Notes under the pieces: generated by a model
Seen by the model: only the letters and a program-made list of their open reading frames with translations
Database searches by the model: none
Told to the model about the DNA's origin: nothing
Virus record (IMG/VR): IMGVR_UViG_3300027730_000821
Coordinates: 1 to 64,000 of that record
Length of the DNA: 64,000 nt
Source of the DNA: an uncultured virus (IMG/VR IMGVR_UViG_3300027730_000821)
Lineage: Duplodnaviria > Heunggongvirae > Uroviricota > Caudoviricetes
Direction: 5' to 3' (one strand)
Shown here: in pieces, positions 1 through 64,000 of the stretch
How the letters are laid out: each line of letters opens with the position of its first letter
How positions within the stretch are numbered: the stretch's first letter is position 1
Program-made: the position numbers and the translations under genes

Positions 1-2280
1 TTAGACAGCACCTGGGTTGAGATTCCCATTGAATATGAAAATCCTATTACAAATAATCCTGTTTTTATCAGAGTGGTTGCAGGTAATTTACCTCCTGGAT
101 TAGAAATCAACGAGCATGGATTGATTAGAGGATACGCTGCTCCTCCCTTTATAAACGTCAACCTGCCCCCAGTCAACACTGTTGCTACAGCAGTAAGTAA
201 CAATGTTATAACATGCCTTAATACCAGTAACTTTACTGCAGGAAGACCTGTCGTTTTCTCTGGAATTTCTATTGGCGGAATAGTTCCTGACCAAACTTAC
301 TTCATCGCAGCAGTGATTAATGGAACGTCGTTCACCGTGTCTAATACAATGGATGGGCCGGTTGTTGGCTTCACTGATGCTGTTGGATATATGCCTGTAC
401 AGCTCCCTTCTATCACACGGGGTCAGCCAACTAGTAAGACATTCAATTTTGTTCTCAAGTTAGATAGTGCGTTAGGGAGTGACATTCAAAGTTATTCTAT
501 ATCTGTAGTAAATCAGAATACTACAGTAAGTCAAGGTGGTCCTGGTCTAGGACCAAATTCAAGAATTCCTGCAATATTCAACACGAGACCAGAAACATTC
601 CAACTGGATCGTGATTTAACTGACTTTGGTTATTATGTGCTACCGCCCGACGGGAAAGGCACAACATATCCTATAAGCCAACCTGCGTTCATTGGTACTA
701 TCACGAGCGACAATCGATTTAATTTTAGTATTTTGGGGTACGATTTTGACGGCAATGACCTACAGTATACTTTTCTTAATCTGCCTTTAGGATTAGTCGG
801 CGACCCAGACACTGGTTGGATAACAGGAAACCCAGTAATCAATCCCGATAATGTTAGCATTTTTTCATTCAGTGTATATGCCACTAAAGTAGTATTCGGA
901 ACAGTGACTAGTTTTTCAACTCCTACTTTTACTTTCTCGTTTAAGATCGTGACTAACATAAACGGTGATATAGTTTGGATTAGTCCAGCAGATTTAGGTA
1001 TAGTGCTGAATGGATTGCCTAGTATGGCATATGTCAAGGCGACTAGTGATATTGATCTTCGATACAGAGTCGTTCCCGTTCCCGGGGAGGCGCTTCCTCC
1101 TAATCTAACATTGCTATCTACCGGAGAACTATCAGGTATTGTTGCGTTTCAGCCAGGTACTGTAGTACAAACCCTAAACACCACGACGCCGTTCACCTTT
1201 ACTATTGAAGCCTATTCAGAAACCTTTGCATCGTTGACATCTAGTCAGACGTTTACTTTATCAGTTTATCAAGAGTTTAACAATCCTACCGATATTCTAT
1301 ACATCAAGTGTACTCCTAGTATTTCAGACAGAAACTTACTAGCTACGTTGCTAGATAGTGACACTCTCATTCCGCCTGATTATCTTTATAGGTCAGACGA
1401 TCCTTTCTTTGGAAAAGCAACGAGTGTTATCTATGAACATGCATACGGTATAAATGCAAGCAACATTGATGAGTATCTAGCAGCAATCACGAAGAATCAC
1501 TACTGGAGACAACTTACTTTAGGTGAGATCAAGACTGCGGTTGCACGTAATAATGAGACCGGTGAGATTCTATATGAAGTAGTGTATAGTGAAATATATG
1601 ACAATCTAGTCAATTACAATGAAACAAGATATCAAGTAGGATCGCAGTCAAACTTCATTAATCCACAGGGTGAAAGCGTATCAAAGGAAATTTATTGGCC
1701 AAGACCTATTCCGCTATTCTTAGGTCCTTGGTACGATAGTGAAACGAACATCTTTACTTCTTGGAATAATATTCCTGACGGTCAATTGGCGTTCACTAGT
1801 AGAACACCTGGTTTTGCAAGAATTTTGTATCCTAACTCTCTGCCTAACATGAGACAACAGGTAGTAGATGAGTTGGGGCAAACGCAGAATTACGAGGTAC
1901 TGCCGCTTTGGATGACTAGTCAGCAACGTAGCGGATCAACTTTGGGGTTTACTCCCGCTTGGGTAATTGCGTACTGCAAGCCGGGACTAACTACGTTACC
2001 CGACAGCACACCGGTCAGCTATGCTCAGTATATTCAATATCAAATTCAGAATAACTGGACTAACGCACCGGGTGAGTTACAGACATTGAACACCATCAAC
2101 TTTAAGATCGATAGATTCAGTGTGAATAAGAGTGCTACATACAACTATGACAACGACCTTAATCCTCCTGCTTGGACTTCATTGCCTAGTGCAGACCCTA
2201 CACCTGATCCGATCGACTCCCGAGACTTCTACGTGCTGTTTGAGCAGGAAACAATTTTACCAGATGAAACCCAATACTAA
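1..2280 (+). CDS. Virion structural protein with putative Ig-like repeats (baseplate/tail-associated), 5'-partial
   Basis: Frame open from base 1; repeated 'LPPGLEINEHGLIRG', 'LPLGLVGDPDTGWITG', 'LPPNLTLLSTGELSG' putative-Ig motifs. Confidence 0.6.
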   Translation, partial: LDSTWVEIPIEYENPITNNPVFIRVVAGNLPPGLEINEHGLIRGYAAPPFINVNLPPVNTVATAVSNNVITCLNTSNFTAGRPVVFSGISIGGIVPDQTYFIAAVINGTSFTVSNTMDGPVVGFTDAVGYMPVQLPSITRGQPTSKTFNFVLKLDSALGSDIQSYSISVVNQNTTVSQGGPGLGPNSRIPAIFNTRPETFQLDRDLTDFGYYVLPPDGKGTTYPISQPAFIGTITSDNRFNFSILGYDFDGNDLQYTFLNLPLGLVGDPDTGWITGNPVINPDNVSIFSFSVYATKVVFGTVTSFSTPTFTFSFKIVTNINGDIVWISPADLGIVLNGLPSMAYVKATSDIDLRYRVVPVPGEALPPNLTLLSTGELSGIVAFQPGTVVQTLNTTTPFTFTIEAYSETFASLTSSQTFTLSVYQEFNNPTDILYIKCTPSISDRNLLATLLDSDTLIPPDYLYRSDDPFFGKATSVIYEHAYGINASNIDEYLAAITKNHYWRQLTLGEIKTAVARNNETGEILYEVVYSEIYDNLVNYNETRYQVGSQSNFINPQGESVSKEIYWPRPIPLFLGPWYDSETNIFTSWNNIPDGQLAFTSRTPGFARILYPNSLPNMRQQVVDELGQTQNYEVLPLWMTSQQRSGSTLGFTPAWVIAYCKPGLTTLPDSTPVSYAQYIQYQIQNNWTNAPGELQTLNTINFKIDRFSVNKSATYNYDNDLNPPAWTSLPSADPTPDPIDSRDFYVLFEQETILPDETQY

Positions 2281-2303
2281 ATACAATACGGAAATAGGAA
2301 AAT

Positions 2304-4031
2304 ATGACTAGCCAAATTAACACAAACGGAATAGATGTAAATTATCCAGTACCCGGTCAGAACAATAGTTCTCAGGGGTTTAGAGATAACTTTGCTCAAA
2401 TCAGAACCCAGTTAAACACTGGTGCAAACGAGATCACGGATCTCCAATCTAAGGTTGTGGTTAAAGCTGCTCTTAATAACTCGACTCTCAATAACGACAT
2501 GGGCAATACTCTTATCAGTAACGCATCCACTCGTGGTTTCAGGGCAACTACTTATAACTTGGGCAACGCTCTTGCAGGAAGTGTCGTAGTTGATGTTAAC
2601 AGAGCCGATGTACAGTTCGGCGCATTACAAGGTAATGTCTCGTTACAGTTCGGTAATTGGGCCCCCACTAATACACAAAGCAATGTTGTTTTAAGACTCA
2701 CGTTTGCAAATAATTCGCCAGCTTATATCTCACTACCTAACAATTGCGTAAGTTCAAACAACAATTTCGGTGTAACCCTACTTGAGAATTATGCAAATGT
2801 TAGCGGAACTGCTACTCTGAGTGCTCCGGCAAATGCAAACATCATTGAACTTCGTTTCTCAACTATCGATTGCGGTACCACCGTCACAGTAGAACCTATC
2901 AATCGTCCCTATCAAACAACTCAAGTAGTCACCCGTGACCCTGCTCCAACCGGTCTTCCCGGTGATGTAAACGGTGACGTTGCGGTAGGTGCTTCGATCG
3001 GTCAAGTAACTGCTAACACAACGTTGAACGGTCCAACAGTCATCACTGCTAATACTTTCACATCAACTGGTAGTTCTATCTCGGGAAATACTCTTACCAT
3101 CGGCACGGTGACCGCTGGCACCATTAGTGCTGGAATGCTACTCACTTCAGGTGTAGCAGCAAATACCTATATTGTAAGCAACCAGACTGGTACAGGGTCT
3201 GGATCAATTTGGACAGTAAGCCCAAGTCAAACGGTGTCTTCAACCGCGATTGATGGTTCTACTGGAATCATCACTGATGCAAACAACGTTGCTGTTCTAA
3301 CTGTAGGTGTTCAGACTTCAGGTGTCGTTCAACCCGGTATGATTCTAAACGGAACCAACGTAACAGCAAATACTTTCATCGTTAAGAATATTTCGGGTTC
3401 GGGCAATGGCTCAACATGGCAGGTAAGCACTGCACAGTTTGGTGCAAACACAACTATCGGCGGCAATATTGGATTGTTGACAGTAAGTAATACTACTGGT
3501 TTCTATCGTGATATGCCGATCACCTTTACTGGTACAACATTTGGTAATATCAATGTAGGCACCACATATTACGTAAAAGAAATCGCAAGCGCAACAGGTA
3601 TCACGTTGTCAACTACCCCAGGTGGAGCAATGTTGACTCTATCTAACGCTTCCGGTACGATGTCTGGTAACCCAGTAACATATATGTACTTGGCCACAAA
3701 CGATTACAATTCCGATTCGTTCTCTAAGACAGTAACTAACACTTACGTAACTACTAACGACATCAAGCTAAGTGGCACGGCTAATCTATCAGTGAATGCT
3801 CCTATTGTGTTTACTGGTAGTGTTTTTGGTGGTTTAGCTGCTAACACTGTATACTATGTGAAGTCAATTGATAGTGGTAATTCAAATATCACGGTAAGTC
3901 AATCAAGATATAATGGCATCGCAGGATCACCTGTTCTATTAACTACGGCATCAAATACTGCGACTGCGACTGCAACTTGCTACACCGGAGGCAATGATAT
4001 TTGGCAACGCATTAGCTTCAGTGCTTGGTAA
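2304..4031 (+). CDS. Virion structural / tail-fibre-like protein
   Basis: T/G/N/S-rich beta repeats; duplicated 'PITFTGTTFGNINVGTTYYVKEI'/'PIVFTGSVFGGLAANTVYYVKSI' units; C-terminal 'IWQRISFSAW'. Confidence 0.6.
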   Translation: MTSQINTNGIDVNYPVPGQNNSSQGFRDNFAQIRTQLNTGANEITDLQSKVVVKAALNNSTLNNDMGNTLISNASTRGFRATTYNLGNALAGSVVVDVNRADVQFGALQGNVSLQFGNWAPTNTQSNVVLRLTFANNSPAYISLPNNCVSSNNNFGVTLLENYANVSGTATLSAPANANIIELRFSTIDCGTTVTVEPINRPYQTTQVVTRDPAPTGLPGDVNGDVAVGASIGQVTANTTLNGPTVITANTFTSTGSSISGNTLTIGTVTAGTISAGMLLTSGVAANTYIVSNQTGTGSGSIWTVSPSQTVSSTAIDGSTGIITDANNVAVLTVGVQTSGVVQPGMILNGTNVTANTFIVKNISGSGNGSTWQVSTAQFGANTTIGGNIGLLTVSNTTGFYRDMPITFTGTTFGNINVGTTYYVKEIASATGITLSTTPGGAMLTLSNASGTMSGNPVTYMYLATNDYNSDSFSKTVTNTYVTTNDIKLSGTANLSVNAPIVFTGSVFGGLAANTVYYVKSIDSGNSNITVSQSRYNGIAGSPVLLTTASNTATATATCYTGGNDIWQRISFSAW

Positions 4032-4034
4032 CAT

Positions 4035-4280
4035 ATGGAACATCCGTTTATAAATAATATCGGGGGCAAGTCACTTGAAGAACTTCAAGAAACTATGTCT
4101 GGTTTAACGAGCAAACTAACATTTGCGTATAGAACAGGCAACGGTCCCTTGATACATCAATTGCAGATGGCTCTTGAAAGCTACAAGAATCAGCACAGCA
4201 AGAAAATGGATGAGATTTTTGATAAACAAAAGCTAACTAACAAAATCAATATTCAGTCCGACAATGCACACAAGAATTGA
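4035..4280 (+). CDS. Hypothetical protein
   Basis: 81-aa ORF tightly packed in the operon. Confidence 0.6.
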   Translation: MEHPFINNIGGKSLEELQETMSGLTSKLTFAYRTGNGPLIHQLQMALESYKNQHSKKMDEIFDKQKLTNKINIQSDNAHKN

Positions 4281-4821
4281 GAAAGACGCCTTTTTTCAGG
4301 CAGGTGTTCATTTTGGAGGAAGTTTTTACGTAAACACCTATGAGCTAACTCTTTCTATGCTAGTAGAAACTGATGTGGACAGAGAACAAGCGATAGCAAT
4401 GGAAAGATTGAATTATTTTTTAACCGATACTTTGCAGAATTGCTTGTTTATTCAAGACACCGAAATAGTCAGCATCGAAAATTATAAGAAAGCCGGACTT
4501 AAAATCTGCGAACTTCCAAAAGAACCATTAGATCAGGTAGTTGGAATGATACTTATACAAAAGCTGAATGCTATCATGGAAGACAGAATGGTTGTCACTG
4601 ACCTCACATTAGGATCAGTGTTGAGCGAGGGCGTTCGCTATCACATCGTAGCCGAAGTAGCAGAAAGCATGATGAGTGGTGACTTTTGGTGGAACAAGCC
4701 TGACTTCTGCATATGCAGGAACCCATTCATTCAGGCAAAGTTCGGCAACATAGTTAAGCTATTCGATGATAGTGAATGGGCTAGATTGGGCTTAACTTGG
4801 AAAGAAAAAACATCCAAATAG
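4264..4821 (+). CDS. Hypothetical protein
   Basis: 185-aa ORF overlapping the upstream stop. Confidence 0.65.
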   Translation: MHTRIEKDAFFQAGVHFGGSFYVNTYELTLSMLVETDVDREQAIAMERLNYFLTDTLQNCLFIQDTEIVSIENYKKAGLKICELPKEPLDQVVGMILIQKLNAIMEDRMVVTDLTLGSVLSEGVRYHIVAEVAESMMSGDFWWNKPDFCICRNPFIQAKFGNIVKLFDDSEWARLGLTWKEKTSK

Positions 4822-4858
4822 CTTGACAACACCCCTATAACCTGTCACAATACCTTAT

Positions 4859-5368
4859 ATGATTACCGACAAGTATGGACAGCAAATCTACACAGAACAA
4901 GATATATGTGACTATTATATGGTCAACAATGACGCACAGCTAAAGAACGTGCTAGTCTCAGACAAGATCACGTTCAGTCCTGAACTAAATCTAGAAAAAA
5001 TTCCAACTCTAATTCATCACATAGTCAACGAAGACTTGTCTGTCGAGGAATTCGATAACAGATGCAAAGAAAATTGGTATATTCCGAAAGAATATCTAGA
5101 ACTCGACATTGCTAAGTTTGTTTTGGATCAATGTAAGACCGAAGCAGAACTACAACGGGCAGGTGAAGAGTTGTTAATGTACCAAGAACGTGATATGTTT
5201 GTTCTTCTACAGTATTTGAAATACCTAGTCGATACTATGCGTAAGAACAATATCGTCTGGGGTGTAGGAAGAGGTTCTAGTGTCAGCAGTTTCGTGCTGT
5301 ATCTCATTGGGATTCATCGGATTGACTCGTTGTACTATGACCTGTCTATTAATGAGTTTTTAAAATAG
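4859..5368 (+). CDS. DNA polymerase III alpha (DnaE)-like fragment
   Basis: 'GVGRGSSVSSFVLYLIGIHRIDSLYYDLSINEFL' resembles the DnaE GRGS...LGIT.LDP...DLLFERFL segment; only 169 aa. Confidence 0.7.
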   Translation: MITDKYGQQIYTEQDICDYYMVNNDAQLKNVLVSDKITFSPELNLEKIPTLIHHIVNEDLSVEEFDNRCKENWYIPKEYLELDIAKFVLDQCKTEAELQRAGEELLMYQERDMFVLLQYLKYLVDTMRKNNIVWGVGRGSSVSSFVLYLIGIHRIDSLYYDLSINEFLK

Positions 5369-5412
5369 TCGTTGTTTTACGGACATAAATACTAAAACAA
5401 AGGAGAACAAAA

Positions 5413-5808
5413 ATGGCAGAATATCGTTCAGCATTAGGAAAATCAGTTGACATGGGATCCATTGCTTCAAGGAATGAGCATGTCCGCGCAGTCGGAAACA
5501 TGAAGGTTAATGCTCGCGGCGACACCATTGATAGTCAGGGACGAGTAGTTACTCCCGTGACTAGAAAGGTAAGTGATGGGTATCAGCGTACAGTTTCTAA
5601 TCGAGCAGCTAATGTCCTAAAACCAAAGAACGCAGCAGCCGCTGACGTTCAAGCAGGTGAAGAGCTTCATCCAGCCGAACTAGAGTTAGAAGATGATCAC
5701 GAAGCCGAAGAAATTGAGGCTATCAAAGCAGCACAGAAGGTTGTCATCAAGCCAGCCAGCGAAGCTCCTGATTTCGTGATTCCGGAAGAAACTAAGAAAA
5801 CTAAGTAA
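5413..5808 (+). CDS. Hypothetical protein (late-promoter driven)
   Basis: ATAAATA and AAGGAG upstream; 131 aa. Confidence 0.7.
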   Translation: MAEYRSALGKSVDMGSIASRNEHVRAVGNMKVNARGDTIDSQGRVVTPVTRKVSDGYQRTVSNRAANVLKPKNAAAADVQAGEELHPAELELEDDHEAEEIEAIKAAQKVVIKPASEAPDFVIPEETKKTK

Positions 5809-5809
5809 C

Positions 5810-6178
5810 ATGGCTAGTAGACGTAATCTATCTGTAACCAAAGTAATGAAGCTACGTCCACTAAAGGATACCATTCTAGTACATGGAATGGAGTTTAAGG
5901 AACGTCTAAGTCGAGGAGGACTTATTCTTCTAGACGATGACATGAAGAGCCAGGGAATTCGGCCGCGCTGGGGGCAAGTCTATGCAGTCGGACCTGACGT
6001 TAAAGATGTAAAAGTAAATGATTATATTATGATAGCACACGGTCGCTGGTCACGTGGTCAAACCATCGAAGACGAAGACGGCGAGAAAATTATCCGTAAA
6101 GTAGACCCAAATGATATTTTATTAATTAGTGATGAAAAAGTAGAAGACTACACAATGAGTGACAAAGTTGTTGCATAA
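5810..6178 (+). CDS. groES: GroES-like co-chaperonin
   Basis: 'LRPLKDTILV...SRGGLIL...GQVYAVGPDVKDVKVND...DILLI' matches the Cpn10 pattern. Confidence 0.8.
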   Translation: MASRRNLSVTKVMKLRPLKDTILVHGMEFKERLSRGGLILLDDDMKSQGIRPRWGQVYAVGPDVKDVKVNDYIMIAHGRWSRGQTIEDEDGEKIIRKVDPNDILLISDEKVEDYTMSDKVVA

Positions 6179-6179
6179 A

Positions 6180-6212
6180 GAATTGGGAGAAGGGAAACTT
6201 TCTCCCAATTTC
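6180..6212 (+). terminator. Stem-loop after groES-like gene
   Basis: AATTGGGAGAA...TTCTCCCAATT inverted repeat. Confidence 0.55.
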
Positions 6213-6248
6213 ATTGACAGTTTGGGTATAACATACTATTATAAGAGC

Positions 6249-6413
6249 ATGAATAACAAATCTACCTTAGTTAAAACAATTCCTTACCTCGCCGCCGTTG
6301 TAGCTGCAGGTGCTGCTGCGTATGCTATTGTGAAGACATATAAAACGGTCAAGAGTTTGGACGATGTTTTACATTCAATGTTTAATGGCAAGAAAGTAAC
6401 CGATGAAAAATAA
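6249..6413 (+). CDS. Small single-TM protein
   Basis: Likely start ATG 6249 after TTGACA promoter; hydrophobic 'LAAVVAAGAAAYAIV'. Confidence 0.5.
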   Translation: MNNKSTLVKTIPYLAAVVAAGAAAYAIVKTYKTVKSLDDVLHSMFNGKKVTDEK

Positions 6414-7326
6414 CCTGTGGGTTGAGAAGTATCGCCCGAAACACATAAGCGATTACGTGTTTGTAAACGAACGTCAGAAGGAACAAGTTGAGTCTTGGGT
6501 ACGAGACGGTTCTATTCCGCATCTTCTGTTGAGCGGTGATCCGGGCACAGGCAAGACTACCCTAGCAAAAGTTCTTATCAATGAACTTGACATCGAACAT
6601 TTTGACGTTCTAGAGATTAACGCTTCTCGTGAGAACGGTGTTGCAATCGTCAAAGACAAGATCAACTCGTTTGCACAGACTATGCCCTTTGGCAGAATGA
6701 AGATTGTCCTACTTGACGAGGCTGACTACACTTCCGCTGAATTCCAAGCAGCACTTCGTAACGACATGGAAGCTTATGCAAGCACTGTTCGTTACATTCT
6801 GACTTGTAACTATCAGCACAAGATCATCCCTGCACTCAAGTCTCGCTGTCACGAGTTCCATATCGCAAAGCCTGATATGACTGACTTCACTGCTCGTGCA
6901 GCTACAGTTCTTTTCGCTGAAAACATTGAGTTTGAGTTGGATGACCTTGATACGTATGTTCGTGCGACCTATCCCGATCTTCGTAAGTGTCTGAATCAGC
7001 TACAGAACAATTCAACTTCGGGTAAGCTAGTTCCTACACATTCTGAAGGGTCAGGAGAAGACGAGATTCTTATCTCTGCTACAGAATTGTTCAAGGCAGG
7101 AAAGATTCTTGAAGGTCGTCAGCAGTTAATGCAGTATATCAGTCTGTACCCAACCCGCGTTGAAGACTGTTATCGGTTCATGTATGACAATCTTGATCTT
7201 TGGGGCAAGTCGCAAGAGAAGAAGGATGCGGCAATCATCATCATTCGTAATGGTCTTGCTAATCTGCCGCTCGTAGCTATCCCTGAAATCAGTCTTGCAG
7301 CAACACTTGTGGAGTTGACATCGTGA
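6403..7326 (+). CDS. Clamp-loader AAA+ subunit (RFC small / T4 gp44-like)
   Basis: 'WVEKYRP', Walker A GDPGTGKT, 'EINAS', Walker B LLDEAD, 'SRC' motif. Confidence 0.92.
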   Translation: MKNNLWVEKYRPKHISDYVFVNERQKEQVESWVRDGSIPHLLLSGDPGTGKTTLAKVLINELDIEHFDVLEINASRENGVAIVKDKINSFAQTMPFGRMKIVLLDEADYTSAEFQAALRNDMEAYASTVRYILTCNYQHKIIPALKSRCHEFHIAKPDMTDFTARAATVLFAENIEFELDDLDTYVRATYPDLRKCLNQLQNNSTSGKLVPTHSEGSGEDEILISATELFKAGKILEGRQQLMQYISLYPTRVEDCYRFMYDNLDLWGKSQEKKDAAIIIIRNGLANLPLVAIPEISLAATLVELTS

Positions 7327-7637
7327 TTCACTTTTCATTTAACCTAAGCTGGCCATGGTTCAAGGATTTTGAAGGCTTACAGCATGACTATTTCTATAAG
7401 GCATGGCGTGTAACTAAAAATAAAACCCTAGAATTGCAGATCAGTCGCAGTTCCGATACTCTAATCGGAGGGAGCTTTGATTGGCGTATGAATACTGATC
7501 ATGCAGGTGTAATGTTTGATGTTAGCCTATTCCGTAGATTCATTCATGTCTCGTTCTGTGATAATAGACATTGGAACGATGAAGAAAATCGTTATGTGAA
7601 CTATGATAATCCAGAAGAAGTGGAGAAGTACTGGTGA
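7323..7637 (+). CDS. Hypothetical protein
   Basis: GTGA overlaps with both neighbours. Confidence 0.55.
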   Translation: MIHFSFNLSWPWFKDFEGLQHDYFYKAWRVTKNKTLELQISRSSDTLIGGSFDWRMNTDHAGVMFDVSLFRRFIHVSFCDNRHWNDEENRYVNYDNPEEVEKYW

Positions 7638-7939
7638 GATACCTTTTAATTTCATTTTTGAGAAAAAATAACGGACAGATTGACGAGATGGTCTCTGTCA
7701 GCAAGCGTGTTCGTACATCCGACATGAACTCGCAGAATGTTATCATGGACTTTGCCGAACAGAAGGTGGTCAAATGCGTCATTGAAGGTAAGGAACATGA
7801 TACCTCTTTCGACCTAATGCGGCAGTATTATGCGAGGGTCTATCCTACTCTAGTTGAACAGTTAGAGAAGGAAGCACCCATCACGAAGAAGCAGGAAAAA
7901 TTAGCTGCTATGTTAACTCCTCCAAAGAAGAAAAAGTAA
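7634..7939 (+). CDS. Hypothetical protein
   Basis: 101-aa ORF ending at a palindromic terminator. Confidence 0.6.
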   Translation: MRYLLISFLRKNNGQIDEMVSVSKRVRTSDMNSQNVIMDFAEQKVVKCVIEGKEHDTSFDLMRQYYARVYPTLVEQLEKEAPITKKQEKLAAMLTPPKKKK

Positions 7940-7960
7940 ACGGGGCATTGCCCCGTTTAC
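7936..7960. terminator. Bidirectional hairpin between convergent genes
   Basis: GTAAACGGGGCA-T-TGCCCCGTTTAC perfect inverted repeat. Confidence 0.7.
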
Positions 7961-7968
7961 CATATTGA

Positions 7969-8730
7969 TCATTTATACATTGTTAAGACATGTTCAATAA
8001 TTTTGTGTCTTCTAATATCCTTCACATCAAACTTACAAGCTGCCATACCGGGCACACGATAATTTTCAATCCTGTGCGTCAAATCCAGTAAGCCATTATC
8101 AGGTGTCTTACGATCAGTCTGCTCTACATCTCCAGTAATGACTATCTTACTCCCTTCACCGATCCTAGTCATCAGCATTTTCATCTGGCTAGGTGTAGCG
8201 TTTTGAGCTTCATCTAGAATGATCCAACTGTGTTTGAAATTGCGACCACGGCAGAATGCTAGCGGGGCAATCTCGATAACTTGTTCTTTAACCATATATT
8301 CAAGTTCTGTTGTAGTATAGAACTCTCTTAGTACGTCGAATAGAGGTCTTACCCACGGTTCCATTTTAGAATTTAGATCGCCAGGTAAGAATCCGTGTTT
8401 CTCGTCATCGACGGCTACGGCTGGTCTTGTTAGTAAAATTTTATTACAATCTCCTTGTCTCATCGCTTTAATTGCTGCTAGCATTGCTAGATAGGTTTTA
8501 CCTGTTCCCGCAGGTCCGCTAACCACGACGATATCTGTTTCAGGGTCTGTCAATGCGATTATGTATTTTTCCTGATTTATGCTCTGAGGCACTAGTTCGA
8601 CTGGTTTTCGGACTTTCTTGGGTTGGGTTTGGTTAAAGTCGATAGTCTTGGACTCCTTCACATAGAACGTCCTTTCGTCTGAGTATCGTTTTCTGTCTCT
8701 CGGTTGTGCGCTTGTTCTTCTTTTAGGCAA
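7969..8730 (-). CDS. phoH: PhoH-family ATPase
   Basis: GPAGTGKT, 'GFLPGDL', 'RGRNF', 'LDEAQN', 'LMTRIG', 'GDVEQTD'. Confidence 0.93.
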   Translation of the reverse strand: MPKRRTSAQPRDRKRYSDERTFYVKESKTIDFNQTQPKKVRKPVELVPQSINQEKYIIALTDPETDIVVVSGPAGTGKTYLAMLAAIKAMRQGDCNKILLTRPAVAVDDEKHGFLPGDLNSKMEPWVRPLFDVLREFYTTTELEYMVKEQVIEIAPLAFCRGRNFKHSWIILDEAQNATPSQMKMLMTRIGEGSKIVITGDVEQTDRKTPDNGLLDLTHRIENYRVPGMAACKFDVKDIRRHKIIEHVLTMYK

Positions 8731-8906
8731 GTTTGATCTCCTAAGATATGTTACACTTCACTAGAGAACTTTTGTTCTCATTCTTACTTAGAAACGGTTC
8801 ATTGAGTAAACTATGAGTACGCTAGAAATAGTTTCCGATGATAAATATGTTTTCGACTGCTGAGGTTGCTTTCCTTGTTTTGTTATTTCCAAAGATAAAT
8901 ACAATC

Positions 8907-9512
8907 ATGAAAAGTTTACCAGCAGATAAATTCTTTAATGACATAGACTTTGTTAGCATCGTGGATACTATCCGCAATGTCTACATGAGTGATGGTTCTA
9001 TGTCCACTTTGCTTGATTTCGAGCGAGTACTTGATGAAGCCGATCTGTACGCTTATAAAAACTGGTTGATCGGGGAGTTAGTACAGGGTCCTGTAGTAGG
9101 ACGCTACTCAGCTACTTGTATATTCATGTGGCCACACCAGCTGATGCCCGACCCTAGGGGTGCAATGAGGCTACATCAGATCGGTTGTAAAGTGAGATTC
9201 GGAAAGTCAGAGATTGAGGTTCCCGTAGAAGTTAAAGATTACGAAGATTTCGTACCGGGTACTAACTACCCAAAGATGAACAAGCGTAAAGTTTGGTTCG
9301 TTGAGATTAAGATTCCGTTCGAACTCATGGATGACATCAAAGAAGGTAGTATCGATATTGCTGATGATACTATTGACTTGAGCGAGATCGAAGACGCATA
9401 CAATGAAGACTTAGATGACTCCACTAAGGCAGAAGGTCAAGGACCGCAAACTGAACAGGATCTAGCACAGCCTGAAGCAGACGCTGCAGGTGGACCGTTC
9501 CCACAGGTGTAA
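8907..9512 (+). CDS. Hypothetical phage protein
   Basis: Likely start ATG 8907 just after ATAAATA; acidic C-terminus. Confidence 0.65.
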   Translation: MKSLPADKFFNDIDFVSIVDTIRNVYMSDGSMSTLLDFERVLDEADLYAYKNWLIGELVQGPVVGRYSATCIFMWPHQLMPDPRGAMRLHQIGCKVRFGKSEIEVPVEVKDYEDFVPGTNYPKMNKRKVWFVEIKIPFELMDDIKEGSIDIADDTIDLSEIEDAYNEDLDDSTKAEGQGPQTEQDLAQPEADAAGGPFPQV

Positions 9513-9514
9513 CA

Positions 9515-10051
9515 ATGAAACTTAACGAAGGCCTCGACTATTTGGACCTCAAGGACCAATTGAAAAATGAAGTAACGGTTGACGAGTACTCAGCAAAGAT
9601 GGGTCCTGATAACGCCATCGTGACTATCACATTTACTGTATATTCTAAGTTAGCAGCAAACGATTTGGTGACTTGGTTTGAGCGAGGGTATGACTGGGTA
9701 CTTGATGCTAGTATTAGTGATGGTGAATTAGAACCAGGAAAATACCTCGTGTTCGTTGAAATGGACCGTCGTTCTAAGGTACCTTCACGCATTTGTACAT
9801 TACTTTCCGATCTAGAAACACTAACTGGTATAAAACTAGAAGACTGGAACGTAAAAATTGAGGGTGAAGACTGTCCCGCTGACCCCGAAGCAATCGCTAA
9901 TAAAATGATACTGAATCCAAACGTATATAAAGCTGAAAAAGAATCAGAAAAAGAATTGAATGAATTCCGAACTATCGCCGGTTTAGCAACTAAGCCGATG
10001 TATGAGGAAAATGCATACACTAGAAGCATCAAATATTTGGCAGGAATTTAA
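9515..10051 (+). CDS. Hypothetical phage protein
   Basis: 178-aa ORF directly after the upstream gene. Confidence 0.65.
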   Translation: MKLNEGLDYLDLKDQLKNEVTVDEYSAKMGPDNAIVTITFTVYSKLAANDLVTWFERGYDWVLDASISDGELEPGKYLVFVEMDRRSKVPSRICTLLSDLETLTGIKLEDWNVKIEGEDCPADPEAIANKMILNPNVYKAEKESEKELNEFRTIAGLATKPMYEENAYTRSIKYLAGI

Positions 10052-10052
10052 T

Positions 10053-10352
10053 ATGACAGACACCGACATTTCGCCAGCAGCAGACGTATTAGTTAAAAAC
10101 AACAACATAGATTGGATCAACAAGCGGTGGCGCCCCGCAATGGGATGGATGTATATGTCAGTCTGTATCTTTGACTTCATTCTCTTTCCTATTCTTTGGT
10201 CTATTCTACAAGCATCAACACAAGGCAATGTATCAACTCCTTGGCTACCGCTCAGTTTACAGGGTGCCGGTCTCTTCCACATCGCAATGGGTGCTGTGCT
10301 TGGTATTGCTGCGTATGGTCGTACTAAGGAAAAGATCGAAGGTGTACTTTAA
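10053..10352 (+). CDS. Membrane protein, possible holin
   Basis: 'RWRPAMGW' then two hydrophobic segments and basic 'YGRTKEK' tail; likely start 10053 after AGGA. Confidence 0.5.
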   Translation: MTDTDISPAADVLVKNNNIDWINKRWRPAMGWMYMSVCIFDFILFPILWSILQASTQGNVSTPWLPLSLQGAGLFHIAMGAVLGIAAYGRTKEKIEGVL

Positions 10353-10384
10353 CACTTGACAATACATTCTCGGTATGTTAATGT

Positions 10385-11185
10385 ATGACAATGGATCATT
10401 ATAACACACTAGGCGTTGCGCGTTCAGCTACGCAAGAAGAAATCAAAAAGGCTTATCGCAAACTTGCGATGCAGCACCACCCTGATCAAGGTGGAAATCA
10501 GGATGATTTCCAACGATTGCAGGATGCCTATAGTGTGCTAGGTGATCCGCAGAAACGTTCTGTGTATGACAACCCTCCGCAGCAGTATCACTTCGGTCAA
10601 CAACCAGGTGGATTCTCATTCAATGTTAATGGATTTGACTTGAACGAGATATTCGGAGCAGCGTTCAGTCAACAATTTCAAAATCAGCAACCGCAGAAAC
10701 AGGTTTATCGTACCAGAGTAAATGTCTCGCTAAGAGATGTATATCATGGAAAAGAACAAGTATTACAATTAGGCACTCCTAAAGGTAACAAGACAATAAA
10801 AGTTACTATCCCTGCGGGTATTCAATCAGGTCAGAGCATTCGTTATGAAAACTTGATTGATGATGGTGCTTTGATTATTGAATATATCATCCAACCTGAT
10901 CTTAGATTTACTCGTGAGGGGGATAACCTCTATGCAAATATTCCCATTTCAGTGCTTGATCTTGTAGTAGGTACTAAGATGAAATTTAGAACTCTCGACG
11001 ATGTTGAACTAGACATTCACATACCGCCCAGTACACAACCTTATCAGCAAATTAGGCTAGCGGGTCACGGAATGCCCGCAGCAAATGGTGGAAAAGGGGA
11101 CCAAATACTCTTGCTAAAACCTCTGATTCCTGCTAACATCAACTCTGAAATCATTGATGCAATCAAGCGTCATCGCCCTAACTAA
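10385..11185 (+). CDS. DnaJ/CbpA-like co-chaperone
   Basis: J-domain with HPD ('KAYRKLAMQHHPD'), G/F/Q linker, C-terminal DnaJ domains, no Zn finger. Confidence 0.9.
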   Translation: MTMDHYNTLGVARSATQEEIKKAYRKLAMQHHPDQGGNQDDFQRLQDAYSVLGDPQKRSVYDNPPQQYHFGQQPGGFSFNVNGFDLNEIFGAAFSQQFQNQQPQKQVYRTRVNVSLRDVYHGKEQVLQLGTPKGNKTIKVTIPAGIQSGQSIRYENLIDDGALIIEYIIQPDLRFTREGDNLYANIPISVLDLVVGTKMKFRTLDDVELDIHIPPSTQPYQQIRLAGHGMPAANGGKGDQILLLKPLIPANINSEIIDAIKRHRPN

Positions 11186-11212
11186 ATATTTTTAAAGCAA
11201 AAGGATTAACAA

Positions 11213-13489
11213 TTGCAATCGTCACCTGAAATTGAGAATATCATTGAACGTGCCATTGAGGCAGCAAAGCAGCGCCGACATGAGTATTGTACGGTAGAGC
11301 ATCTGCTTTGGTCGTTGATTTCTCATCCTCCGTTCAAGAAGTGCTTGAACAGCTTTGGAATAGAAACCGATCTCATGATTCAAGAAGTCGAAGCATATAT
11401 TAACGGTCTTCATGCTATCGAGTCCAAGAACCCCGACTGTCAGCCGAAGCGCACTAATACACTTGAGCGTGTGATGAATCGTTCAGTCACTCAGGTGCTG
11501 TTTACAGGTCGTCGCCAGGTGATGACGATTGATCTGTATATGAGTATCATTCATGAGGGCAACAGTCATTCTCATTATTTCCTACTTAAGTATGGTGTCA
11601 ACAAGGCTGAATTTCTTAATCACTGGCAGCTGAATTACAAGGGTGGTGATTTTGCGGGTGGCATCAGCACTACTCAAGCTGACGAAATTCTTGAAGAATA
11701 CACTATCAATCTCACTGAACTTGCTCGTCAAGGAAAGCTTGAGCCTGTTATCGGCCGTGCTAAGGAAATTGACGACATCATCAATGTTCTCGCAAAGCGT
11801 TTCAAGTCTAACGTACTGATGGTCGGTGACCCGGGCGTTGGTAAAACTGCAATCGCAGAAGGTATCGCTAACGCAATCATCGCAGATGAAATTCCTGATT
11901 TCTTGTCGGGGTATGAGTTGTATTCTTTGGAAGTAGGTTCGCTGCTAGCCGGTTCTCGCTATCGCGGTGACTTCGAAGAAAAAGTCAAGAACGTAATCGA
12001 AGCATTGACTATCAAGAAGAAAGCAATCCTCTTCATTGATGAAGCGCACACCATGCAAGGTGCAGGTAATGCAGGTACTGGTGGCGGAACAGACTTCGCT
12101 AACATGCTTAAGCCAGCCATCACTAAGGGTCATCTTAAGGTCATCGCTTCTACGACTTGGGAAGAATTCTACGAATCTTTCGAAAAGGATCGTGCATTGA
12201 TGCGTCGATTCTACAGGGTCACTATTGACGAACCTTCTCGTGATTCTACCGTTCGTATTCTTAGCGGTCTCTCCACTCGCCTCAATGAATTCCATGAAGT
12301 TAACATCACGGAAGAAGCAATCGAAGCCGCAGTTGATAGTGCTGATCGTTATATTCACGACCGCAAGAACCCTGACAAGTCGATTGACTTGCTTGATGCG
12401 GCTTGTGCAAAACAACGTGTTCTTGAAAACAAGGGCGCAGAGATCACTAAGGCATTGATCCACGAGCAAGTAGAGAAGTTCACCGGGGTGCCTGCTGACA
12501 AGTTGAGCGGTGATAACTTTGATCGTATCAACAATCTCGAATTGAACGTGAAGAATAAGCTCTATGGTCAGGATGAGACTGTGGATAAGGTTCTTGAGCG
12601 TGTATACGTCTCGTTTGCGGGAATCGGTAACGACAAGAAGCCGATTGCGAGTTTCTTGTTCTTGGGCCCGACGGGCACGGGTAAAACAGAATTGGCAAAG
12701 CTGCTGTCCAAGAATTTGGATATGCCCCTTCTCAAGTATGACATGTCGGAGTACGGCGAGAAGCACAGCGTAAGCAGCTTGATTGGTCCTCCCCCGGGTT
12801 ACGTGGGCTTTAGTGATTCGCAAGTACAAGGTGGACGCTTAATCTCAGACCTGAGCAAGAACCCGCACTCTATCCTACTGTTTGACGAAGTTGAAAAGGC
12901 ACACCCTGACATCTTCAACATCTTCCTTCAGATGCTAGACGAAGGTCGTGTTACTGGTTCGAATGGTAAGGAAGTGTCAATGAAGAACTCTATCATCATT
13001 CTGACTTCTAATCTGGGGTCTGCTGACAATGAGCGTAATAGCATCGGCTTCGGCTCGCTAGAGAAGACAGGTGAAGATGACAAGGCTCTCAAGCAGTTCT
13101 TCAAGCCTGAATTCCGTAATCGTCTTGACATGGTTTGCAAGTTCAACAAGCTGGACACACTGGCTATCAAGAAGATCGTCATCAAGTTCGTCGAAGAATT
13201 GAAGAAGCCCCTGCTAGAAAAACACGCCATCGCTCTCAATCTTTCTGAGCCGGTAGTTGACTATCTTGCAGAGCAAGGTTATGACAGCAAGATGGGCGCT
13301 CGTCCTCTTGCTCGTAAGATCGATGAATTGATTCGTGTTCCGCTATCAAAGAAGATTCTCTTTGAACGTATCAACAATGCGAACGTCATGGCAGTCATGG
13401 AGAACGGTGAAATCACGTATAACGTAACGCATAAGCAAACAGCAAGGATTGGTGATGACGGTATTATCCAAGTCGAAAGTCAAGGTTAA
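11213..13489 (+). CDS. clpA: ClpA-like Hsp100 ATPase
   Basis: Clp N-domain, two AAA+ modules (GDPGVGKT, GPTGTGKT), 'DMSEY', 'PPGYVG', 'GARPL'. Confidence 0.92.
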   Translation: MQSSPEIENIIERAIEAAKQRRHEYCTVEHLLWSLISHPPFKKCLNSFGIETDLMIQEVEAYINGLHAIESKNPDCQPKRTNTLERVMNRSVTQVLFTGRRQVMTIDLYMSIIHEGNSHSHYFLLKYGVNKAEFLNHWQLNYKGGDFAGGISTTQADEILEEYTINLTELARQGKLEPVIGRAKEIDDIINVLAKRFKSNVLMVGDPGVGKTAIAEGIANAIIADEIPDFLSGYELYSLEVGSLLAGSRYRGDFEEKVKNVIEALTIKKKAILFIDEAHTMQGAGNAGTGGGTDFANMLKPAITKGHLKVIASTTWEEFYESFEKDRALMRRFYRVTIDEPSRDSTVRILSGLSTRLNEFHEVNITEEAIEAAVDSADRYIHDRKNPDKSIDLLDAACAKQRVLENKGAEITKALIHEQVEKFTGVPADKLSGDNFDRINNLELNVKNKLYGQDETVDKVLERVYVSFAGIGNDKKPIASFLFLGPTGTGKTELAKLLSKNLDMPLLKYDMSEYGEKHSVSSLIGPPPGYVGFSDSQVQGGRLISDLSKNPHSILLFDEVEKAHPDIFNIFLQMLDEGRVTGSNGKEVSMKNSIIILTSNLGSADNERNSIGFGSLEKTGEDDKALKQFFKPEFRNRLDMVCKFNKLDTLAIKKIVIKFVEELKKPLLEKHAIALNLSEPVVDYLAEQGYDSKMGARPLARKIDELIRVPLSKKILFERINNANVMAVMENGEITYNVTHKQTARIGDDGIIQVESQG

Positions 13490-14135
13490 AGACAGTAGGT
13501 GTCTATACTTCAACAAGTTTAGCTATAAAGTACGCTTGAAGGCTAACGAGTTGCAGTGCGTTCCTAGTTACGCCGGCCATATGGATAGCTTTCGGCAGAT
13601 ACTCAAAGAACGGTTAAAAACCCAAACGAATTATAGTTACTATCGAAAAAAGATCGACCGAGATAAAGTAGATTATGAAGCTGTCGAGAAGTTCTTAACT
13701 TTTCGCAATACGTACATTAAGAACAAGAATCTAGTGTCTTTTCGTCATGAAGGAAGTAGTGTTTTCATATATGCTAATGAATTAAAAATCATTAATGAGG
13801 CACTAGATATTGGTTTCACCGCTGAAGTTACTCAGGTCGTTCCCATGCCTTCCAAAGTGATTTTGTTTAAGAAGGATCCTCCTGCTGCATATAGAATATA
13901 CTGTAAAACTTCAACGCAGCCAAGTTCTATTAGACAAGAACTACTTGACTATTTGGAACGTACTCCTGATATGGTACCAAGTAGTGCATTGGAAAACTCA
14001 TTAATTAAAACTTGGCCGCGGGCATATTTTCAAAAAAGTTATTATTTTGACTACAACGACGATAGAAACACCCTAGTGATGCATCTATTGTTTCCAAACC
14101 TTTTGGGTGAATCTTACAAATTAGAAAAGAAGTAG
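13449..14135 (+). CDS. Hypothetical protein
   Basis: 228-aa ORF; start uncertain. Confidence 0.55.
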   Translation: MVMTVLSKSKVKVKDSRCLYFNKFSYKVRLKANELQCVPSYAGHMDSFRQILKERLKTQTNYSYYRKKIDRDKVDYEAVEKFLTFRNTYIKNKNLVSFRHEGSSVFIYANELKIINEALDIGFTAEVTQVVPMPSKVILFKKDPPAAYRIYCKTSTQPSSIRQELLDYLERTPDMVPSSALENSLIKTWPRAYFQKSYYFDYNDDRNTLVMHLLFPNLLGESYKLEKK

Positions 14136-14172
14136 GGTTGAGATAAATACTCTTATAATAACGGAGTATTTT

Positions 14173-14337
14173 ATGGCCAAAATGATTGAGGATGTAGTTG
14201 TCATCAAGTTATCTAAACTTGTTAAAGACAGCGATACCGCAACTGCAATTGTCACAGAAGATGTGCAAGCTGCATTAGAACAAGTAGCTCAAGAACTCGC
14301 TGGCGAAGGTGTCTTGGTAGAAGTTGAGAAAGCGTAA
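14173..14337 (+). CDS. Small hypothetical protein (54 aa, not in ORF track)
   Basis: ATAAATA and GGAG upstream; MAKMIEDVVVIKLSKLVKD...VEVEKA*; TAATG overlap with next gene. Confidence 0.7.
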   Translation: MAKMIEDVVVIKLSKLVKDSDTATAIVTEDVQAALEQVAQELAGEGVLVEVEKA

Positions 14338-14723
14338 TGGCTCAATCTACTACCTTGATCCTTCTGCCGCAAACGGCCTATGCTAATCCGGGCAACGGTG
14401 CGCCCTATACGGTAACTGGTAACTCGCAGCCCGGAGCAGGATATTATCTAGGTAATAGAGATTTACAGACTGTCAACATCAGTCTTTCTAGCTGCGTGGG
14501 TAACATTGTTATCGAAGCTACTCTTGCTACAGCCCCGAACGATGTTGACTGGTTCAAAGTTTACGAACTAGAAGCAAATGCATTTGCTCCGGCTAATTCT
14601 GTCCCGCAACTCGCATCCAATGCTTCACTATACACCAACGTTGAAGGTAACTTCGTCTATCTGAGAGCTAAAGTAGAAGACTTTCAGAACGGCGGGGTCA
14701 ATTACGTCAAATTATCATATTAA
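14337..14723 (+). CDS. Hypothetical, probably structural beta-rich protein
   Basis: 128 aa; coupled to upstream gene. Confidence 0.6.
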   Translation: MAQSTTLILLPQTAYANPGNGAPYTVTGNSQPGAGYYLGNRDLQTVNISLSSCVGNIVIEATLATAPNDVDWFKVYELEANAFAPANSVPQLASNASLYTNVEGNFVYLRAKVEDFQNGGVNYVKLSY

Positions 14724-14736
14724 AGAAAGAGATAAA

Positions 14737-14922
14737 ATGGAAACAACAATCAACATGAAGGCTCAATTCGAAGCTTTCCTCGCAGAAAACGAAAAGTTTG
14801 AAAAGGGTAATAGTGCTGCCGGCACTCGTGCCCGCAAGGCACTTGGTGAACTTGCAAAGCTTTGCAAGGCCCGCCGTAACGAAATCACTGAAGAAAAGAA
14901 CGCACGTAAAGAAGCGAAGTAA
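14737..14922 (+). CDS. Hc1-like small basic DNA-binding protein
   Basis: 'KFEKGNSAAGTRARKALGELAKLCKARRNEI' resembles histone H1-like Hc1 N-terminus. Confidence 0.65.
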   Translation: METTINMKAQFEAFLAENEKFEKGNSAAGTRARKALGELAKLCKARRNEITEEKNARKEAK

Positions 14923-14937
14923 AACCGAGTTACTGAT

Positions 14938-17900
14938 GTGAAGATTTCTCAGATCATCGTAGAAAACCGCAAACGCTTAGTAGAAGGCGGAAACCTTGCT
15001 ATCCGTGGTCATGAGGCAGAACATCTTGATCTTAAGGTAACTAACAGAGGATACATTGTTCCTATTCTGAACAATCTTCTAGCATCTATCGATGCAGCCT
15101 TTGCTAAACAATTCAAAAAGCCATTATGGAGCCCTGAGCTACTAAAGAGCGGGGAGTTTCTGAGCGGGTCTAGCTTGCACTTCTTTAATGTGCAGGGCAT
15201 TCCTGATGAGACATTCGTATCCAAGAAGCCTACTGTAGGTGATATGGACACAATGGTTAATAAAGAGCTAGAGGCTGAACTAAGTCAGTTCCTAACTCAA
15301 AACGAAGATAAGCAGATAGGCCCTGCAGTCTTGAGAGGCTTTCAGCGTGGCAACGAACAGTTCAGTTCACTCTGGGAGCTTCAAGACCCTCCCATCAAGA
15401 TTCAAATTGACTTTGAGTTCGTAGAATTTGAAGGTGAAAAGCCAACTGACTGGGCACGTTTCAGTCATAGTTCAGCTTGGGATGATCTACAAGCAGGCGT
15501 AAAGGGCGTATTCCATAAGCTATTGATTCAAGCATTCACTGCATTGACTCGTAAAGAGTTTTACTTACGTAAACTGGTAGGTCGCGGTAAGGCACGCCAG
15601 GAAGAAGATGTACCTACAGTAGATAACATGTATAGCTTTGCAGTGTCATCTAAAGAAGGTGGCGGCTTACGAGCAAAGTACGATCCGGTCATAGATGCGA
15701 CAACCGGCAAGCCAGAAATCAAAGACGGCAAGCCAGTAATGAGAGCGGCACCTACATCGGGCTATATTCAAGATATTGGAAATATTTTTCAAACTGTTCT
15801 TGGTAAGCGTTTGGACCCTAAGAAGGTACAAGAACTATCAAAGAACTTTTGGTCATTCTCTGGCTTGCTTGACGTAATGAACCAGTTACTTTCTCCAGAC
15901 GAAAAGAATCATGTTGTACAAGCGTTCCTGCTGAAAGTAATTGGACCCGGTGCTCAGGGTATGTATAAGAACAACCCCGACAAAGATAAAGCAGAGAAAG
16001 CTACTGCTATCAATCACCTACTTAAAGTATTAAAGGTACCTAAGCCAGCTAATCTTGATCAGATGATGAAAGACTACTATGCTGGTTATAGGATGACTTC
16101 TGCTGACGAAGCGGGTGAAAAGACTAACGAAATCGTCAAGGGCATGGCAAAGAATGCGCTAGATGAGAATGCTCCTAACTATAAGCGCAAGGGCATTCCG
16201 CATATCTACAATCCCGGAAGCAGCGTCGAAATGAAAGATGCCGACTTCATTCGCATGTGCCAAGAAATTGCGGGCATGGGCGGAAAGCTCGACGGTGCTC
16301 CTATCAATCTCAAAGTAGACGGTGCTGGTATTCGCTTCGGTAAAGACGAACAGGGCAAACCATTCTTCATGACTTCTAAGGTCACTGATCCTAAGTATGC
16401 TGAGGACTACGGTGATTTTGAGCAATTTGGTACCGTTATGGGGCAGGATCCTGAGCGCCTTGAGTTCACGAAGAAGTATGATGAAGCCCTAAAGACTATC
16501 GTATCAGCAGACTTTATCAAGCGTCTTCCCGCTGACACTATCGTTCAAGCAGAAATGCTATTCATGCCGATGGGCAAGCAAGCAGAAGACGGTATCACAT
16601 TCGTAAATATTCCATATGATCAAAAGAAGTTAGGGACTATCATGACCTTAGTTCCATTCAGCGTGAAGACTTTTAGCACAGGTGAGCCAAAGCCCGACGC
16701 TGCTAAGATCAAGCAAGAATTGCTAAGAGATAGCACTAAAGAAATCAAGATCGTAAACAATCAATTAAATCAACGTGACCTAGATGTAAGCCCCGTCATC
16801 AACCCTATTGTTAGGAATGCAGATGCATTACTGGCTGCTGTAAAGTCGCGCGGCGAATCAGAACAGAAGACTAAAGCAAAAGAGATCCTATCTCATGCTC
16901 GTAAACAATTAAGTGATGCTATTATTAATAGTCCAAGACTAGAAGGTAAGGATCAATTAGGTAATATGATCGAAGGCCTAGTCCTTAATCTACCTAGTGG
17001 GTTGCTTGCTAAAGTAACTAGTACTGATATGAAAGAAAAGATGGCTGTAAAGCAAGCAGCTAACAGAAAACCAACTGAGAATAATCGCTCTAAGCCAGCA
17101 GTCGTTACTGTTGGTAGCTTTGTCGGTCACCGAGGTCATGAACAACTAATCAATCAAACCATCGATACTGCGAAGAAAGTCGGCGGTGACCCGTATATCT
17201 TTGTCAGCCCAGTAGTTGGTCACGACGATCCTATTCCACCTGATATGAAGTTGCAGACACTACGCAAGCTCTATCCTGAATATGCTAACAATATTCAGTT
17301 GTGGAATGCTCAGGGTACTCCAATGAAGAAGATCGAAAAGGAACTAGTTATTCCTGAGAATAGTCCTTATAATAAGATCATTTTACTTGTAGGTAGTGAT
17401 CGTTACGACAGCATGAAGAATTGGATGGACTCTCTTGAAAAGAGAATGAAGGATCCGGCAGCAGTTGCTAAGTACGGCGGAACACAAGATCAAGTAGACT
17501 TTGAAACTATCAGAACAGAACGTGAAGCAGGCAAGGGTGGAACTGGAATCAGCTTTACTATGCTCCGTGATATTCTAAAGGATCCGAATGCTAGTGAAGA
17601 AGCTAAACTACAGTTATGGTCTAGCGCGTTTGACTCTAAGAAATTGGGCACGGCTTGGATCAAGAATCTCATGCACATCGCATCCGCCGGAATCAAGCAT
17701 AAAAAGATTAAAGAATTCGTCCAGAGAATCAAACCTCTCATCAATGAGGCCACGCCAGAACAGAAAGCTAAGTTCGTTAAATTGTTGAGTGAAGCTAAAG
17801 CTCAATTAGACGAGTACAATATCCCAGGAACTAAGAAATTTATTCAGCAAGCGCACGACACAGAGCAAGGTCAGATGTACGGTGATAGGCCATATTCATC

Positions 17901-18336
17901 ACATCCTAGACAAGTTGCTGCGATTGGTAGAAGATTTTTTGGTTCTAGATTCAATGCAGAAGCATTTAAAGTAGCTCTACTGCATGATGTACTAGAGGAT
18001 ACACCATACAAGCCCGAAGACTTAGCTGAACGAGGATTCAGTCCAGCCGTGATCCAAGCAGTGCAGTTGCTCACGAAAGATAAGTCATTGTCTTATTCTG
18101 ACAATATCCGTAAGATCATCAATAGTAAGAACCCTCTTGCTATGATGGTAAAGTATAGTGACAATTATATGAACTATACTGGTGACAAGTCACACTGGGC
18201 TCCCGAAAGGGCCGCAGCCTCGCAGAAGAAATACCTAGCAAGCTTGAATATGCTAGGTGATGTCTTGGGCGTTGAGCATCATGTAGAAGAAAAAAGTAGT
18301 TTAACCGAAAACAGCGATTATTTAGAAGAAAAATAA
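14938..18336 (+). CDS. Multidomain protein with HxGH nucleotidyltransferase-like domain and C-terminal RelA/SpoT-type HD hydrolase
   Basis: 'VTVGSFVGHRGH...LLVGSDR' (HxGH); 'PYSSHP...ALLHDVLEDT...VQLLTK...VKYSDN' (Mesh1/SpoT HD). Confidence 0.7.
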   Translation: MKISQIIVENRKRLVEGGNLAIRGHEAEHLDLKVTNRGYIVPILNNLLASIDAAFAKQFKKPLWSPELLKSGEFLSGSSLHFFNVQGIPDETFVSKKPTVGDMDTMVNKELEAELSQFLTQNEDKQIGPAVLRGFQRGNEQFSSLWELQDPPIKIQIDFEFVEFEGEKPTDWARFSHSSAWDDLQAGVKGVFHKLLIQAFTALTRKEFYLRKLVGRGKARQEEDVPTVDNMYSFAVSSKEGGGLRAKYDPVIDATTGKPEIKDGKPVMRAAPTSGYIQDIGNIFQTVLGKRLDPKKVQELSKNFWSFSGLLDVMNQLLSPDEKNHVVQAFLLKVIGPGAQGMYKNNPDKDKAEKATAINHLLKVLKVPKPANLDQMMKDYYAGYRMTSADEAGEKTNEIVKGMAKNALDENAPNYKRKGIPHIYNPGSSVEMKDADFIRMCQEIAGMGGKLDGAPINLKVDGAGIRFGKDEQGKPFFMTSKVTDPKYAEDYGDFEQFGTVMGQDPERLEFTKKYDEALKTIVSADFIKRLPADTIVQAEMLFMPMGKQAEDGITFVNIPYDQKKLGTIMTLVPFSVKTFSTGEPKPDAAKIKQELLRDSTKEIKIVNNQLNQRDLDVSPVINPIVRNADALLAAVKSRGESEQKTKAKEILSHARKQLSDAIINSPRLEGKDQLGNMIEGLVLNLPSGLLAKVTSTDMKEKMAVKQAANRKPTENNRSKPAVVTVGSFVGHRGHEQLINQTIDTAKKVGGDPYIFVSPVVGHDDPIPPDMKLQTLRKLYPEYANNIQLWNAQGTPMKKIEKELVIPENSPYNKIILLVGSDRYDSMKNWMDSLEKRMKDPAAVAKYGGTQDQVDFETIRTEREAGKGGTGISFTMLRDILKDPNASEEAKLQLWSSAFDSKKLGTAWIKNLMHIASAGIKHKKIKEFVQRIKPLINEATPEQKAKFVKLLSEAKAQLDEYNIPGTKKFIQQAHDTEQGQMYGDRPYSSHPRQVAAIGRRFFGSRFNAEAFKVALLHDVLEDTPYKPEDLAERGFSPAVIQAVQLLTKDKSLSYSDNIRKIINSKNPLAMMVKYSDNYMNYTGDKSHWAPERAAASQKKYLASLNMLGDVLGVEHHVEEKSSLTENSDYLEEK

Positions 18337-18399
18337 TTTCACCCCCTTCTCACTGTGTAAATATCATTGTTAGTTGCACATTTTCAAGAAGAGGACTAC

Positions 18400-19317
18400 A
18401 TGGCACGTAAACCAACAAAGACTAAGAACGCTTCGGAAGAAGCAACCATTCCTGTAGAGCAATTGCAGGAAGCTGTTCAGGAAATCACTGAACAGCAAGC
18501 TCAGAATCAGCAGCCACAAGAAGGTCAAGTTCAAGTTAACGTAGACTTCCTACGTACGACTAAGGTTCATATCGCAATGCCTTGTTACGGTGGTATGTTG
18601 ACTGAATCAACATTCATGTCGTTCATCAAGTGGGCAAACACTGCTCGTCAGTTAGGCATCGACTGGACGCTTGAGACGATGGTTAATGAATCGCTTATCA
18701 GTAGAGCTAGAAATACTCTCACTGCTAAGTTCCTAGACATGCCCGAAGCAACCCACTTGTTCTTCGTTGACGCTGATATCGGTTGGGAGCCCTGGCACTT
18801 GCTAGTCCTCTTGAACAGGGACGTTGACGTTATCGGCGGACTATATCCAATGAAGACGATGCCCATCAAGTGGGTTGTCAACGGGTTTGAGGGTGCAGAA
18901 GAAGGTCCGGATGGCCTTCAAGAAGTATCAAAGGCAGGTACTGGCTTCCTTCTCATGAAGAAGCATGTATTCGGTAAGATGAACGGTCACCCGGCCGTTA
19001 AGCAGTATAAGAACGACATCGGTCTTGATCCAAAGTACGACCAGTACTTGAAGACTTACTTCGACACTGCTGTTCGTCAGAATCGCTACTACAGTGAAGA
19101 CTGGACGTTCTGCGAGAACTGGCGTGATATCGGTGGTAAGATTTGGGTTGACAAGCGTGTGTTGCTCCGTCACTCTGGCTCTTACGTGTTCTGTATGGAA
19201 AATCAACAGCATCTAATGGACACGGTTGGTCCAATGTATGTCGAAGCTCAAGCGGCTAAGGCAGCGGCAGAAGCAGCACAAGCTGTTACACCAGAAGCTA
19301 CGCCGCCCGAGGCATAA
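18400..19317 (+). CDS. GT-A fold glycosyltransferase-like protein
   Basis: 'SLISRARN', 'FFVDADI' DxD, 'GTGFLL', 'SEDWTFC'; GAGG RBS before ATG 18400. Confidence 0.7.
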   Translation: MARKPTKTKNASEEATIPVEQLQEAVQEITEQQAQNQQPQEGQVQVNVDFLRTTKVHIAMPCYGGMLTESTFMSFIKWANTARQLGIDWTLETMVNESLISRARNTLTAKFLDMPEATHLFFVDADIGWEPWHLLVLLNRDVDVIGGLYPMKTMPIKWVVNGFEGAEEGPDGLQEVSKAGTGFLLMKKHVFGKMNGHPAVKQYKNDIGLDPKYDQYLKTYFDTAVRQNRYYSEDWTFCENWRDIGGKIWVDKRVLLRHSGSYVFCMENQQHLMDTVGPMYVEAQAAKAAAEAAQAVTPEATPPEA

Positions 19318-19341
19318 TACTACGATAATGTATGCTACACT

Positions 19342-19370
19342 AAGAGGCCTCAGAAATGGGGCCTCTTTTT
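19342..19370 (+). terminator. Rho-independent terminator
   Basis: AAGAGGCCTC-AGAAAT-GGGGCCTCTT followed by T-run. Confidence 0.8.
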
Positions 19371-19413
19371 GTTTCTAAGATAAATACATTATCAACGGAA
19401 TGGATGACCACCT

Positions 19414-20835
19414 ATGAAAATTACAGATATTTGCGAATCAACAACTTCAGGCTCAGTTGCTACTGTAGCAGCCCCAATGAACGGCGGACCACTAAAGCGT
19501 TCTGCTGTAGGAAAAGGCGTGTACGGAAAAGAACCAGCAGGTAGTTTGTTTACTGGTAAGAAGACTTCAAAGAAATTTGCCAATAGCAAACTTAATGAAG
19601 AAGGTGGCTTTCCAGGCGAGAGCGTGACAGTTATTTATATTGACGATAAACCTGTCGTACAGTACGCTAAACCTGAAGAAGCTGATAAAGCACTAAAGCT
19701 TCTTCGGAAGAAACACCCCGAAGCGAAAATTAAATATAAGCAGGAAGTCAAAGAAGCTGGGATGCCTTCACCAGTCATCAAGCATAAGCAAAAACTAGCA
19801 GGAATGTCTGACGCTGAACTAGCAGAACGTCTTAAAGACAAGTCAGATGATGAATTGAAAAAGATGGCAGAGAGACACGGTTACGGTAAGATGAGTCCTC
19901 ACTATGTGAGTCGTGTCAACAAAGGTAAAAAAATTAATGAAAACGAATTGCAAGAAACCGATCTAATCATCGGGCCGGGACAAGGCCATAGATTAAAGAG
20001 TGGTTTTATTTCACGCGCCGAAGATCGCCGTGATCACGAAGTTGAGATGGCACGCAGTGACCTGCATCAAGCTCACAAAAATTCAAGTAAGATTCACCGA
20101 TTAATCAAGAACGTTTCTGAAGACGATGGGCTTGAAGGCTGGGTACAAGCTAAGATCACTAAAGCAGCAGATTATCTAAACTCAGTTTGTCAGTATCTTG
20201 AAGGTAAACAACTTCAGGAAATGACCGGCGGTGTTATCGCCGGGGGCGGAGTTGGTGAAAGTTATAGCAGTGGAAATAAGTCTTATAACGCAACAGTAAG
20301 TCACCGATTTGCAAACAGATTTGGGTATGATTCAGATTATCAAGCGACCAAATATAAAGCTAACAAATATGATCCAAAAACTGGTCTAGGAGGATATGTT
20401 GCTCCGCATGTTTATAATACCAGAGATGAATCAAACATCATGATTCAGTTGCAGAAAAATATTAATTCAAATCGTGCATCACCGCTAGAATTTAAAGATG
20501 GCAGTACACTAGAAATTGGACCTTCTGCTGCAATCGCGGCATTGAATAGGATTGCTTCAATGAAAGCGGCAGAAAAGCACGAAACAGTTAAAAATCTTGC
20601 GTTGTCAAAAAATAATTTTATTAGTTTTCTAAATAACGTTGATCAGTTGGAAGAAGGCATGGGTCTTAAGCAGCTTGCAGCCGCAGCCGCAGCAATAGGC
20701 TACATGCTTGTCCCAAATAACGTTGGTGATGGAACAAGCGGTAGATCATCGGCTGACCGGGCATATGACACCTATCTATCGCAAACTCCCGATCATCTGA
20801 TACCGAGGTATACGACTCCCACTAAAGGCAAGTAA
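19414..20835 (+). CDS. Modular putative head-internal protein
   Basis: 'MKITDICES' leader, ATAAATA upstream, modules separated by (L/I)xE linkers. Confidence 0.55.
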   Translation: MKITDICESTTSGSVATVAAPMNGGPLKRSAVGKGVYGKEPAGSLFTGKKTSKKFANSKLNEEGGFPGESVTVIYIDDKPVVQYAKPEEADKALKLLRKKHPEAKIKYKQEVKEAGMPSPVIKHKQKLAGMSDAELAERLKDKSDDELKKMAERHGYGKMSPHYVSRVNKGKKINENELQETDLIIGPGQGHRLKSGFISRAEDRRDHEVEMARSDLHQAHKNSSKIHRLIKNVSEDDGLEGWVQAKITKAADYLNSVCQYLEGKQLQEMTGGVIAGGGVGESYSSGNKSYNATVSHRFANRFGYDSDYQATKYKANKYDPKTGLGGYVAPHVYNTRDESNIMIQLQKNINSNRASPLEFKDGSTLEIGPSAAIAALNRIASMKAAEKHETVKNLALSKNNFISFLNNVDQLEEGMGLKQLAAAAAAIGYMLVPNNVGDGTSGRSSADRAYDTYLSQTPDHLIPRYTTPTKGK

Positions 20836-20885
20836 TCATGAGTTCTATTCGCAAAAGCATGATTGTTAGCGGAGGGGTAGGATAA

Positions 20886-21314
20886 GTGCGGAACCTCATC
20901 AACCTCTTAGAAGCAGTTGAGAAAGGTTGCCCCCGTGCCACCCATGATATCGATTTAAATCTTAAGAATCGTCAAGTTGCGATTGATGAATACTTGTACG
21001 GGCCGGCTAATCCAAATAAGCCCGGCTCCTACTGGAAAGACTTGAGTAAAGTATTTAAAGTAGATGAATCTACAGCTAAGTCAATGATGTGTGGAAACTG
21101 TGCAGCATTTGATGTTAGTGATAGTATGCGTGACTGTATAGCAAGTGGCATCAAAGGTGACGAAGATAATATTGATCCTAATGCTACTATCAATTTAAGT
21201 GATTTGGGATATTGCAACTTCTTACACTTCAAGTGTGCAGGAAGTCGTAGTTGCAAAGCATGGGTAACTGGCGGCCCAATCACTGAAAAAGATAAGAACA
21301 GGAAGGCTGATTGA
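20886..21314 (+). CDS. Cys-rich hypothetical protein
   Basis: 'MRNLINLLE' leader; CGNC, GYC...C...C motifs. Confidence 0.6.
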   Translation: MRNLINLLEAVEKGCPRATHDIDLNLKNRQVAIDEYLYGPANPNKPGSYWKDLSKVFKVDESTAKSMMCGNCAAFDVSDSMRDCIASGIKGDEDNIDPNATINLSDLGYCNFLHFKCAGSRSCKAWVTGGPITEKDKNRKAD

Positions 21315-21315
21315 T

Positions 21316-23832
21316 ATGAAGCGATATATCGATCATCTTGCGAACCAAATCGGAAAGATTATCGTCGTCAAGACAGGTGACGAGTTCGATGAGGTCACGA
21401 CCTATTATATGCAGACCTTCGACGGCTGGCGCCGTCTTGAATACCGTGGCCCGCAGAAAGGCATCCCTATGTTTGCCCTCACCGGTGATGTTGAGAAGAA
21501 TCTTGATTTGCAGAAACACACCCCGATGGTTGGGCCGCTCGTAGCAGGAGAGAAGATCAAAACGCCGATTCAAGTCTTTGCGGCGGCCGATGGCTCACAG
21601 TTCCGAACAGCTTCTGGGAAGTCGTTCTACAAGAAAGGCGACCGTATCGAGTTCGAGGGTAAACTCTATGGCATCGAAGGCATTTCACCTGATACGGTGT
21701 ATGTTGGGAAACCAACAACAGGATCAAGTAACATGAGCAGCATCCTGAAGGGCATCGTTGATGAAGGAGATGTGATACAGGGCCCATGGAAGAACCCTGT
21801 CGCCACTCAAAAAACCAATGCTGCTAAATTAGCATCACAGTTTTTATCAAGTGAATATGCTCCGAATGATTTAGAAGATGAAGACATTGAAGACGTAGCA
21901 GAATATATTGTAGAGTTCTTGCTGAAGTACCATGAAGAACTTACAGACACTATGGATATAGACGACATAGACATCCTCGCTAAGAGAATAAGTCATGAAG
22001 CTTTCATTCAATCAGACTTGCTAGACGAAGCACTGGAAGAGAACCTTCACAAATGGTTCAAAGAGAAGTGGGTTCGCTTCGGACCCGATGGCAAGATTCG
22101 AGGAGCTTGTGCAAGAGGCAGTGACAGTGAAGGTAAGCCGAAGTGCCTCCCGCAGAAGAAAGCACAGAATTTAGGAAAGAAGGGTCGTAAGTATGCAGCT
22201 TCAAAGAAGCGCAGAGAAGACCCAAATCCAGAACGTACAGGAAAGGCTAAAAACGTGGCTACTAAAAAGAAAACTAACGAAGAACAACTAGACGAACTCA
22301 AGTGCTGGTCGGGTTATACAAGAGTTCAAGGTGTTCCGGCAGGTGCTCCGGGTAGTTGCAAAAAGAAAACTAATGAAGAACTTGGTGAGAAATGCCCTCA
22401 CTGCGGCGGCGAGCTAGTCAGTGAAGAAATGATGAACGAAAAGCAGGATGCTTGCTATCACAAAGTCAAGTCTCGCTATAAAGTATGGCCAAGTGCATAT
22501 GCATCAGGTGCTTTAGTGCAGTGCCGTAAGAAGGGTGCAAGTAACTGGGGAACTGGCGGAAAGAAAAAGAACGAAAGCTCTATCATGAAGGGTATTGTCG
22601 GTGAGCATGTTCCCAATGAAAGTATTGAAGAAGAATGGACTCATGAGTATAGCCCAGGGAACACTTCACATTGGTCTGGCTCAGTAAATACAGGTAAGTA
22701 CACACATAACGGACAAGTGGTAGCCATATATAAGGGTTTTGAACATCCTAATACAGGTAGTCAGTCCCACATTAAAGTTAAGTTTTTACCAACCGGCAAA
22801 GTTAGGCAATTCAGTAATACTAGGTCTGGCTTCAAAGAAGCTGAAAATTGGATTCTGTCAGACTGGCGCCTGCAGGGCTCGGCCGCAGATCAAACAGGAA
22901 ACATGTTTGAAGCACTTAGACCAGAACAAAGAGCCAAAGAGATAAAGAAGATTGTTAGTTTCATCGTGAGTTATATCGGGGATGACCCGAGTGATTCTGC
23001 TATTGCTGATGCTGCCAAATACGAGGCAGATCGAAGCAAAGCCGAATACGATGCAAAACGAAGCGACGGCTTTCTTAGTTCTGATGACATTTTTGAACCA
23101 TTGTGGAAACACTTCAGGGAACCGACACTAGAAGCATCTAGCCCAGCACAACAAGCTGCTATTGCCATCAATATGAAGAAGAAAGGCCAGAAGCCAAAGA
23201 ACGACGTACAGGAAGATTACACCGGAATGTATGCAGCAGAAAAGACTCCGAAGATTAATCCATACGGTGGACGGCCGGATCGTCAGTTCAGGGGTGCTAT
23301 CAGTGAGATAAGTGATACTCAGACAACTGCTAATCAAACCGGCGGAATCATCACCCCGAAACACGATGAAGCTTATGCAACATTAAAAAGAGCAGCACCG
23401 AAGTTATACCAATATATTCGATATGACGCAGCCGTTCCTCTTGATCCAATTCTTACTTTGCAGGCTCTGCGCTACGCGCGGGGGAACGAGGAAGCAGTAT
23501 TACAAGTAATGAAACAAGGATTAGCACAAGATACTTTAGCAATGTATGGCGATAAGCATCCCGATGCAGTGCCTGAAAGTATGAATCGTTTCTGGAAGAA
23601 AGTTTTAACAGAGATGCCGAACACTTCAGGTCCGATCGGGACGCAGCCCGGTGGTTGGCGTACATATAAAGCAAAGCCAGCCGGCGAGATCGAAGAAGAC
23701 ACTGCATACGCAGGTGGCATGGGGCAAGGCGGTGCCGCCGGACAATCATATCGCAAATTCACGCCAAAGATGGCCGGAGTCATTAAGAAAGAAAGCTCCA
23801 TCATGAAGGGCCTCAGAAAAGAAGGAAGATAA
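21316..23832 (+). CDS. Modular polyprotein-like putative head protein
   Basis: Short modules ('KWFKEKWV', 'KCWSGY', 'DACYHKVKSRYKVWPSAYASG') and three SSI(L/M)KG repeats. Confidence 0.55.
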   Translation: MKRYIDHLANQIGKIIVVKTGDEFDEVTTYYMQTFDGWRRLEYRGPQKGIPMFALTGDVEKNLDLQKHTPMVGPLVAGEKIKTPIQVFAAADGSQFRTASGKSFYKKGDRIEFEGKLYGIEGISPDTVYVGKPTTGSSNMSSILKGIVDEGDVIQGPWKNPVATQKTNAAKLASQFLSSEYAPNDLEDEDIEDVAEYIVEFLLKYHEELTDTMDIDDIDILAKRISHEAFIQSDLLDEALEENLHKWFKEKWVRFGPDGKIRGACARGSDSEGKPKCLPQKKAQNLGKKGRKYAASKKRREDPNPERTGKAKNVATKKKTNEEQLDELKCWSGYTRVQGVPAGAPGSCKKKTNEELGEKCPHCGGELVSEEMMNEKQDACYHKVKSRYKVWPSAYASGALVQCRKKGASNWGTGGKKKNESSIMKGIVGEHVPNESIEEEWTHEYSPGNTSHWSGSVNTGKYTHNGQVVAIYKGFEHPNTGSQSHIKVKFLPTGKVRQFSNTRSGFKEAENWILSDWRLQGSAADQTGNMFEALRPEQRAKEIKKIVSFIVSYIGDDPSDSAIADAAKYEADRSKAEYDAKRSDGFLSSDDIFEPLWKHFREPTLEASSPAQQAAIAINMKKKGQKPKNDVQEDYTGMYAAEKTPKINPYGGRPDRQFRGAISEISDTQTTANQTGGIITPKHDEAYATLKRAAPKLYQYIRYDAAVPLDPILTLQALRYARGNEEAVLQVMKQGLAQDTLAMYGDKHPDAVPESMNRFWKKVLTEMPNTSGPIGTQPGGWRTYKAKPAGEIEEDTAYAGGMGQGGAAGQSYRKFTPKMAGVIKKESSIMKGLRKEGR

Positions 23833-23833
23833 A

Positions 23834-26092
23834 ATGGCCTTCAATGATATTAGTGCTTTTATTGAAAAAATGAAGATGTTAGAATCTACTGATACCATCG
23901 CGGAAGAACCAACAGAGCCTGTACCTTGCGTACATCCCCTAGTGCTTGCGATGCGTGAACTTCAATCAGAAGGTATTGTCGAGTCGTATCACACTGATAG
24001 TCTTGCGTTAACTGAGATTACAGAGGACGACGAGATTGACGAAGAAATTGCTTATCATGGTTCGATAGATGATATCACTGCGTTTCGACCACGCACTCAC
24101 TTTGGCACCGAGCAAGCTGCTAATGATAGAATGACGTATAAGAAATATACAGAAAATACTGTGGTTGAAGCAAGCCCCAATACGGTAGAGGGTAGCTTTA
24201 CCCCAGACTTAGTTGAAAGTAAAACATGGCTATGTGATATCTTAGCTAAAGGACTTAAGGGTAAAAATGCAGGCACCATATATGCATTGGGTAGTTGGTA
24301 TGGTAATATAGGAATCTTTCTTGAACAAGCTAATGTTAAGTTTGATAAACTTGTATTAGTTGAGCCAAACAAAGAATGGCTACAGCACAGTAAAAAATTA
24401 CTAAAGACATTGAATGATGAGGGAAAATTAGTATTACTTAATCAAAAAGCAGAAGACGTAGTATTTAAGAAGCCCGGAATAATAATCAATACAAGTTGCA
24501 ATGAGACAGGTCCGATATTTCTCACTAAAATACCTAAGGGTATGCTCTGTGCATTTCAAGCAAGAAACAACGTAGATGATGTATTGATTAGTACCGACGA
24601 CTTGCAAGAATTTGATGAACTGTTTCCCCTAGAAAAAACTTATTATACTGGTGAAAAAGAACTAACCGATCCTGAAACAAATTATGCTCGTTTTATGAAA
24701 ATCGGTAGAGCAGGGACTGAGCTATCCGAGACTGCAAGCACCGGTCAAGGTGGAGGTTCTGCAGGCATCAGCGGCGGACAGATGGTAGGTGGTCCTACTA
24801 CATATGAGCAAGAATACGGCATGTTCAAGCGCAAAGGGCCTCGTAGAATCACTGCGATGACTAATGAAGATACGAGTGACCAGACTATCACCTTAAATCA
24901 AATTTACAAGAATAACAAGCCAGATAACGACGAGAGAATCTGGGATTACGGCACGGGTATCTGGGACACCCCATTTGAAGTAGGAACAATAGGCCCTAGA
25001 AAGCTAGACTTGTTTTTGTGCGAGCAGTATGGAGTAGAGTTTATTGAAGACTTGTTTGGAAGATTGAGCGAAGAACAACACGAGATTGTTGATGAATACA
25101 TCAACGATCCAAATCTTTCAAATAGAATTATTGTACTAGACAACGGTTATATTGTTGATGGCAATCATCGTGCTATCGCAGCCGCACTAACTAAAAGACC
25201 TATCAAGTACATCGATATAGGTGAGGAAGAGCTAATCGAAGCAACATCAGCAAGACTCAAGGACCTATGCACGGTAAAGACTAATTTCCCTGATGCTGAC
25301 TTTTGGCTACAACGCAATGGTAGTGAATCTACAGTTGGCACACCAACTAAAACCTTTTCACCAGACAATATCGGAATCAAAGTCACTGCTACTGATGTAC
25401 TAGATCCTACGTATCTATACTACATGATGATGCATATTCATAATACTGGTTACTGGGAAGCAAGAGCAACGGGTACATTAAGATTGGTTCACATCAAAGC
25501 AAGTGATGTTGCTAATATGTCGGTTGGCAGTAACTCAGTAGAAGAAAGTACCGATCTACTGTTATCAGGAACACATCAACAAAAGCATGGTCGTCTCAAG
25601 AGTAAAGGGCCCGAACACCTCACTGCGATGACAAATGAATCACTAGACTCTAAACCATACAAATATGATTTTTACCAAATTGGAAATAATTACATAGCTA
25701 CTTTCGTGACTGCTAATAATATTGAATATGAGACTATTATAAGGCTATTGGGTATGACTAACACACAGGCCGCACTGACCGCCGACGGCGAGCCTATTGA
25801 GGTATCATTTCGTATCGATGATAAAAATGGAAAACCTAAAACCGGAATCGAAAATACAGGTGATGCGCGTAGAGTCTTTGCCACCGTCATCGATATTGTC
25901 AAAAAGTATACCATCATGCATGAACCTATAGAAATACATTTTTTCGCTGAAGAACCTAGTAGAGTTAAGTTATATGACGCATTCATTGCCCGATTAGACA
26001 GAGGACTGCCTGAATATGAGCTTGTTGATTCCTGGAAAAGGGGAGCGACTGGCAAGCACTACATGTTGCAACTGAAGACATTTAAGAAATAA
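23834..26092 (+). CDS. Polyprotein-like protein with Rossmann/methyltransferase-like, ParB-like and HsdS-TRD-like modules
   Basis: 'YALGSWYGN'; 'IVDGNHRAIAA'; 'RLKDLCTVKT...LDPTYLYYMM...ATGTLRLVHIKASDVANM'. Confidence 0.55.
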   Translation: MAFNDISAFIEKMKMLESTDTIAEEPTEPVPCVHPLVLAMRELQSEGIVESYHTDSLALTEITEDDEIDEEIAYHGSIDDITAFRPRTHFGTEQAANDRMTYKKYTENTVVEASPNTVEGSFTPDLVESKTWLCDILAKGLKGKNAGTIYALGSWYGNIGIFLEQANVKFDKLVLVEPNKEWLQHSKKLLKTLNDEGKLVLLNQKAEDVVFKKPGIIINTSCNETGPIFLTKIPKGMLCAFQARNNVDDVLISTDDLQEFDELFPLEKTYYTGEKELTDPETNYARFMKIGRAGTELSETASTGQGGGSAGISGGQMVGGPTTYEQEYGMFKRKGPRRITAMTNEDTSDQTITLNQIYKNNKPDNDERIWDYGTGIWDTPFEVGTIGPRKLDLFLCEQYGVEFIEDLFGRLSEEQHEIVDEYINDPNLSNRIIVLDNGYIVDGNHRAIAAALTKRPIKYIDIGEEELIEATSARLKDLCTVKTNFPDADFWLQRNGSESTVGTPTKTFSPDNIGIKVTATDVLDPTYLYYMMMHIHNTGYWEARATGTLRLVHIKASDVANMSVGSNSVEESTDLLLSGTHQQKHGRLKSKGPEHLTAMTNESLDSKPYKYDFYQIGNNYIATFVTANNIEYETIIRLLGMTNTQAALTADGEPIEVSFRIDDKNGKPKTGIENTGDARRVFATVIDIVKKYTIMHEPIEIHFFAEEPSRVKLYDAFIARLDRGLPEYELVDSWKRGATGKHYMLQLKTFKK

Positions 26093-26237
26093 TAATGTCA
26101 CACTTAAAAGAAGTAAACAAGGGATATTTTGAGCATCTATGTCATGCATGGAAAATTGCGATTGTTTTAATAGTGCATGGCATATTCCCTGATGTTTGGA
26201 AAACAAAAGCTAGCGATCTTCTAAACCAAAAGTAATA

Positions 26238-26843
26238 TTAGAAAATAATAATCCAATCTTTAATTGAATCTAACTTTTTGCGAAACAGACAGCGCACTTT
26301 CTTAATGTTGATTCCGTACGCAAGTGAAAATTCACCGGGGGTAAGGGTGACTTCTTCACCTGTTCCTGTATTTCTAAAATGATACTGTGTGTGGTTATAT
26401 CTGGGATTATTTTTACCCACCTTACTTCTTTTAGTAAATTTGTCAGCAAAGTCGGTGTTAAAGGACCGGCCTTTGATCCAACCAATCGGTATAGAATCAT
26501 CTTGTTGTATCTTCTTATTAGTTGCCCCGTCTGTTATCCATATAGTACCGAATGAGGGATTGCGTGGCCCGGCGTTTGATATCTTAGCTAACCTAGATTT
26601 CTCTTTCGGGGACAAACTCATTCTTTTAGACATTATAAGGCAGGCTTTAAGATCACCTTGATTCAAATGGATTTGATAATGCTCTTTAATAGAGACACAT
26701 TGTAAGTTTTCAAGCGAGTTATTATTATGGTTACCGTCAATGTGGTGTATTTCGTAACTTCTATCCTCTTCATCAAAAGGAATAGGTCCAAAATGATTCT
26801 CATAAATTAAGCGATGGTACTGAGTACCACAATAAATACACAT
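26238..26843 (-). CDS. HNH homing endonuclease
   Basis: 'EIHHIDGNHNNNSLENLQCVSIKEH'; NUMOD-like 'NPSFG', 'WITDG' motifs. Confidence 0.85.
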   Translation of the reverse strand: MCIYCGTQYHRLIYENHFGPIPFDEEDRSYEIHHIDGNHNNNSLENLQCVSIKEHYQIHLNQGDLKACLIMSKRMSLSPKEKSRLAKISNAGPRNPSFGTIWITDGATNKKIQQDDSIPIGWIKGRSFNTDFADKFTKRSKVGKNNPRYNHTQYHFRNTGTGEEVTLTPGEFSLAYGINIKKVRCLFRKKLDSIKDWIIIF

Positions 26844-26912
26844 AGCTGATGCTCCTCTATAGCATTAGAGTAGTTGGGATTGCCTAGATCCGCGAACTAC
26901 ATCTATATTTAT
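26841..26912 (-). promoter_or_regulatory. Conserved structured leader of endonuclease gene, copy 1
   Basis: Minus strand: ATAAATA..GTAGTT CGC GGAT(loop)ATCC C AACTAC TCTAA TGCT(ATAGAGG)AGCA TCAGCT ATG. Confidence 0.8.
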
Positions 26913-26946
26913 GCCATAATGATAAATACTACATAAGGATAAAGTA

Positions 26947-27387
26947 ATGTTAGTAGATGACTTAAAAACATTGTTAGGAAGCACGTTTGTCTTGTACACT
27001 AAGATACACGGTTTCCATTTCAATGTTGAAGGTAGTGATTTCCCACAATACCATGAGTTTCTAGGCTCATTCTATTCAGAGGTATATGAATCAATCGACA
27101 CGGTGGGTGAGCATATACGCTCACTAGATTCCTATACTCCAGGTAACCTGTCTCGCCTATTGGAACTTAGTATAGTACGGGAACAACATAAAATACCGCG
27201 AGCGGCTTTGATGTTTGAAGAATTGTTGAGTGATTCATCTGATATGGTTGAATTAGTGAAAACTATATTTGACGTTGCTACTGAAACCCGAGAGCAAGGG
27301 ATAGCTAACTACATGGCGGATTTACAAGACTTATATTCTAAAAAAGTATGGATGCTTAGAAGTATCCTAAAGACTGCAAGGGCATAA
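26947..27387 (+). CDS. dps: Dps / ferritin-like protein
   Basis: 'HGFHFNVEG.DF..YH.F...Y.E....D..GE.IR', C-terminal 'KKVWML'. Confidence 0.88.
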   Translation: MLVDDLKTLLGSTFVLYTKIHGFHFNVEGSDFPQYHEFLGSFYSEVYESIDTVGEHIRSLDSYTPGNLSRLLELSIVREQHKIPRAALMFEELLSDSSDMVELVKTIFDVATETREQGIANYMADLQDLYSKKVWMLRSILKTARA

Positions 27388-27389
27388 CA

Positions 27390-28409
27390 ATGAGAAGTAC
27401 AGAACTATTTAAAGAAAACATCAACATCCTCAAGCCGAGAGTGACACACAGAGTTGCGGCGAATGATCCTGCTCGTTTAGCACTGCACACTACTGTGACT
27501 AGTCTACTTGAGGAAATTCTAGATGAAGACTCAACCATCACTTCAGCCGTTCGCAAAAGTCCATACGCTGACGCACTCGTTAGGTATGTACACAAAGAGT
27601 TAGCTATGTCGCACGATATCCGATGGAGAGAAGAACAAAAAATAACCTGGGCAGACATCAAAAGTAGATCACCTAACTATGTACTCATTCAAGGTAAAGA
27701 TGGTACCGGTGCGATAAAGTGGGATGGTTCTCGTTGGGTAGTCGTGCTATCTAGTAAAGAGGGCATAACAAAATTTAGTGACGGTAGTATTAATGTCTTA
27801 TTTAGGCAAATCAAAGAAACTATCGGCCAAATCAGAAACTACTGGTCTGCTATTAATGCCGGTCAATTAGCCTGGGGTCGCGGGGCATCTACACATACAA
27901 CAGGACCTGTAGACAGATTACGCGCGGACCGTAGAGTGGCCAGAAAAATTACGAAACCAAACACATTAGACCCAAACGCACCCCAGTCACAGAATATGCA
28001 AGCAGTATTATATAAATTACGTCCTCTCTACATAAAATATATAGATAAAGCAATCGCTGACATTAAAGGTGTCACTGGTACGGCATTAAAGAACGATTCT
28101 TTCCAGAAAGTAAAACAGAAGTTAGAGATCCTAAATAATTTACAAAATATAAAACAAGAATTAATCAACGATCCAAAAGATGTCCCCGCTAAAATAAAAG
28201 ACAGATTAAAACCCGCATTGTATCTGACAGCAAGTCATTTTTATCCAGATGAAACAGGTAATTTTACTTTAGGGGTCGAGAGATATGGCAGAGGCGGACC
28301 ACAAAATCAAGAGGGCGTGAAAAAAGTGATTGATGATATCGCAAACGGCGATCAACAGAAACTAACAACTCTCATGAATTACCTAAAACAATCGTTGCTG
28401 CACCCATAA
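27390..28409 (+). CDS. Hypothetical (putative head-internal) protein
   Basis: 'MRSTELFKE' leader. Confidence 0.6.
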   Translation: MRSTELFKENINILKPRVTHRVAANDPARLALHTTVTSLLEEILDEDSTITSAVRKSPYADALVRYVHKELAMSHDIRWREEQKITWADIKSRSPNYVLIQGKDGTGAIKWDGSRWVVVLSSKEGITKFSDGSINVLFRQIKETIGQIRNYWSAINAGQLAWGRGASTHTTGPVDRLRADRRVARKITKPNTLDPNAPQSQNMQAVLYKLRPLYIKYIDKAIADIKGVTGTALKNDSFQKVKQKLEILNNLQNIKQELINDPKDVPAKIKDRLKPALYLTASHFYPDETGNFTLGVERYGRGGPQNQEGVKKVIDDIANGDQQKLTTLMNYLKQSLLHP

Positions 28410-28420
28410 AAAGGCTAGAC

Positions 28421-29428
28421 ATGAAACAACTATCAAGAACTAAATTATCAGAAGCCAATCCAGGGGAGAAGGTCCTCAGAGATCCCAAGATGGCAAAAAT
28501 GCTAGCAATTGCTGTTAAGCATGATCATACCATTCCTGGACCTATGCTAGCAAGATTGGGACCCAAAGCAAGCGACGAAGATGTAGTTAAAATGTGGAGT
28601 GATCTGATCGATAGAACTCTATCAAACACTAACTACGGTGACTTGTCTAGAGATGGTAAATTTGATAGTTGGCTAACAAAGTTGTACATCAATCACATTA
28701 ACGACTATGAAGACATTAACGGCGAAGGCGGTGACGCATTAGGTGCGTGGAAAGCATTGAGTGTTCGCAACTTACTTGATCCTGTAGATCAAGACTTCAA
28801 TCGTTTTACATCTATTGCACAACTGCAAAGTGTAGTTCGCAAAGAAAAGTATGGTGCAGCATTAAGAAAAATTGCCGATGCTGAAAAGTTGGCATCTATG
28901 AAGAAAAATTCTAAACAAATCGTTCTTATTGATGATGACAGATATTATGTTATTGTTCCGTTGAACTATGGTTCTTGCTATATCTTTAATAATGCAGAAG
29001 GTGCTCAAGGACAGTTCTGCACAGGAAGCAGCAGCGGCTTAACTTGGTTCGAACGTTATTCAAGAGATGGCCCTATCGTTAGTATCGTTGATAAAAAGAA
29101 CATGGATGATAAAAACGGCAAGTGGCAGATGCACACTTCAACTCGTCAATTAAAGAATGCTACACAAGATTATAACGTGGGCGAAGATCAATTCGCTGAT
29201 TTGTTTCCTGGCTTGATGAAGAAAATCGCCGATGCATTATCGTCACGTTCAGAAGAATTAAAGAATGCATCTGAACAAATGGGTACACGGGGCGGTTGGA
29301 ATATTCCTGAAGAAATTGAAAGAATTAAAAGGATGTATCCAACTGCATACAACTCTACTACGGAAAATACTGCTAGTCAAGAAGAGATGAATCATCTATT
29401 TGGACGTCCTGATCAAGCACAGCGATGA
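28421..29428 (+). CDS. Hypothetical protein (PcfJ-like 'FCT..S...F.RY' motif)
   Basis: 'YVIVPLNYGS...QFCTGSSSG..WFERYSRDGP...KWQMH'. Confidence 0.55.
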   Translation: MKQLSRTKLSEANPGEKVLRDPKMAKMLAIAVKHDHTIPGPMLARLGPKASDEDVVKMWSDLIDRTLSNTNYGDLSRDGKFDSWLTKLYINHINDYEDINGEGGDALGAWKALSVRNLLDPVDQDFNRFTSIAQLQSVVRKEKYGAALRKIADAEKLASMKKNSKQIVLIDDDRYYVIVPLNYGSCYIFNNAEGAQGQFCTGSSSGLTWFERYSRDGPIVSIVDKKNMDDKNGKWQMHTSTRQLKNATQDYNVGEDQFADLFPGLMKKIADALSSRSEELKNASEQMGTRGGWNIPEEIERIKRMYPTAYNSTTENTASQEEMNHLFGRPDQAQR

Positions 29429-30624
29429 GAGCGTTTGAATTTATAACTGAAGGAAGGCCTCCCTTTAGCCCAACACCTGAACAACAACAAGAGATTGCTG
29501 ACCTGTATGCGTCAGGGTTTAGCAGGGCTGATATCGCTAAGGAATATAAAATTACTCCACAAACAATGGGACTTTTCCTACATCGTTCTAGAAAACTTGG
29601 TGAAACACAATCGTTGACAAAACGCGGTACCAATAAGCCAGGTAGTAAAGGCATTCACGCTATCAGAAGAACCGGCAGCCCTAGCGGAAGTGTGTTTGAA
29701 GGTGAAATTATGAGATTACATGAATTTATATATGAAGAAGTAGGTAGAGTACTTGATCTCACTAAGAACTATCCGCATTATTCCATCCTTAAAGGTAAGA
29801 TACTTGATATCTCACCTAAAGGAAAGTACAAGATACAAATCGTTAACGCTGAGATAATTCCTGGTAAGAAAGTATCAGTAAAAGTCGGTGACACGGTCGT
29901 CATCGGTGCAAATTTTCTCAAACAGGCATTAAAAGAATCAGAGTTAGAAGAAGGTTGGAAGGGCGCGGCCAAGGGTCTTGCGGCTGCTGGTGCTCTAGCT
30001 TTAGCTGGTCACACTTTTCTTCCTGACCCAAATAAACCTGCTCCTACTCCTCGACCAATCAGCAAACAACTACCAAAAGTTGACTCAGAAATAACACAAC
30101 GAGTTAATGCACTTATCAATAATCCAATAGCGAAGGCACTTAGGAGAGAAGCTGCTATTGCCGGAATCGAGGGCGCAGAGTTAGCACAACTTATCGCACA
30201 ATGTGCCCATGAAACTCAAAACTTTACTTCACTAAAGGAGTTTGGTGGCCCCACTTATTTTAGAAAATACGACATACAACATGATCCGCAGAAAGCCAAG
30301 ATGCTCGGGAATACTGAACCAGGTGACGGCGCCCGCTATCGTGGGCGCGGATACATTCAATTGACCGGTCGTTACAATTATAGGAAAGCAGGCGAAGCAT
30401 TAGGTCTCCCGCTAGAAGATCAACCCGAACTGTTAGAACGTCCTGACATCGCAGCTAAAGCAACACTATGGTATTGGCAGACTAGAGTACAACCTAAAGT
30501 TAGTAATTTTAAAGATACTCGTGAAGTCACTAAACCAATCAATTCAGGCTTGAGGGGATTATCCGATCGGGAAGAGAAATTTAATGCCATCATGCAATTT
30601 TATAATCAACCTGCATCTGGATAA
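29425..30624 (+). CDS. Fusion protein: N-terminal HTH plus C-terminal GH19 (chitinase-like peptidoglycan hydrolase)
   Basis: 'GFSRADIAKEYKIT' HTH; 'AQCAHET', 'YRGRGYIQLTGRYNY' GH19 motifs. Confidence 0.8.
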   Translation: MRAFEFITEGRPPFSPTPEQQQEIADLYASGFSRADIAKEYKITPQTMGLFLHRSRKLGETQSLTKRGTNKPGSKGIHAIRRTGSPSGSVFEGEIMRLHEFIYEEVGRVLDLTKNYPHYSILKGKILDISPKGKYKIQIVNAEIIPGKKVSVKVGDTVVIGANFLKQALKESELEEGWKGAAKGLAAAGALALAGHTFLPDPNKPAPTPRPISKQLPKVDSEITQRVNALINNPIAKALRREAAIAGIEGAELAQLIAQCAHETQNFTSLKEFGGPTYFRKYDIQHDPQKAKMLGNTEPGDGARYRGRGYIQLTGRYNYRKAGEALGLPLEDQPELLERPDIAAKATLWYWQTRVQPKVSNFKDTREVTKPINSGLRGLSDREEKFNAIMQFYNQPASG

Positions 30625-30627
30625 ACA

Positions 30628-31107
30628 ATGCGAGCGCACGAATTTTTAACTGAACACCAAATGGACAACGTAAATGGTTGGGGAGCTACCTCTAACAACC
30701 AAAACGTTGATTATATGGGGCTGCGTGTCCGTATGCGTCCATCAGTTTTCCTCAAGTTGGCCGCACGCCTGACAGAACCAACTAGTTCAAAAGCTATCTT
30801 GCAACATCTAGAACAAGGTGGAAAACTTGCTGCTCCGTTTCTATTGATAGACATACCTGAAGAATGGGAAGACGGTGATCTTTCTCGTCCTGCTAGAGTT
30901 TCAGGACACGAAGGTAGAAACCGAATGATCGCCTTACAAGATTTAGAAGGAACACAGGTTCAAGAAGTGCATATCTTCCCTAGACAATATCGTAATCGTC
31001 ACATGACTCCAGAATGGATAGAAAAATTGAACAGCCAGTTATATCCAGAGAGAAGTGCAGACCCCATTCAAGGTCCTTTTTGGCGAGAATTGATAAAAAA
31101 GGCTTGA
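30628..31107 (+). CDS. ParB/Srx-like hypothetical protein
   Basis: 'MRAHEFLTE' leader; 'VSGHEGRNRM'. Confidence 0.5.
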   Translation: MRAHEFLTEHQMDNVNGWGATSNNQNVDYMGLRVRMRPSVFLKLAARLTEPTSSKAILQHLEQGGKLAAPFLLIDIPEEWEDGDLSRPARVSGHEGRNRMIALQDLEGTQVQEVHIFPRQYRNRHMTPEWIEKLNSQLYPERSADPIQGPFWRELIKKA

Positions 31108-31132
31108 CTTCGGAAACTAAGTTTGCTATAGT
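31104..31132 (+). promoter_or_regulatory. Sigma70-like promoter
   Basis: TTGACT-N17-TATAGT. Confidence 0.55.
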
Positions 31133-31187
31133 AAATTTACTAAGAGCATTTCGCTTCACTTTGATAAATAATACAAAGGATTAAGAC

Positions 31188-31514
31188 ATGAAGATTAACG
31201 AATTGCTTAATGAATCGGCACACGACGATTGGGATGAAGAAGAAGCTCCCGATCCTGAACAGGACAAGATTCCTCATATTGTTATGCAGCTTAGGAAAGC
31301 ACTTAACCTTAAGAACTATCCTATCACGTTTAAGGACGGTAGCAAATCTATAATTCCTCGCCACATCATTCAACAATTCCTGAATCGGTACTCCAAAATG
31401 ATACCTTCAGATCGTGAAGTAATGCAAGAACTGGCTTCACAGAGCCTCGAAAAGTTCAACGAAGTTCTTGCTACTTTCTCAGCACCCCCTGCACCGAAAA
31501 GCATCTATTCCTAA
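31188..31514 (+). CDS. Hypothetical (putative head-internal) protein
   Basis: 'MKINELLNE' leader; ATAAATA and AAGGA upstream. Confidence 0.65.
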   Translation: MKINELLNESAHDDWDEEEAPDPEQDKIPHIVMQLRKALNLKNYPITFKDGSKSIIPRHIIQQFLNRYSKMIPSDREVMQELASQSLEKFNEVLATFSAPPAPKSIYS

Positions 31515-31539
31515 ATCTATTCGTGTTCCTATCAACTAG

Positions 31540-31571
31540 AAAGTGTCTCGGTGAAAACTGAGACACTTTTT
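31540..31571 (+). terminator. Rho-independent terminator
   Basis: AAAGTGTCTCGGT-GAAA-ACTGAGACACTTT plus T-run. Confidence 0.8.
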
Positions 31572-31701
31572 AAATGGCTACCGCAAAAAGGGCACCGGCA
31601 TTATCCCAATCACCCGATAAAAATTTACAACAGCATGGGCCAATGCTATATACTATTACTGACTATCGATAATCGTAGTCAGATTTAAACAAAGGAAAAG
31701 C

Positions 31702-32265
31702 ATGAAGAATCTATTTACAATCGCAGCGGCTATGTCGCTAGTTGCCTTTACTACCCCTGCTTTAGCAGAACCGATGGTGACAGGTGAAGTTCATTTTGGT
31801 GATGCACGGGGCGGTGCCCGTGCTGATTCGACTGAATATAGGGTCGAAGCCTGGGATACTATTGGAAAGGTTAATGTCGGAGCTGAGCTTCAAGCTAACC
31901 AAGCTGCTCGTGAAGGTGAGCTCCAAGCTGCCTTTTCTGTCAAGGCAGGAGTCGACGGTCCGTCTTACTTCGGCGTCCAAACTGCTGTATACGGCGAATT
32001 GGGGGGAGTTCTCGCTGATGGTAACAACGGTGAGTTTTGGGGTGCTGGCGTGAAGCTTACTAGGCCTATATTTGGTCCAGTGTCAGTGGTTGCTGGATAT
32101 CGTCATCGTGAAGGATTTGCGAATGACTACCTCAATGAAGATCGTTTGAATCTCGGACTTTCTTATGCATTTAGTGACAAGACCTCATTTGGTGCAGGAT
32201 ACTATCGTACTCGAGGTACTTTCGATAACGAAACTGTCGGTGTTTCGGTAACTCGTAATTTCTAA
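31702..32265 (+). CDS. Outer-membrane beta-barrel protein
   Basis: Signal peptide ending 'PALA', alternating amphipathic strands, C-terminal Phe. Confidence 0.75.
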   Translation: MKNLFTIAAAMSLVAFTTPALAEPMVTGEVHFGDARGGARADSTEYRVEAWDTIGKVNVGAELQANQAAREGELQAAFSVKAGVDGPSYFGVQTAVYGELGGVLADGNNGEFWGAGVKLTRPIFGPVSVVAGYRHREGFANDYLNEDRLNLGLSYAFSDKTSFGAGYYRTRGTFDNETVGVSVTRNF

Positions 32266-32333
32266 ATAGACTAACGGAGTGGCGGCAATTAACATTGTCG
32301 CCATTTCCATATCTAATGATAAATATATATATT

Positions 32334-33047
32334 ATGAGAGCTACTGAATTCATCACCGAACGTAAGCGTAAAAGAAAAAAGCCCGGGAAAAAGGCGTATG
32401 GAGGATATTTCTATCCAGGGTATACCTTTTTTGGCGTTAGTGATTCGGGCGAGTCAGGTGGCGGGGGCGATGGCGGGGGCGGAGAGAGCATCAACGAGGC
32501 GCCAGAGTTAGAGTTAGCCAAAAGACTCCCCTCACTCGCAAAGCATGATTATAATGCGATTGACACATTGATGAAAAAAATTGCTCGTAAGCACAAAATC
32601 ACCAGCAAAGCATTACATGACTTGTTTAAAAAGAAATTCAAATCTACACCTGATCATTGGATAAAAAATAAGCTAAACGAGACAACTAGTGAAATTGATT
32701 TAGCTGATGAAGTGCAGAAGTTTGCCAATTGGGCCAGCAAGAAAATTAACCTACAGAATCCTGTAAAAATCGAATTAAGTATGGACACCGAAGAGGCCCA
32801 AACCAACCATCATACCGGCGGTCATACGCCAGGTGCCGACAGTATCTGGGTCTATGCTAAGAATCGTAATCTGGTAGACATATTGAGAACCACCTTTCAC
32901 GAACTCGTACACGTAAGACAAGGTGAGCTTAACATGATCAAGCCAGATTCCAGTTATCCCGGTAGTCCTATTGAGGCGATGGCAGACCTCTTAGCCGGAA
33001 AATACATCAAGATATATGGCGCAGATCACAATTATATCTTCCAATAG
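32334..33047 (+). CDS. Protein with C-terminal HExxH metallopeptidase-like domain
   Basis: 'MRATEFITE' leader (ATG 32334); 'RTTFHELVHVRQ...SPIEAMAD'. Confidence 0.65.
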   Translation: MRATEFITERKRKRKKPGKKAYGGYFYPGYTFFGVSDSGESGGGGDGGGGESINEAPELELAKRLPSLAKHDYNAIDTLMKKIARKHKITSKALHDLFKKKFKSTPDHWIKNKLNETTSEIDLADEVQKFANWASKKINLQNPVKIELSMDTEEAQTNHHTGGHTPGADSIWVYAKNRNLVDILRTTFHELVHVRQGELNMIKPDSSYPGSPIEAMADLLAGKYIKIYGADHNYIFQ

Positions 33048-33124
33048 TATTGGGCACACTGCTCAATAAAAACCTTGACTTGCTTTGCTGTTGCTATATA
33101 CTGAACAGACTAGAAGGAGTAAAC

Positions 33125-33382
33125 ATGTCTAGAGTATTCAATTCCGAAGCTAAACTAAAACTAACTAACTTAGTCCATGAAGGTATGGGTGTATTACAAG
33201 AGGTTGAGGCATTAAACGAAGGCCTCAATGACACAATTAAGGCAATCGCTGAGGAACTTGAGATCAAGCCAAGCACTCTCAAGAAAGCGATTAAAGTGGC
33301 TCATAAGGCTCGTTTGAATGAGACGAATGACGAAAACGCTGAACTAAATAATATCTTGGAGACTGTTGGTCGTACTGATTAA
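33125..33382 (+). CDS. Small helical DNA-binding protein (T4 DsbA/GapR-like, tentative)
   Basis: AAGGAG RBS before ATG 33125; 'IKAIAEELEIKPSTLKKAIKVAHK'. Confidence 0.5.
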   Translation: MSRVFNSEAKLKLTNLVHEGMGVLQEVEALNEGLNDTIKAIAEELEIKPSTLKKAIKVAHKARLNETNDENAELNNILETVGRTD

Positions 33383-35580
33383 TGTATATTGATGCGATAT
33401 TAGATAGCAATTCTGACCGCATTCGTGTAGTTGAGCGGGGCGCCGACGGGAAACGAGCGTATAAAGAATATCATACCAATTATGTTCTTTATTACCAGGA
33501 TCCTAAAGGGAAGCATCGCTCTATCTACGGTGATCCTGTAACTCGCTTCTCTAGCCGTAAACGCAGTGAGTTCGAAAAAGAGCGCAGGATTCATTCTAAT
33601 AAAAAGCTTTTCGAAAGTGATGTCAACGTAATTTTCAGATGTTTGTCTGAAAACTACCTAAGAGCAGAACCTCCAAAGCTTCACACTTGTTTCTTCGATA
33701 TTGAAGTGGACTTTGATCCTGAAAAGGGTTTCAGTCCAACTTCAGATCCATTCAATCCAGTAACAGCGATCAGTTGTTATCTAGATTGGTTGGATCAGCT
33801 TGTTACGTTAGTTATTCCACCGAAACACATGACGGATGAGACTGCCCAAGAACTGATCAAAGATTTCCCGAACACTTTCCTATATCGCAGTGAGATAGAA
33901 ATGTTCGAGACATTTTTTGATCTGATCGAAGATGCAGATGTATTGACTGGTTGGAACTCAGAAGGATACGACATTCCATATATGGTAAATCGTATTACTC
34001 GTGTGATGTCTAAAGATGATACTCGCAAGTTCTGCCTCATGGGACAACTACCAAAGACTCGCACATACGAGAGATTCGGTAAAGAAGAACAGACCTATGA
34101 TCTAGTTGGTAGAATTCATATGGACTATCTTCAATTGTATAAGAAGTATAACTACGAGTCACGACATAGTTATTCACTCGATGCTATCGGTGAATATGAA
34201 CTAGGCGAGCGCAAGACTCAGTATGAGGGCACACTGGATCAATTGTACAACCGAGACTTCAAAACTTTCGTAGAATACAACAGGCAAGACACTATGCTTG
34301 TATTCAAGATCCACAACAAACTCAAATTTCTTGATCTTGCGAATGCACTAGCGCATGAAAACACAGTACTGCTACCAACTGTTATGGGTTCGGTGGCCAT
34401 GATTGAAATGGCAGTTTATAATGAAGCACATGAACGAGGATTTATCGTCCCTGACAAGAAGCGTAGGGATTCGTTTAGTGACGGACAACAAGCAGCAGGT
34501 GCATATGTTGCTGTACCGAAGACGGGGATTCACGAATACGTCGGCGCAGTTGATATCAACTCACTCTACCCCTCTGCCATCAGAGCCCTTAACATGGCTC
34601 CAGAAACTATTATCGGGCAGGTTCGTCAAACACTTACTGATCAGTATATGCATGAAAAGAGTATTGCTCTTGCTAAAGAAAAGCGTAAGAAAAAGAACGG
34701 CGACGATGCAGAAGCTGTGATTGGTGCTATTCTTTGGGAAAACCTATTCGGTTCATTAGAATATACCGCTATCATGAACCAAGAACGCGGCACTATGCTC
34801 ACCATCGATTATGAAGATGGTCGATCAAAAGAGATGTCTGCTGCTGAAATTTGGAAGATGATTTTTGATAGTCACAAGCCTTATATGCTATCGGCGAACG
34901 GGACCATCTTTACCTATGAGAAAGAAGGCATTATTCCCGGATTGCTCTCACGTTGGTATTCTGAACGTAAAATACTTCAGAAGCAAGCTAAAGAAGCGTA
35001 TGGCACTGATATGTACGAATATTATGACAAGCGACAGCTTGTTCGTAAGATTTTGCTTAACTCTGCATACGGCGCGCTTCTCAATGAGCATTGTAGGTTC
35101 TATGATAAGCGTATCGGGCAGTCAGTTACGTTGTCCGGTAGACAGATCGTAAAGCACATGATGAGTCAGATCAACGAGACTATCACCGAAAAATATCAAC
35201 ATGACGGTGATGCAATCGTATACGGTGACAGTGTTACTGGTGATTCTATTATTAGAACAACCGATGGTGATAAAACAATAGCGCAACTTTTTGATGAGTG
35301 CATTGAGCATTCAGTTGTGGGTGAAAAAGAGTATGGAGTATGGAATGATTCCACTGTGCTTGGATTTAATTCACATGATATGCAACCTACTGGGGCAAAA
35401 ATTAGTTACGTTATGCGACATAAAACTAGGAAAAAACTTTATAAAATCACAACAGAGAACGGGAAACAGGTAACTGTCACTGAAGATCATAGTATAATGG
35501 TCGATCGGGATGGATTCTTAGTAGAATGTAAACCTAATGAAATTCTTGAAACTGATGGAATTATTACTTTTGTGCCATAA
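33382..35580 (+). CDS. DNA polymerase B, N-terminal part fused to split-intein N-fragment
   Basis: Exo motifs 'FDIEV', 'GWNSEGYDIPY', 'YNRQD'; 'DINSLYPS'; 'KILLNSAYG'; 'YGD|SVTGD' intein start at 35230; block B 'VTVTEDHSIM'. Confidence 0.93.
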   Translation: MYIDAILDSNSDRIRVVERGADGKRAYKEYHTNYVLYYQDPKGKHRSIYGDPVTRFSSRKRSEFEKERRIHSNKKLFESDVNVIFRCLSENYLRAEPPKLHTCFFDIEVDFDPEKGFSPTSDPFNPVTAISCYLDWLDQLVTLVIPPKHMTDETAQELIKDFPNTFLYRSEIEMFETFFDLIEDADVLTGWNSEGYDIPYMVNRITRVMSKDDTRKFCLMGQLPKTRTYERFGKEEQTYDLVGRIHMDYLQLYKKYNYESRHSYSLDAIGEYELGERKTQYEGTLDQLYNRDFKTFVEYNRQDTMLVFKIHNKLKFLDLANALAHENTVLLPTVMGSVAMIEMAVYNEAHERGFIVPDKKRRDSFSDGQQAAGAYVAVPKTGIHEYVGAVDINSLYPSAIRALNMAPETIIGQVRQTLTDQYMHEKSIALAKEKRKKKNGDDAEAVIGAILWENLFGSLEYTAIMNQERGTMLTIDYEDGRSKEMSAAEIWKMIFDSHKPYMLSANGTIFTYEKEGIIPGLLSRWYSERKILQKQAKEAYGTDMYEYYDKRQLVRKILLNSAYGALLNEHCRFYDKRIGQSVTLSGRQIVKHMMSQINETITEKYQHDGDAIVYGDSVTGDSIIRTTDGDKTIAQLFDECIEHSVVGEKEYGVWNDSTVLGFNSHDMQPTGAKISYVMRHKTRKKLYKITTENGKQVTVTEDHSIMVDRDGFLVECKPNEILETDGIITFVP

Positions 35581-35589
35581 CGCATAAAT

Positions 35590-35616
35590 ATATGCTGATA
35601 GGAGTATCAGCATATG
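35590..35616 (+). promoter_or_regulatory. RBS-sequestering hairpin of polymerase-embedded endonuclease
   Basis: ATATGCTGATA-GGAG-TATCAGCATAT 11-bp perfect stem just after ATAAATA. Confidence 0.7.
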
Positions 35617-36576
35617 ATAAAGTGTTTAGAATGTGGAATGGAAACTAGTAGACTACAGTGGACTCATTTTAAGTATAACTGCACAGGTAAATTTTCTAAT
35701 TCCAAAGAATACAAGTTGGCATATCCTCAAGCCGTGTTAGTATCAGCGGATGTTGCCGCAAAAACGGCTATTACAAAAGAGAGATTGATTGAAAAGTATG
35801 GGATAGAAGAGGGTACGATTCGATGGAACCAATACAAAGTTAAACAAGCGGATTCTAATTCATTTGAGTACAAACGTAAAAAACACGGATGGACAGTTGA
35901 ACAGTATAATGAGTATAATTCGTCTAGGGCACAGACCTTAGAAAAAATGATTGCCCGTCATGGGGAAAAGTTAGGTACTACTAAGTGGCTAGCGTATTGT
36001 GAACGACAAGCATACACCAATAGTAAAACCTATTTCGTTAACAAGTATGGAACTGAAGAGGGTACGTCTAGATTTCTACAGTTAAATATCGAAAAAGGTA
36101 GCTCATTTAATCCGCAATTAGTAGCAACTAAATTGGGAATATCCCTTGATGAAGCGGTCACACTAATTTTAAACCGGGTAGTATATCCCGGTAATATTTG
36201 GGGTTCCAACATAGAAAAAGAATTTACGACCATGCTGATTGACAATTATGGATCATTAGAGTATACTACGTTTACTAGACCCTACGGAAGATGGTCTTCT
36301 TTCTTAGGAACATATGTGATATACGATATAAAACACAAAGACTGTATAATTGAATTTAACGGTGATTACTGGCATGCGAATCCGTCTTTATATAAAAATG
36401 ATGCAGTTATTCGGGGTCGTACTGCATTAGAGATTCAAGAATATGATAGTAAAAAATTGAAGACAGCAACTGATCTTGGGTTTCGCACGTATACGGTGTG
36501 GGAATCTGAATTTAAATTAGATAAACAAAATACAATTAATAAGGTGAAAGCATGGATGCAGAGTGGACAAAAATAA
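35614..36576 (+). CDS. Vsr/DUF559-like putative homing endonuclease between split-intein halves
   Basis: N-terminal CxxC..H, repeated 'KYG.EEG..RW' units, 'YD...IIEFNGDYWHANP...G.....VWE'. Confidence 0.8.
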   Translation: MIKCLECGMETSRLQWTHFKYNCTGKFSNSKEYKLAYPQAVLVSADVAAKTAITKERLIEKYGIEEGTIRWNQYKVKQADSNSFEYKRKKHGWTVEQYNEYNSSRAQTLEKMIARHGEKLGTTKWLAYCERQAYTNSKTYFVNKYGTEEGTSRFLQLNIEKGSSFNPQLVATKLGISLDEAVTLILNRVVYPGNIWGSNIEKEFTTMLIDNYGSLEYTTFTRPYGRWSSFLGTYVIYDIKHKDCIIEFNGDYWHANPSLYKNDAVIRGRTALEIQEYDSKKLKTATDLGFRTYTVWESEFKLDKQNTINKVKAWMQSGQK

Positions 36577-37535
36577 AAAAGGTAGAATGTCTTGGTGAAG
36601 TTGATGACTATGTATACGACTTGAGTATTGTAGATAGTGATCCGTTTTTCTTTGCAAATGATATCCTAGTTCATAACACTGATAGCTGTTATTTCAGTGC
36701 ATATCACGCGATCAAACCACAGATCGATAAGGGTGAGATTGAATGGAACAAGGAAGTATGCATCCAATTATACGATAATATTGCTGATATCGCAAACGAT
36801 AGTTTTCCAGGCTTCATGGAGAAGGCATTTCATTGTCCCCGCAAGAACGGTGAGATCATCAAAGCTGGTCGTGAACTGATCGGGGATCGTACTCTATTCA
36901 TCACAAAGAAGCGTTATGCAATCAATATCTTTGATAAAGAAGGCAAGCGTAAAGATGTGAATGGTAAGATGGGTGAGATCAAGGCTATGGGTCTTGACTT
37001 GAAACGAGCAGATACTCCTAAGTATGTTCAGACGTTCTTGATGGAAGTACTTGAGCAGGTATTGGGTGGCGTTCCTCGCGCCGAAGTTATCACTAAGATC
37101 AGAGAATTCAAGACTTGGCTTTCTGAACAAGATAGTTGGACTAAAGGTTCTCCTAAGTCAGTTAACAATCTTACTAAACATACGATCAAGTATGAGAAGA
37201 CCGGTCAGTGTAGTGTTGGACATGCGAAAGCTGCTATCAATTATAACTACTTGCGTAAGATGAACGGTGACCAGTATAGTCAGAAGATCGTAGATGGTAT
37301 GAAGGTTGTTGTGTGTACTCTCAAATCAAATCCATTAGGGTTGACTTCGATTGCATATCCAACTGATGAGCTTAGGCTACCACAATGGTTCCTTGAACTT
37401 CCTTTTGATGATAATGAAATGGAACGTAAGCTAGTCGATGAGAAAATCGATAACCTATTAGGTGTACTTGACTGGGATATCAGAACAGATACTAACACTA
37501 ACAGTACATTCAGTGATCTGTTCAGTTTCGGTTAA
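36552..37535 (+). CDS. Split-intein C-fragment (42 aa) fused to DNA polymerase B C-terminal part
   Basis: 'YVYDLSI...FFFANDILVHN|TDSCYF' restores YGDTDS; 'KKRYA', 'MGLDLKRADTP'. Confidence 0.93.
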   Translation: MDAEWTKIKKVECLGEVDDYVYDLSIVDSDPFFFANDILVHNTDSCYFSAYHAIKPQIDKGEIEWNKEVCIQLYDNIADIANDSFPGFMEKAFHCPRKNGEIIKAGRELIGDRTLFITKKRYAINIFDKEGKRKDVNGKMGEIKAMGLDLKRADTPKYVQTFLMEVLEQVLGGVPRAEVITKIREFKTWLSEQDSWTKGSPKSVNNLTKHTIKYEKTGQCSVGHAKAAINYNYLRKMNGDQYSQKIVDGMKVVVCTLKSNPLGLTSIAYPTDELRLPQWFLELPFDDNEMERKLVDEKIDNLLGVLDWDIRTDTNTNSTFSDLFSFG

Positions 37536-37543
37536 CAACATCC

Positions 37544-37572
37544 TTGACAATCGTAATAACTTCCGATATTAT
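37544..37572 (+). promoter_or_regulatory. Sigma70-like promoter
   Basis: TTGACA-N17-TATTAT. Confidence 0.6.
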
Positions 37573-37611
37573 ACACATTATAGATACCTAAATACTACAA
37601 AGGAAAAAGAA

Positions 37612-38343
37612 ATGAAGGATTATCTGCTTGATTTGATCCAACACACTCATGGTCTGGGTGTTGTTGATCTCGTAAAGATTGTCGGTACTGATACAGAAAC
37701 ATTAGTTTCTGCGGTATCAGACGACAAGACTGTTATTGTTAACGGCACGTTTAAGGCCCCGATCGCAGAATTTATTGGTACCTTCGGCATGCCTAATTTG
37801 TCGAAGTTGAGGACTATCTTGTCGTTCGATGACTACGACGACACTTCTACTATCAACGTGGGGCGAGGAACTAAGGAAGATCCACAAGCTCCTGCAAGTA
37901 TTCACTTCGAAACGAAAACGGGTGATTTCGTTAATGACTATCGGCTGATGTCAAAGACATTGGTCGAAGACAAGATCAAGAAAGTAACATTCAATGGCGC
38001 AGGCTGGGACGTTTCGTTCGATCCTAGTATAGCTGGTGTCCAGCGTCTTAAGAAGCAGTCGTCAGTTCACAGTGAAGACCTTCATTTCAAAACTAAGACA
38101 GAAAACAACAATTTAGTTGTGTACTTTGGTGATCCGTCTTCACACTCTGGCAATTTTGTATTTCAGTCGGGTGTCTCTGGAAGTCTTGCACGGCCTTGGA
38201 ATTGGCCCGTGAAGGTGTTTCTTGCCATTATGGATCTTCCCGGTGACAAGACCGTCAGTTTTTCTGATCAGGGTGTTGCTCAGATTGTGGTTGATAACCC
38301 AATCTCTAAGTATCACTATTATCTTCCCGCACAGGCTAAGTAA
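37612..38343 (+). CDS. Putative sliding clamp (gp45-like)
   Basis: About 243 aa from ATG 37612 (AAGGA RBS), beta/alpha pattern, ends 'YHYYLPAQ'; sits after the polymerase and a clamp loader is present. Confidence 0.5.
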   Translation: MKDYLLDLIQHTHGLGVVDLVKIVGTDTETLVSAVSDDKTVIVNGTFKAPIAEFIGTFGMPNLSKLRTILSFDDYDDTSTINVGRGTKEDPQAPASIHFETKTGDFVNDYRLMSKTLVEDKIKKVTFNGAGWDVSFDPSIAGVQRLKKQSSVHSEDLHFKTKTENNNLVVYFGDPSSHSGNFVFQSGVSGSLARPWNWPVKVFLAIMDLPGDKTVSFSDQGVAQIVVDNPISKYHYYLPAQAK

Positions 38344-38720
38344 TGATCAAGACCGTCGTTGGTAATAGATATATAACGGTCGAGGGGGGGTCTCCGGGAG
38401 GAACTTACTTCACTCACTCGTCGAGTGCTTTGGGCGCGGGGAATGTGCGATGGAATACTAACTTTCAATGGTTTGAAGTATACGATGGTATATCTTGGAT
38501 ATCGATTGTGCAAGGGCATACTAGTGTGAGTCTAACTCCTGAAGCGGCGAATATCCTTGATTGGGCTAAGAAAAAGATGCATGAAGAAACTGAACTTGAT
38601 AGATTAGCAAAACACAATCCTACTATCGCTGGCTTAATCGAACAGAAAAAAAATCTTGATGACAAGATCAAGATGGTACAAATCTTAGTTAGAGAAGAGC
38701 CGAAATTTGGAACAAATTAA
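38343..38720 (+). CDS. Hypothetical protein
   Basis: 125 aa, TAATG overlap. Confidence 0.6.
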   Translation: MIKTVVGNRYITVEGGSPGGTYFTHSSSALGAGNVRWNTNFQWFEVYDGISWISIVQGHTSVSLTPEAANILDWAKKKMHEETELDRLAKHNPTIAGLIEQKKNLDDKIKMVQILVREEPKFGTN

Positions 38721-40293
38721 TCTCTCGGCGTCACATGATCCAGAATGGGCCCTATTCTTACCTGCACTGAGTAGTTTCTTTATATCCGGATTGGGTAAAC
38801 AAGAAGTAGAAGGTAACTATTTTCCAACAGAAAGAGTCCCGAGTGGATTAAAAAACACTAATAGACTAAACTTTCTTGACGAAAAAAATGGCATTTTTAG
38901 TTATAAATGGGTACTATACAGCGCAGGACATGCTGATTTAGTAAATTATAAAACTAATCCCAACGAACATCTAGTTGTTAATAGAGACCGTAATAACACA
39001 TTTATGTTAGCAGACTCGGGAGGGTTTCAAATATTAAAGTGTCAGTGGCCCGCTGACTGGAAGAACCCTAGCTGTCCCCGTGCGATGAAGAAGCGCACAG
39101 AAGTTCTTAAGTGGATGGACGACAATGCTGACTATGGCATGTGTCTTGATATTCCATCACAGTCTCTTACGACTTATCACATTGAAGATCCAAAAACTCA
39201 GAAAAAAGACCCGGTAACTAAAAAGCCTATACCGGGTACGGGTATATCTATGCATGGCATTGCAACTATTCAAGATGCTATCACCGCTACCCATATCAAC
39301 AATGAGTATTTTGTTGCTAATCGTGACGGTCGTTGCAAGTTTCTAAACGTTCTACAGGGTCGCAATCATACTCAGTCAGACGTTTGGTATGAAGAGATGA
39401 AGAAGTACTGCGATACAACAGTGTACGGAGATCGTGCATTCAATGGTTGGGCATTCGGCGGCCAAAACAAGATCGATATCCACCTGATGCTCAAGCGTCT
39501 TGTTGGCATCATTCATGATGGTTATCTTGAAGAAGGTAAGCAGGACTTAGTTCACTGTCTTGGAACTTCGATTATGGAATATGCGGTATTGTTTACTGAT
39601 ATCCAGAAAGCAATACGTAAGTATCACAATCCTAAACTACAGATCACCTTTGACTGTGCTAGTCCGTTCTTTGCGGCTGCTAAGGGTCTTGCTTACAACA
39701 ACAATACGTTTGAGCATGATAAGAAATGGGCGTATGCAATGGAGAAGACTGCTGAAAACAAGAAGTATGCAACAGATACTCGCAAGTTCAGTGACGGTGT
39801 ATTAGCTGATGGTATTCATATGTTGTTTACTGACAGTCCGGTAACTGATCTATTAACTGTGAAAGACATTTGCTATCGCGGACAAGGATTCTTGGGTCAG
39901 CATGGCAAAGAGACCAAGACTAGTTGGGATACATTGAGTTATACATTGATTCAGGCTCACAACGTTTACCAGCATATGAGTGCTGTTCAAGAAGCTAATC
40001 GCAGGTATGAAACTGGGGTCAAACCTAAGATGGTTATGGATCCTCTCGGACACCTTAAATTTGCTGACATTGTTGATGAGATTTTTTCTCTGAAGGATCG
40101 TCAAAAAAGTCTTGACATGATCGACAATTATGATACATTTTGGCAGCAGATTAAAGCTGGTCAAGGTTTCTCAGGTAAGAAAACCGTCAACGCACAAACG
40201 ATGTTCAGTCAATTGTTCACTATAGAAGAGGAACCAGAGATCGAAGAAGTCGTTGAAGATAGCGACGATGCGATTTTGGAAGTACTAGATTGA
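38707..40293 (+). CDS. dpdA: TGT/DpdA-family guanine transglycosylase-like protein
   Basis: 'LADSGGFQ', 'CLDIP', 'NVLQG', 'AFGG', 'VHCLG', 'TFDCASP' follow TGT motif order; folE/queD/queE nearby. Confidence 0.75.
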   Translation: MEQINLSASHDPEWALFLPALSSFFISGLGKQEVEGNYFPTERVPSGLKNTNRLNFLDEKNGIFSYKWVLYSAGHADLVNYKTNPNEHLVVNRDRNNTFMLADSGGFQILKCQWPADWKNPSCPRAMKKRTEVLKWMDDNADYGMCLDIPSQSLTTYHIEDPKTQKKDPVTKKPIPGTGISMHGIATIQDAITATHINNEYFVANRDGRCKFLNVLQGRNHTQSDVWYEEMKKYCDTTVYGDRAFNGWAFGGQNKIDIHLMLKRLVGIIHDGYLEEGKQDLVHCLGTSIMEYAVLFTDIQKAIRKYHNPKLQITFDCASPFFAAAKGLAYNNNTFEHDKKWAYAMEKTAENKKYATDTRKFSDGVLADGIHMLFTDSPVTDLLTVKDICYRGQGFLGQHGKETKTSWDTLSYTLIQAHNVYQHMSAVQEANRRYETGVKPKMVMDPLGHLKFADIVDEIFSLKDRQKSLDMIDNYDTFWQQIKAGQGFSGKKTVNAQTMFSQLFTIEEEPEIEEVVEDSDDAILEVLD

Positions 40294-40357
40294 ATAAAAC
40301 ACTTGCAATCGACACGACTCCGTGTTATATTAAAAATATGGTAGTGAGATATTACTA

Positions 40358-40834
40358 ATGGAAAATACTGTAACAACTATACTCTCTGTTAGAGAACAAG
40401 CACAGGCTGAAAAGCGTGTTCGTATCAGGGAACATGCAAAGCGCATGATCTGGGTAACTTTTCAGCGAGAAGGTATCCACAAGTATCCGGGAGCAGACAC
40501 TGATCCGAGTCTGGCAACGGGAGACGAATATGATGTCAGTTTTCTAGGTTTCCCGCACAGACATATTTTCCACTTTACAGTGGGAATACAAGTATTTCAT
40601 AACGACCGAGATATAGAGTTTATTCAGTTCAAGCGTTGGCTCGAAAAGAGTTTCAATGATGGACTGATGCAACTAGACTATCGTTCGTGTGAAATGGTTA
40701 GCGATGAACTCTATGATATGATTGCGACTCGCTATCCAAAACGTGACATTGAGATTACTGTTTCAGAAGACGGTGAGAACGGTGCCACTATCTACTATAA
40801 TGCAACTCGTCCTTCTCAATCAATCCCCATCTAA
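40358..40834 (+). CDS. QueD-like T-fold protein, candidate DpdL (CDG decarboxylase)
   Basis: 'LGFPHRHIF' (LxxxHRHxF), 'SCEM', 'VSEDGENGA'; lacks QueD CxxxHG. Confidence 0.65.
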   Translation: MENTVTTILSVREQAQAEKRVRIREHAKRMIWVTFQREGIHKYPGADTDPSLATGDEYDVSFLGFPHRHIFHFTVGIQVFHNDRDIEFIQFKRWLEKSFNDGLMQLDYRSCEMVSDELYDMIATRYPKRDIEITVSEDGENGATIYYNATRPSQSIPI

Positions 40835-40845
40835 AGGAATATAAA

Positions 40846-41088
40846 ATGTCTAAGAGCCCAATTAAGTCTAATGCCGTCCGTGTTCGTCAGGTTTTTGATG
40901 ACCTTGATACTTATCGTACTTTCTGCCGAGATTTCGGTTATGGATTCGATGAGCGTGATCTATATAGTAATAAGAGCTATGTTTATCGGCAATATCAGAA
41001 ATTTATTGCTGGTAAGCCAGTGAAGAATCAATGGGAGATTGATTTAGCACGATTTAAAGAACAGGCGACAACCAGTCGTCGTGGATAA
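40846..41088 (+). CDS. Hypothetical protein
   Basis: AAGGA RBS; 80 aa. Confidence 0.6.
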   Translation: MSKSPIKSNAVRVRQVFDDLDTYRTFCRDFGYGFDERDLYSNKSYVYRQYQKFIAGKPVKNQWEIDLARFKEQATTSRRG

Positions 41089-41845
41089 AGTAGTTGTCAT
41101 CGTAACGGGAGGCTTCGATCCACTGCATAGCGGGCACTTGAGTTATATCAATGCAGCGCGTGCATTAGGTGACATTCTCGTTGTGGGAATTAACAGTGAT
41201 GAGTGGCTGATACGTAAGAAGGATCGGCCATTCATGTCACACCAAGAAAGATCGGCTATCATGGCAGCTTTACTAGGTGTAGATTATGTGTGGACATTCG
41301 ATGATACCGATGGTAGCGGAAAAGATGCTATTCGAATAGCAAGAAACATGTTTCCAAATTCGAAACTAATCTTTGCTAATGGAGGCGACCGTACTATCGA
41401 AAATATTCCTGAAATGGATATAGATGATGACAATATCGAATTTGTATTTGGTGTTGGCGGCAGTAACAAAGTCAATAGTTCAAGCCAGCTACTACACGAA
41501 TGGAAAGTGCCCAAAACAACTCGTAGCTGGGGATACTATCGAGTATTACACGAGCAGCACCCCGAAGTAAAACTCAAAGAACTTGTGATCGATCCAGGCA
41601 AATGTTTGAGTATGCAGCGGCATAAAAATAGGTCAGAACTGTGGTTTGTTGCAGAAGGAGTAGCTCTGCTAAAAAGCCTAGCTGATGTTACAACAGTACA
41701 CAAGCAGTTTGATATTATTCATATTCCCAAAGATAGTTGGCACCAACTATCAAATGCATCACCAGATGTTCCATTAAAGATCATCGAGATTCAATATGGC
41801 ACAGAATGCAACGAAGAAGACATAGAGAGAAAACACAATGCGTAA
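41081..41845 (+). CDS. Cytidylyltransferase-like domain fused to cupin (mannose-6-phosphate isomerase-like)
   Basis: 'GGFDPLHSGH', 'GINSD', 'NGGDR'; 'RSWGYY', 'LSMQRH..RSELW', 'IIEIQYG....EDIER'. Confidence 0.85.
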   Translation: MDKVVVIVTGGFDPLHSGHLSYINAARALGDILVVGINSDEWLIRKKDRPFMSHQERSAIMAALLGVDYVWTFDDTDGSGKDAIRIARNMFPNSKLIFANGGDRTIENIPEMDIDDDNIEFVFGVGGSNKVNSSSQLLHEWKVPKTTRSWGYYRVLHEQHPEVKLKELVIDPGKCLSMQRHKNRSELWFVAEGVALLKSLADVTTVHKQFDIIHIPKDSWHQLSNASPDVPLKIIEIQYGTECNEEDIERKHNA

Positions 41846-43025
41846 ACTTTACTACATGGGGCTTGAGGCCTATACCGCTCGTTACACGCTACAGTTGACC
41901 GATTGGAACAGTCGGGTATTTCATGACCGTAAACTCAAGGTCGTGTATGTTCCCGGAACAACGCTCGATAATAGGCAAAAGATCGTTGTTGGACAAGTAC
42001 TAGATGCACATGGTCGCAGCTATTTTGCCATGAGTCAGATGATGAATCTGGTAGCGATGATGCAAAAAGGTGAAATTACTAACGAAGACGTAATCTACTT
42101 CGAAGATATGTTTCAGCCGGGCTTTGAGAGTCTTGGGTATATCTTGAATCAGGTTCCTGATAAACTACGTCCACGCATCTTTGTTCGTTGTCTAGCACAG
42201 ACTATCGACCCCGATGACTTTGTTCATGTCTGGGGCATGAACAAGTGGATGAGCAACTACGAACATATGGTTAATGACATCGTTTCTTTCTCTAAGGGTG
42301 CAATTCTCGCAACTAGTGAAGAAATGGTCATGAACATGAAGGTCGCAGGTTGGACTGCTCCTATCTACAATATCTCAGGACTTGCTTTTGGCAAGTATGA
42401 AGTTATTGGACGAGTAGAAAAGATTAAGGCTTTTACTGATCGTCGTATGCGAGTGGTATTTAGCGCCCGCTGGGATCAGGAGAAGCAGCCAGACTTCTAT
42501 ATGGATTTGATTGAAGCATGGAGTGAAAGATATCCCAGTAAAGATGTTGAGTTCGTTGTTTGTAGTGGTAGTTCACTGAAGTCAAACAATGAAAGTTACA
42601 TGGTCCGTACTCGTAAGATGCAAGATAGCGGCAAGCTGACTATCTACGAAAACCTCGAAAAGGATCAGTATTACGAGATTCTTAACGATAGTCGTGTAGT
42701 CTTCAATTGTGCATTGCAAGATTGGGTCTCAAACACGGTAAGCGAAGCAGATGCATTAGGTTGTAACGTACTTTATCCAGCGTATCGCTCGTTCCCTGAA
42801 ACATTCGCAAATGATCATGAACGTCTCTATACGCCATGGTCGTTAGAAGATGCAGTTAATAAGTTGGATCCTCTTCTCAGGAAACCTCATGTCAACATGG
42901 GCAAGATCAGTGATTGGACTAATGGTACTGTTGATCGCATCGTTGATATCATCGAAGGTAAAGGTGAAGGGTGGTTACGCATGTCAACTGACTATCGTAA
43001 GTATTCTAAGGAAGCAAAGTACTAA
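41838..43025 (+). CDS. GT-B (group 1-like) glycosyltransferase
   Basis: '[11 protein letters not shown]', '[11 protein letters not shown]...YP..RSFPE'. Confidence 0.7.
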
Positions 43026-44089
43026 TGCATATTGAAAACGAAATTCTACTAGACTTTAGTGACGTGTTGATTCGGCCAAAAAGGTCAACACTAGCTAGCC
43101 GTAAAGACGTACATCTGCATCGAACCTATACATTTAAGCATAGCGGTCATGTTTGGAATGGTATCCCTATTATGGCTGCTAACATGGATGGCGTAGGCAC
43201 CGTCGAAATGGCTTTGGCATTGCAAACTCAAGACATATTTACTTGCTTAACCAAAGATAATATTGAAATTCCCCCTGGGTTAAATTCTGATAGATATGCT
43301 ATCAGCACTGGTACAAGCGACAGAGACTTTGAACGCTTACAAATGCTATTAAACAAGCATCCTTATATTCATTTTATCTGTATTGATGTTGCTAACGGAT
43401 ATAGCGAACACTTTGGTGACTTTGTTACTAAGATTAGAAAAGAATACCCCAGCCACACAATTATCGCGGGCAATGTTGTTACCGCAGACATGACACAGGA
43501 GTTAATTTTACGTGGAGCAGATATTGTTAAGGTGGGCATCGGGCCAGGGAGCGTTTGCACAACTCGTATTCAAACTGGCGTTGGTTATCCTCAGCTTAGT
43601 GCTATTGTGGAGTGCAGTGATGCTGCTCACGGTCTTGGTGGCCATATCATTGCCGACGGAGGCTGCACCTGTCCAGGAGATGTTGCTAAGGCATTCGGCG
43701 CCGGTGCAGATTTCGTGATGCTAGGTGGTATGCTTGCTGGCCACGACGAGGGCGGCGGAAAAATATTCAAACGCTGGGTAAAAACTGAATATTCTAGTGA
43801 ACTAGGTAAACCCATTCGCGATTGCGAATATCGAGTACAGTTCTATGGTATGAGTTCCGATTCGGCTATGCGTAAGCATCACGGCAGTGTTGCTGACTAT
43901 CGTAGTAGTGAAGGACGAACGGTAGAGATTCCTTATAAGGGTCCGGTAGAAGATACTGTTAAGGATATTCTAGGCGGTTTAAGAAGTGCGTGTACGTATA
44001 CCGGGGCTTCCGAACTTAAACACTTAAGTAAATGCACAACCTTTGTTCGGGTAAATAAACAATTTAATGATACATACGTCAAGCGATAA
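43025..44089 (+). CDS. guaC: GMP reductase
   Basis: '[13 protein letters not shown]', 'AANMD', 'DVANGYSE', '[13 protein letters not shown]', 'FYGMSS', 'YRSSEG'. Confidence 0.93.
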
Positions 44090-44172
44090 ATAATAATGTA
44101 GCACAAAGGCTACAAAGTGAGAGTGAACTCTCCGTTGGGTATTAACGTTAGATACTTTGAAAGGAAAAAAAT

Positions 44173-44853
44173 ATGTCTTTTAATAAAAATAAATGTGACC
44201 CCGAATTGGGTCGTCTCGTCCATGAACATCTTGTAAAGATGGGGGTTGAAACTCCCACTATCGAAAACAATCTCAGCAGAACCGACAAAATTGAGATCAT
44301 TGAACGCAAGTTTAAGGATATCATGGAAACCTTAGGGCTTGACCTAAGTGATGATAGTCTTATTGAAACTCCCAAGCGTGTTGCCAAAATGTATGTAGGT
44401 GAAATCTTTTGGGGCCTCGACTACGAAGCATTTCCCAAGTGTACTACAGTTGACAACAAGATGAACTACGATGAAATGGTAGTAGAGCGTAACATTATTG
44501 TTATGAGTAACTGTGAACATCATTTTGTCCAAATTGACGGTCTTGCTACTGTTGCGTATGTACCCAACGAAAAGGTTCTTGGTCTATCCAAGATCAATCG
44601 TATTGTTGAATATTTCAGCAAGCGGCCACAGATTCAGGAGCGTTTGACTGAACAGGTATTTCACACTCTTTGCTACATTCTTGAAACCGAAGATGTTGCA
44701 GTCATGATTGATGCCCAGCACTATTGTGTTAAGTCGCGCGGTGTAGAAGATACAGGGTCAAGCACAGTAACGTGTAAGCTGGGCGGCGGATTCAAGTCTG
44801 ACCCTGCTGCTCGTGCAGAGTTTCTTAGTATCGCTCGCATGAGTAAGTGCTAA
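44173..44853 (+). CDS. folE: GTP cyclohydrolase I
   Basis: 'ETPKRVAKM', 'CEHH', 'GLSKINR', 'RPQIQERLT', 'HYCVKSRG'. Confidence 0.95.
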   Translation: MSFNKNKCDPELGRLVHEHLVKMGVETPTIENNLSRTDKIEIIERKFKDIMETLGLDLSDDSLIETPKRVAKMYVGEIFWGLDYEAFPKCTTVDNKMNYDEMVVERNIIVMSNCEHHFVQIDGLATVAYVPNEKVLGLSKINRIVEYFSKRPQIQERLTEQVFHTLCYILETEDVAVMIDAQHYCVKSRGVEDTGSSTVTCKLGGGFKSDPAARAEFLSIARMSKC

Positions 44854-44870
44854 CGGAATTTATCATATCA

Positions 44871-45083
44871 ATGGCCCAGCTAGACCTTCACGGTGTTAGA
44901 CACCAGGATGTTGATCTGTTAGTGGAGAACTTCGTTCTAATGAACCAGAATGAGTTCCCACTAACTATCATCTGCGGTAACAGCATTAAAATGATTAAGC
45001 TGGTTGAGAATACGATAAATAGGATTGGATGCGATGCAACTATGATCAGACATGGATTCATAGTTATTCAGCGTATCAAATAA
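44871..45083 (+). CDS. Small Smr-domain-like protein
   Basis: 'LDLHG' and 'IICGNS'. Confidence 0.55.
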   Translation: MAQLDLHGVRHQDVDLLVENFVLMNQNEFPLTIICGNSIKMIKLVENTINRIGCDATMIRHGFIVIQRIK

Positions 45084-45127
45084 ACAGCGGTCTTGGCGTC
45101 ATTCCCGCTTGACAAATTCTGCCGCCT
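45083..45127 (+). promoter_or_regulatory. Pseudoknot RNA motif, copy 1 (riboswitch candidate)
   Basis: AGCGG/CCGCT stem; loop GGCG pairs with downstream CGCC. Confidence 0.55.
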
Positions 45128-45155
45128 ATGTTATGCTAATATAGGAGATTAAAAT

Positions 45156-45303
45156 ATGGCAAATCAACCAGGCAACTATTATCAAATATGCTCGGAGAAG
45201 GATATCAGGATCATGGTCTTGATCTAAATCAGATTTATAATGCAGAAGGCTTTTGTGAAGTTGAGGATATCCTCAACTACATCAATCGTCGGTATGCTTA
45301 TTA
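45156..45303 (+). pseudogene. Possible gene remnant between the two pseudoknot copies
   Basis: Strong AGGAG RBS but only 23 codons (MANQPG...MVLI*); a different frame continues to ...INRRYAY*. Confidence 0.35.
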
Positions 45304-45350
45304 ACAGTGGTCTTTGACACTCATTCCCACTATAAACATTCTGCGTGTCA
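45303..45350 (+). promoter_or_regulatory. Pseudoknot RNA motif, copy 2, directly upstream of queD RBS
   Basis: AGTGG/CCACT stem; loop TGACAC pairs with GTGTCA, 4 nt before AAGGAG. Confidence 0.6.
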
Positions 45351-45367
45351 TCTAAAGGAGAAAAAAG

Positions 45368-45847
45368 ATGACAAAAAAATATGTATCAACTAAAGAATAT
45401 TCACACCTTGCGCCTCTGGCGTATCGGCAATGGCGAGCGGATAGTCACTGTCGTTTAATACACGGCTATGCATTGTCTTTCAAATTTGAATTTGAATGCG
45501 ATGACCTTGACGCCCGAAATTGGTGTTTTGATTACGGTGGGCTCCGGCCACTTAAGGATTTCCTAGAAGATAATTTTGACCACGTATTACTTTTAGCCCA
45601 AGATGATCCATACTATGATACCATTAAGCAACTAGGAGAATTAGGATTGGCAAAGATAATTGAGGTTGAAAAGACCGGATGCGAGGGACTTGCAGATTAC
45701 CTGTATGAATATGTGAATACTATTTTCCTTCCATCCTGCGGCGAGGCAGAGGCTGCAAGAGTTTGGTGTGCGAAAGTAGAAGTGAGAGAAACCCCATCAA
45801 ACATGGCATACAGGCAAGGCCATAGAGAAGACGGCGAGTTTCTATAA
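45368..45847 (+). CDS. queD: 6-carboxytetrahydropterin synthase
   Basis: 'SHCRLIHGY', 'DYGGL', 'FDH', 'EVRET..NMA'. Confidence 0.88.
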   Translation: MTKKYVSTKEYSHLAPLAYRQWRADSHCRLIHGYALSFKFEFECDDLDARNWCFDYGGLRPLKDFLEDNFDHVLLLAQDDPYYDTIKQLGELGLAKIIEVEKTGCEGLADYLYEYVNTIFLPSCGEAEAARVWCAKVEVRETPSNMAYRQGHREDGEFL

Positions 45848-45866
45848 TAGAATCAGTGGGGAATAA

Positions 45867-46565
45867 TTATTTATTTCCCGCTATTTTGCATTTATTTCCA
45901 TGCCATCTTTTATAATTTCCAGCATTAAGTCCTGACTTGCCGCAATATTCACACGAACGATTCTTTTGGTTTAGCTTATTTGCCAATGATTTATTTAAAG
46001 AATATTGTTTCTTTCTGGCCTCTGAGATTTTTGTTAAAATTTCAGGGGTCAGTATAGCACCAAATCTAGGATTGTTCTCTCCTTGCGAATGCTTTGTTCG
46101 GACGAACGTTTCTTTTCGTTTTAAATTTGCTGCATCCGATTGCATCAGGTTAACGAATCTATCTACCATAAATTTCCGAAATTCCGGATCCTCTTCCATG
46201 TGCCTCCGCCTACTTTTGTGACTATTCTTCCATGAAGAATCCGAGTAGTTGTCTGTTAAAATTGCTTTACTATCGGATTTATTAAGCCAATCTTCCTTAT
46301 ACACCGCCTTTACTCTTTTTATGTAAGTATGCTCATATAATCTACATTCTGCTGCTGTAGTAAAAGTACGATGAATAACAACTATATCTGGAGGCCCGTA
46401 CTTTTGCCAATGTTCATTGACACTAACTGACGATGTAGTATATCGACCGGTCAGTATGTTCTCTGGGTTAGCTTTTTTGCCGTACTGACAGCCATAATAT
46501 TTGGTATTGGTGCCTCGCCACATAATAAAGTAAGTATAGGGTGTAAAGACAGAATAAATAGACAT
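45867..46565 (-). CDS. GIY-YIG (Seg-like) homing endonuclease
   Basis: 'YTYFI...KYYG...YTTSS...YEH...WLNKS'; 'GENNPRFG'; C-terminal 'CEYCGK...RWHGNKC'. Confidence 0.75.
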   Translation of the reverse strand: MSIYSVFTPYTYFIMWRGTNTKYYGCQYGKKANPENILTGRYTTSSVSVNEHWQKYGPPDIVVIHRTFTTAAECRLYEHTYIKRVKAVYKEDWLNKSDSKAILTDNYSDSSWKNSHKSRRRHMEEDPEFRKFMVDRFVNLMQSDAANLKRKETFVRTKHSQGENNPRFGAILTPEILTKISEARKKQYSLNKSLANKLNQKNRSCEYCGKSGLNAGNYKRWHGNKCKIAGNK

Positions 46566-46632
46566 GCTGGTAGTTCCTTTTCAACTATTAGAGTGAGTGG
46601 GAATGGGAGTTCCGTGACTCACGCTTATTTAT
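46563..46632 (-). promoter_or_regulatory. Conserved structured leader of endonuclease gene, copy 2
   Basis: Minus strand: ATAAATA..GTGAGT CAC GGAA(loop)TTCC C ACTCAC TCTAA TAGTT(GAAAAGG)AACTA CCAGC ATG. Confidence 0.8.
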
Positions 46633-46640
46633 CTTTTTTC

Positions 46641-46669
46641 TTGACAACCTAACCTAAATAGTATATAAT
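46641..46669 (+). promoter_or_regulatory. Consensus sigma70 promoter
   Basis: TTGACA-N17-TATAAT. Confidence 0.75.
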
Positions 46670-46684
46670 AATTTATTGATATAA

Positions 46685-46731
46685 AAAGTATATAATGACT
46701 AAGAAAGTATATAATGACTAAGAAAGTATAT
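46685..46731 (+). repeat. 19-bp tandem repeat (about 2.5 copies) over the PRTase start
   Basis: AAAGTATATAATGACTAAG twice plus AAAGTATAT. Confidence 0.9.
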
Positions 46732-47268
46732 TACACTGACAAACAGATTGACGGTATGGTTCATAACATCATAAGACAGATTACTGTAGACCAGTTTCGA
46801 CCTGATTATGTTGTAGGCATTACCAGAGGAGGATTAGTTCCTGCTCTAATGATTAGCCATTATTTGAATATTCCAATGCATACACTAAAAGTCAGTTTGC
46901 GCAGCGATCCCCCTGATACTGAACTAAATGCCTGGATGTCTGAAGATGCATTTGGGTATGTTTCGTCGGATGATCGCCCTGTCATAAAAAGTCGTTGGGA
47001 TACCAAAAAGCGTAAAAATATCCTGATCGTGGATGACATCAATGATAGCGGCATGACCTTTGATTGGATTAAACAAGATTGGATTAATAGCTGCTTCCCG
47101 GATCAAAAAGAAGCTTGGGATTCAGTTTGGAATCATAATGTGAAGTTTGCTGTTTTGGTAGAGAACGAAGCAAGTGATTTTGAAGGAATCGACTATTTTG
47201 GGGAAGCCATAAACAAAATTGAAGATCCGGTCGCTATTCGATTTCCCTGGGAGCGGTGGTGGAAGTAG
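46714..47268 (+). CDS. Type I phosphoribosyltransferase (Gpt/Hpt-like)
   Basis: 'VVGITRGGLVPA', PRPP loop 'ILIVDDINDSGMT', 'FPWE'. Confidence 0.88.
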   Translation: MTKKVYYTDKQIDGMVHNIIRQITVDQFRPDYVVGITRGGLVPALMISHYLNIPMHTLKVSLRSDPPDTELNAWMSEDAFGYVSSDDRPVIKSRWDTKKRKNILIVDDINDSGMTFDWIKQDWINSCFPDQKEAWDSVWNHNVKFAVLVENEASDFEGIDYFGEAINKIEDPVAIRFPWERWWK

Positions 47269-47678
47269 TGAATATCGTTCCGTTATGTGACGAGCTAATG
47301 GTTCAACAACAGATTACATCCGAGTGGCAACATATGGTAGGGGTGATCATGCTGAACCAGACTCATAGGTTGTTGGTAAAAAGGGTCCTTCCTGAATTCT
47401 TATCTAGATGGGACACATGTGAGAAGTTCTTGACAAGTACGAGCGAAGAAGTATATGAAGTTATACGTCCGCTTGGATTAGTCATTGTTCGGGAAAACCG
47501 AATTAGAAGGATGTCCAATCAATACTTGACATGGGACAAGAGTGATGCTAAAGTTCTTTATGGTATAGGAAAGTATGGCAGTGATAGTTATGAGATTTTC
47601 TTTAAGAACAACTATGCTGTACAACCTACTGATAAAGAATTAGTGCGATACCTAAGAGAAGAATGCATAGATGCATAA
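47256..47678 (+). CDS. HhH-GPD DNA glycosylase (MBD4-like, minimal)
   Basis: 'IMLNQT', 'IRPLGL', HhH 'LYGIGKYGSDSY', 'PTDKEL'. Confidence 0.75.
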   Translation: MVEVVNIVPLCDELMVQQQITSEWQHMVGVIMLNQTHRLLVKRVLPEFLSRWDTCEKFLTSTSEEVYEVIRPLGLVIVRENRIRRMSNQYLTWDKSDAKVLYGIGKYGSDSYEIFFKNNYAVQPTDKELVRYLREECIDA

Positions 47679-47844
47679 TAAAATTGTGAATTATATAGAT
47701 GCTAAGAATGGTAGGCATTTGTATTCTATTCCTTTCTACGATCCAGATAACTTATATGAAGGTTGGATTTACAAATCGGGCGACAAATATAAGACATATG
47801 AAGAATATCTAAAAGAACGAGACAATGACGCAAATCAAGATTAG
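47671..47844 (+). CDS. Small hypothetical protein (57 aa, not in ORF track)
   Basis: Fills the gap with overlaps on both sides. Confidence 0.45.
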   Translation: MHNKIVNYIDAKNGRHLYSIPFYDPDNLYEGWIYKSGDKYKTYEEYLKERDNDANQD

Positions 47845-48679
47845 TGAACTATTTTATTCTATTCAGGGTGAAGGCAGGTATCAAGGCGTACCTAGCATTT
47901 TCCTAAGAACGTTTGGCTGCAACTTCACGTGTGGAGGATTTGGTATGCCTAAGGGAGAAACGTCTGTTGAACGGAAAAAGATCGACCCGAAAGTTTACAA
48001 AGATTACAATTCTCTCCCACTCGTCACCACTGGTTGCGATTCTTACGCCTCATGGGACCCTCGATTTAAGCATCTTTCTCCTAGTAAGGACATTGATACC
48101 ATTGTTGATGACATCATGGAACTACTACCGTTTAAAGAATGGAAAAACGAACATCTTGTCATCACAGGAGGAGAACCACTACTTGGATGGCAGCGAGCTT
48201 TCCCAAAACTCTTGAGTCATCCTAAGATGGCGGGTCTCAAAGAGATTACTTTTGAGACTAATGGTACACAGGAACTTTCACCTGAGTTCGCACACTATCT
48301 TGAAGACTGGAGCTGGCCAGAAGTATATCCGGGATTTGAACGAGAAATCACTTTTAGCGTCAGTCCTAAGTTAAGTTGTTCCGGTGAGTCTCATAAGAGT
48401 GCGATCAAACCTAAGGTTGTGCGTGAATATGAGAAATTTGGCTATGCATACCTCAAGTTTGTGATCTCTACAGAAGAAGATGCTCAGGAAGCACTTGAAG
48501 TATCTAAGCTATATCGTGATGAGGGTTTTGAGGGGCCTGTATATTTCATGCCCGTCGGTGGAGTAGAGAGTGTATATCAATTGAATAACCTTACAGTTGC
48601 CGAGTTAGCAATGAAGTATGGTGTCAGATATAGTGATCGACTACATCTACCTTTGTTTGGTAACCGCTGGGGAACGTAA
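47825..48679 (+). CDS. queE: 7-carboxy-7-deazaguanine synthase (radical SAM)
   Basis: 'ELFYSIQGEG', 'FLRTFGCNFTC...CDS', 'ITGGEP', 'ETNG', 'SVSPK', 'RLH'. Confidence 0.9.
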   Translation: MTQIKISELFYSIQGEGRYQGVPSIFLRTFGCNFTCGGFGMPKGETSVERKKIDPKVYKDYNSLPLVTTGCDSYASWDPRFKHLSPSKDIDTIVDDIMELLPFKEWKNEHLVITGGEPLLGWQRAFPKLLSHPKMAGLKEITFETNGTQELSPEFAHYLEDWSWPEVYPGFEREITFSVSPKLSCSGESHKSAIKPKVVREYEKFGYAYLKFVISTEEDAQEALEVSKLYRDEGFEGPVYFMPVGGVESVYQLNNLTVAELAMKYGVRYSDRLHLPLFGNRWGT

Positions 48680-48688
48680 AGGTAAAAT

Positions 48689-50032
48689 ATGAATACCTAT
48701 AACAAACGTATTGGATTTCTAGTCAGTTCTCAGACCTTAATTCCACACGGCGGAATAGGACAGTTCGCTAAGAGTTTCTGTGAAACGATGAATAGTCATG
48801 GAATTAAAGTAGATATCATAACCGACAAAGCTCCGCAAGGACTTAGCACAGAGTTCTTAGAATCATTCGATGCTAGGGTGATCTATCCAGACATCCCACT
48901 CAAGTATACCGATCATAGTGCTATCTTTATGTATGAAGATAGTTTTTGCTATGAAAGAATGGCCAATTTCCGTAATGCTATCGTTAAAGCATTCACTACC
49001 AACATCTATGACGTACTAGTATGTAATACCTATGAAACTATTCAAGTAGCGAGTACTATGGGACTTGATGAATGCGTACAGGTCATCGCATATACTCATC
49101 TTGAGAGTCAGATTTTCAAAGATACGAAGAATCCATTCTTTCATAGCACCAATGAGATGATGCGATTGCAGTTGCAGATGAATAACATCACTATCGGTAC
49201 ACAAAGCAAGTTCAATGAACTTCAGTTCGATAATACAGCTACTCATCTTCCTATTCCAGTAACTGAGAAAGAATTACTAAATCAGTACGTCAAGCCTAGA
49301 GAAGGTGTGTTGTTCATTGGACGTTGGGAAGAAGGGAAGAACCCCGAGTTGTTTATCGATCTGATCGAACAGACTAACTTGCCAGCTAAGGTAATGACAA
49401 GCGCAGCCGGAGCTAAGAAGTTTGAAGAACGATTGAAGAAAATCAATGCTACTTATGAGATCAAGGTGGGCATTATCGGCAAAGAAAAAGTAGACTTCAT
49501 CACGAGTGCTAGGATAGCATTTAACCCCAGCACAGTCGAAAGCTATGGTATGGCTTTCTATGAACAGACTATGCAATTACCTACTTTCTGCTTAATGAAT
49601 CAACGATGGACTCAAAACTTTTCTTCTCAGTTTTTCTTTGAAACCGACAAGAAAAACATGGCAAACGACGTGCGAGAGGCATATGAGATGTTCGATACCG
49701 CTGAAGCATGGTATATTAAGGGAGCTTTGGTAAATGCGAATAAGATCGAAAGCCAAGTGTTCCATAAATGGAATGAGTGTTTCAATTCATTCAAACCAAA
49801 AACGTCTAATAGCAATACGGCTAAGATTTGTAAAGAAACTACTATTAAGTACATAGATTTTATAAATGGATTGAATCGGGGTATCCTATGCATCGATGAC
49901 ATCAAGTCGGTGTTGATGAACAAGAATAAGTTTAGGGTGATTTATACAGATACCAATACATATCTGACTAAAGAACCCAACTTTGAACCAGCTGAGGAAA
50001 TGGTTGGATTGGGATTATTCGAGGGACTATGA
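48689..50032 (+). CDS. GT-B (group 1) glycosyltransferase
   Basis: 'HGGIG', 'LFIGRWEEGKNP', 'PSTVESYGMAFYE'. Confidence 0.8.
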   Translation: MNTYNKRIGFLVSSQTLIPHGGIGQFAKSFCETMNSHGIKVDIITDKAPQGLSTEFLESFDARVIYPDIPLKYTDHSAIFMYEDSFCYERMANFRNAIVKAFTTNIYDVLVCNTYETIQVASTMGLDECVQVIAYTHLESQIFKDTKNPFFHSTNEMMRLQLQMNNITIGTQSKFNELQFDNTATHLPIPVTEKELLNQYVKPREGVLFIGRWEEGKNPELFIDLIEQTNLPAKVMTSAAGAKKFEERLKKINATYEIKVGIIGKEKVDFITSARIAFNPSTVESYGMAFYEQTMQLPTFCLMNQRWTQNFSSQFFFETDKKNMANDVREAYEMFDTAEAWYIKGALVNANKIESQVFHKWNECFNSFKPKTSNSNTAKICKETTIKYIDFINGLNRGILCIDDIKSVLMNKNKFRVIYTDTNTYLTKEPNFEPAEEMVGLGLFEGL

Positions 50033-50880
50033 AAAAGATATTAGTAACAGGATGTTCGGGCTACATTGGATCACATCTTTGTAAATTGCTTGAGAAAGAT
50101 TACGAAGTATATGGACTTGACATTAGGCAGCCATTGCATCCAGTCAAGGAATTCTTTCAACTTGATATCAATCGTCCGTTGAATATTGATTTAGAATTCG
50201 ATATAGTTGTGCATCTTGCTGCACTTGTAAATGTTGGCGAGAGTGAAAATATGCCTATTCAGTATTATATTACTAATTTGAATGGGACGATGAATGTAAT
50301 CAATAAAGTAAAGACACAGAACTTTATTTTTGCATCGACCGGTGCAGCAGAACATTGCAAGAGTGCATATGGAATCTCGAAACGAGCAGCAGAAGATGTG
50401 GTTCGTGAATATTGTACCCAGCATAAGACTATGCCATATACGATTTTTAGATTCTATAACGTGATCGGTTCATCGGGTTATCCTCCTACTAATCCAGACG
50501 GGTTGATGTACAACCTGATGAAGGCTGCTGACACGAAAGAGTTTACTATTTTTGGTGATGATTATGATACCCCAGACGGTACCTGCATTCGAGATTATGT
50601 TCACGTAGACGAAGTATGTGAAGCAATCAAGATGGCTATCGAGCAACCTGCCAATAAAGTAGAATGCTTGGGTCATGGTGTAGGATATTCGGTACTGGAA
50701 ATCTTTGAGAAATTTGAAATGGTAAACGCAGAAACCATTTATTCTGATGATGACGAAGCAGGTATCAAGATAAAGATTGGACCCCGCAGAAAAGGGGACA
50801 TATCTTGTAGCGTACTAGAAGAAGTGTCCCCCTATATGAAAAATCTATATTCGTTTAACGAGTTGTTGAAACTTTCCTAA
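50029..50880 (+). CDS. NAD-dependent epimerase (GalE-like)
   Basis: 'TGCSGYIGSH', 'HLAA..NVGES', 'YGISK', 'RFYNV.G', 'DGTCIRDYVHV'. Confidence 0.9.
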   Translation: MKKILVTGCSGYIGSHLCKLLEKDYEVYGLDIRQPLHPVKEFFQLDINRPLNIDLEFDIVVHLAALVNVGESENMPIQYYITNLNGTMNVINKVKTQNFIFASTGAAEHCKSAYGISKRAAEDVVREYCTQHKTMPYTIFRFYNVIGSSGYPPTNPDGLMYNLMKAADTKEFTIFGDDYDTPDGTCIRDYVHVDEVCEAIKMAIEQPANKVECLGHGVGYSVLEIFEKFEMVNAETIYSDDDEAGIKIKIGPRRKGDISCSVLEEVSPYMKNLYSFNELLKLS

Positions 50881-52103
50881 TGCATTAATAGAAATGTGTT
50901 AAGCACGTCATTGCGGTTAGCAGAGTCATCTCCGTCTCCCGGTTTAACAATGACATTATACTTACCCTTTTCATTACTGACTGGCTTCTTCATCATCTCG
51001 TCATAGGTCAATATTGTATTAGGCTTGACACTATATTTAGCAGCGATTCGAGCCTTCAATACATTGATCGATGATTGATCTTTATATACGAGCTTACCTT
51101 CTACCCTATCAAGAACGTCTTTGAATAATACTTCAGGAACAACTCGGCTATTCTTAGTAGTTGCGAAATCGATCTGTTGTTCTTCTTTGGGCTTCGCGCC
51201 CATCGAGTAATTCATTTTAAAATTAGCCGGAGATTTACCTTGAGCAACGTTTGCTAATTTAGTATACGCATAGAAAGATACGTCAGGATACTTCTTAGCT
51301 AAGGTATACGCATAGTTAAGGTATTCCGGTGAGAAGAAATCACCAGCATCATGCCAACGAATGATAAGTTTAGTTTCAGTACCTTTCTTCTTATCGACTT
51401 TTTTTAGCTTTTTATATTGTTCTTCGATCTCGTTTCCTAGCATATCCATGAATCCTTGCGGATCATTATACAAGAAGTTCAATAGCTTAGACTGTTCGAG
51501 TGATGGGCTCGTCCACCTGATATAGTCACCTTTCATTGCATAGCAATATGTCTGGCATTCGCCGGCGCCAGGACAAGTGTCAATGATCACGAACTCACCG
51601 GTATCTTCATCAACTGCTAGGCCTTTCAGAGCAGGAAGTCCAATGTTGTAAAACGCACTAGCAGTACCATCACTATGTTGCATCTTTTCATTTTGCTTGA
51701 GAACTTTTGCCGGACGTTTGGTAATCATAGCTCTTAGCTTTTCTAGATCATATTCTTTATTTGCTTCATCGACGATGGGAACATTCTTATTATGAATGTA
51801 TGGCATATTGAACTTATCTTGTTTAGTCTTTTCACTCTTGCGAATCTTGCCGCCTGCTTTGTTGACCTTGCCTGTATCGGTACCTACAGTCCTGCTTAAG
51901 TATTTTGTTAATTCGTCTTTTGGAAAAGGTCTTGCGGGGGCCGCTAATTTTGCTTCGTCAATTTCTACTTCTTGTGGGTTTACCCCTGCACTGAGAAGAA
52001 AATCTTCAAGAGACATCGCCGGCAACCCACCCGAAACAGGTGTTTTTTGCTTGACAGGCCGAGAATTTTCACTTATGATATCTAAGATGTTACGAATATC
52101 CAT
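50877..52103 (-). CDS. GP88-like Fe-S / radical-SAM-like protein
   Basis: 'TCPGAGECQTYCYA', 'RWHDAGDFFS', 'FYAYTK'. Confidence 0.65.
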   Translation of the reverse strand: MDIRNILDIISENSRPVKQKTPVSGGLPAMSLEDFLLSAGVNPQEVEIDEAKLAAPARPFPKDELTKYLSRTVGTDTGKVNKAGGKIRKSEKTKQDKFNMPYIHNKNVPIVDEANKEYDLEKLRAMITKRPAKVLKQNEKMQHSDGTASAFYNIGLPALKGLAVDEDTGEFVIIDTCPGAGECQTYCYAMKGDYIRWTSPSLEQSKLLNFLYNDPQGFMDMLGNEIEEQYKKLKKVDKKKGTETKLIIRWHDAGDFFSPEYLNYAYTLAKKYPDVSFYAYTKLANVAQGKSPANFKMNYSMGAKPKEEQQIDFATTKNSRVVPEVLFKDVLDRVEGKLVYKDQSSINVLKARIAAKYSVKPNTILTYDEMMKKPVSNEKGKYNVIVKPGDGDDSANRNDVLNTFLLMH

Positions 52104-52136
52104 TAACGGTTCCTTATATTATGAGAGTATTTATCT

Positions 52137-53153
52137 ATGAATGATGGTGTCAAACGAATTGGTTTCGCATGTAAGTTTGCAGAAATCAATACTAAGGGTG
52201 AGATCGCTAGTGTCGATGGATTCAACACAGGCGGTACCACACTCGCATGGGCAAAACGTCAGAACAACTCACGTGTGGTCGAAGAAAAGATCCTAGATGT
52301 CGCAAAGCGTAACATCCTAAACACTCACGCACTCGTCAAAAAAATTGCGACTCTTCCTGTCGAACTACGCATGTTGCGTATCACCAGTGATATGTTGAGT
52401 TTCTACACGCATCCCGATTATCATTATTTTTGGTCGCGGCAAGATGTGCAAGACAGTCTAGCACGTTGGATGGCTCCGATTGGTGAGACTGCACGCAAGA
52501 ACAGTGTCCGTCTATCATTTCATCCCGATCAATTTGTAGTCCTTGCTAGTGATCGCGAAGAAGTCGTAGAAAACAGTATCCGAGAATTCGAATATCATGT
52601 TGACATGGCACGTTGGATGGGCTATGGCAAGACTTTTCAGGACATGAAGATCAATGTTCATATCAGTGGTCGTCAGGGCCCCGACGGTATCAAGAAGGTA
52701 ATGTCTCGACTAAGCCCCGAGGCTCGTAATTGCATCACTATCGAGAATGACGAGATGACTTGGGGTATCGATAGCAGTCTAGAACTCGCTGATACCTGCG
52801 CTCTCGTACTAGATATCCATCATCACTATGTAATGACTGGTGAATATATCGAACCCAATGACGACCGTATCAAGCGCGTGATCGATAGCTGGCGTGGTGT
52901 ACGTCCTGTCATTCATTACAGTGTAAGTCGTGAAGAATATTTGTCATCACATCTTACTAATGAATTGCCTAACCTTCAACTTCTGCTAGAACAAGGGTTG
53001 AACAAGCAGAAGTTGCGGGCACATTCTGACTATATGTGGAATAAAGCAGTCAATGATTGGGCTAAAGGGCACTGGGATTGGGCAGATGTTATGGTGGAGG
53101 CAAAGGCCAAGAACCTAGCTAGCTTTAGATTGTATGATTATTGGAAGAGCTAA
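52137..53153 (+). CDS. uvdE: UV-damage endonuclease
   Basis: 'IGFAC', 'RLSFHPDQFVVL', 'IENDE', 'LVLDIHHH', 'HYS', 'AHSD', 'MVEAKAK'. Confidence 0.9.
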   Translation: MNDGVKRIGFACKFAEINTKGEIASVDGFNTGGTTLAWAKRQNNSRVVEEKILDVAKRNILNTHALVKKIATLPVELRMLRITSDMLSFYTHPDYHYFWSRQDVQDSLARWMAPIGETARKNSVRLSFHPDQFVVLASDREEVVENSIREFEYHVDMARWMGYGKTFQDMKINVHISGRQGPDGIKKVMSRLSPEARNCITIENDEMTWGIDSSLELADTCALVLDIHHHYVMTGEYIEPNDDRIKRVIDSWRGVRPVIHYSVSREEYLSSHLTNELPNLQLLLEQGLNKQKLRAHSDYMWNKAVNDWAKGHWDWADVMVEAKAKNLASFRLYDYWKS

Positions 53154-53783
53154 ATTATATAACTCTGTTTCTTTCTTTATCTTACATATAACGCCAGTAG
53201 AGATACCTGTTAGTTTTGAAATTTCTCGTATTCGGTGATTGCTTTTTTCTAGCAAATCAAGTGCTAACCTTAGATTTTCGCCCCTGTTTTTATATTTTGC
53301 TACTATAATAGATAATTTTCTCTTGTCGGTGCAGGATATTTTTTTCCCATACATTCCGTTCCTTTCGCCTTTTTTAGCTTTTGATAAATTTTTACGCCAA
53401 ACATCATTCCTAGGAATGCCTGCTAATGATTCTGATCTTTTCTTTAAGGTATCTTCACTTGGTTTCCAGCCTAATTTAGACGGAGGTTTTGTTCCGCCTT
53501 TATTAGCATTCCATCCTATGTTTTTTTCAGGTCTTAGTATTTCCTCTTGTCTGTAACAATTTTCTTTGGTGTCGGTCAACAATATTGTTTGGATTATTTT
53601 ATCTTGATGTTTTTTGAGGACTCTACCGAAATAAGGATTTTTGTCGTTGCGGTTTTTAGAATCATTCTTATGCTCGTAAAGTCGTCTGGCTGGGTTATTA
53701 GAAACGCCTATGTACCCTTCCTTAGTGTAGTCAGTATGCTCTGGAAGATGAATCCAATAAAGATGGTGGGTATAAATAGTCAT
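53115..53783 (-). CDS. GIY-YIG homing endonuclease (likely start 53783, MTIY)
   Basis: 'LYWI...GYIGVSNNPARRLYEH...E...GWN...GG'; NUMOD3-like repeats; C-terminal HTH. Confidence 0.8.
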   Translation of the reverse strand: MTIYTHHLYWIHLPEHTDYTKEGYIGVSNNPARRLYEHKNDSKNRNDKNPYFGRVLKKHQDKIIQTILLTDTKENCYRQEEILRPEKNIGWNANKGGTKPPSKLGWKPSEDTLKKRSESLAGIPRNDVWRKNLSKAKKGERNGMYGKKISCTDKRKLSIIVAKYKNRGENLRLALDLLEKSNHRIREISKLTGISTGVICKIKKETELYNLALPIIIQSKAS

Positions 53784-53851
53784 GCTGATCGCTCCTCTTA
53801 GCATTAGAGTAGTTGGGTATTTGCAGTACCGCGAACTACATCTTTATTTAT
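53781..53851 (-). promoter_or_regulatory. Conserved structured leader of endonuclease gene, copy 3
   Basis: Minus strand: ATAAATA..GTAGTT CGC GGTA(loop)TACC C AACTAC TCTAA TGCT(AAGAGG)AGCG ATCAGC ATG. Confidence 0.8.
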
Positions 53852-53912
53852 CTTTTTGATTGACAACATATATACTATTATGATAGTATACATATATTAA
53901 GAAAGGTAATTA

Positions 53913-54335
53913 ATGTTTAAAGCAATCAAAGACTGGATCAGTCCCCCTCCCCCACCTATCCCGGTTCCTGAACCCGAAGTAAAGAAAGAGCCCAAGGTTA
54001 AAAAGCCTGAATTAACTCCTAAGGAAAAGGCAACACTTGCAGGCGAGCCTTATATCTCTATCTTGAGTGTGGAGCTTGATCCTAACGATATCAACAATGG
54101 ATCATTCGACTTAGATTGGAATGATAAGTTCGTGCTTAATCTAGTCAAGCAGGGATATAAGTTCTCACCTAAAGATACTGATTCAATGATCGTTGATCGT
54201 TGGTTCCAGACCGTGTGCAGGAATATCGCTTTAGAAGTGTATGAGCAAGAGATTGCTGATCCTGAAAAGCGTGAATCAGAACTACGTATCATTAGACAAC
54301 GTGATATTGGTGGCGGATTTACTGAGGTAAGTTGA
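53913..54335 (+). CDS. Hypothetical phage protein
   Basis: AAGGT RBS; 140 aa. Confidence 0.65.
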   Translation: MFKAIKDWISPPPPPIPVPEPEVKKEPKVKKPELTPKEKATLAGEPYISILSVELDPNDINNGSFDLDWNDKFVLNLVKQGYKFSPKDTDSMIVDRWFQTVCRNIALEVYEQEIADPEKRESELRIIRQRDIGGGFTEVS

Positions 54336-54913
54336 TGAAGAAAATGTTTGACCGACCAATTGAACTTGATGCTCCAGATTTCGTAATTCCATTACGAAAT
54401 ATTCAAAGTCCTACGGACATATATAATTTTTGCAGAACTAACAATATTTCTCATTTTGGATATGGGTTTAGGTTTGTTCGTAACAGTTATTTAACCAAAC
54501 AGCTTAAATTTGGATTTAGTGCCCCAGAACCAAATGTAAAGGCTATTCAAAAAGGTGAACGGTTGGTTCGGCAAATTGCTTGGCTTCCAGGCTGGAATGT
54601 TAATGTGTCAAGTTCTCATGGATTTGAATTTTGGCACGGTTGCACCTCTTTGATTAATCAAGAAATTCTCCCCAAAGATACAAATTACACTGATATTGAA
54701 ATTGCAATTTGGTCGGTTGACAAACGTACTAACATCTCGGGATACCCGTTAACTAGAAAAGAACTTGCAGCATATACTGAAAGCGAGTTGTGTGAACAGT
54801 ATGTCGAACATCACGGCCGTCTCCCGCATTTAAACATTGTAGATCCTACCCTAAATAAAACATATCGGGGGTTGAGAAAAAGCACCTTTTTAGACTTGTT
54901 TGAAATCGGATAA
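54332..54913 (+). CDS. Hypothetical protein
   Basis: 193-aa ORF coupled to the upstream stop. Confidence 0.6.
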   Translation: MMKKMFDRPIELDAPDFVIPLRNIQSPTDIYNFCRTNNISHFGYGFRFVRNSYLTKQLKFGFSAPEPNVKAIQKGERLVRQIAWLPGWNVNVSSSHGFEFWHGCTSLINQEILPKDTNYTDIEIAIWSVDKRTNISGYPLTRKELAAYTESELCEQYVEHHGRLPHLNIVDPTLNKTYRGLRKSTFLDLFEIG

Positions 54914-54982
54914 AAAGACTTGACACCTATCCATTAAGTGCGTGTATTAAAAATTGAACACAGAAATGAAAGTTTAATTGAT

Positions 54983-55354
54983 ATGCAAATTCGTCCTACT
55001 TGTATTAATCACGGCTGCAATCGCCCAGTTGCTAATGACGGAAGTCGCTGGAGGCCTACCTGTTATCGATGCCATAAAGCAGGGTATGGGAAAGGTACTT
55101 TTGCTTTCGGCGTTACCCCATTTCGAACCGGTTATTGCACTAACACTGATAGTCATTTGGGTTTTCCGTGCGCTATTGATTACAAAAAGGCACCGTGGGT
55201 AATAGGCAAAACGCACATTGATCATATTGACGGTAACCATTTAAATAATATTCTAGAAAATGTGGTTGAACTTTGTCCTCTCTGTCATCAATACAAAGGT
55301 ATGCTTACCGGTGACTTTAAGAATCAAGGCGTGTATCACTACAACAAAAAATAA
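54983..55354 (+). CDS. HNH-motif Zn-binding protein
   Basis: 'HIDHIDGNHLNNILENVVELCPLCH'; several Cys pairs. Confidence 0.75.
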   Translation: MQIRPTCINHGCNRPVANDGSRWRPTCYRCHKAGYGKGTFAFGVTPFRTGYCTNTDSHLGFPCAIDYKKAPWVIGKTHIDHIDGNHLNNILENVVELCPLCHQYKGMLTGDFKNQGVYHYNKK

Positions 55355-55357
55355 TGG

Positions 55358-55386
55358 TTGACATTCAGCCTAATCCTTGCTATAAT
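55358..55386 (+). promoter_or_regulatory. Consensus sigma70 promoter
   Basis: TTGACA-N17-TATAAT with TG extension. Confidence 0.8.
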
Positions 55387-55412
55387 ATGCGTATAAATAG
55401 AGAAAGCCTCAT

Positions 55413-56417
55413 ATGAAATATGCACTGATCGACACGGCTAATACCTTCTTTCGCGCTAGGCACGTTGCGTCTCGCAACACTGACACGTGGGAAAAAGTAG
55501 GAATGGCGATGCACCTTACATTGTCGTCTGTCAATCAGATGGTACGTAAGTTTGGCATCGATCATGTCGTGTTCTGTCTCGAGGGTCGTTCTTGGCGTAA
55601 GGACTTCTACAAGCCATACAAGGCTAATCGAGTAAAAACTGACGCGACCGAGGCTGAGATCGAAGAAAATCAGATGTTCTGGGAAACGTACGAATCGTTT
55701 ACTACGTTCATTCGTGAGCGCACAAACGCTAGCTTACTACGTCATCCTACTGCTGAAGCAGATGACCTCATCGCCCGCTTCATCGCACTGCACCCCGAAG
55801 ACGAGCATTTCATTATTTCTTCCGACACTGACTTTGTTCAACTGATCGCACCTAACGTAAAGCAGTACAACGGTGTTGCTGGTCAGTTGATCACACTTGA
55901 GGGTTACTTCGATGATCGCGGTAAGCCTGTCAAAGATAAGAAGACTAAGGAACCTAAATTGCTTGAGGATCCTGAATATCTATTGTTCAAGAAAATCATT
56001 CGTGGTGATGCATCTGACAACGTGTTCTCTGCATATCCTGGTGTTCGTGAGAAGGGCACAAAGAATAAGATCGGCATTGTCGAAGCATATGCTGATCGCA
56101 ACAAACAGGGCTTTAATTGGAACAATCTGATGTTGCAAAGCTGGATTGACCACGATGGCGCTGAGCATCGAGTTAGGGATGATTACGCGCGTAATCGTAC
56201 CCTGATCGATCTGACAGCACAACCGCAAGAAATTAAAGATATGGTTGATCAATCAATACGCACAGGAGTAAAGACCGAACATGTACCGCAAGTCGGCGTG
56301 CAACTTATGAAATTCTGCGGTAAGTATGAGCTTACTAAAATAAGCGAGCAAGCCGAGACTTATTCTAAGTGGCTCAACAACACCTACAAGGGAGTTTTGC
56401 TTGACGAGTCGGTATGA
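55413..56417 (+). CDS. 5'-3' exonuclease / T4 RNase H-like flap nuclease
   Basis: 'LIDTAN', 'WRKDFY..YKANR', 'EADD', 'SSDTDF.QL', 'GDASDNV'. Confidence 0.9.
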   Translation: MKYALIDTANTFFRARHVASRNTDTWEKVGMAMHLTLSSVNQMVRKFGIDHVVFCLEGRSWRKDFYKPYKANRVKTDATEAEIEENQMFWETYESFTTFIRERTNASLLRHPTAEADDLIARFIALHPEDEHFIISSDTDFVQLIAPNVKQYNGVAGQLITLEGYFDDRGKPVKDKKTKEPKLLEDPEYLLFKKIIRGDASDNVFSAYPGVREKGTKNKIGIVEAYADRNKQGFNWNNLMLQSWIDHDGAEHRVRDDYARNRTLIDLTAQPQEIKDMVDQSIRTGVKTEHVPQVGVQLMKFCGKYELTKISEQAETYSKWLNNTYKGVLLDESV

Positions 56418-56661
56418 TGACGGCCGTTACTCGCGAAGTCATACACTTTGGATGCGCATCGGCGGACTGTGGGTATATAAAACAGATACACGGATGCATG
56501 AAGTTTGGCATGCCGACATTGCGATAGAAAAAACGCCTGATGGTAAGTTCAAGTATTTCAAACATCGCGGAGGCGACCTACGATTTCTGAATGAAGAAGA
56601 ATTAAAAAAAATGTCCTGGATTGTTCTTACTGCGGAGAGAATATGCAATGAACCAGATTGA
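56401..56661 (+). CDS. Hypothetical protein
   Basis: GGAG upstream; overlaps both neighbours. Confidence 0.5.
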   Translation: MTSRYDDGRYSRSHTLWMRIGGLWVYKTDTRMHEVWHADIAIEKTPDGKFKYFKHRGGDLRFLNEEELKKMSWIVLTAERICNEPD

Positions 56662-56944
56662 ACTTCTGTGCAAAGACTGTAAGTATTCTTTCGTTTCATT
56701 AGGTAACCTATTTTTTACATTTGGGTTTCCTACTTCGGATATGCATCGATGTCGCAAAGCGTTTAAGCCTAATAGGGTCGTTTTTGACCCCGTATACGGC
56801 AATCAAAATGTCAAAGGTACATATCGTTCTTGTAATTCAAACAGGGCAAACTATGGGGATTGCAAGCCCGCAGCAATCATGTGGGCACCAAAGCACAAGA
56901 AAGATTTATTTAAAATGTTGACAAAGGAAACACACCATGACTGA
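56648..56944 (+). CDS. Cys-containing hypothetical protein
   Basis: GGAG then ATG 56648; 'CKDCKY' plus further Cys. Confidence 0.55.
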   Translation: MNQIELLCKDCKYSFVSLGNLFFTFGFPTSDMHRCRKAFKPNRVVFDPVYGNQNVKGTYRSCNSNRANYGDCKPAAIMWAPKHKKDLFKMLTKETHHD

Positions 56945-57392
56945 TCTAATCGCGAAAACAATCGTCAAAGACCAATTTTGGATCGTTACGGATGGTACTA
57001 AAAAGGTAGGAAATATCGAAGCTAATAACTCTGGTTACGGTGTTCAACTTAACGGACATTTGTTCCAGTTTGACAATGCAGTCGAGTTAAAGAAAAAGAC
57101 TAGGATTCGTTTCGACCCTATCAAGTCAGATCGTACGAAGATATCTCTGCCCTACCCTGAATATCCTACGCCAGAACATGTATATAATTCTATTTTTGAC
57201 ATCACGCGTGGCTTACATCTGTTTACTACCTCTACGAAAAGTAAATGTTTACACGCTGCAGGATGGTTCTTGTTAGAGCAGAACGGAATCAAGACAGTCA
57301 TGTTCTGCCCAAAGTATATTTTCATTCAACGTTACCCATATGAGGGTCCGTTTAAAACGGAAACTGAAGCTCTTAATAAGATAAATATCTAG
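56937..57392 (+). CDS. Hypothetical phage protein
   Basis: AAGGA RBS; 151 aa. Confidence 0.65.
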   Translation: MTDLIAKTIVKDQFWIVTDGTKKVGNIEANNSGYGVQLNGHLFQFDNAVELKKKTRIRFDPIKSDRTKISLPYPEYPTPEHVYNSIFDITRGLHLFTTSTKSKCLHAAGWFLLEQNGIKTVMFCPKYIFIQRYPYEGPFKTETEALNKINI

Positions 57393-57394
57393 CG

Positions 57395-57607
57395 ATGTTC
57401 CTTCATATAAAGCGATTCATGGAAAAGATGACAGTAGTCGAAACAAAGAATGCCAAAGATGTGGTTATTCCGATCGCCGAAGCACGTGGATTGCGAGATG
57501 AGCTTACTAAGCTATTAGCGGAACTGTACGAGCATAGTACGAAACATGATGAAGATCGAAAAAATGAAGTGTTTGAGATACAAATAAGAGGAGGTTCATT
57601 TAAATGA
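57395..57607 (+). CDS. Hypothetical protein
   Basis: ATAAATA immediately upstream; 70 aa. Confidence 0.6.
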   Translation: MFLHIKRFMEKMTVVETKNAKDVVIPIAEARGLRDELTKLLAELYEHSTKHDEDRKNEVFEIQIRGGSFK

Positions 57608-57616
57608 ATGATCTAA

Positions 57617-57922
57617 ATGTCTAGAAATCAACCTAATATTTTGCTCGAACATGTAGATAGACAGACCTATAAATGTGATCAGATTGTAGAGGCTGCTGGA
57701 ATATGGGCTGTATTTCTTGATGGTCAACCCATCAATCTCAAGTCATCACATTACCTCACTAACGATTCTGCTCCCAAGTATAAAAAGACTAGTTTCTCAA
57801 ATCCTGGTCATGCTAGGAACCTATGTCGCAAGCTGAATGCACAGTTTAAGACTGACAAGTTTACTGTTTGTTTTTTAAACCAAGGTAGAACGGTTTACCC
57901 AGAATCCATCACTGATGAGTAG
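57617..57922 (+). CDS. Hypothetical phage protein
   Basis: 101 aa in operon. Confidence 0.65.
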   Translation: MSRNQPNILLEHVDRQTYKCDQIVEAAGIWAVFLDGQPINLKSSHYLTNDSAPKYKKTSFSNPGHARNLCRKLNAQFKTDKFTVCFLNQGRTVYPESITDE

Positions 57923-57933
57923 GTAATCCGATT

Positions 57934-58344
57934 GTGACCTATCCCAAATCGAAGACAGAGATAGTAAAAACTATCTTAGCGGCGATAGGTGACGACCCCG
58001 ATAATCCTTGGAAAAATATACCAGTGGATAAACTTGTGTTCTCTTGGTTTATTAGCGGGCGTACGGGATCTGGATTACGACTAACAGTAGAAGGATCAAA
58101 AGCTTTCGCATATGCACAGATCGCACACTACGATTTTCCAGTTGACAATAGTGGACAAGTTTGGACGGCAGCGGCGTGGGAGAGGTATTCAGTTTTCGTC
58201 AACAAGAAACTACACTGTCCATATTTTATTTCTTCTAGCATAGAACAACAACATCTACGTGTATGGGTATATGATCATCGTATCGCGATGATGCTAGGTT
58301 TGTTTGGGTCACTAACTGAATATGTCGAATCTGTCATAGCATAA
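57934..58344 (+). CDS. Hypothetical protein
   Basis: AGGT RBS, GTG start; 136 aa. Confidence 0.6.
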   Translation: MTYPKSKTEIVKTILAAIGDDPDNPWKNIPVDKLVFSWFISGRTGSGLRLTVEGSKAFAYAQIAHYDFPVDNSGQVWTAAAWERYSVFVNKKLHCPYFISSSIEQQHLRVWVYDHRIAMMLGLFGSLTEYVESVIA

Positions 58345-58431
58345 TTAACCCGAACCAGTTTACTTACACTAAATAGTATCGTAGACTGACACTGTAGTCG
58401 ATCTACTACCACACACACAGAAAGGAATACT

Positions 58432-58710
58432 ATGTTTAAAACTTTAATCAACAACACCGTTGAATCGGTGCAGGCAATGCAAAAGATTGCCATTGACTCT
58501 TTTGTCAAACACGAACCCCTTGCTAATTCATTCAACAAATTCGTAGATGCACAAACCGTGTATACCAAGAATGCCGTTACAGCCATGTCTGAAGCCGGGT
58601 CTTCACTTTTTCAGTTAATTACTGATAAGGATTTTTATACTGATTTGGTTAATACTGCCCAAGAAAGCGTAAAAACTGTTTTGCCTAAAAAAGAAAAGCA
58701 AAATGATTAA
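58432..58710 (+). CDS. Helical small protein (phasin-like, tentative)
   Basis: AAGGA RBS; amphipathic Ala/Gln/Thr-rich helices. Confidence 0.45.
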   Translation: MFKTLINNTVESVQAMQKIAIDSFVKHEPLANSFNKFVDAQTVYTKNAVTAMSEAGSSLFQLITDKDFYTDLVNTAQESVKTVLPKKEKQND

Positions 58711-58968
58711 GCAGTTTTTCAAACGGGCACTAGAGTTTTACCTCCGTGGATTGATAATCAACGGAGAGAATCAGGCTTTTATGCATCAAGCGATGTGGTC
58801 AGAGTCAAAGAAAATTTTTAACCAAGGCACAAAGAAAGATAATTAAAATAATGACTACTTATAAAGCAACTCAACTGACAAGTTGCGCCGGAGGCACTGT
58901 TATGGGTGCTATATGCGTATACATGTTATTTGTTTTCACAAGCCTAATATATTAAGGAGAAGACTTAA

Positions 58969-59232
58969 GTGGAACTTCCAAAATTTCCTGAATTCCGAAC
59001 AACAAAGAACGGATATGAGATCCGTGCTGACGTACTAGAGATGGCGAAGCAATTAGTTACTGAAGAATATCATGCCAAATACATGGGATGGGAAGTATCT
59101 CGGGAACGTGATCCAAAAACTGGTCAAATTGTGACTAAGGTTGCAGCTCCAGAATTTCCAGGGCTCGATAAGGTCCTAGAAGCTGCACAGAAGATGTATG
59201 ACTTCGTGAATAACAAGAAGTCTTCCGAATAA
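58969..59232 (+). CDS. Hypothetical phage protein
   Basis: AAGGAG RBS; followed by hairpin. Confidence 0.65.
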   Translation: MELPKFPEFRTTKNGYEIRADVLEMAKQLVTEEYHAKYMGWEVSRERDPKTGQIVTKVAAPEFPGLDKVLEAAQKMYDFVNNKKSSE

Positions 59233-59247
59233 ATTTACTCCAGCCAT

Positions 59248-59274
59248 ACCCTATCAGGCAATGCCTGATAGGGT
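59248..59274. terminator. Perfect hairpin
   Basis: ACCCTATCAGGCA-A-TGCCTGATAGGGT. Confidence 0.65.
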
Positions 59275-59307
59275 GGTAAAAGAATTTCTTTAATGGGTCG
59301 TTTTTGG

Positions 59308-59336
59308 TTGACATTCTGAATCTCCTTTGCTATATT
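59308..59336 (+). promoter_or_regulatory. Sigma70-like promoter
   Basis: TTGACA-N17-TATATT with TG extension. Confidence 0.65.
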
Positions 59337-59368
59337 TAAGATCATAGATTGAAGCAAAGGACTAGCAA

Positions 59369-60028
59369 ATGGCTCGTTATCAGGCTCCGAAGATTTCTTA
59401 TTCGACTGACGAAGTGTTTGCCGCTGCTTGTGCAGCACAGCGCATCAACGGCGAATATCTTAAGGACGACAAGATTCTGTATGATACTGATGGGCATGTC
59501 GAGAAGGTTGAGAAGATCGCTAACAAGAAGCTGACTTCTCAGTTTCTTCGCGGTGACTTTGACATCAACGATGAGGACCGTGCACTGGGACAAGAAGTGC
59601 GTCAGTACTGTAACTCCCTGACGTTCAAGATCCTGCAGGGAAAGACTCTGAGTGATTTTGAGCAAGTTATGCTCAGTGTTGCTGACAAAGAGACTGTTGA
59701 CAGCTTCTACGAGATTGCTGTTGTTTCGTCTCTCCCTGCTTCGTATGAGCGTTATAAAGCTCGTGCAGAAACTGATCGCCGTGTCCGTGACACGAATGGT
59801 TTTGTTGGTGACATGGGTGATAGGGTTGATCTCAAAGTTAACGTAGTGAAGTGTTTTTATTCTCGTAACTGGAACGTATATTTCATTACTGCGATCACTG
59901 AAAATAATAAGTCTGTGTTTTTCAGCAGCCGTAATCAGATTGATATCGGCAAGTCGCTGAATGTTAGGGGTACTGTTAAGTCTCATTGTGATGGGTCTTC
60001 TCAGCTTTCCCGTGTTAAGGTTCTCTGA
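59369..60028 (+). CDS. Protein with C-terminal OB-fold (nucleic-acid binding, tentative)
   Basis: 'FVGDMGDRVDLKVNV...GKSLNVRGTVKSH....QLSRVK'. Confidence 0.55.
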   Translation: MARYQAPKISYSTDEVFAAACAAQRINGEYLKDDKILYDTDGHVEKVEKIANKKLTSQFLRGDFDINDEDRALGQEVRQYCNSLTFKILQGKTLSDFEQVMLSVADKETVDSFYEIAVVSSLPASYERYKARAETDRRVRDTNGFVGDMGDRVDLKVNVVKCFYSRNWNVYFITAITENNKSVFFSSRNQIDIGKSLNVRGTVKSHCDGSSQLSRVKVL

Positions 60029-60037
60029 ACCTTAAAG

Positions 60038-60130
60038 TGGGTGTTCGTCAAACACGAATGGTCTTTCGTAAAGTGGGTCTCCCTTTAAAGGGTTGTAAAT
60101 TCCCTAAGTGGACTGTTTGACGAACACCCA
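60038..60130. repeat. 17-bp perfect inverted repeat enclosing a 59-nt structured spacer
   Basis: TGGGTGTTCGTCAAACA (60038-60054) / TGTTTGACGAACACCCA (60114-60130). Confidence 0.85.
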
Positions 60131-60157
60131 ACTATCATTTATATTATTAAAACAGCC

Positions 60158-60367
60158 ATGAACAACAGCAAAGAAAACACATTTAGGGCCTTGCGTGATG
60201 AGGAATTGCTTGTGAGCAGTTTTTGGTGTAGGTTTGGTTGGCACAGTTGGACCAAATATCGTGAACCTGAAAAAGTCCGCGAAAATGTATACGTTCCGAG
60301 TCATATCCAGGAACGTCGATGCGCCTCGTGCAATAAGCTTAATCGCTGGCGCATACCCGATCTTTGA
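60158..60367 (+). CDS. Small Zn-ribbon-like protein
   Basis: 'WCRFGWHSW...RRCASC'. Confidence 0.55.
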   Translation: MNNSKENTFRALRDEELLVSSFWCRFGWHSWTKYREPEKVRENVYVPSHIQERRCASCNKLNRWRIPDL

Positions 60368-60369
60368 AC

Positions 60370-60398
60370 TTGACATCAACCTAATTTGATAGTATACT
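60370..60398 (+). promoter_or_regulatory. Sigma70-like promoter of ligase
   Basis: TTGACA-N17-TATACT. Confidence 0.65.
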
Positions 60399-60416
60399 AT
60401 AATTCAAGGAGCACTC

Positions 60417-61241
60417 ATGTCGGCATCGTGGATTAACGCACTCAACAGTAGCGATTCTCGCATTCACAAAGAACACATTATCAGTCAGGCGCTAACAGCA
60501 GCATTACTTGGCAACACAACTGCTAAGTTTTTTCTTAATATGCTGAAGCTTTGTTATGATCCATACATCGTGTTTGGGGTAAGACAGATACCAGAAACTT
60601 TTGGAATTACTGATGCAGAAAACCCTTGGGACGAGTTTGGCGATCTTACTGTAAAGCTCGGCACTCGTGAACTCACCGGACATGATGCACGTGACGCTAT
60701 CCAAACAATGGCAGACCGATTCGACAGTGACGAGTGGAATACTTTTCTTGCTCCCGTTTTGCGGCGCGACATACGCTGTGGCATATCGTCAACCACAATC
60801 AACAAAGTTTGCAAAAAGACAGAGTACGAAATTTCAGTTTTTGGGTGTCAACTGGCAACCAATTCTGAAGGCAGACCCGAGATGACCGGTATCAAACGTC
60901 TCGAACCTAAACTTGATGGCTGTTTAAGTTCAGATTGGGTAGTTGAGTTTGAAGATGGCAGTAAAGTCACAATCAAGGAAGTAGTTGACAACAAATTAGC
61001 AGGTAAGGTCAAATCATACAATATGATTACCGGTAAGGTCGAATTTAACGAAATTACCGGCTGGGCGGTGGACGGAATTGATGACTCGGTCGATGATTAT
61101 GAATGGTACGAGATAACATTAGAGAACGGTAAAACTTTGCCACCGCTAACGGGTAATCATTTGGTCTATCTTCCTAAGTTAAAATGCTATCGTAGAGTAG
61201 ACTTGCTAACTGACAATGATGAATTATTAGAGCACATTTAA
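60417..61241 (+). CDS. ATP-dependent DNA ligase N-part fused to split-intein N-fragment
   Basis: 'EPKLDG|CLSSD' (KxDG then Cys1 at 60921); block B 'LTGNHLVY'. Confidence 0.9.
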   Translation: MSASWINALNSSDSRIHKEHIISQALTAALLGNTTAKFFLNMLKLCYDPYIVFGVRQIPETFGITDAENPWDEFGDLTVKLGTRELTGHDARDAIQTMADRFDSDEWNTFLAPVLRRDIRCGISSTTINKVCKKTEYEISVFGCQLATNSEGRPEMTGIKRLEPKLDGCLSSDWVVEFEDGSKVTIKEVVDNKLAGKVKSYNMITGKVEFNEITGWAVDGIDDSVDDYEWYEITLENGKTLPPLTGNHLVYLPKLKCYRRVDLLTDNDELLEHI

Positions 61242-61289
61242 CCATCTAATTTCTGCTACAGGCATAAATAACTATTATAGGAGATTATT

Positions 61290-62144
61290 ATGCCGGTATG
61301 TCATATATGTGGAAAAATAGTGAGGAACATTGACTATCACCTAATAGGTGAACAGTATAAGGATAAGATCAGTGATATGATACTAGCAGGATATTCTATC
61401 TTGTACCTATCCAAGAATTCGTTGACCTTATTCGGAGAGAAAATATCATATGACATGATATCTACAACCTGCAAGCACCACGGTATTAAAATACCCAGTT
61501 TAAAAGATACTGCAAACAGTAGAATAACACGAGATTTGTATAAGTCTACTGTAGAAAAAACATATGGTCATGGAATAACCAATGTATCTCAATCCAAACT
61601 AATCAAAGAAAAGAAAAATAATACAAACTTAGATAGGTATGGAGTAATAAATCCGTTTCAACGAGAAGAAGTAAAGCAAAAATCAAAAGAAACCCTATAT
61701 AAAAAATACGGAGTTCTTAACCCAGTTGAACTGCCATAGTATACCAAAAACAATGGGAGATTCTCTAAACCTCACAAAAAAATATCAGATTTCCTACATA
61801 CTCTGACTATAGAACACGACAATGACAAAGCTGGTCTATTTAGAAAATTTAATGACGAGTTAAAAAGAACGTATTCACCTATCCCTGATATTTTTATTCC
61901 TGATAAAAATGTCGTAATAGAAATATTCGGTGATAGATGGCACATGAATCCAAGAATATACCACGAGTCTGATGTTGTCGTGTTTTTTGACGGTCCGTGT
62001 ACGGCCGCTGAGGTCTGGTTAGGTGATGAAATACGAAATAACCATATCCGCTATTTTGGGGTTGACATAATTGTAATTTGGGAATATGATATCAAATATC
62101 ACTTTGAAGACATCAAACTAATGCTAACTGAAAGATTGACATGA
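61290..62144 (+). pseudogene. Vsr/DUF559-like endonuclease interrupted by in-frame TAG (61737-61739)
   Basis: Same frame continues after TAG through 'PDIF...VIEIFGDRWHMNP...IWE'. Confidence 0.8.
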
Positions 62145-63103
62145 CCACCCTAAAAATCAAAAGTATTAAAAAACTACCTCCAACCAAAATGGCACGGTAT
62201 GACATACAAGTAAAGAATACCGAAAACTTTTTTGCAAATGGGGTGCTAGTCCACAACTGCCGTGTTCTACTAGTAGTGCAAGTTCTTGACAGCGGGGCAC
62301 ATGTCACATGCTATAGCCGTAATGGTAAGGTATTTGAAAACTTTAACCACATCGAAAAACAAGTACTTGATAACTTACCTGAAATGATTGCTGCTAGGCA
62401 TGAGGTAGGAGGCCTTGGGGCAGACCTAACTCTTGGATTTGTGCTTGATGGTGAAGTTGTGGGTAATAGTTTTCAAGAACTGATGCGCCAGGCTCGTCGT
62501 AAAGAAAATGTTGCGAGCGAGGACAGTGTGTTTCACGTATTTGACATTATTCCTATTCTTGATTTTAGCAGGGGATACTGGAACGCATCCCTGACCAAAC
62601 GTCTCGCATTGCTTGACGCAATGAAGTCTGCCATTGACAAGATGTCCAACCTAGAATTACTTCCACATCTACTTGTTGATCTTACTACACTCGAGGGCAG
62701 AAATCAGCTTGATCGTTATGCAAAAGATATGGTTACTGCTGGATTTGAGGGCATCATGATCAAGGATCTTGCGACCTCGTATGAATGTAAGCGTAACACC
62801 GCCTGGATGAAGTACAAGCCCGTGCATGATTACGACCTCACTGTAATCGGTGTGGAATCCGGTACCGGAAAGAACAAGGACAGAATGGGAGCATTGGTCT
62901 GTGAAGGAATGGACGACGGAAAACACATTGTAGTCAATGTGGGTAGCGGGTTTACTGATGCTGAACGACAAGAATATTGGGATAACCGAAACGATCTGAT
63001 CGGGCGATCGGTGGTAATTATGGCAGATGCGATAACTCTTAATCAAAACGGCACTTATAGTCTACGTTTTCCTAGATTTAAATCATTTCGATATGACAAG
63101 TGA
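62141..63103 (+). CDS. Split-intein C-fragment (39 aa) fused to DNA ligase C-part
   Basis: 'RYDIQV..TENFFANGVLVHN|CR'; 'LDGEV', 'FHVFD', 'EGIMIK', 'WMKYKP', 'VGSGFTD', 'SLRFPRF'. Confidence 0.92.
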   Translation: MTTLKIKSIKKLPPTKMARYDIQVKNTENFFANGVLVHNCRVLLVVQVLDSGAHVTCYSRNGKVFENFNHIEKQVLDNLPEMIAARHEVGGLGADLTLGFVLDGEVVGNSFQELMRQARRKENVASEDSVFHVFDIIPILDFSRGYWNASLTKRLALLDAMKSAIDKMSNLELLPHLLVDLTTLEGRNQLDRYAKDMVTAGFEGIMIKDLATSYECKRNTAWMKYKPVHDYDLTVIGVESGTGKNKDRMGALVCEGMDDGKHIVVNVGSGFTDAERQEYWDNRNDLIGRSVVIMADAITLNQNGTYSLRFPRFKSFRYDK

Positions 63104-63112
63104 GGAACTAAA

Positions 63113-63292
63113 ATGTCTGGTTTAAATATTATTTTCGAAGAACTACCTCAACGCTGCGAAGGTTGTGGTATTATTGCAGAGACTCGACCGTTTGGCATCA
63201 ATCATGAAGAAATCTGCTTTGATTGTGCTATGAAGGATGAAGCGGTTACCCAGATACGCATGAAGGAGTTTTTGTTTGGTGACGAAGAATGA
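63113..63292 (+). CDS. Small Zn-finger protein (59 aa, not in ORF track)
   Basis: GAGGA RBS; CEGC...CFDC. Confidence 0.6.
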   Translation: MSGLNIIFEELPQRCEGCGIIAETRPFGINHEEICFDCAMKDEAVTQIRMKEFLFGDEE

Positions 63293-63531
63293 ACGAGAAC
63301 ACTGACAATATAGAAGGTTGGGAAGAAGATCCAGTCGATTACCTAGAACTTCAAAAGATGGTCGGTAAGAAATATGTTTTCGAAGACGGTGACAGTATTG
63401 AGATCGTGCAGATCAAACGTAGAGAGACTGGTCCATGGGTAACATATCATGTTCAGCAAGGACCGGGTATTCCCAGAAAGTTGTTGATGATGCTCGACGA
63501 ATTTCATATTACATATGGTCATCTGTTTTAA
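63289..63531 (+). CDS. Hypothetical protein
   Basis: ATGA overlap; 80 aa. Confidence 0.6.
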   Translation: MNENTDNIEGWEEDPVDYLELQKMVGKKYVFEDGDSIEIVQIKRRETGPWVTYHVQQGPGIPRKLLMMLDEFHITYGHLF

Positions 63532-63566
63532 ATCCAACAGAAACAGAAAATTAGACTAAATAGCTA

Positions 63567-63698
63567 ATGACACTTTATGCATACAAATGGACTCGCCTAT
63601 CTACAGACAAATGGTATGTAGGATCCCTCACTATGGCCGTGACCTATCCAAAATTTGGATATCGTTGCTCCAGCAGGGAAAACACAAATGATATTTAA
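63567..63698 (+). pseudogene. Possible truncated GIY-YIG endonuclease remnant
   Basis: 'YAYKWT...KWYVGS...GYRCSS' then stop after 43 aa. Confidence 0.45.
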
Positions 63699-64000
63699 TG
63701 CCATCGTACTGCTAGTTGCCCTGTTTATTTCCGCAATTAGTGCTTTCTATTCCATCACTGGTTTGGCCGTCATCTTTTCAGCGGCAGCAGTGCCAGTGAT
63801 GGTTATGGGAAGTGCATTAGAGTTAGGTAAAATCACGGCGGTGGTATGGCTTCACAAATACTGGACCAAAGCCGGATGGGCGCTGAAATCGTATCTAGTG
63901 CTGGCAGTTGTGTCATTGATGCTAATCACCTCTATGGGGACATATGGATATTTGGCAAAGGCTCACAGTGACCAGACTTTAGTAAGTGGCGACACCGCTG
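63688..64000 (+). CDS. Multi-TM membrane protein, 3'-partial
   Basis: Three hydrophobic segments; 'SALELGK', 'ITSMGTYGYL'. Confidence 0.65.
   Translation, partial: MIFNAIVLLVALFISAISAFYSITGLAVIFSAAAVPVMVMGSALELGKITAVVWLHKYWTKAGWALKSYLVLAVVSLMLITSMGTYGYLAKAHSDQTLVSGDTA

What the first reader, a model, noticed from the sequence alone, without database searches (positions are those of the whole stretch)
26832..53851. Shared covarying two-hairpin leader in front of three dissimilar antisense homing endonucleases
Seen: an HNH gene (26238-26843) and two divergent GIY-YIG-type genes (45867-46565, 53115-53783), all antisense to the surrounding operons, share a ~70-nt upstream element (26841-26912, 46563-46632, 53781-53851). 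On the minus strand it reads ATAAATA, outer stem GTAGTT/AACTAC (GTGAGT/ACTCAC in copy 2), C(G/A)C-over-C internal loop, inner stem GGAT/ATCC, GGAA/TTCC or GGTA/TACC, invariant TCTAA, a second stem TGCT/AGCA, TAGTT/AACTA or TGCT/AGCG overlapping the AGG(A) RBS, then CAGC and ATG. All three stems show compensatory changes while the proteins do not align. Established: T4 homing endonucleases are restrained by late promoters and RBS hairpins. Inference: this is a portable structured RNA module (translational switch, protein-binding site or mobility-associated RNA) that travels independently of nuclease family. I do not recognise it as a named RNA family.
Basis: partly seen in the sequence, partly recalled or inferred. 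Interest (0 to 1): 0.88.

Follow-up and report, generated by a model that had tools for sequence, protein, structure and literature searches.

The report
Shared sense–antisense leader of homing endonucleases
Selfish DNA-cutting genes of several unrelated families in giant lake-water phages all carry the same ~85-base control module, whose conserved hairpins fit best on the strand opposite the gene, so it probably encodes a small antisense RNA that restrains the nuclease.

Summary
The 72.5-kb record has exactly three copies. Two pattern scans of viral contigs gave 140 distinct aligned relatives, and five jumbo-phage records carry 1-13 copies each. Covariation is strong: 94.7% of hairpin-1 cells pair, against 71% when shuffled. 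No Rfam family matches. Every downstream ORF that could be named is a homing endonuclease (GIY-YIG, HNH or DUF7487).

The interpretation needs one change. The structure fits the strand opposite the nuclease gene better:
- A·C "mismatches" outnumber G·U 71 to 11.
- The same 19 pairs are 98.7% paired on the antisense strand and 90.1% on the sense strand.
- The "invariant" TCTAAT and CAGC are arms of an 8-9-bp antisense helix.
- TATTTAT in codons 2-4 is held at nucleotide level and is ATAAATA, the late-promoter motif, on the other strand.

Best reading: two convergent late promoters give the nuclease mRNA and a ~68-nt cis-antisense RNA covering its leader and start codon. This resembles IS10 RNA-OUT or IS200 art200. 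Neither transcript has been observed.

The parts
26238..26843 (-). Homing endonuclease gene 1 (HNH_3), begins M-C-I-Y
   Evidence: Pfam HNH_3 E 2.8e-13; PHROG intron-like DNA endonuclease
26906..26912 (-). ATAAATA, late-promoter-like 7-mer for nuclease gene 1; its complement is the U-rich tail of the putative antisense RNA
   Evidence: the same 7-mer sits 17-30 nt upstream of many other ATGs in the record
26832..26838 (+). ATAAATA on the opposite strand (complement of TATTTAT in codons 2-4 of the nuclease gene): putative promoter of antisense RNA 1
   Evidence: nucleotide-level constraint shown
26844..26912 (+). Putative antisense RNA 1: HP2' 26846-26868, HP1' 26870-26900, tail AUCUAUAUUUAU 26901-26912
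   Evidence: fold; model R2 85.4 bits. The start is inferred, not mapped
45867..46565 (-). Homing endonuclease gene 2 (SegE/GIY-YIG-like by transitive similarity only), begins M-S-I-Y
   Evidence: no direct family hit; E 5e-13 to L118
46626..46632 (-). ATAAATA, late-promoter-like 7-mer for nuclease gene 2
46554..46560 (+). ATAAATA on the opposite strand: putative promoter of antisense RNA 2
46566..46632 (+). Putative antisense RNA 2: HP2' 46567-46591 (9 bp), HP1' 46593-46622, then GCUUAUUUAU and a further U-run
   Evidence: fold; R2 77.0 bits
53115..53783 (-). Homing endonuclease gene 3 (GIY-YIG + NUMOD3), begins M-T-I-Y
   Evidence: PHROG homing endonuclease
53845..53851 (-). ATAAATA, late-promoter-like 7-mer for nuclease gene 3
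53772..53778 (+). ATAAATA on the opposite strand: putative promoter of antisense RNA 3
53784..53851 (+). Putative antisense RNA 3: HP2' 53785-53807, HP1' 53809-53839, tail AUCUUUAUUUAU
   Evidence: fold; R2 78.2 bits
46641..46669 (+). Sigma-70-type promoter (TTGACA-17-TATAAT, 12 of 12) facing away from nuclease gene 2 towards gene 46714; abuts the module
   Evidence: a similar divergent -35 lies 7-10 nt from the 7-mer in 23 of 139 relatives
53860..53889 (+). Sigma-70-type promoter (TTGACA-18-TAGTAT) facing away from nuclease gene 3; nuclease-less variants rejoin the window at 53888

Best explanation
The element is a self-contained, portable expression-control module of free-standing homing endonuclease genes in uncultured freshwater jumbo phages that have T4-type replication and late-transcription genes.

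It is bounded by two copies of the late-promoter 7-mer ATAAATA that face each other. The outer one drives the nuclease mRNA. The inner one lies inside codons 2-4 of the nuclease gene and drives an RNA from the opposite strand.

That antisense RNA would start near the G of GCUG, the complement of the conserved CAGC. It folds into an 8-9-bp hairpin whose loop carries the complement of the nuclease's Shine-Dalgarno sequence. One base later comes an 11-bp hairpin with two bulged Gs. The RNA then runs into the U-rich complement of the outer promoter (ACUUUUAUUUAU). If it stops there it is about 68 nt long and complementary to the whole 5' leader of the nuclease mRNA up to the start codon.

I infer that it pairs with the leader, beginning with loop-loop contacts between mirror-image hairpins. 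This would block ribosome binding or trigger decay, keeping a potentially harmful nuclease low. It would work like the antisense RNAs of IS10 and IS200, which restrain their transposases.

Shown: the family, its covariation, its tie to nucleases, the strand asymmetry, and the nucleotide-level constraint on the inner 7-mer.

Inferred: both promoters' activity, the transcript ends, and the repressive effect.
For: 1. Family and structure. 140 distinct elements were aligned. Hairpin 1 is 94.7% paired against 71.0% in shuffles and 35-45% when slid. There are 359 double-change cells against 88 expected, with 35 outer-stem and 33 inner-stem combinations. In the scan that did not specify hairpin 1, 105 of 105 distinct hits carry it.

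2. Strand.
- In hairpin 1, non-Watson-Crick cells are A·C 71, G·U 11, other 10.
- In the 90 sequences whose hairpin 1 was not part of the search pattern, the counts are A·C 42 and G·U 10. Leaving out the R:Y pair and the loop-closing pair gives A·C 23 and G·U 0.
- The same 42 loci and the same 19 pairs are 98.7% paired on the antisense strand and 90.1% on the sense strand. For hairpin 2 alone the figures are 99.7% and 83.0%.
- ViennaRNA finds the antisense strand more stable in 124 of 140 (hairpin-2 region, mean -4.98 vs -2.22 kcal/mol) and 132 of 140 (hairpin-1 region, -12.48 vs -9.71).
- RNAalifold on its own predicts my 19 pairs on the antisense alignment (-22.45 kcal/mol) and only 14 on the sense alignment (-16.1).
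- In 77 distinct model-aligned sequences, 99.2% of cells pair, and 149 of them are G·U.

3. This reading explains the 'invariant' spacers. CTAAT and A[T/C]CAG are the outer arms of the antisense helix. The only common polymorphism (T/C; AT 96, AC 39) is A-U versus G·U on the antisense strand. L220 and L225 show double compensatory changes there.

4. Inner promoter. 48 of 51 elements found by hairpin 1 alone have start codon + NN + TA[T/C][T/A]TAT. The 3 exceptions keep the 7-mer in another reading frame. Codon 2 ends in T in 48 of 48, against 33% in the ORF bodies. Codon 3 is ATT in 42 of 48, against 41%. Codon 4 is TAT in 48 of 48, against 73%.

5. ATAAATA is promoter-like across the record. 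A gp55-like late sigma factor is found in 4 of 4 large records that carry the element. NATAAATA is the reported late promoter of T4-like cyanophages (PMC2984593, passages).

6. Orientation to neighbours is mixed: the upstream gene is co-oriented in 35 contexts, opposed in 23 and unknown in 5, of 63. The module therefore works as a unit of its own.

7. The five elements without a TAAATA on the nuclease strand have A-rich stretches at that position, 5-6-base A-runs in three of them (U-runs on the antisense strand).

8. Truncated nuclease ORFs keep an intact module (L013, L056, L227, L231, L244).
Against: - No transcript has been seen. No RNA holder of this DNA is on record, and the only possibly-RNA run is kept as contigs.
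- The transcription starts rest on my recalled T4 spacing (about 6 nt after the 7-mer).
- The consensus terminator scan did not flag hairpin 1' plus tail at copies 2 and 3. The hairpin has bulges, and the U-tract starts after 'AC' and is interrupted by A.
- The region beyond the 7-mer is not generally U-rich. The antisense RNA may therefore not end there.
- The sense strand still forms most of the structure (90-95% of cells), so the mRNA leader may be functional too.
- Ten G·U cells at the loop-closing pair favour the sense strand.
- Both search patterns fixed CTCTAAT, and scan 1 fixed the single C opposite C-R-C, which inflates some A·C counts. The set-2-only count controls for the second point.
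- Alignments A4 and A6 are fitted to a model.
- Repression by the antisense RNA is argued by analogy only.
Confidence: 0.5

Rival explanations
1. A sense-strand mRNA leader acting in cis. Hairpin 1 sits at the very 5' end of the late transcript and stabilises it or binds a phage protein. Hairpin 2 half-buries the Shine-Dalgarno sequence and damps translation. The invariant bulged Cs are a protein contact.
For: [quoted passage not shown] The sense strand keeps 94.7% of hairpin-1 cells paired. A 4-bp hairpin 2 of at least 4 pairs is found in 117 of 140, with mean best stem 3.94 against 3.32 +/- 0.05 after head-shuffling. Both bulged Cs are invariant in 140. The stem base lies 3 or 5 nt plus T after the 7-mer, near the expected start. 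T4-family nucleases are known to be controlled by leader hairpins (PMC2988022 and PMC3014915, passages).
Against: A·C outnumbers G·U 71 to 11, and 23 to 0 in the cleanest subset. On the sense strand the conserved CTAAT/ATCAG stretches have no explanation and hairpin 2 is only -2.2 kcal/mol. This reading does not explain the nucleotide-level constraint on TATTTAT. The bulged Cs are equally bulged Gs on the other strand.
Confidence: 0.22
2. The opposite-strand promoter and structure serve the neighbouring genes, not the nuclease. The cassette brings an outward late promoter and a structured 5' UTR so that its insertion does not silence the gene next door ('promoter restoration').
For: In the window all three nuclease genes oppose their neighbours, so the inner promoter points at ferritin (26947), the phosphoribosyltransferase gene (46714) and ORF 53913. 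Promoter displacement by invading endonuclease genes is a recognised cost (PMC2988022, passage).
Against: The upstream neighbour is co-oriented with the nuclease gene in 35 of the 58 contexts that could be scored. There the transcript would run antisense into a gene's 3' end. The ferritin gene has its own ATAAATA at 26922. Genes 46714 and 53913 have their own sigma-70-type promoters. Conservation stops at the outer 7-mer.
Confidence: 0.1
3. A DNA-level element. It would be a repeated homology block, or a hairpin in single-stranded DNA, that lets nuclease cassettes swap by recombination. This would resemble the PeSL promoter/stem-loop repeats of T4-like phages or integron attC sites; the RNA structure would be incidental.
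For: The same block precedes unrelated ORFs and includes their first four codons. There are up to 13 copies per genome. One lake contig joins copy 2's leader (46580) to copy 3's (53799), which may be a natural chimera or an assembly artefact. PeSLs are reported to mediate such shuffling (PMC4122927, abstract). G·T is also the mildest mismatch in DNA (recalled).
Against: Homology-driven conversion predicts sequence identity, not 35 different outer stems kept complementary. The block is framed by promoter motifs on both strands and holds a ribosome binding site. No recombinase is linked to it.
Confidence: 0.08

Closest known systems
IS10 RNA-IN/RNA-OUT and IS200 tnpA/art200 (cis-antisense RNAs that restrain transposase translation)
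   Same: A mobile element's own DNA-cutting or DNA-moving enzyme gene has an RNA encoded opposite its 5' UTR and start region. IS200 combines this with mRNA secondary structure (PMC4513863 and PMC5006887, abstracts in the search listing). The convergent promoters, the stable antisense stem-loop and action across copies are recalled for IS10.
   Different: The gene here is a homing endonuclease, not a transposase. The host is a phage, and both promoters are T4-type late motifs. The RNA has two hairpins and no sequence or model similarity: Rfam families such as RNA-OUT give no match on either strand. Nothing has been shown experimentally.
T4-family control of homing endonucleases by a late promoter plus an RBS-sequestering hairpin (I-TevI, I-TevII, I-TevIII, segB, Aeh1 mobE)
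   Same: Late promoter directly upstream, RNA structure at the ribosome binding site, and the aim of keeping nuclease expression low and late (PMC2988022 and PMC3014915, passages).
   Different: In those systems each hairpin is idiosyncratic and very stable, and the promoter lies within its 5' arm, so late transcripts escape. Here one covarying module is shared by more than 100 genes of different families. The promoter lies upstream of both hairpins. Predicted Shine-Dalgarno/AUG access does not differ between transcript forms. The structure favours the other strand. The window does contain one classical case, at 35584-35616.
CfrI antisense RNA of cyanophage S-PM2
   Same: An antisense RNA in a T4-like phage that runs opposite a homing endonuclease gene and is co-expressed with it (PMC2984593, passage).
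   Different: CfrI is about 225 nt, links the nuclease gene to psbA, is a single case and has no known function. Here the RNA would be about 68 nt, cover only the leader and start codon, and form a large family. No sequence relationship was tested.
PeSL (promoter-early stem-loop) repeats of T4-like phages
   Same: Short repeated regulatory cassettes (promoter plus stem-loop) that flank unrelated ORFs and are thought to let them shuffle (PMC4122927, abstract).
   Different: PeSLs are early promoter/terminator composites in hyperplastic regions and are not specific to nucleases. This module uses late-type 7-mers, includes the ribosome binding site and the first four codons, and shows stem covariation.
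Type I toxin-antitoxin pairs with 5'-overlapping antisense RNA (e.g. SymE/SymR) and phage P22 sar
   Same: A small RNA made from a promoter just inside or next to the target's start region, complementary to its ribosome binding site, holding down a harmful protein (recalled, not from a call).
   Different: No similarity to those RNAs (Rfam). The nuclease here is not known to be toxic to the phage. There is no evidence for the differential RNA stability that defines a toxin-antitoxin pair.

Membership tests
Any Rfam 15 family (including RNA-OUT, SymR, sar, HEARO, riboswitches, small ribozymes) | Match to the family's covariance model at or near its gathering score | tested here: not met
   0 matches at gathering score in the whole window. 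At E<=10 over 26000-54500, both strands, there are 4 matches. Only SNORA73 (16.7 bits, gathering score 74) overlaps a copy, which is noise.
T4-type late-promoter / RBS-hairpin control (I-TevI, mobE type) | T4-type late promoter immediately upstream of the nuclease ORF | tested here: met
   [A/C]TAAATA is present in 140 of 145 distinct elements and 101 of 105 in set 2. The motif is used record-wide. A gp55-like sigma factor is found in 4 of 4 large records. Promoter activity was not tested.
T4-type late-promoter / RBS-hairpin control (I-TevI, mobE type) | Stable hairpin that sequesters the Shine-Dalgarno sequence | tested here: inconclusive
   Sense hairpin 2 has only 4-5 bp and a mean of -2.2 kcal/mol. 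Predicted unpaired probability of the Shine-Dalgarno sequence is about 0.5.
T4-type late-promoter / RBS-hairpin control (I-TevI, mobE type) | Late promoter lies within the 5' arm, so late transcripts cannot form the inhibitory structure | tested here: not met
   The 7-mer lies upstream of both hairpins. The only candidate long-range helix (ATAAATA with TATTTAT) has a mean pair probability above 0.5 in 39 of 131. AUG and Shine-Dalgarno access is the same in both forms: 0.39 vs 0.42 and 0.49 vs 0.51.
Cis-antisense RNA control of a mobile-element gene (IS10 RNA-OUT / IS200 art200 kind) | Promoter on the opposite strand at or just inside the 5' end of the target ORF | tested here: met
   ATAAATA on the opposite strand at codons 2-4 in 48 of 51 unbiased elements. 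It is held against synonymous drift. This is motif evidence only.
Cis-antisense RNA control of a mobile-element gene (IS10 RNA-OUT / IS200 art200 kind) | The antisense transcript itself is a conserved, stably folded RNA | tested here: met
   98.7% against 90.1% paired. A·C 71 against G·U 11. RNAalifold gives 19 pairs at -22.45 against 14 pairs at -16.1 kcal/mol.
Cis-antisense RNA control of a mobile-element gene (IS10 RNA-OUT / IS200 art200 kind) | Defined 3' end (terminator) giving a small RNA | tested here: inconclusive
   Hairpin 1' is followed by ACUUUUAUUUAU. The consensus terminator scan did not flag it. Sequence beyond the 7-mer is not U-rich in general.
Cis-antisense RNA control of a mobile-element gene (IS10 RNA-OUT / IS200 art200 kind) | The antisense RNA is made and lowers expression of the target | not testable with these tools
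   No RNA holder of this DNA is listed. The runs that were laid are contigs, without strand or ends.
PeSL repeats | Sigma-70-type early promoter joined to a terminator stem-loop, repeated between unrelated ORFs | tested here: not met
   The module's own promoters are late-type 7-mers. A divergent sigma-70-like promoter abuts it in only 23 of 139. Repetition before unrelated ORFs is met.

The most novel reading that the evidence does not exclude
The module is a family-wide brake on selfish nucleases. Every homing endonuclease cassette in these jumbo phages carries its own antisense RNA. The loop that mirrors the Shine-Dalgarno sequence and the start region (CAGCAUG) are shared by all copies, so each RNA would also damp the other cassettes in the genome (up to 13). 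This would amount to multicopy inhibition for homing endonucleases. Modules that outlive their decayed nuclease genes would persist as stand-alone 'antidote' RNA genes. The phage, or the nucleases collectively, would thereby cap total nuclease load.
Probability: 0.2. Interest if true: 0.85.

Novelty: new variant of a known kind. Interest (0 to 1): 0.72.

Why it matters
How free-standing homing endonucleases are kept harmless to the phages that carry them is only known case by case in T4 and a few relatives, where each gene has its own hairpin.

Here a single portable control module has been adopted by at least three unrelated nuclease families. It is present up to 13 times in one genome and has been kept through many compensatory changes.

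If the antisense reading is right, three things follow:
- It would be the first RNA family dedicated to controlling homing endonucleases.
- It would be a new abundant class of phage small RNA.
- It would be a natural parallel to the antisense copy control of insertion sequences.

It also gives a clean test: synonymous codon changes would remove one promoter without touching the protein. As a caution for motif hunters, the strand that carries the gene is not necessarily the strand that carries the structure.

Tried and rejected
- Rfam at gathering score and at E<=10: nothing relevant.
- Cultured phages: megablast of 12 kb and blastn of one element gave no match. Model R1 against PA5oct, Phosso, KP13-7, Atu_ph07 and T4 gave 0 of 5 at a meaningful E; the best was 0.275 in Atu_ph07.
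- T4-style 'promoter inside the hairpin' through an ATAAATA:TATTTAT long-range helix: weak (39 of 131) and without predicted effect on access. Rejected as the main mechanism.
- RegA-type repressor: PF01818 found in 0 of 5 records. The control genomes did not ring either, so this search says little.
- Late promoter at the 3' end of the nuclease ORFs (cassette with outward promoters at both ends): only 8 of 99.
- Extended U-run beyond the outer 7-mer: not general.
- Genome-specific hairpin-1 sequences, which would point to a co-evolving factor: not seen. G001 and G002 mix stem classes.
- Host inference from prokaryote bins: 16 pattern matches. Nine are true elements on small contigs binned with unrelated phyla, and seven are chance matches without hairpin or ORF. 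No host can be named.
- Expression: no RNA holder is listed. The one possibly-RNA run is contigs only.
- Literature: searches for a shared leader or antisense RNA of homing endonucleases found only the T4 reviews, PeSL papers and the CfrI report. Subscription papers (for example Gibb & Edgell, J Bacteriol 2009) are not held.
- A possible match of UCUAAU to a 16S rRNA loop, and a C-loop-like reading of the 3x1 internal loop, were considered from memory only and dropped as untestable here.

Full report
**What is in the window.** Each reads:
- ATAAATA, then 4-5 bases;
- a 6-bp outer stem, C-R-C opposite a single C, a 4-bp inner stem and a 6-7-base loop;
- TCTAAT, then a small hairpin around AGGA;
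- (A)YCAGC, then ATG NNT ATT TAT.

Single-sequence folding recovers hairpin 1 in all three, but the energies are ordinary (z -0.2 to -1.3). The downstream genes are HNH_3 (26238-26843) and GIY-YIG + NUMOD3 (53115-53783). The third gene (45867-46565) has no direct family hit. Its N-terminal domain resembles a relative with a sub-threshold SegE_GIY-YIG hit. A covariance model finds exactly these three copies in the window (filters off) and in the whole 72.5-kb record.

**What organism.** The record is a virus fragment from lake water, estimated 21% complete. It encodes:
- a clamp loader, a split family-B DNA polymerase, PhoH, DnaJ, Cpn10, a Lon-like protease, ferritin and UvdE;
- a GTP cyclohydrolase I / QueD / QueE cluster.

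Its polymerase is nearest (47%) to jumbo phages such as PA5oct, Phosso and Atu_ph07. ATAAATA lies 17-30 nt upstream of many start codons in the record. A gp55-like late sigma factor is present in 4 of 4 large related records. NATAAATA is the reported late promoter of T4-like cyanophages (PMC2984593, passages). I therefore read the 7-mer as a T4-type late promoter. This rests on motif evidence only.

**The family.** I ran two pattern scans of viral contigs.
- A pattern taken only from hairpin 1 found 95 loci, 52 of them distinct. Of these, 51 carry the whole downstream part: small hairpin, CAGC, start codon and TATTTAT. L020 is a remnant.
All 105 distinct ones with full flanks carry hairpin 1, and 101 of 105 carry [A/C]TAAATA.

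After removing duplicates, 140 distinct elements were aligned. My parser required C-R-C followed by G or C, which dropped a few variants such as L157. Five further elements lack the 7-mer.

The structure statistics are as follows.
- Hairpin 1 is paired in 94.7% of 1,540 cells, against 71.0% in shuffles and 35-45% when the partner is slid. There are 359 double-change cells against 88 expected.
- There are 35 outer-stem and 33 inner-stem combinations.
- Both bulged Cs are invariant.
- Model searches of five large records found 13, 8, 4, 3 and 1 copies. Three of the five are rated 100% complete, two of them with terminal repeats (349-364 kb).
- The element is absent from the four nearest cultured jumbo phages and from T4, and from Rfam.

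**Tie to nucleases.** I took 99 representative complete ORFs downstream of the element.
- 48 have homing-endonuclease-type Pfam hits at E<=0.001. These are 12 GIY-YIG/SegE, 14 HNH/HNH_3, 2 DUF7487, and 20 with only NUMOD3, I-TevI or I-HmuI DNA-binding modules. Some of these scores lie under Pfam's own cut-off.
- 1 has other weak hits, and 50 have none.

In the model-based sample from whole records there are 29 ORFs: 9 HNH_3, 8 NUMOD3, 12 with no hit (3 of these truncated), and none from a non-nuclease family. Residues 5-105 fall into 14 BLAST-unlinked groups. All begin M-x-I-Y or a near variant. Orientation to neighbours is mixed: the upstream gene is co-oriented in 35 contexts, opposed in 23 and unknown in 5. 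The 'antisense to the operon' feature of the window is therefore not general.

**The turn: which strand?** Three observations did not fit an mRNA leader.

First, TATTTAT after the start codon is constrained as nucleotides, not as amino acids.
- Codon 2 ends in T in 48 of 48 in-frame cases, although it encodes ten different residues. The background for T at third positions is 33%.
- Codon 3 is ATT in 42 of 48 (background 41% of Ile codons).
- Codon 4 is TAT in 48 of 48 (background 73%).
- The three out-of-frame exceptions still keep the 7-mer.

TATTTAT is ATAAATA on the other strand.

Second, the non-Watson-Crick cells of hairpin 1 are mostly A·C (71) rather than G·U (11). In the 90 sequences whose hairpin was not part of the search pattern, the counts are 42 and 10. 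Leaving out the R:Y pair and the loop-closing pair gives 23 and 0. An A·C on one strand is a G·U on the other.

Third, on the opposite strand the 'invariant' spacers become helix. CUG[A/G]U-NNN pairs with NNN-AUUAG, giving 8-9 bp where the sense strand has 4.
- With the same 42 loci and the same 19 pairs, 98.7% of cells pair on the antisense strand and 90.1% on the sense strand. For hairpin 2 alone the figures are 99.7% and 83.0%. This holds even though those loci had been picked for sense pairing of the inner 4 bp.
- ViennaRNA finds the antisense strand more stable in 124 of 140 (hairpin-2 region) and 132 of 140 (hairpin-1 region).
- RNAalifold, given no structure, returns my 19 pairs on the antisense alignment (-22.45 kcal/mol) and only 14 on the sense alignment (-16.1).
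- A model built on the antisense strand aligns 77 distinct sequences with 99.2% pairing and 149 G·U cells. That alignment is fitted to the model.

**How it most likely works.** Two late-promoter 7-mers face each other across about 70 bp. The outer one gives the nuclease mRNA. The inner one, inside codons 2-4, would give an RNA that starts near GCUG. That start assumes initiation about 6 nt after the 7-mer, a spacing I recall for T4 late promoters.

The RNA folds into HP2', whose loop carries the complement of the Shine-Dalgarno sequence. One base later it folds into HP1', with two bulged Gs around a G-C, A-U or G·U pair. It then runs into ACUUUUAUUUAU, the complement of the outer promoter. If it ends there it is about 68 nt and mirrors the entire 5' leader.

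Mirror-image hairpins with complementary 7-base loops are the classical set-up for kissing-loop antisense control (recalled). Antisense RNAs opposite the 5' UTR are known to restrain the IS10 and IS200 transposases (abstracts). An antisense RNA opposite a homing endonuclease gene has been seen once, in S-PM2.

I put this reading at about 0.5. The structure and strand evidence is strong. The transcripts, their ends and the repressive effect are inferred.

Points against:
- The terminator scan did not flag the site.
- Sequence beyond the 7-mer is not U-rich.
- The sense leader still folds.
- No RNA data exist.

**Other observations bearing on it.**
- The T4-type scheme, with the late promoter inside the inhibitory hairpin, does not fit.
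- The five elements without the outer 7-mer have A-rich stretches at that position, 5-6-base A-runs in three of them (U-runs on the antisense strand).
- Truncated nuclease ORFs keep intact modules.
- Lake metagenome contigs include variants lacking cassette 3 that rejoin at 53888 in two runs. They also include variants in which 45171-46759 is replaced by 533 other bases, and the leader recruits many contigs, with depth 216 at 53790 in one run.
- In 23 of 139 elements a sigma-70-type promoter facing away from the nuclease gene lies 7-10 nt from the outer 7-mer.

**Verdict.** The element is best described as a new family of sense/antisense control modules for homing endonucleases: a new variant of a known kind of regulation. 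It awaits transcript mapping.

Noticed in passing
window 33382-37535 (+), hairpin at 35584-35616: The family-B DNA polymerase is split into 33382-35580 and 36552-37535 by ORF 35614-36576 (320 aa, PHROG 22677, no Pfam family). This ORF is preceded by ATAAATA and a strong hairpin (UGCUGAUA-GGAG-UAUCAGCA extended to 12 bp, -14.3 kcal/mol, z -5.4) that buries GGAG and the AUG. The 7-mer sits 2 nt from the 5' arm, the classical T4 I-TevI/mobE layout. Its 3' arm (GGAGTATCAGCAT) resembles the family's ribosome-binding region. It recalls seg43 of Aeromonas phage 25 (PMC2988022).
   Followed up: partly
window 60417-63103 (+): The DNA ligase ORF 62141-63103 starts with an intein splicing motif (PF14890, residues 5-39). 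Just upstream, ORF 61290-61739 matches the N-terminal part of DUF7487 and has a plain ATAAATA promoter without the two-hairpin module. This may be a ligase gene interrupted by an intein or nuclease insertion.
   Followed up: no
window 44173-50880 (+): A gene cluster suggesting 7-deazaguanine-type DNA modification and glycosylation: GTP cyclohydrolase I, QueD/PTPS, a phosphoribosyltransferase, an HhH-GPD protein, QueE, glycosyltransferases and an epimerase. Nuclease cassette 2 is inserted between QueD and the phosphoribosyltransferase.
   Followed up: no
window 46641-46669 and 53860-53889 (+); 23 of 139 related loci: Sigma-70-type promoters (TTGACA-17-TATAAT) face away from the nuclease gene, with the -35 box at a fixed 7-10 nt from the outer late 7-mer. 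Nuclease-less variants rejoin at 53888, inside the -10 box. The cassette may therefore carry part of this promoter, or insert at a fixed place next to it.
   Followed up: partly
L013, L056, L227, L231, L244 and others (10 of 117 complete ORFs under 60 aa): Nuclease ORFs cut short by early stops still have a full-scoring control module (for example L056, 97.4 bits, the best score of all). The module may outlive the gene.
   Followed up: partly
window 46580 joined to 53799 in run X11: One lake metagenome contig joins the leader of copy 2 to the leader of copy 3 with one extra base. It is either a natural recombinant within the module or an assembly artefact at a repeat (table 5c).
   Followed up: no
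L030, L045, L174, L183, L197: Five elements have both hairpins and the ORF but no TAAATA on the nuclease strand. L030, L045 and L174 carry a 5-6-base A-run at that position instead; L183 and L197 are only A-rich.
   Followed up: partly
window 5810-13489 and 26947-27387 (+): The phage carries its own Cpn10, DnaJ, a Lon-like ATP-dependent protease (PHROG 4871, E 5e-231), PhoH and a ferritin-like protein. This is an unusually rich proteostasis and stress set.
   Followed up: no
L259-L274 (prokaryote genome collection): Nine true elements lie on small contigs binned into MAGs of unrelated phyla (Bacteroidetes, Geobacteraceae, Nitrosarchaeum, Thiobacillus, Dechloromonas and others). These are most likely phage contigs mis-binned into those genomes.
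   Followed up: partly

What the first reader, a model, noticed from the sequence alone, without database searches (positions are those of the whole stretch)
45083..45367. Tandem covarying H-type pseudoknots upstream of queD: candidate phage riboswitch in the deazaguanine pathway
Seen: two copies 220 nt apart, AACAGCGG TCTT GGCG TCATTC CCGCT TGACAA ATTCTGC CGCC and AACAGTGG TCTT TGACAC TCATTC CCACT ATAAAC ATTCTGC GTGTCA. P1 covaries (AGCGG/CCGCT vs AGTGG/CCACT), the loop-tail pairing covaries (GGCG/CGCC vs TGACAC/GTGTCA), and unpaired TCTT, TCATTC and ATTCTGC are invariant. Each copy precedes an AGGAG RBS. Established: preQ1-I riboswitches are small H-type pseudoknots with a GG-U...C-CC core upstream of que genes. 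Inference: a preQ1-I-like variant with a different 3' tail that may sense another intermediate (CDG, 7-deazaguanine, a pterin or a guanine nucleotide), since no queC is seen here. Caveat: each copy also contains a TTGACA-N17 promoter-like string, at non-equivalent positions.
Basis: partly seen in the sequence, partly recalled or inferred. Interest (0 to 1): 0.85.

Follow-up and report, generated by a model that had tools for sequence, protein, structure and literature searches.

The report
Phage queD leader pseudoknot riboswitch candidate
A small knotted RNA fold sits just in front of the queD gene in many uncultured lake phages and probably switches that gene's translation, which makes it a candidate for a new riboswitch class seen almost only in phages.

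Summary
Two about 48-nt copies lie at 45083-45126 and 45303-45350, 220 nt apart, and nowhere else in the window. They belong to a widespread motif. It was found in 57 of 80 viral loci chosen only for encoding a QueD relative and in 69 of 80 pattern-selected loci. It is always on the queD strand, once per locus, and 97 of 101 hits sit directly before a QueD-like ORF. Both pseudoknot helices covary. No Rfam 15 family matches, preQ1-I (RF00522) included.

The 3' strand of P2 can instead pair with the start codon or Shine-Dalgarno region. So the pseudoknot and a translation-blocking helix exclude each other, which predicts an ON switch.

The tandem layout is not conserved. Copy 1 precedes a 23-codon remnant, and a lake contig joins 45082 to 45303, leaving only copy 2. 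Most homologs also carry a sigma-70-like promoter inside the element.

Best reading: a new preQ1-I-like riboswitch candidate restricted almost entirely to phages, ligand unknown. Ligand binding is untested.

The parts
45083..45126 (+). Copy 1 of the pseudoknot (form with internal promoter): P1 45086-45090/45105-45109, P2 45095-45098/45123-45126, L3 45110-45122
   Evidence: 63.5 bits with model R1; near-identical aptamers upstream of queD in other viral contigs
45109..45137 (+). Sigma-70-like promoter inside copy 1 (TTGACA, 17 nt, TATGCT, TG before the -10). It overlaps L3, the P2 3' strand and the platform hairpin. A start about 7 nt further on would put all of copy 2 into the transcript.
   Evidence: 10 of 12, best in 43900-46000; an equivalent site scores at least 10 of 13 in 92 of 128 distinct homologous contexts, against 1.2% of random 50-nt windows. 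Function inferred, not shown.
45120..45161 (+). Copy 1 expression platform: outer helix TGCCG (45120-45124) with TGGCA (45157-45161), inner hairpin starting at CCTATG (45125) that takes in AGG of the Shine-Dalgarno AGGAG (45143-45147)
   Evidence: (-11.7 kcal/mol); the same two-helix platform folds in most homologs of this form
45156..45227 (+). 23-codon ORF after copy 1. Its first five codons (MANQP) equal the start of QueD in other contigs; likely a remnant of a displaced queD start.
   Evidence: L131, L136, L308 QueD start MANQP.... The rest of 45140-45305 has no relative among the fetched loci except L145. Remnant status is an inference.
45303..45350 (+). Copy 2 of the pseudoknot (form without internal promoter), the one in front of the intact queD: P1 45306-45310/45327-45331, P2 45315-45320/45345-45350, L3 45332-45344
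   Evidence: 50.6 bits; close relatives L202, L225, L318, L319
45346..45373 (+). Alternative helix of copy 2: TGTCATCT (45346-45353, sharing 5 nt with the P2 3' strand) pairs with AGATGACA (45366-45373), which holds the queD start codon 45368-45370; Shine-Dalgarno AGGAG 45356-45360 lies in the loop
   Evidence: 8 bp; -8.5 kcal/mol for the platform alone; leader z-score -2.42. RNAalifold predicts the same helix on 20 leaders of this form.
45368..45847 (+). queD-like gene (6-carboxytetrahydropterin / PTPS family), the regulated gene
   Evidence: Pfam PF01242, E 5.9e-15; phrog_2389 QueD-like
45855..45882 (+). Terminator-like hairpin with T tail after queD
   Evidence: 12 pairs
44173..44853 (+). 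folE (GTP cyclohydrolase I), the upstream gene of the same pathway; a likely source of read-through transcripts that carry copy 1
   Evidence: Pfam PF01227, E 2.4e-60. FolE lies upstream of the motif in 12 of 14 annotated loci. Read-through is inferred.
44871..45083 (+). 70-78-aa ORF of no known family whose stop codon TAA (45081-45083) abuts copy 1
   Evidence: no Pfam or PHROG family

Best explanation
The two repeats are copies of a phage-specific cis-regulatory RNA in the leader of queD. The RNA is an H-type pseudoknot of about 45 nt. It has a 5-bp P1 closed by two G-C pairs and an L1 reading N-C-U-U. P2 is 4-7 bp. L2 reads UCA(U)(U)C and ends in an invariant C. L3 reads N-N-A-N-A-N-A-Y-U-C-Y-G-C. 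The 3' strand of P2, with the preceding UGC, has a second possible partner: the start-codon region or the Shine-Dalgarno sequence of queD. The pseudoknot and this translation-blocking helix cannot form together. I infer that a small ligand bound at the P1-P2 junction stabilises the pseudoknot, frees the ribosome-binding site and turns queD translation ON. The invariant C next to P1 suggests a ligand with a guanine-like face: an intermediate of the GTP to 7-deazaguanine pathway such as dihydroneopterin triphosphate, CPH4, CDG or preQ0, or a guanine nucleotide. In the window, copy 2 is the working switch for queD. Copy 1 is left over from a gene replacement; it keeps an embedded sigma-70-like promoter that would transcribe copy 2 and queD. 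Shown: the motif, its covariation, its exclusive link to queD, and the two competing pairings. Inferred: ligand binding, the ligand's nature, the ON direction, and promoter activity.
For: Link to queD:
- 57 of 80 viral loci picked only for encoding a QueD relative carry the motif at 28.8-73 bits, all on the queD strand. 55 lie directly upstream, one lies before a cupin-queD pair, and one lies before an inserted ORF.
- 97 of 101 pattern-found hits, and 79 of 83 distinct downstream ORFs, are followed by a QueD-like start.
- The QueD proteins go down to 36% identity while the RNA core stays constant.
- There is one copy per locus: 70 hits in 69 of 80 loci across 573 kb.

Covariation:
- P1 is 99.2% paired. 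Pair 6-31 reads CG 76, AU 14, UA 8; pair 5-32 reads GC 91, CG 6.
- The P1 forms are AGCGG/CCGCU 67, AGAGG/CCUCU 12, AGUGG/CCACU 8, ACCGG/CCGGU 5 of 96, plus 4 single others.
- Native P2 duplexes average -6.18 kcal/mol against -4.63 +/- 0.15 for permuted partners (0 of 5000), with about 60 distinct duplexes listed.
- On a MAFFT alignment not fitted to structure (A3), P1+P2 are 91.5% paired against 81.9 +/- 1.2 shuffled (0 of 500) and 37.5-63.7% when slid. 4 of 6 P2 pairs show double changes.

Switch:
- The P2 3' strand pairs with the start codon or Shine-Dalgarno region in folds of the platforms.
- RNAalifold predicts this 6-pair helix on 20 leaders.
- Native strand/start pairings beat permuted ones overall (20 of 5000).

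Transcription of the aptamer:
- 11 of 36 contexts without an internal promoter have a strong sigma-70-like promoter ending within 50 nt upstream of P1, against 1.2% background.

Not a known family.
Against: - No ligand test and no RNA data were possible. No RNA run with raw reads holds the locus, so transcript ends are unknown.
- 92 of 128 contexts have a near-consensus promoter inside the element. Its transcript would lack the aptamer, so in those phages much queD mRNA may escape control.
- Covariation of the anti-start helix is thin: mostly one-sided changes, 2 double changes at one pair. The permutation test is weak within subtypes (109 of 5000 without internal promoter, 355 of 5000 with it).
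- An ON switch on a biosynthetic gene is unusual, and I cannot name a ligand.
- The sequences are related, so the shuffle tests overstate independence.
- The regular expression used to collect instances fixed GG, CC, three A's and U-C-G, so invariance at those columns is by construction.
Confidence: 0.55

Rival explanations
1. It is a true, divergent preQ1-I riboswitch (a further subtype) that binds preQ1 or preQ0 and shuts queD off as feedback.
For: It has the same H-type topology, a 5-bp P1 topped by G-C pairs, an invariant C directly before the P1 3' strand (98 of 98, unconstrained column), and invariant A's in L3. It sits before a gene of the preQ0 pathway. The review PMC11625349 (passages read) names the cytosine specificity base, a U in L1 and an A in L3 as the ligand contacts of class I.
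Against: RF00522 finds nothing at either copy or at 12 variants at E up to 10. The first L1 base is U in only 49 of 98. A conserved YUCYGC block separates the A's from P2. The Shine-Dalgarno sequence is not in P2. The competing helix predicts ON, not OFF. No QueC was seen in the window or in 14 annotated neighbourhoods, so these phages may not make preQ0 or preQ1.
Confidence: 0.12
2. It is a structured leader without a small-molecule ligand. It could be a binding site for a phage or host protein (a translational operator), an RNA thermometer, or a fold remodelled by ribosomes that terminate on the upstream gene.
For: Strongly conserved single-stranded blocks (NCUU, UCAUUC, UCUGC) could equally be protein contacts. 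The upstream ORF's stop codon lies 4-22 nt before P1 in many loci, and at 2 nt in the window. So a terminating ribosome would reach P1.
Against: The upstream gene varies (HIT, PRTase, nucleotidyl transferase, small ORFs), and some aptamers sit right after a promoter with no upstream gene. A compact pseudoknot with conserved junction residues and an alternative helix is the usual anatomy of a riboswitch. No candidate partner protein is conserved next to it.
Confidence: 0.2
3. It is only a DNA element: a conserved phage promoter with an upstream operator, with no function as RNA.
For: There is a TTTACA-17-TGnTATAAT-like site in 92 of 128 contexts, and the variation in the -10 hexamer follows the TAnnnT rule. 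The P1 inverted repeat lies just upstream of the -35.
Against: 36 of 128 contexts, copy 2 among them, keep the whole pseudoknot but have no internal promoter. P2 pairs a segment upstream of the -35 with the promoter spacer and covaries in many forms, which duplex DNA recognition does not explain. The element always lies on the queD strand.
Confidence: 0.05
4. The two copies act together as a cooperative tandem riboswitch.
For: Two full aptamers lie on one strand 220 nt apart, both scoring high.
Against: Only the window and its near-identical contig L145 have two copies. Copy 1 controls a 23-codon remnant. A contig in run X16 joins 45082 to 45303, so a single-copy form exists in nature.
Confidence: 0.03

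Closest known systems
preQ1-I riboswitch (Rfam RF00522; types I-III as reviewed in PMC11625349 and PMC10622847, passages read)
   Same: Small H-type pseudoknot; 5-bp P1; a C immediately 5' of the P1 3' strand; adenines of L3 placed to line the P1 minor groove; placed before a gene of the queuosine/7-deazaguanine pathway; control of translation.
   Different: No match to the family model. L1 reads NCUU rather than starting with a conserved U. L2 reads UCA(U)(U)C. An extra conserved YUCYGC lies before P2. P2 is longer (4-7 bp) and does not contain the Shine-Dalgarno sequence. The P2 3' strand competes with an anti-start helix, which predicts ON. It is found in phage contigs, with only 2 true hits in one genome from each of 185,579 prokaryote species.
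ON-type translational riboswitches in which the aptamer competes with a sequestering helix (adenine add type; recalled, not tested here)
   Same: One strand is shared between the aptamer and a helix that covers the start codon or Shine-Dalgarno sequence.
   Different: The aptamer fold is different (pseudoknot, not a three-way junction) and the ligand is unknown.
Promoter-early stem-loop cassettes (PeSL) of T4-type phages (Arbiol et al. 2010; recalled, paper not read)
   Same: A stem-loop joined to a sigma-70-type early promoter in a large phage, lying next to regions of gene replacement.
   Different: PeSLs are repeated many times per genome before unrelated genes. This motif occurs once per locus and only at queD, and it has a covarying pseudoknot.

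Membership tests
preQ1-I riboswitch (RF00522) | Match to the Rfam covariance model at or above its gathering score (39 bits) | tested here: not met
   No RF00522 match at either copy at E up to 10 (801 nt, whole record: the best hits of 10.8 and 9.2 bits lie elsewhere). None in 12 variant loci.
preQ1-I riboswitch (RF00522) | H-type pseudoknot with short P1 and P2 | tested here: met
   P1 99% paired with compensatory changes; P2 85% paired, 4 of 6 pairs with double changes; partner-permutation test 0 of 5000.
preQ1-I riboswitch (RF00522) | Cytosine specificity base directly before the 3' strand of P1 | tested here: met
   C in 98 of 98 aligned aptamers, at a column not fixed by the collecting pattern.
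preQ1-I riboswitch (RF00522) | Conserved U at the first L1 position (ligand contact; PMC11625349) | tested here: not met
   U 49, C 38, A 11 of 98. The next two positions (C 92, U 91) are the conserved ones.
preQ1-I riboswitch (RF00522) | A-rich L3 running straight into the P2 3' strand | tested here: inconclusive
   A's at L3 positions 3, 5 and 7 are always present (partly fixed by the collecting pattern), but a conserved YUCYGC follows them before P2.
preQ1-I riboswitch (RF00522) | Shine-Dalgarno sequence in or next to P2, giving an OFF switch | tested here: not met
   The Shine-Dalgarno sequence starts 5-30 nt after P2. The P2 3' strand instead pairs alternatively with the start or Shine-Dalgarno region.
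preQ1-I riboswitch (RF00522) | Binds preQ1 | not testable with these tools
   Needs in-line probing or ITC.
Riboswitch (general) | Conserved, covarying aptamer in the 5' leader, on the strand of the regulated gene, across diverged genes | tested here: met
Riboswitch (general) | Expression platform with a pairing that excludes the aptamer | tested here: met
   Predicted only. P2 (columns 45-51) and the anti-start helix (columns 48-53) share columns 48-51 of alignment A3.
Riboswitch (general) | Direct, selective ligand binding | not testable with these tools
   No experiment was possible.
Tandem riboswitch | Two aptamers kept together across relatives | tested here: not met
   Two copies only in the window and L145; a single-copy joint was seen in run X16.
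PeSL-type mobile promoter cassette | Many copies per genome upstream of unrelated genes | tested here: not met
   2 hits in the 64-kb window, both at queD. One per locus in 573 kb of related contigs.

The most novel reading that the evidence does not exclude
This is a new riboswitch class confined almost entirely to phages. It is an ON switch that senses an intermediate of the GTP to 7-deazaguanine route for which no riboswitch is known (dihydroneopterin triphosphate, CPH4 or CDG). It lets the phage tie QueD synthesis to precursor supply late in infection, while an embedded early promoter gives unregulated expression at the start.
Probability: 0.35. Interest if true: 0.9.

Novelty: new variant of a known kind. 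Interest (0 to 1): 0.8.

Why it matters
Riboswitch classes that arose in phages, rather than being carried over from hosts, are hardly known. 7-deazaguanine DNA modification is a major phage defence against restriction, yet nothing is known about how phages regulate the pathway. A 45-nt aptamer with the preQ1-I architecture but different pocket residues would show how a minimal fold is re-tuned to a new ligand. It could also point to the metabolite that limits the phage pathway. The motif gives a sequence tag for a large group of uncultured freshwater phages that carry FolE, QueD and a QueE-like enzyme but showed no QueC in the stretches annotated here.

Tried and rejected
- Rfam: nothing at gathering score in the window. 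At E up to 10 there were only chance hits (PsrR1, 7SK, SNORA66).
- Cultured phages: blastn of a consensus-like leader against 50,697 phage records gave no true match. The closest cultured QueD genes (Acidovorax ACP17, Xanthomonas X1; 65-67% identity) abut their upstream genes and have no motif.
- RNA evidence: no RNA holder is listed for the locus. The one run guessed to be RNA (X16) is kept as contigs, which cannot show transcript ends.
- Remnant hypothesis: a blastn/tblastx search for relatives of 45140-45305 among all fetched loci found only L145. It therefore rests on five shared codons.
- Anti-start pairing: the permutation test is not significant for the internal-promoter form alone (355 of 5000).
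- First viral pattern scan: it was too loose, with 7 true loci among 117.
- Literature: four searches found no description of this motif. I read passages of PMC10622847, PMC11625349 and PMC10690425. Three of the supplementary files of PMC10690425 (ten thousand candidate phage RNAs) could not be searched, so the motif may be listed there unnamed.
The report uses instead.
- The metagenome-contig scan was not used.

Full report
**1. The observation**

The region 44700-45900 holds two direct repeats of about 48 nt that start at 45083 and 45303.

| Element | Copy 1 | Copy 2 |
|---|---|---|
| P1 | AGCGG 45086-45090 / CCGCT 45105-45109 | AGTGG 45306-45310 / CCACT 45327-45331 |
| P2 | GGCG 45095-45098 / CGCC 45123-45126 | TGACAC 45315-45320 / GTGTCA 45345-45350 |
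| Shared unpaired blocks | TCTT, TCATTC, ATTCTGC | TCTT, TCATTC, ATTCTGC |

- The joint pattern occurs exactly twice in 64 kb, and 0 of 100 shuffles gave two matches (sub-patterns).
- The whole 72.5-kb viral record has no third copy by pattern.
- AGGAG follows each copy.
- Copy 1 is followed by a 23-codon ORF (45156-45227).
- Copy 2 is followed by queD (45368-45847; Pfam PTPS; PHROG QueD-like).

**2. The motif is widespread and tied to queD**

- A relaxed regular expression found 101 instances in 100 of these loci.
- 97 of the 101 are followed within about 40 nt by an ORF with the QueD N-terminal signature.
- That is 79 of 83 distinct downstream ORFs. The exceptions are the window's remnant, a cut ORF that is also QueD-like, L220 and L228.

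To remove the pattern bias I collected loci by protein alone. An alignment of 16 QueD proteins (36-89% identical to the window's) retrieved 591 viral relatives, and the best 80 were kept. A covariance model of the aptamer (R1) gave these results:

| Set searched | Result |
|---|---|
| 80 QueD-chosen loci | Full-length hits of 28.8-73 bits in 57, plus one cut by a contig end; all on the queD strand |
| Position in those 57 | 55 directly upstream of queD; L274 before a cupin ORF and then queD; L289 before a 293-aa inserted ORF and then queD |
| 80 pattern-selected loci, 573 kb | One hit in each of 68 loci, two in L145, none in the 11 chance loci |
| Window, filters off | 63.5 and 50.6 bits; the next best is 10.1 |

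The element is therefore not a dispersed repeat or a mobile promoter cassette. It is a single-copy leader of queD.

**3. Where it occurs**

- The window is a fragment (CheckV completeness 21%) of a large phage from lake water. It encodes a split family-B polymerase, a clamp loader and PhoH.
- The motif was not found in 50,697 deposited phage genomes. The closest cultured QueD genes have no leader.
- One genome from each of 185,579 prokaryote species gave 3 pattern hits. Two are true: contigs of Haliscomenobacter and Chitinophagales MAGs, both before queD. One is chance.

**4. Structure**

*P1.* On 98 distinct aptamers aligned by MAFFT (A2), P1 is paired in 99.2% of cells. Pair 6-31 reads CG 76, AU 14, UA 8. 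Pair 5-32 reads GC 91, CG 6. RNAalifold finds the same helix.

*P2.* P2 varies in length and is out of register in A2, so I tested it in two other ways.

- Partner permutation: each loop's best duplex with its own 3' tail averages -6.18 kcal/mol, against -4.63 +/- 0.15 when tails are swapped between sequences (0 of 5000). About 60 distinct duplexes are listed.
- Unfitted alignment: on 20 whole leaders without an internal promoter (A3), P1+P2 are 91.5% paired against 81.9 +/- 1.2 in shuffles (0 of 500) and 37.5-63.7% when the partner is slid. 4 of 6 P2 pairs show changes on both sides.

*Caveats.*
- The sequences are related, so these tests are not probabilities.
- The collecting expression fixed GG, CC, three A's and U.C.G.
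- Columns it did not fix are still nearly invariant: the C before the P1 3' strand (98 of 98), L1 positions 2 and 3 (C 92, U 91), and the C after UCUG (95 of 98).

**5. Expression platform**

Folding the segment from the end of L3 to just past the start codon shows a recurring second partner for the P2 3' strand.

- *Leaders without an internal promoter.* The sequence UG(U/C)CAUC pairs with GAUG(G/A)CA, which holds the start codon. In the window's copy 2 this helix is 8 bp, 45346-45353 with 45366-45373. The platform alone folds at -8.5 kcal/mol, and the leader's z-score is -2.42.
- *Other variants.* The partner is the Shine-Dalgarno sequence instead, as in ACUCC/GGAGU.
- *Leaders with an internal promoter.* An outer helix (UGCCG with UGGCA of AUGGCA) closes an inner hairpin (CCUAUG with CAUAGG of the Shine-Dalgarno region). 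The P2 3' strand lies between the two.

RNAalifold, which cannot draw pseudoknots, predicts P1 plus exactly this 6-pair anti-start helix on the 20 leaders. The changes are mostly one-sided, and two pairs are kept through changes on both sides. P2 uses columns 45-51 and the anti-start helix uses columns 48-53 of the same alignment, so the two exclude each other. The partner-permutation test supports the pairing only modestly: 20 of 5000 overall, 109 of 5000 without an internal promoter, and 355 of 5000 with one.

The anatomy predicts that a stabilised pseudoknot frees the ribosome-binding site. That is an ON switch. The step from 'two exclusive folds' to 'ligand-driven' is inference.

**6. Promoters**

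- In 92 of 128 distinct contexts, the stretch from the last P1 base through the platform hairpin loop reads as a near-consensus sigma-70 promoter (typically TTTACA, 17 nt, TG-n-TATAAT). It scores at least 10 of 13, against 1.2% of random windows.
- The -10 hexamer varies in the TAnnnT manner, which a hairpin loop would not require. I therefore take the promoter to be real. Its transcript would start after P2 and escape control.
- The other 36 contexts, copy 2 among them, keep the pseudoknot without this promoter. So the RNA fold, not the promoter, is the constant unit.
- 11 of those 36 have a strong sigma-70-like promoter ending within 50 nt upstream of P1, which would place the aptamer at the 5' end of the mRNA.
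- A TAAATA or TAAGTA hexamer starts 9-17 nt before P1 in 84 of 128 contexts, against 0.65% background. It recalls the T4 late-promoter core (recalled, not tested) and could start a transcript right at P1. It sometimes overlaps the upstream stop codon.
- In the window, copy 1's promoter (45109-45137) would transcribe copy 2 and queD. A terminator-like hairpin follows queD at 45855-45882.

**7. The tandem layout**

- Only the window and its near-identical contig L145 have two copies.
- Copy 1 is followed by ATG GCA AAT CAA CCA, the first five codons of QueD in L131, L136 and L308. The sequence then diverges and stops after 23 codons.
- The rest of the spacer has no relative among the fetched loci.
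- In run X16 a 570-nt contig joins 45082 directly to 45303, so a population with only copy 2 exists.
- Other lake contigs match only the about 50 nt of copy 1 and differ on both sides. This fits a module that is exchanged between phages.

I read the tandem as the scar of a queD replacement, in which the new queD arrived with its own leader. I do not read it as a cooperative device.

**8. Comparison with the known**

The fold resembles preQ1-I as described in PMC11625349 and PMC10622847 (passages read). [quoted passage not shown]

- Met here: the topology, the C, and the A's.
- Not met: the L1 U, the model match, and a Shine-Dalgarno sequence inside P2.
- An extra conserved YUCYGC sits where the pocket should be.

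So the element works like preQ1-I in architecture but is not a member by the tests available.

Four literature searches found no description of it. A catalogue of ten thousand candidate phage RNAs (PMC10690425) does not mention queD in its text or in the supplements that could be searched. Three of its supplementary files could not be searched.

**9. Ligand**

The neighbourhoods hold FolE upstream (12 of 14 annotated loci), QueD, and QueE-like or B12-radical-SAM enzymes. They also hold phosphoribosyltransferase, HIT and nucleotidyl-transferase genes and many sugar-modifying enzymes, but no QueC or transglycosylase. An ON switch placed between folE and queD fits feed-forward control by the FolE product or another molecule with a guanine-like face. 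This is a guess to be tested, not a result.

**10. Verdict**

- The element is a widespread, covarying, queD-specific pseudoknot that Rfam 15 does not hold.
- Confidence that it is a functional cis-regulatory RNA is about 0.85.
- Confidence that it is a ligand-sensing ON switch is about 0.55.

Noticed in passing
window 43025-48679: The gene set around the motif is a GMP-reductase/IMPDH-like enzyme (43025-44089), FolE, QueD, a phosphoribosyltransferase (46714-47268), an HhH-GPD protein (47298-47678) and a QueE-like radical SAM enzyme (47825-48679). Glycosyltransferases and an epimerase flank it. No QueC or DpdA/TGT was seen. From memory this resembles the toyocamycin-type route to free deazapurine nucleotides more than the DpdA base-exchange route.
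   Followed up: partly
window 45082/45303 (run X16): A 570-nt lake contig joins 45082 directly to 45303, skipping copy 1 and the spacer (220 nt; 5 letters fit on either side). The tandem is therefore polymorphic in nature.
   Followed up: partly
9-17 nt upstream of P1 in related loci; e.g. L176:4042-4060 (-): A TAAATA or TAAGTA hexamer lies at a fixed distance before the aptamer in 84 of 128 contexts, against 0.65% of random windows. It may be a late-type promoter or part of the RNA. The window's own two copies lack it at that distance.
   Followed up: partly
window 33382-37535: The family-B DNA polymerase is in two ORFs (33382-35580 and 36552-37535). Intein-splicing matches lie at the end of the first and the start of the second, and a 320-aa ORF (35614-36576) lies between them.
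   Followed up: no
window 60417-63103: Two ORFs both match ATP-dependent DNA ligase (phrog_114): 60417-61241 matches the family's N-terminal part and 62141-63103 its C-terminal part. A homing-endonuclease-like ORF (61290-61739) lies between them. The ligase gene appears to be split by a mobile element.
   Followed up: no
window 45867-46565 (-); L289:603-1484; L175:414-1007; L185:5455-6294: Endonuclease-type or unassigned ORFs cluster around queD. The window has a 232-aa ORF with no family hit on the opposite strand just after queD. GIY-YIG ORFs lie near the locus in L175 and L185. In L289 a 293-aa ORF is inserted between the motif and queD. This fits frequent gene replacement at this site.
   Followed up: partly
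QueD alignment A1 (window 45368-45844 and 15 loci): All 16 motif-linked QueD proteins share S-H-C-x3-H-G-Y (invariant H27, C28, H32, G33, Y34). From memory, canonical QueD has H-G-H here, so this may be a distinct subfamily.
   Followed up: no
L324 (Haliscomenobacter MAG, 183-kb contig) and L326 (Chitinophagales MAG): The only true cellular-genome hits of the motif are contigs binned into two Bacteroidota MAGs, both before queD. This may hint at the host group, or the contigs may be phage contigs binned by mistake.
   Followed up: no
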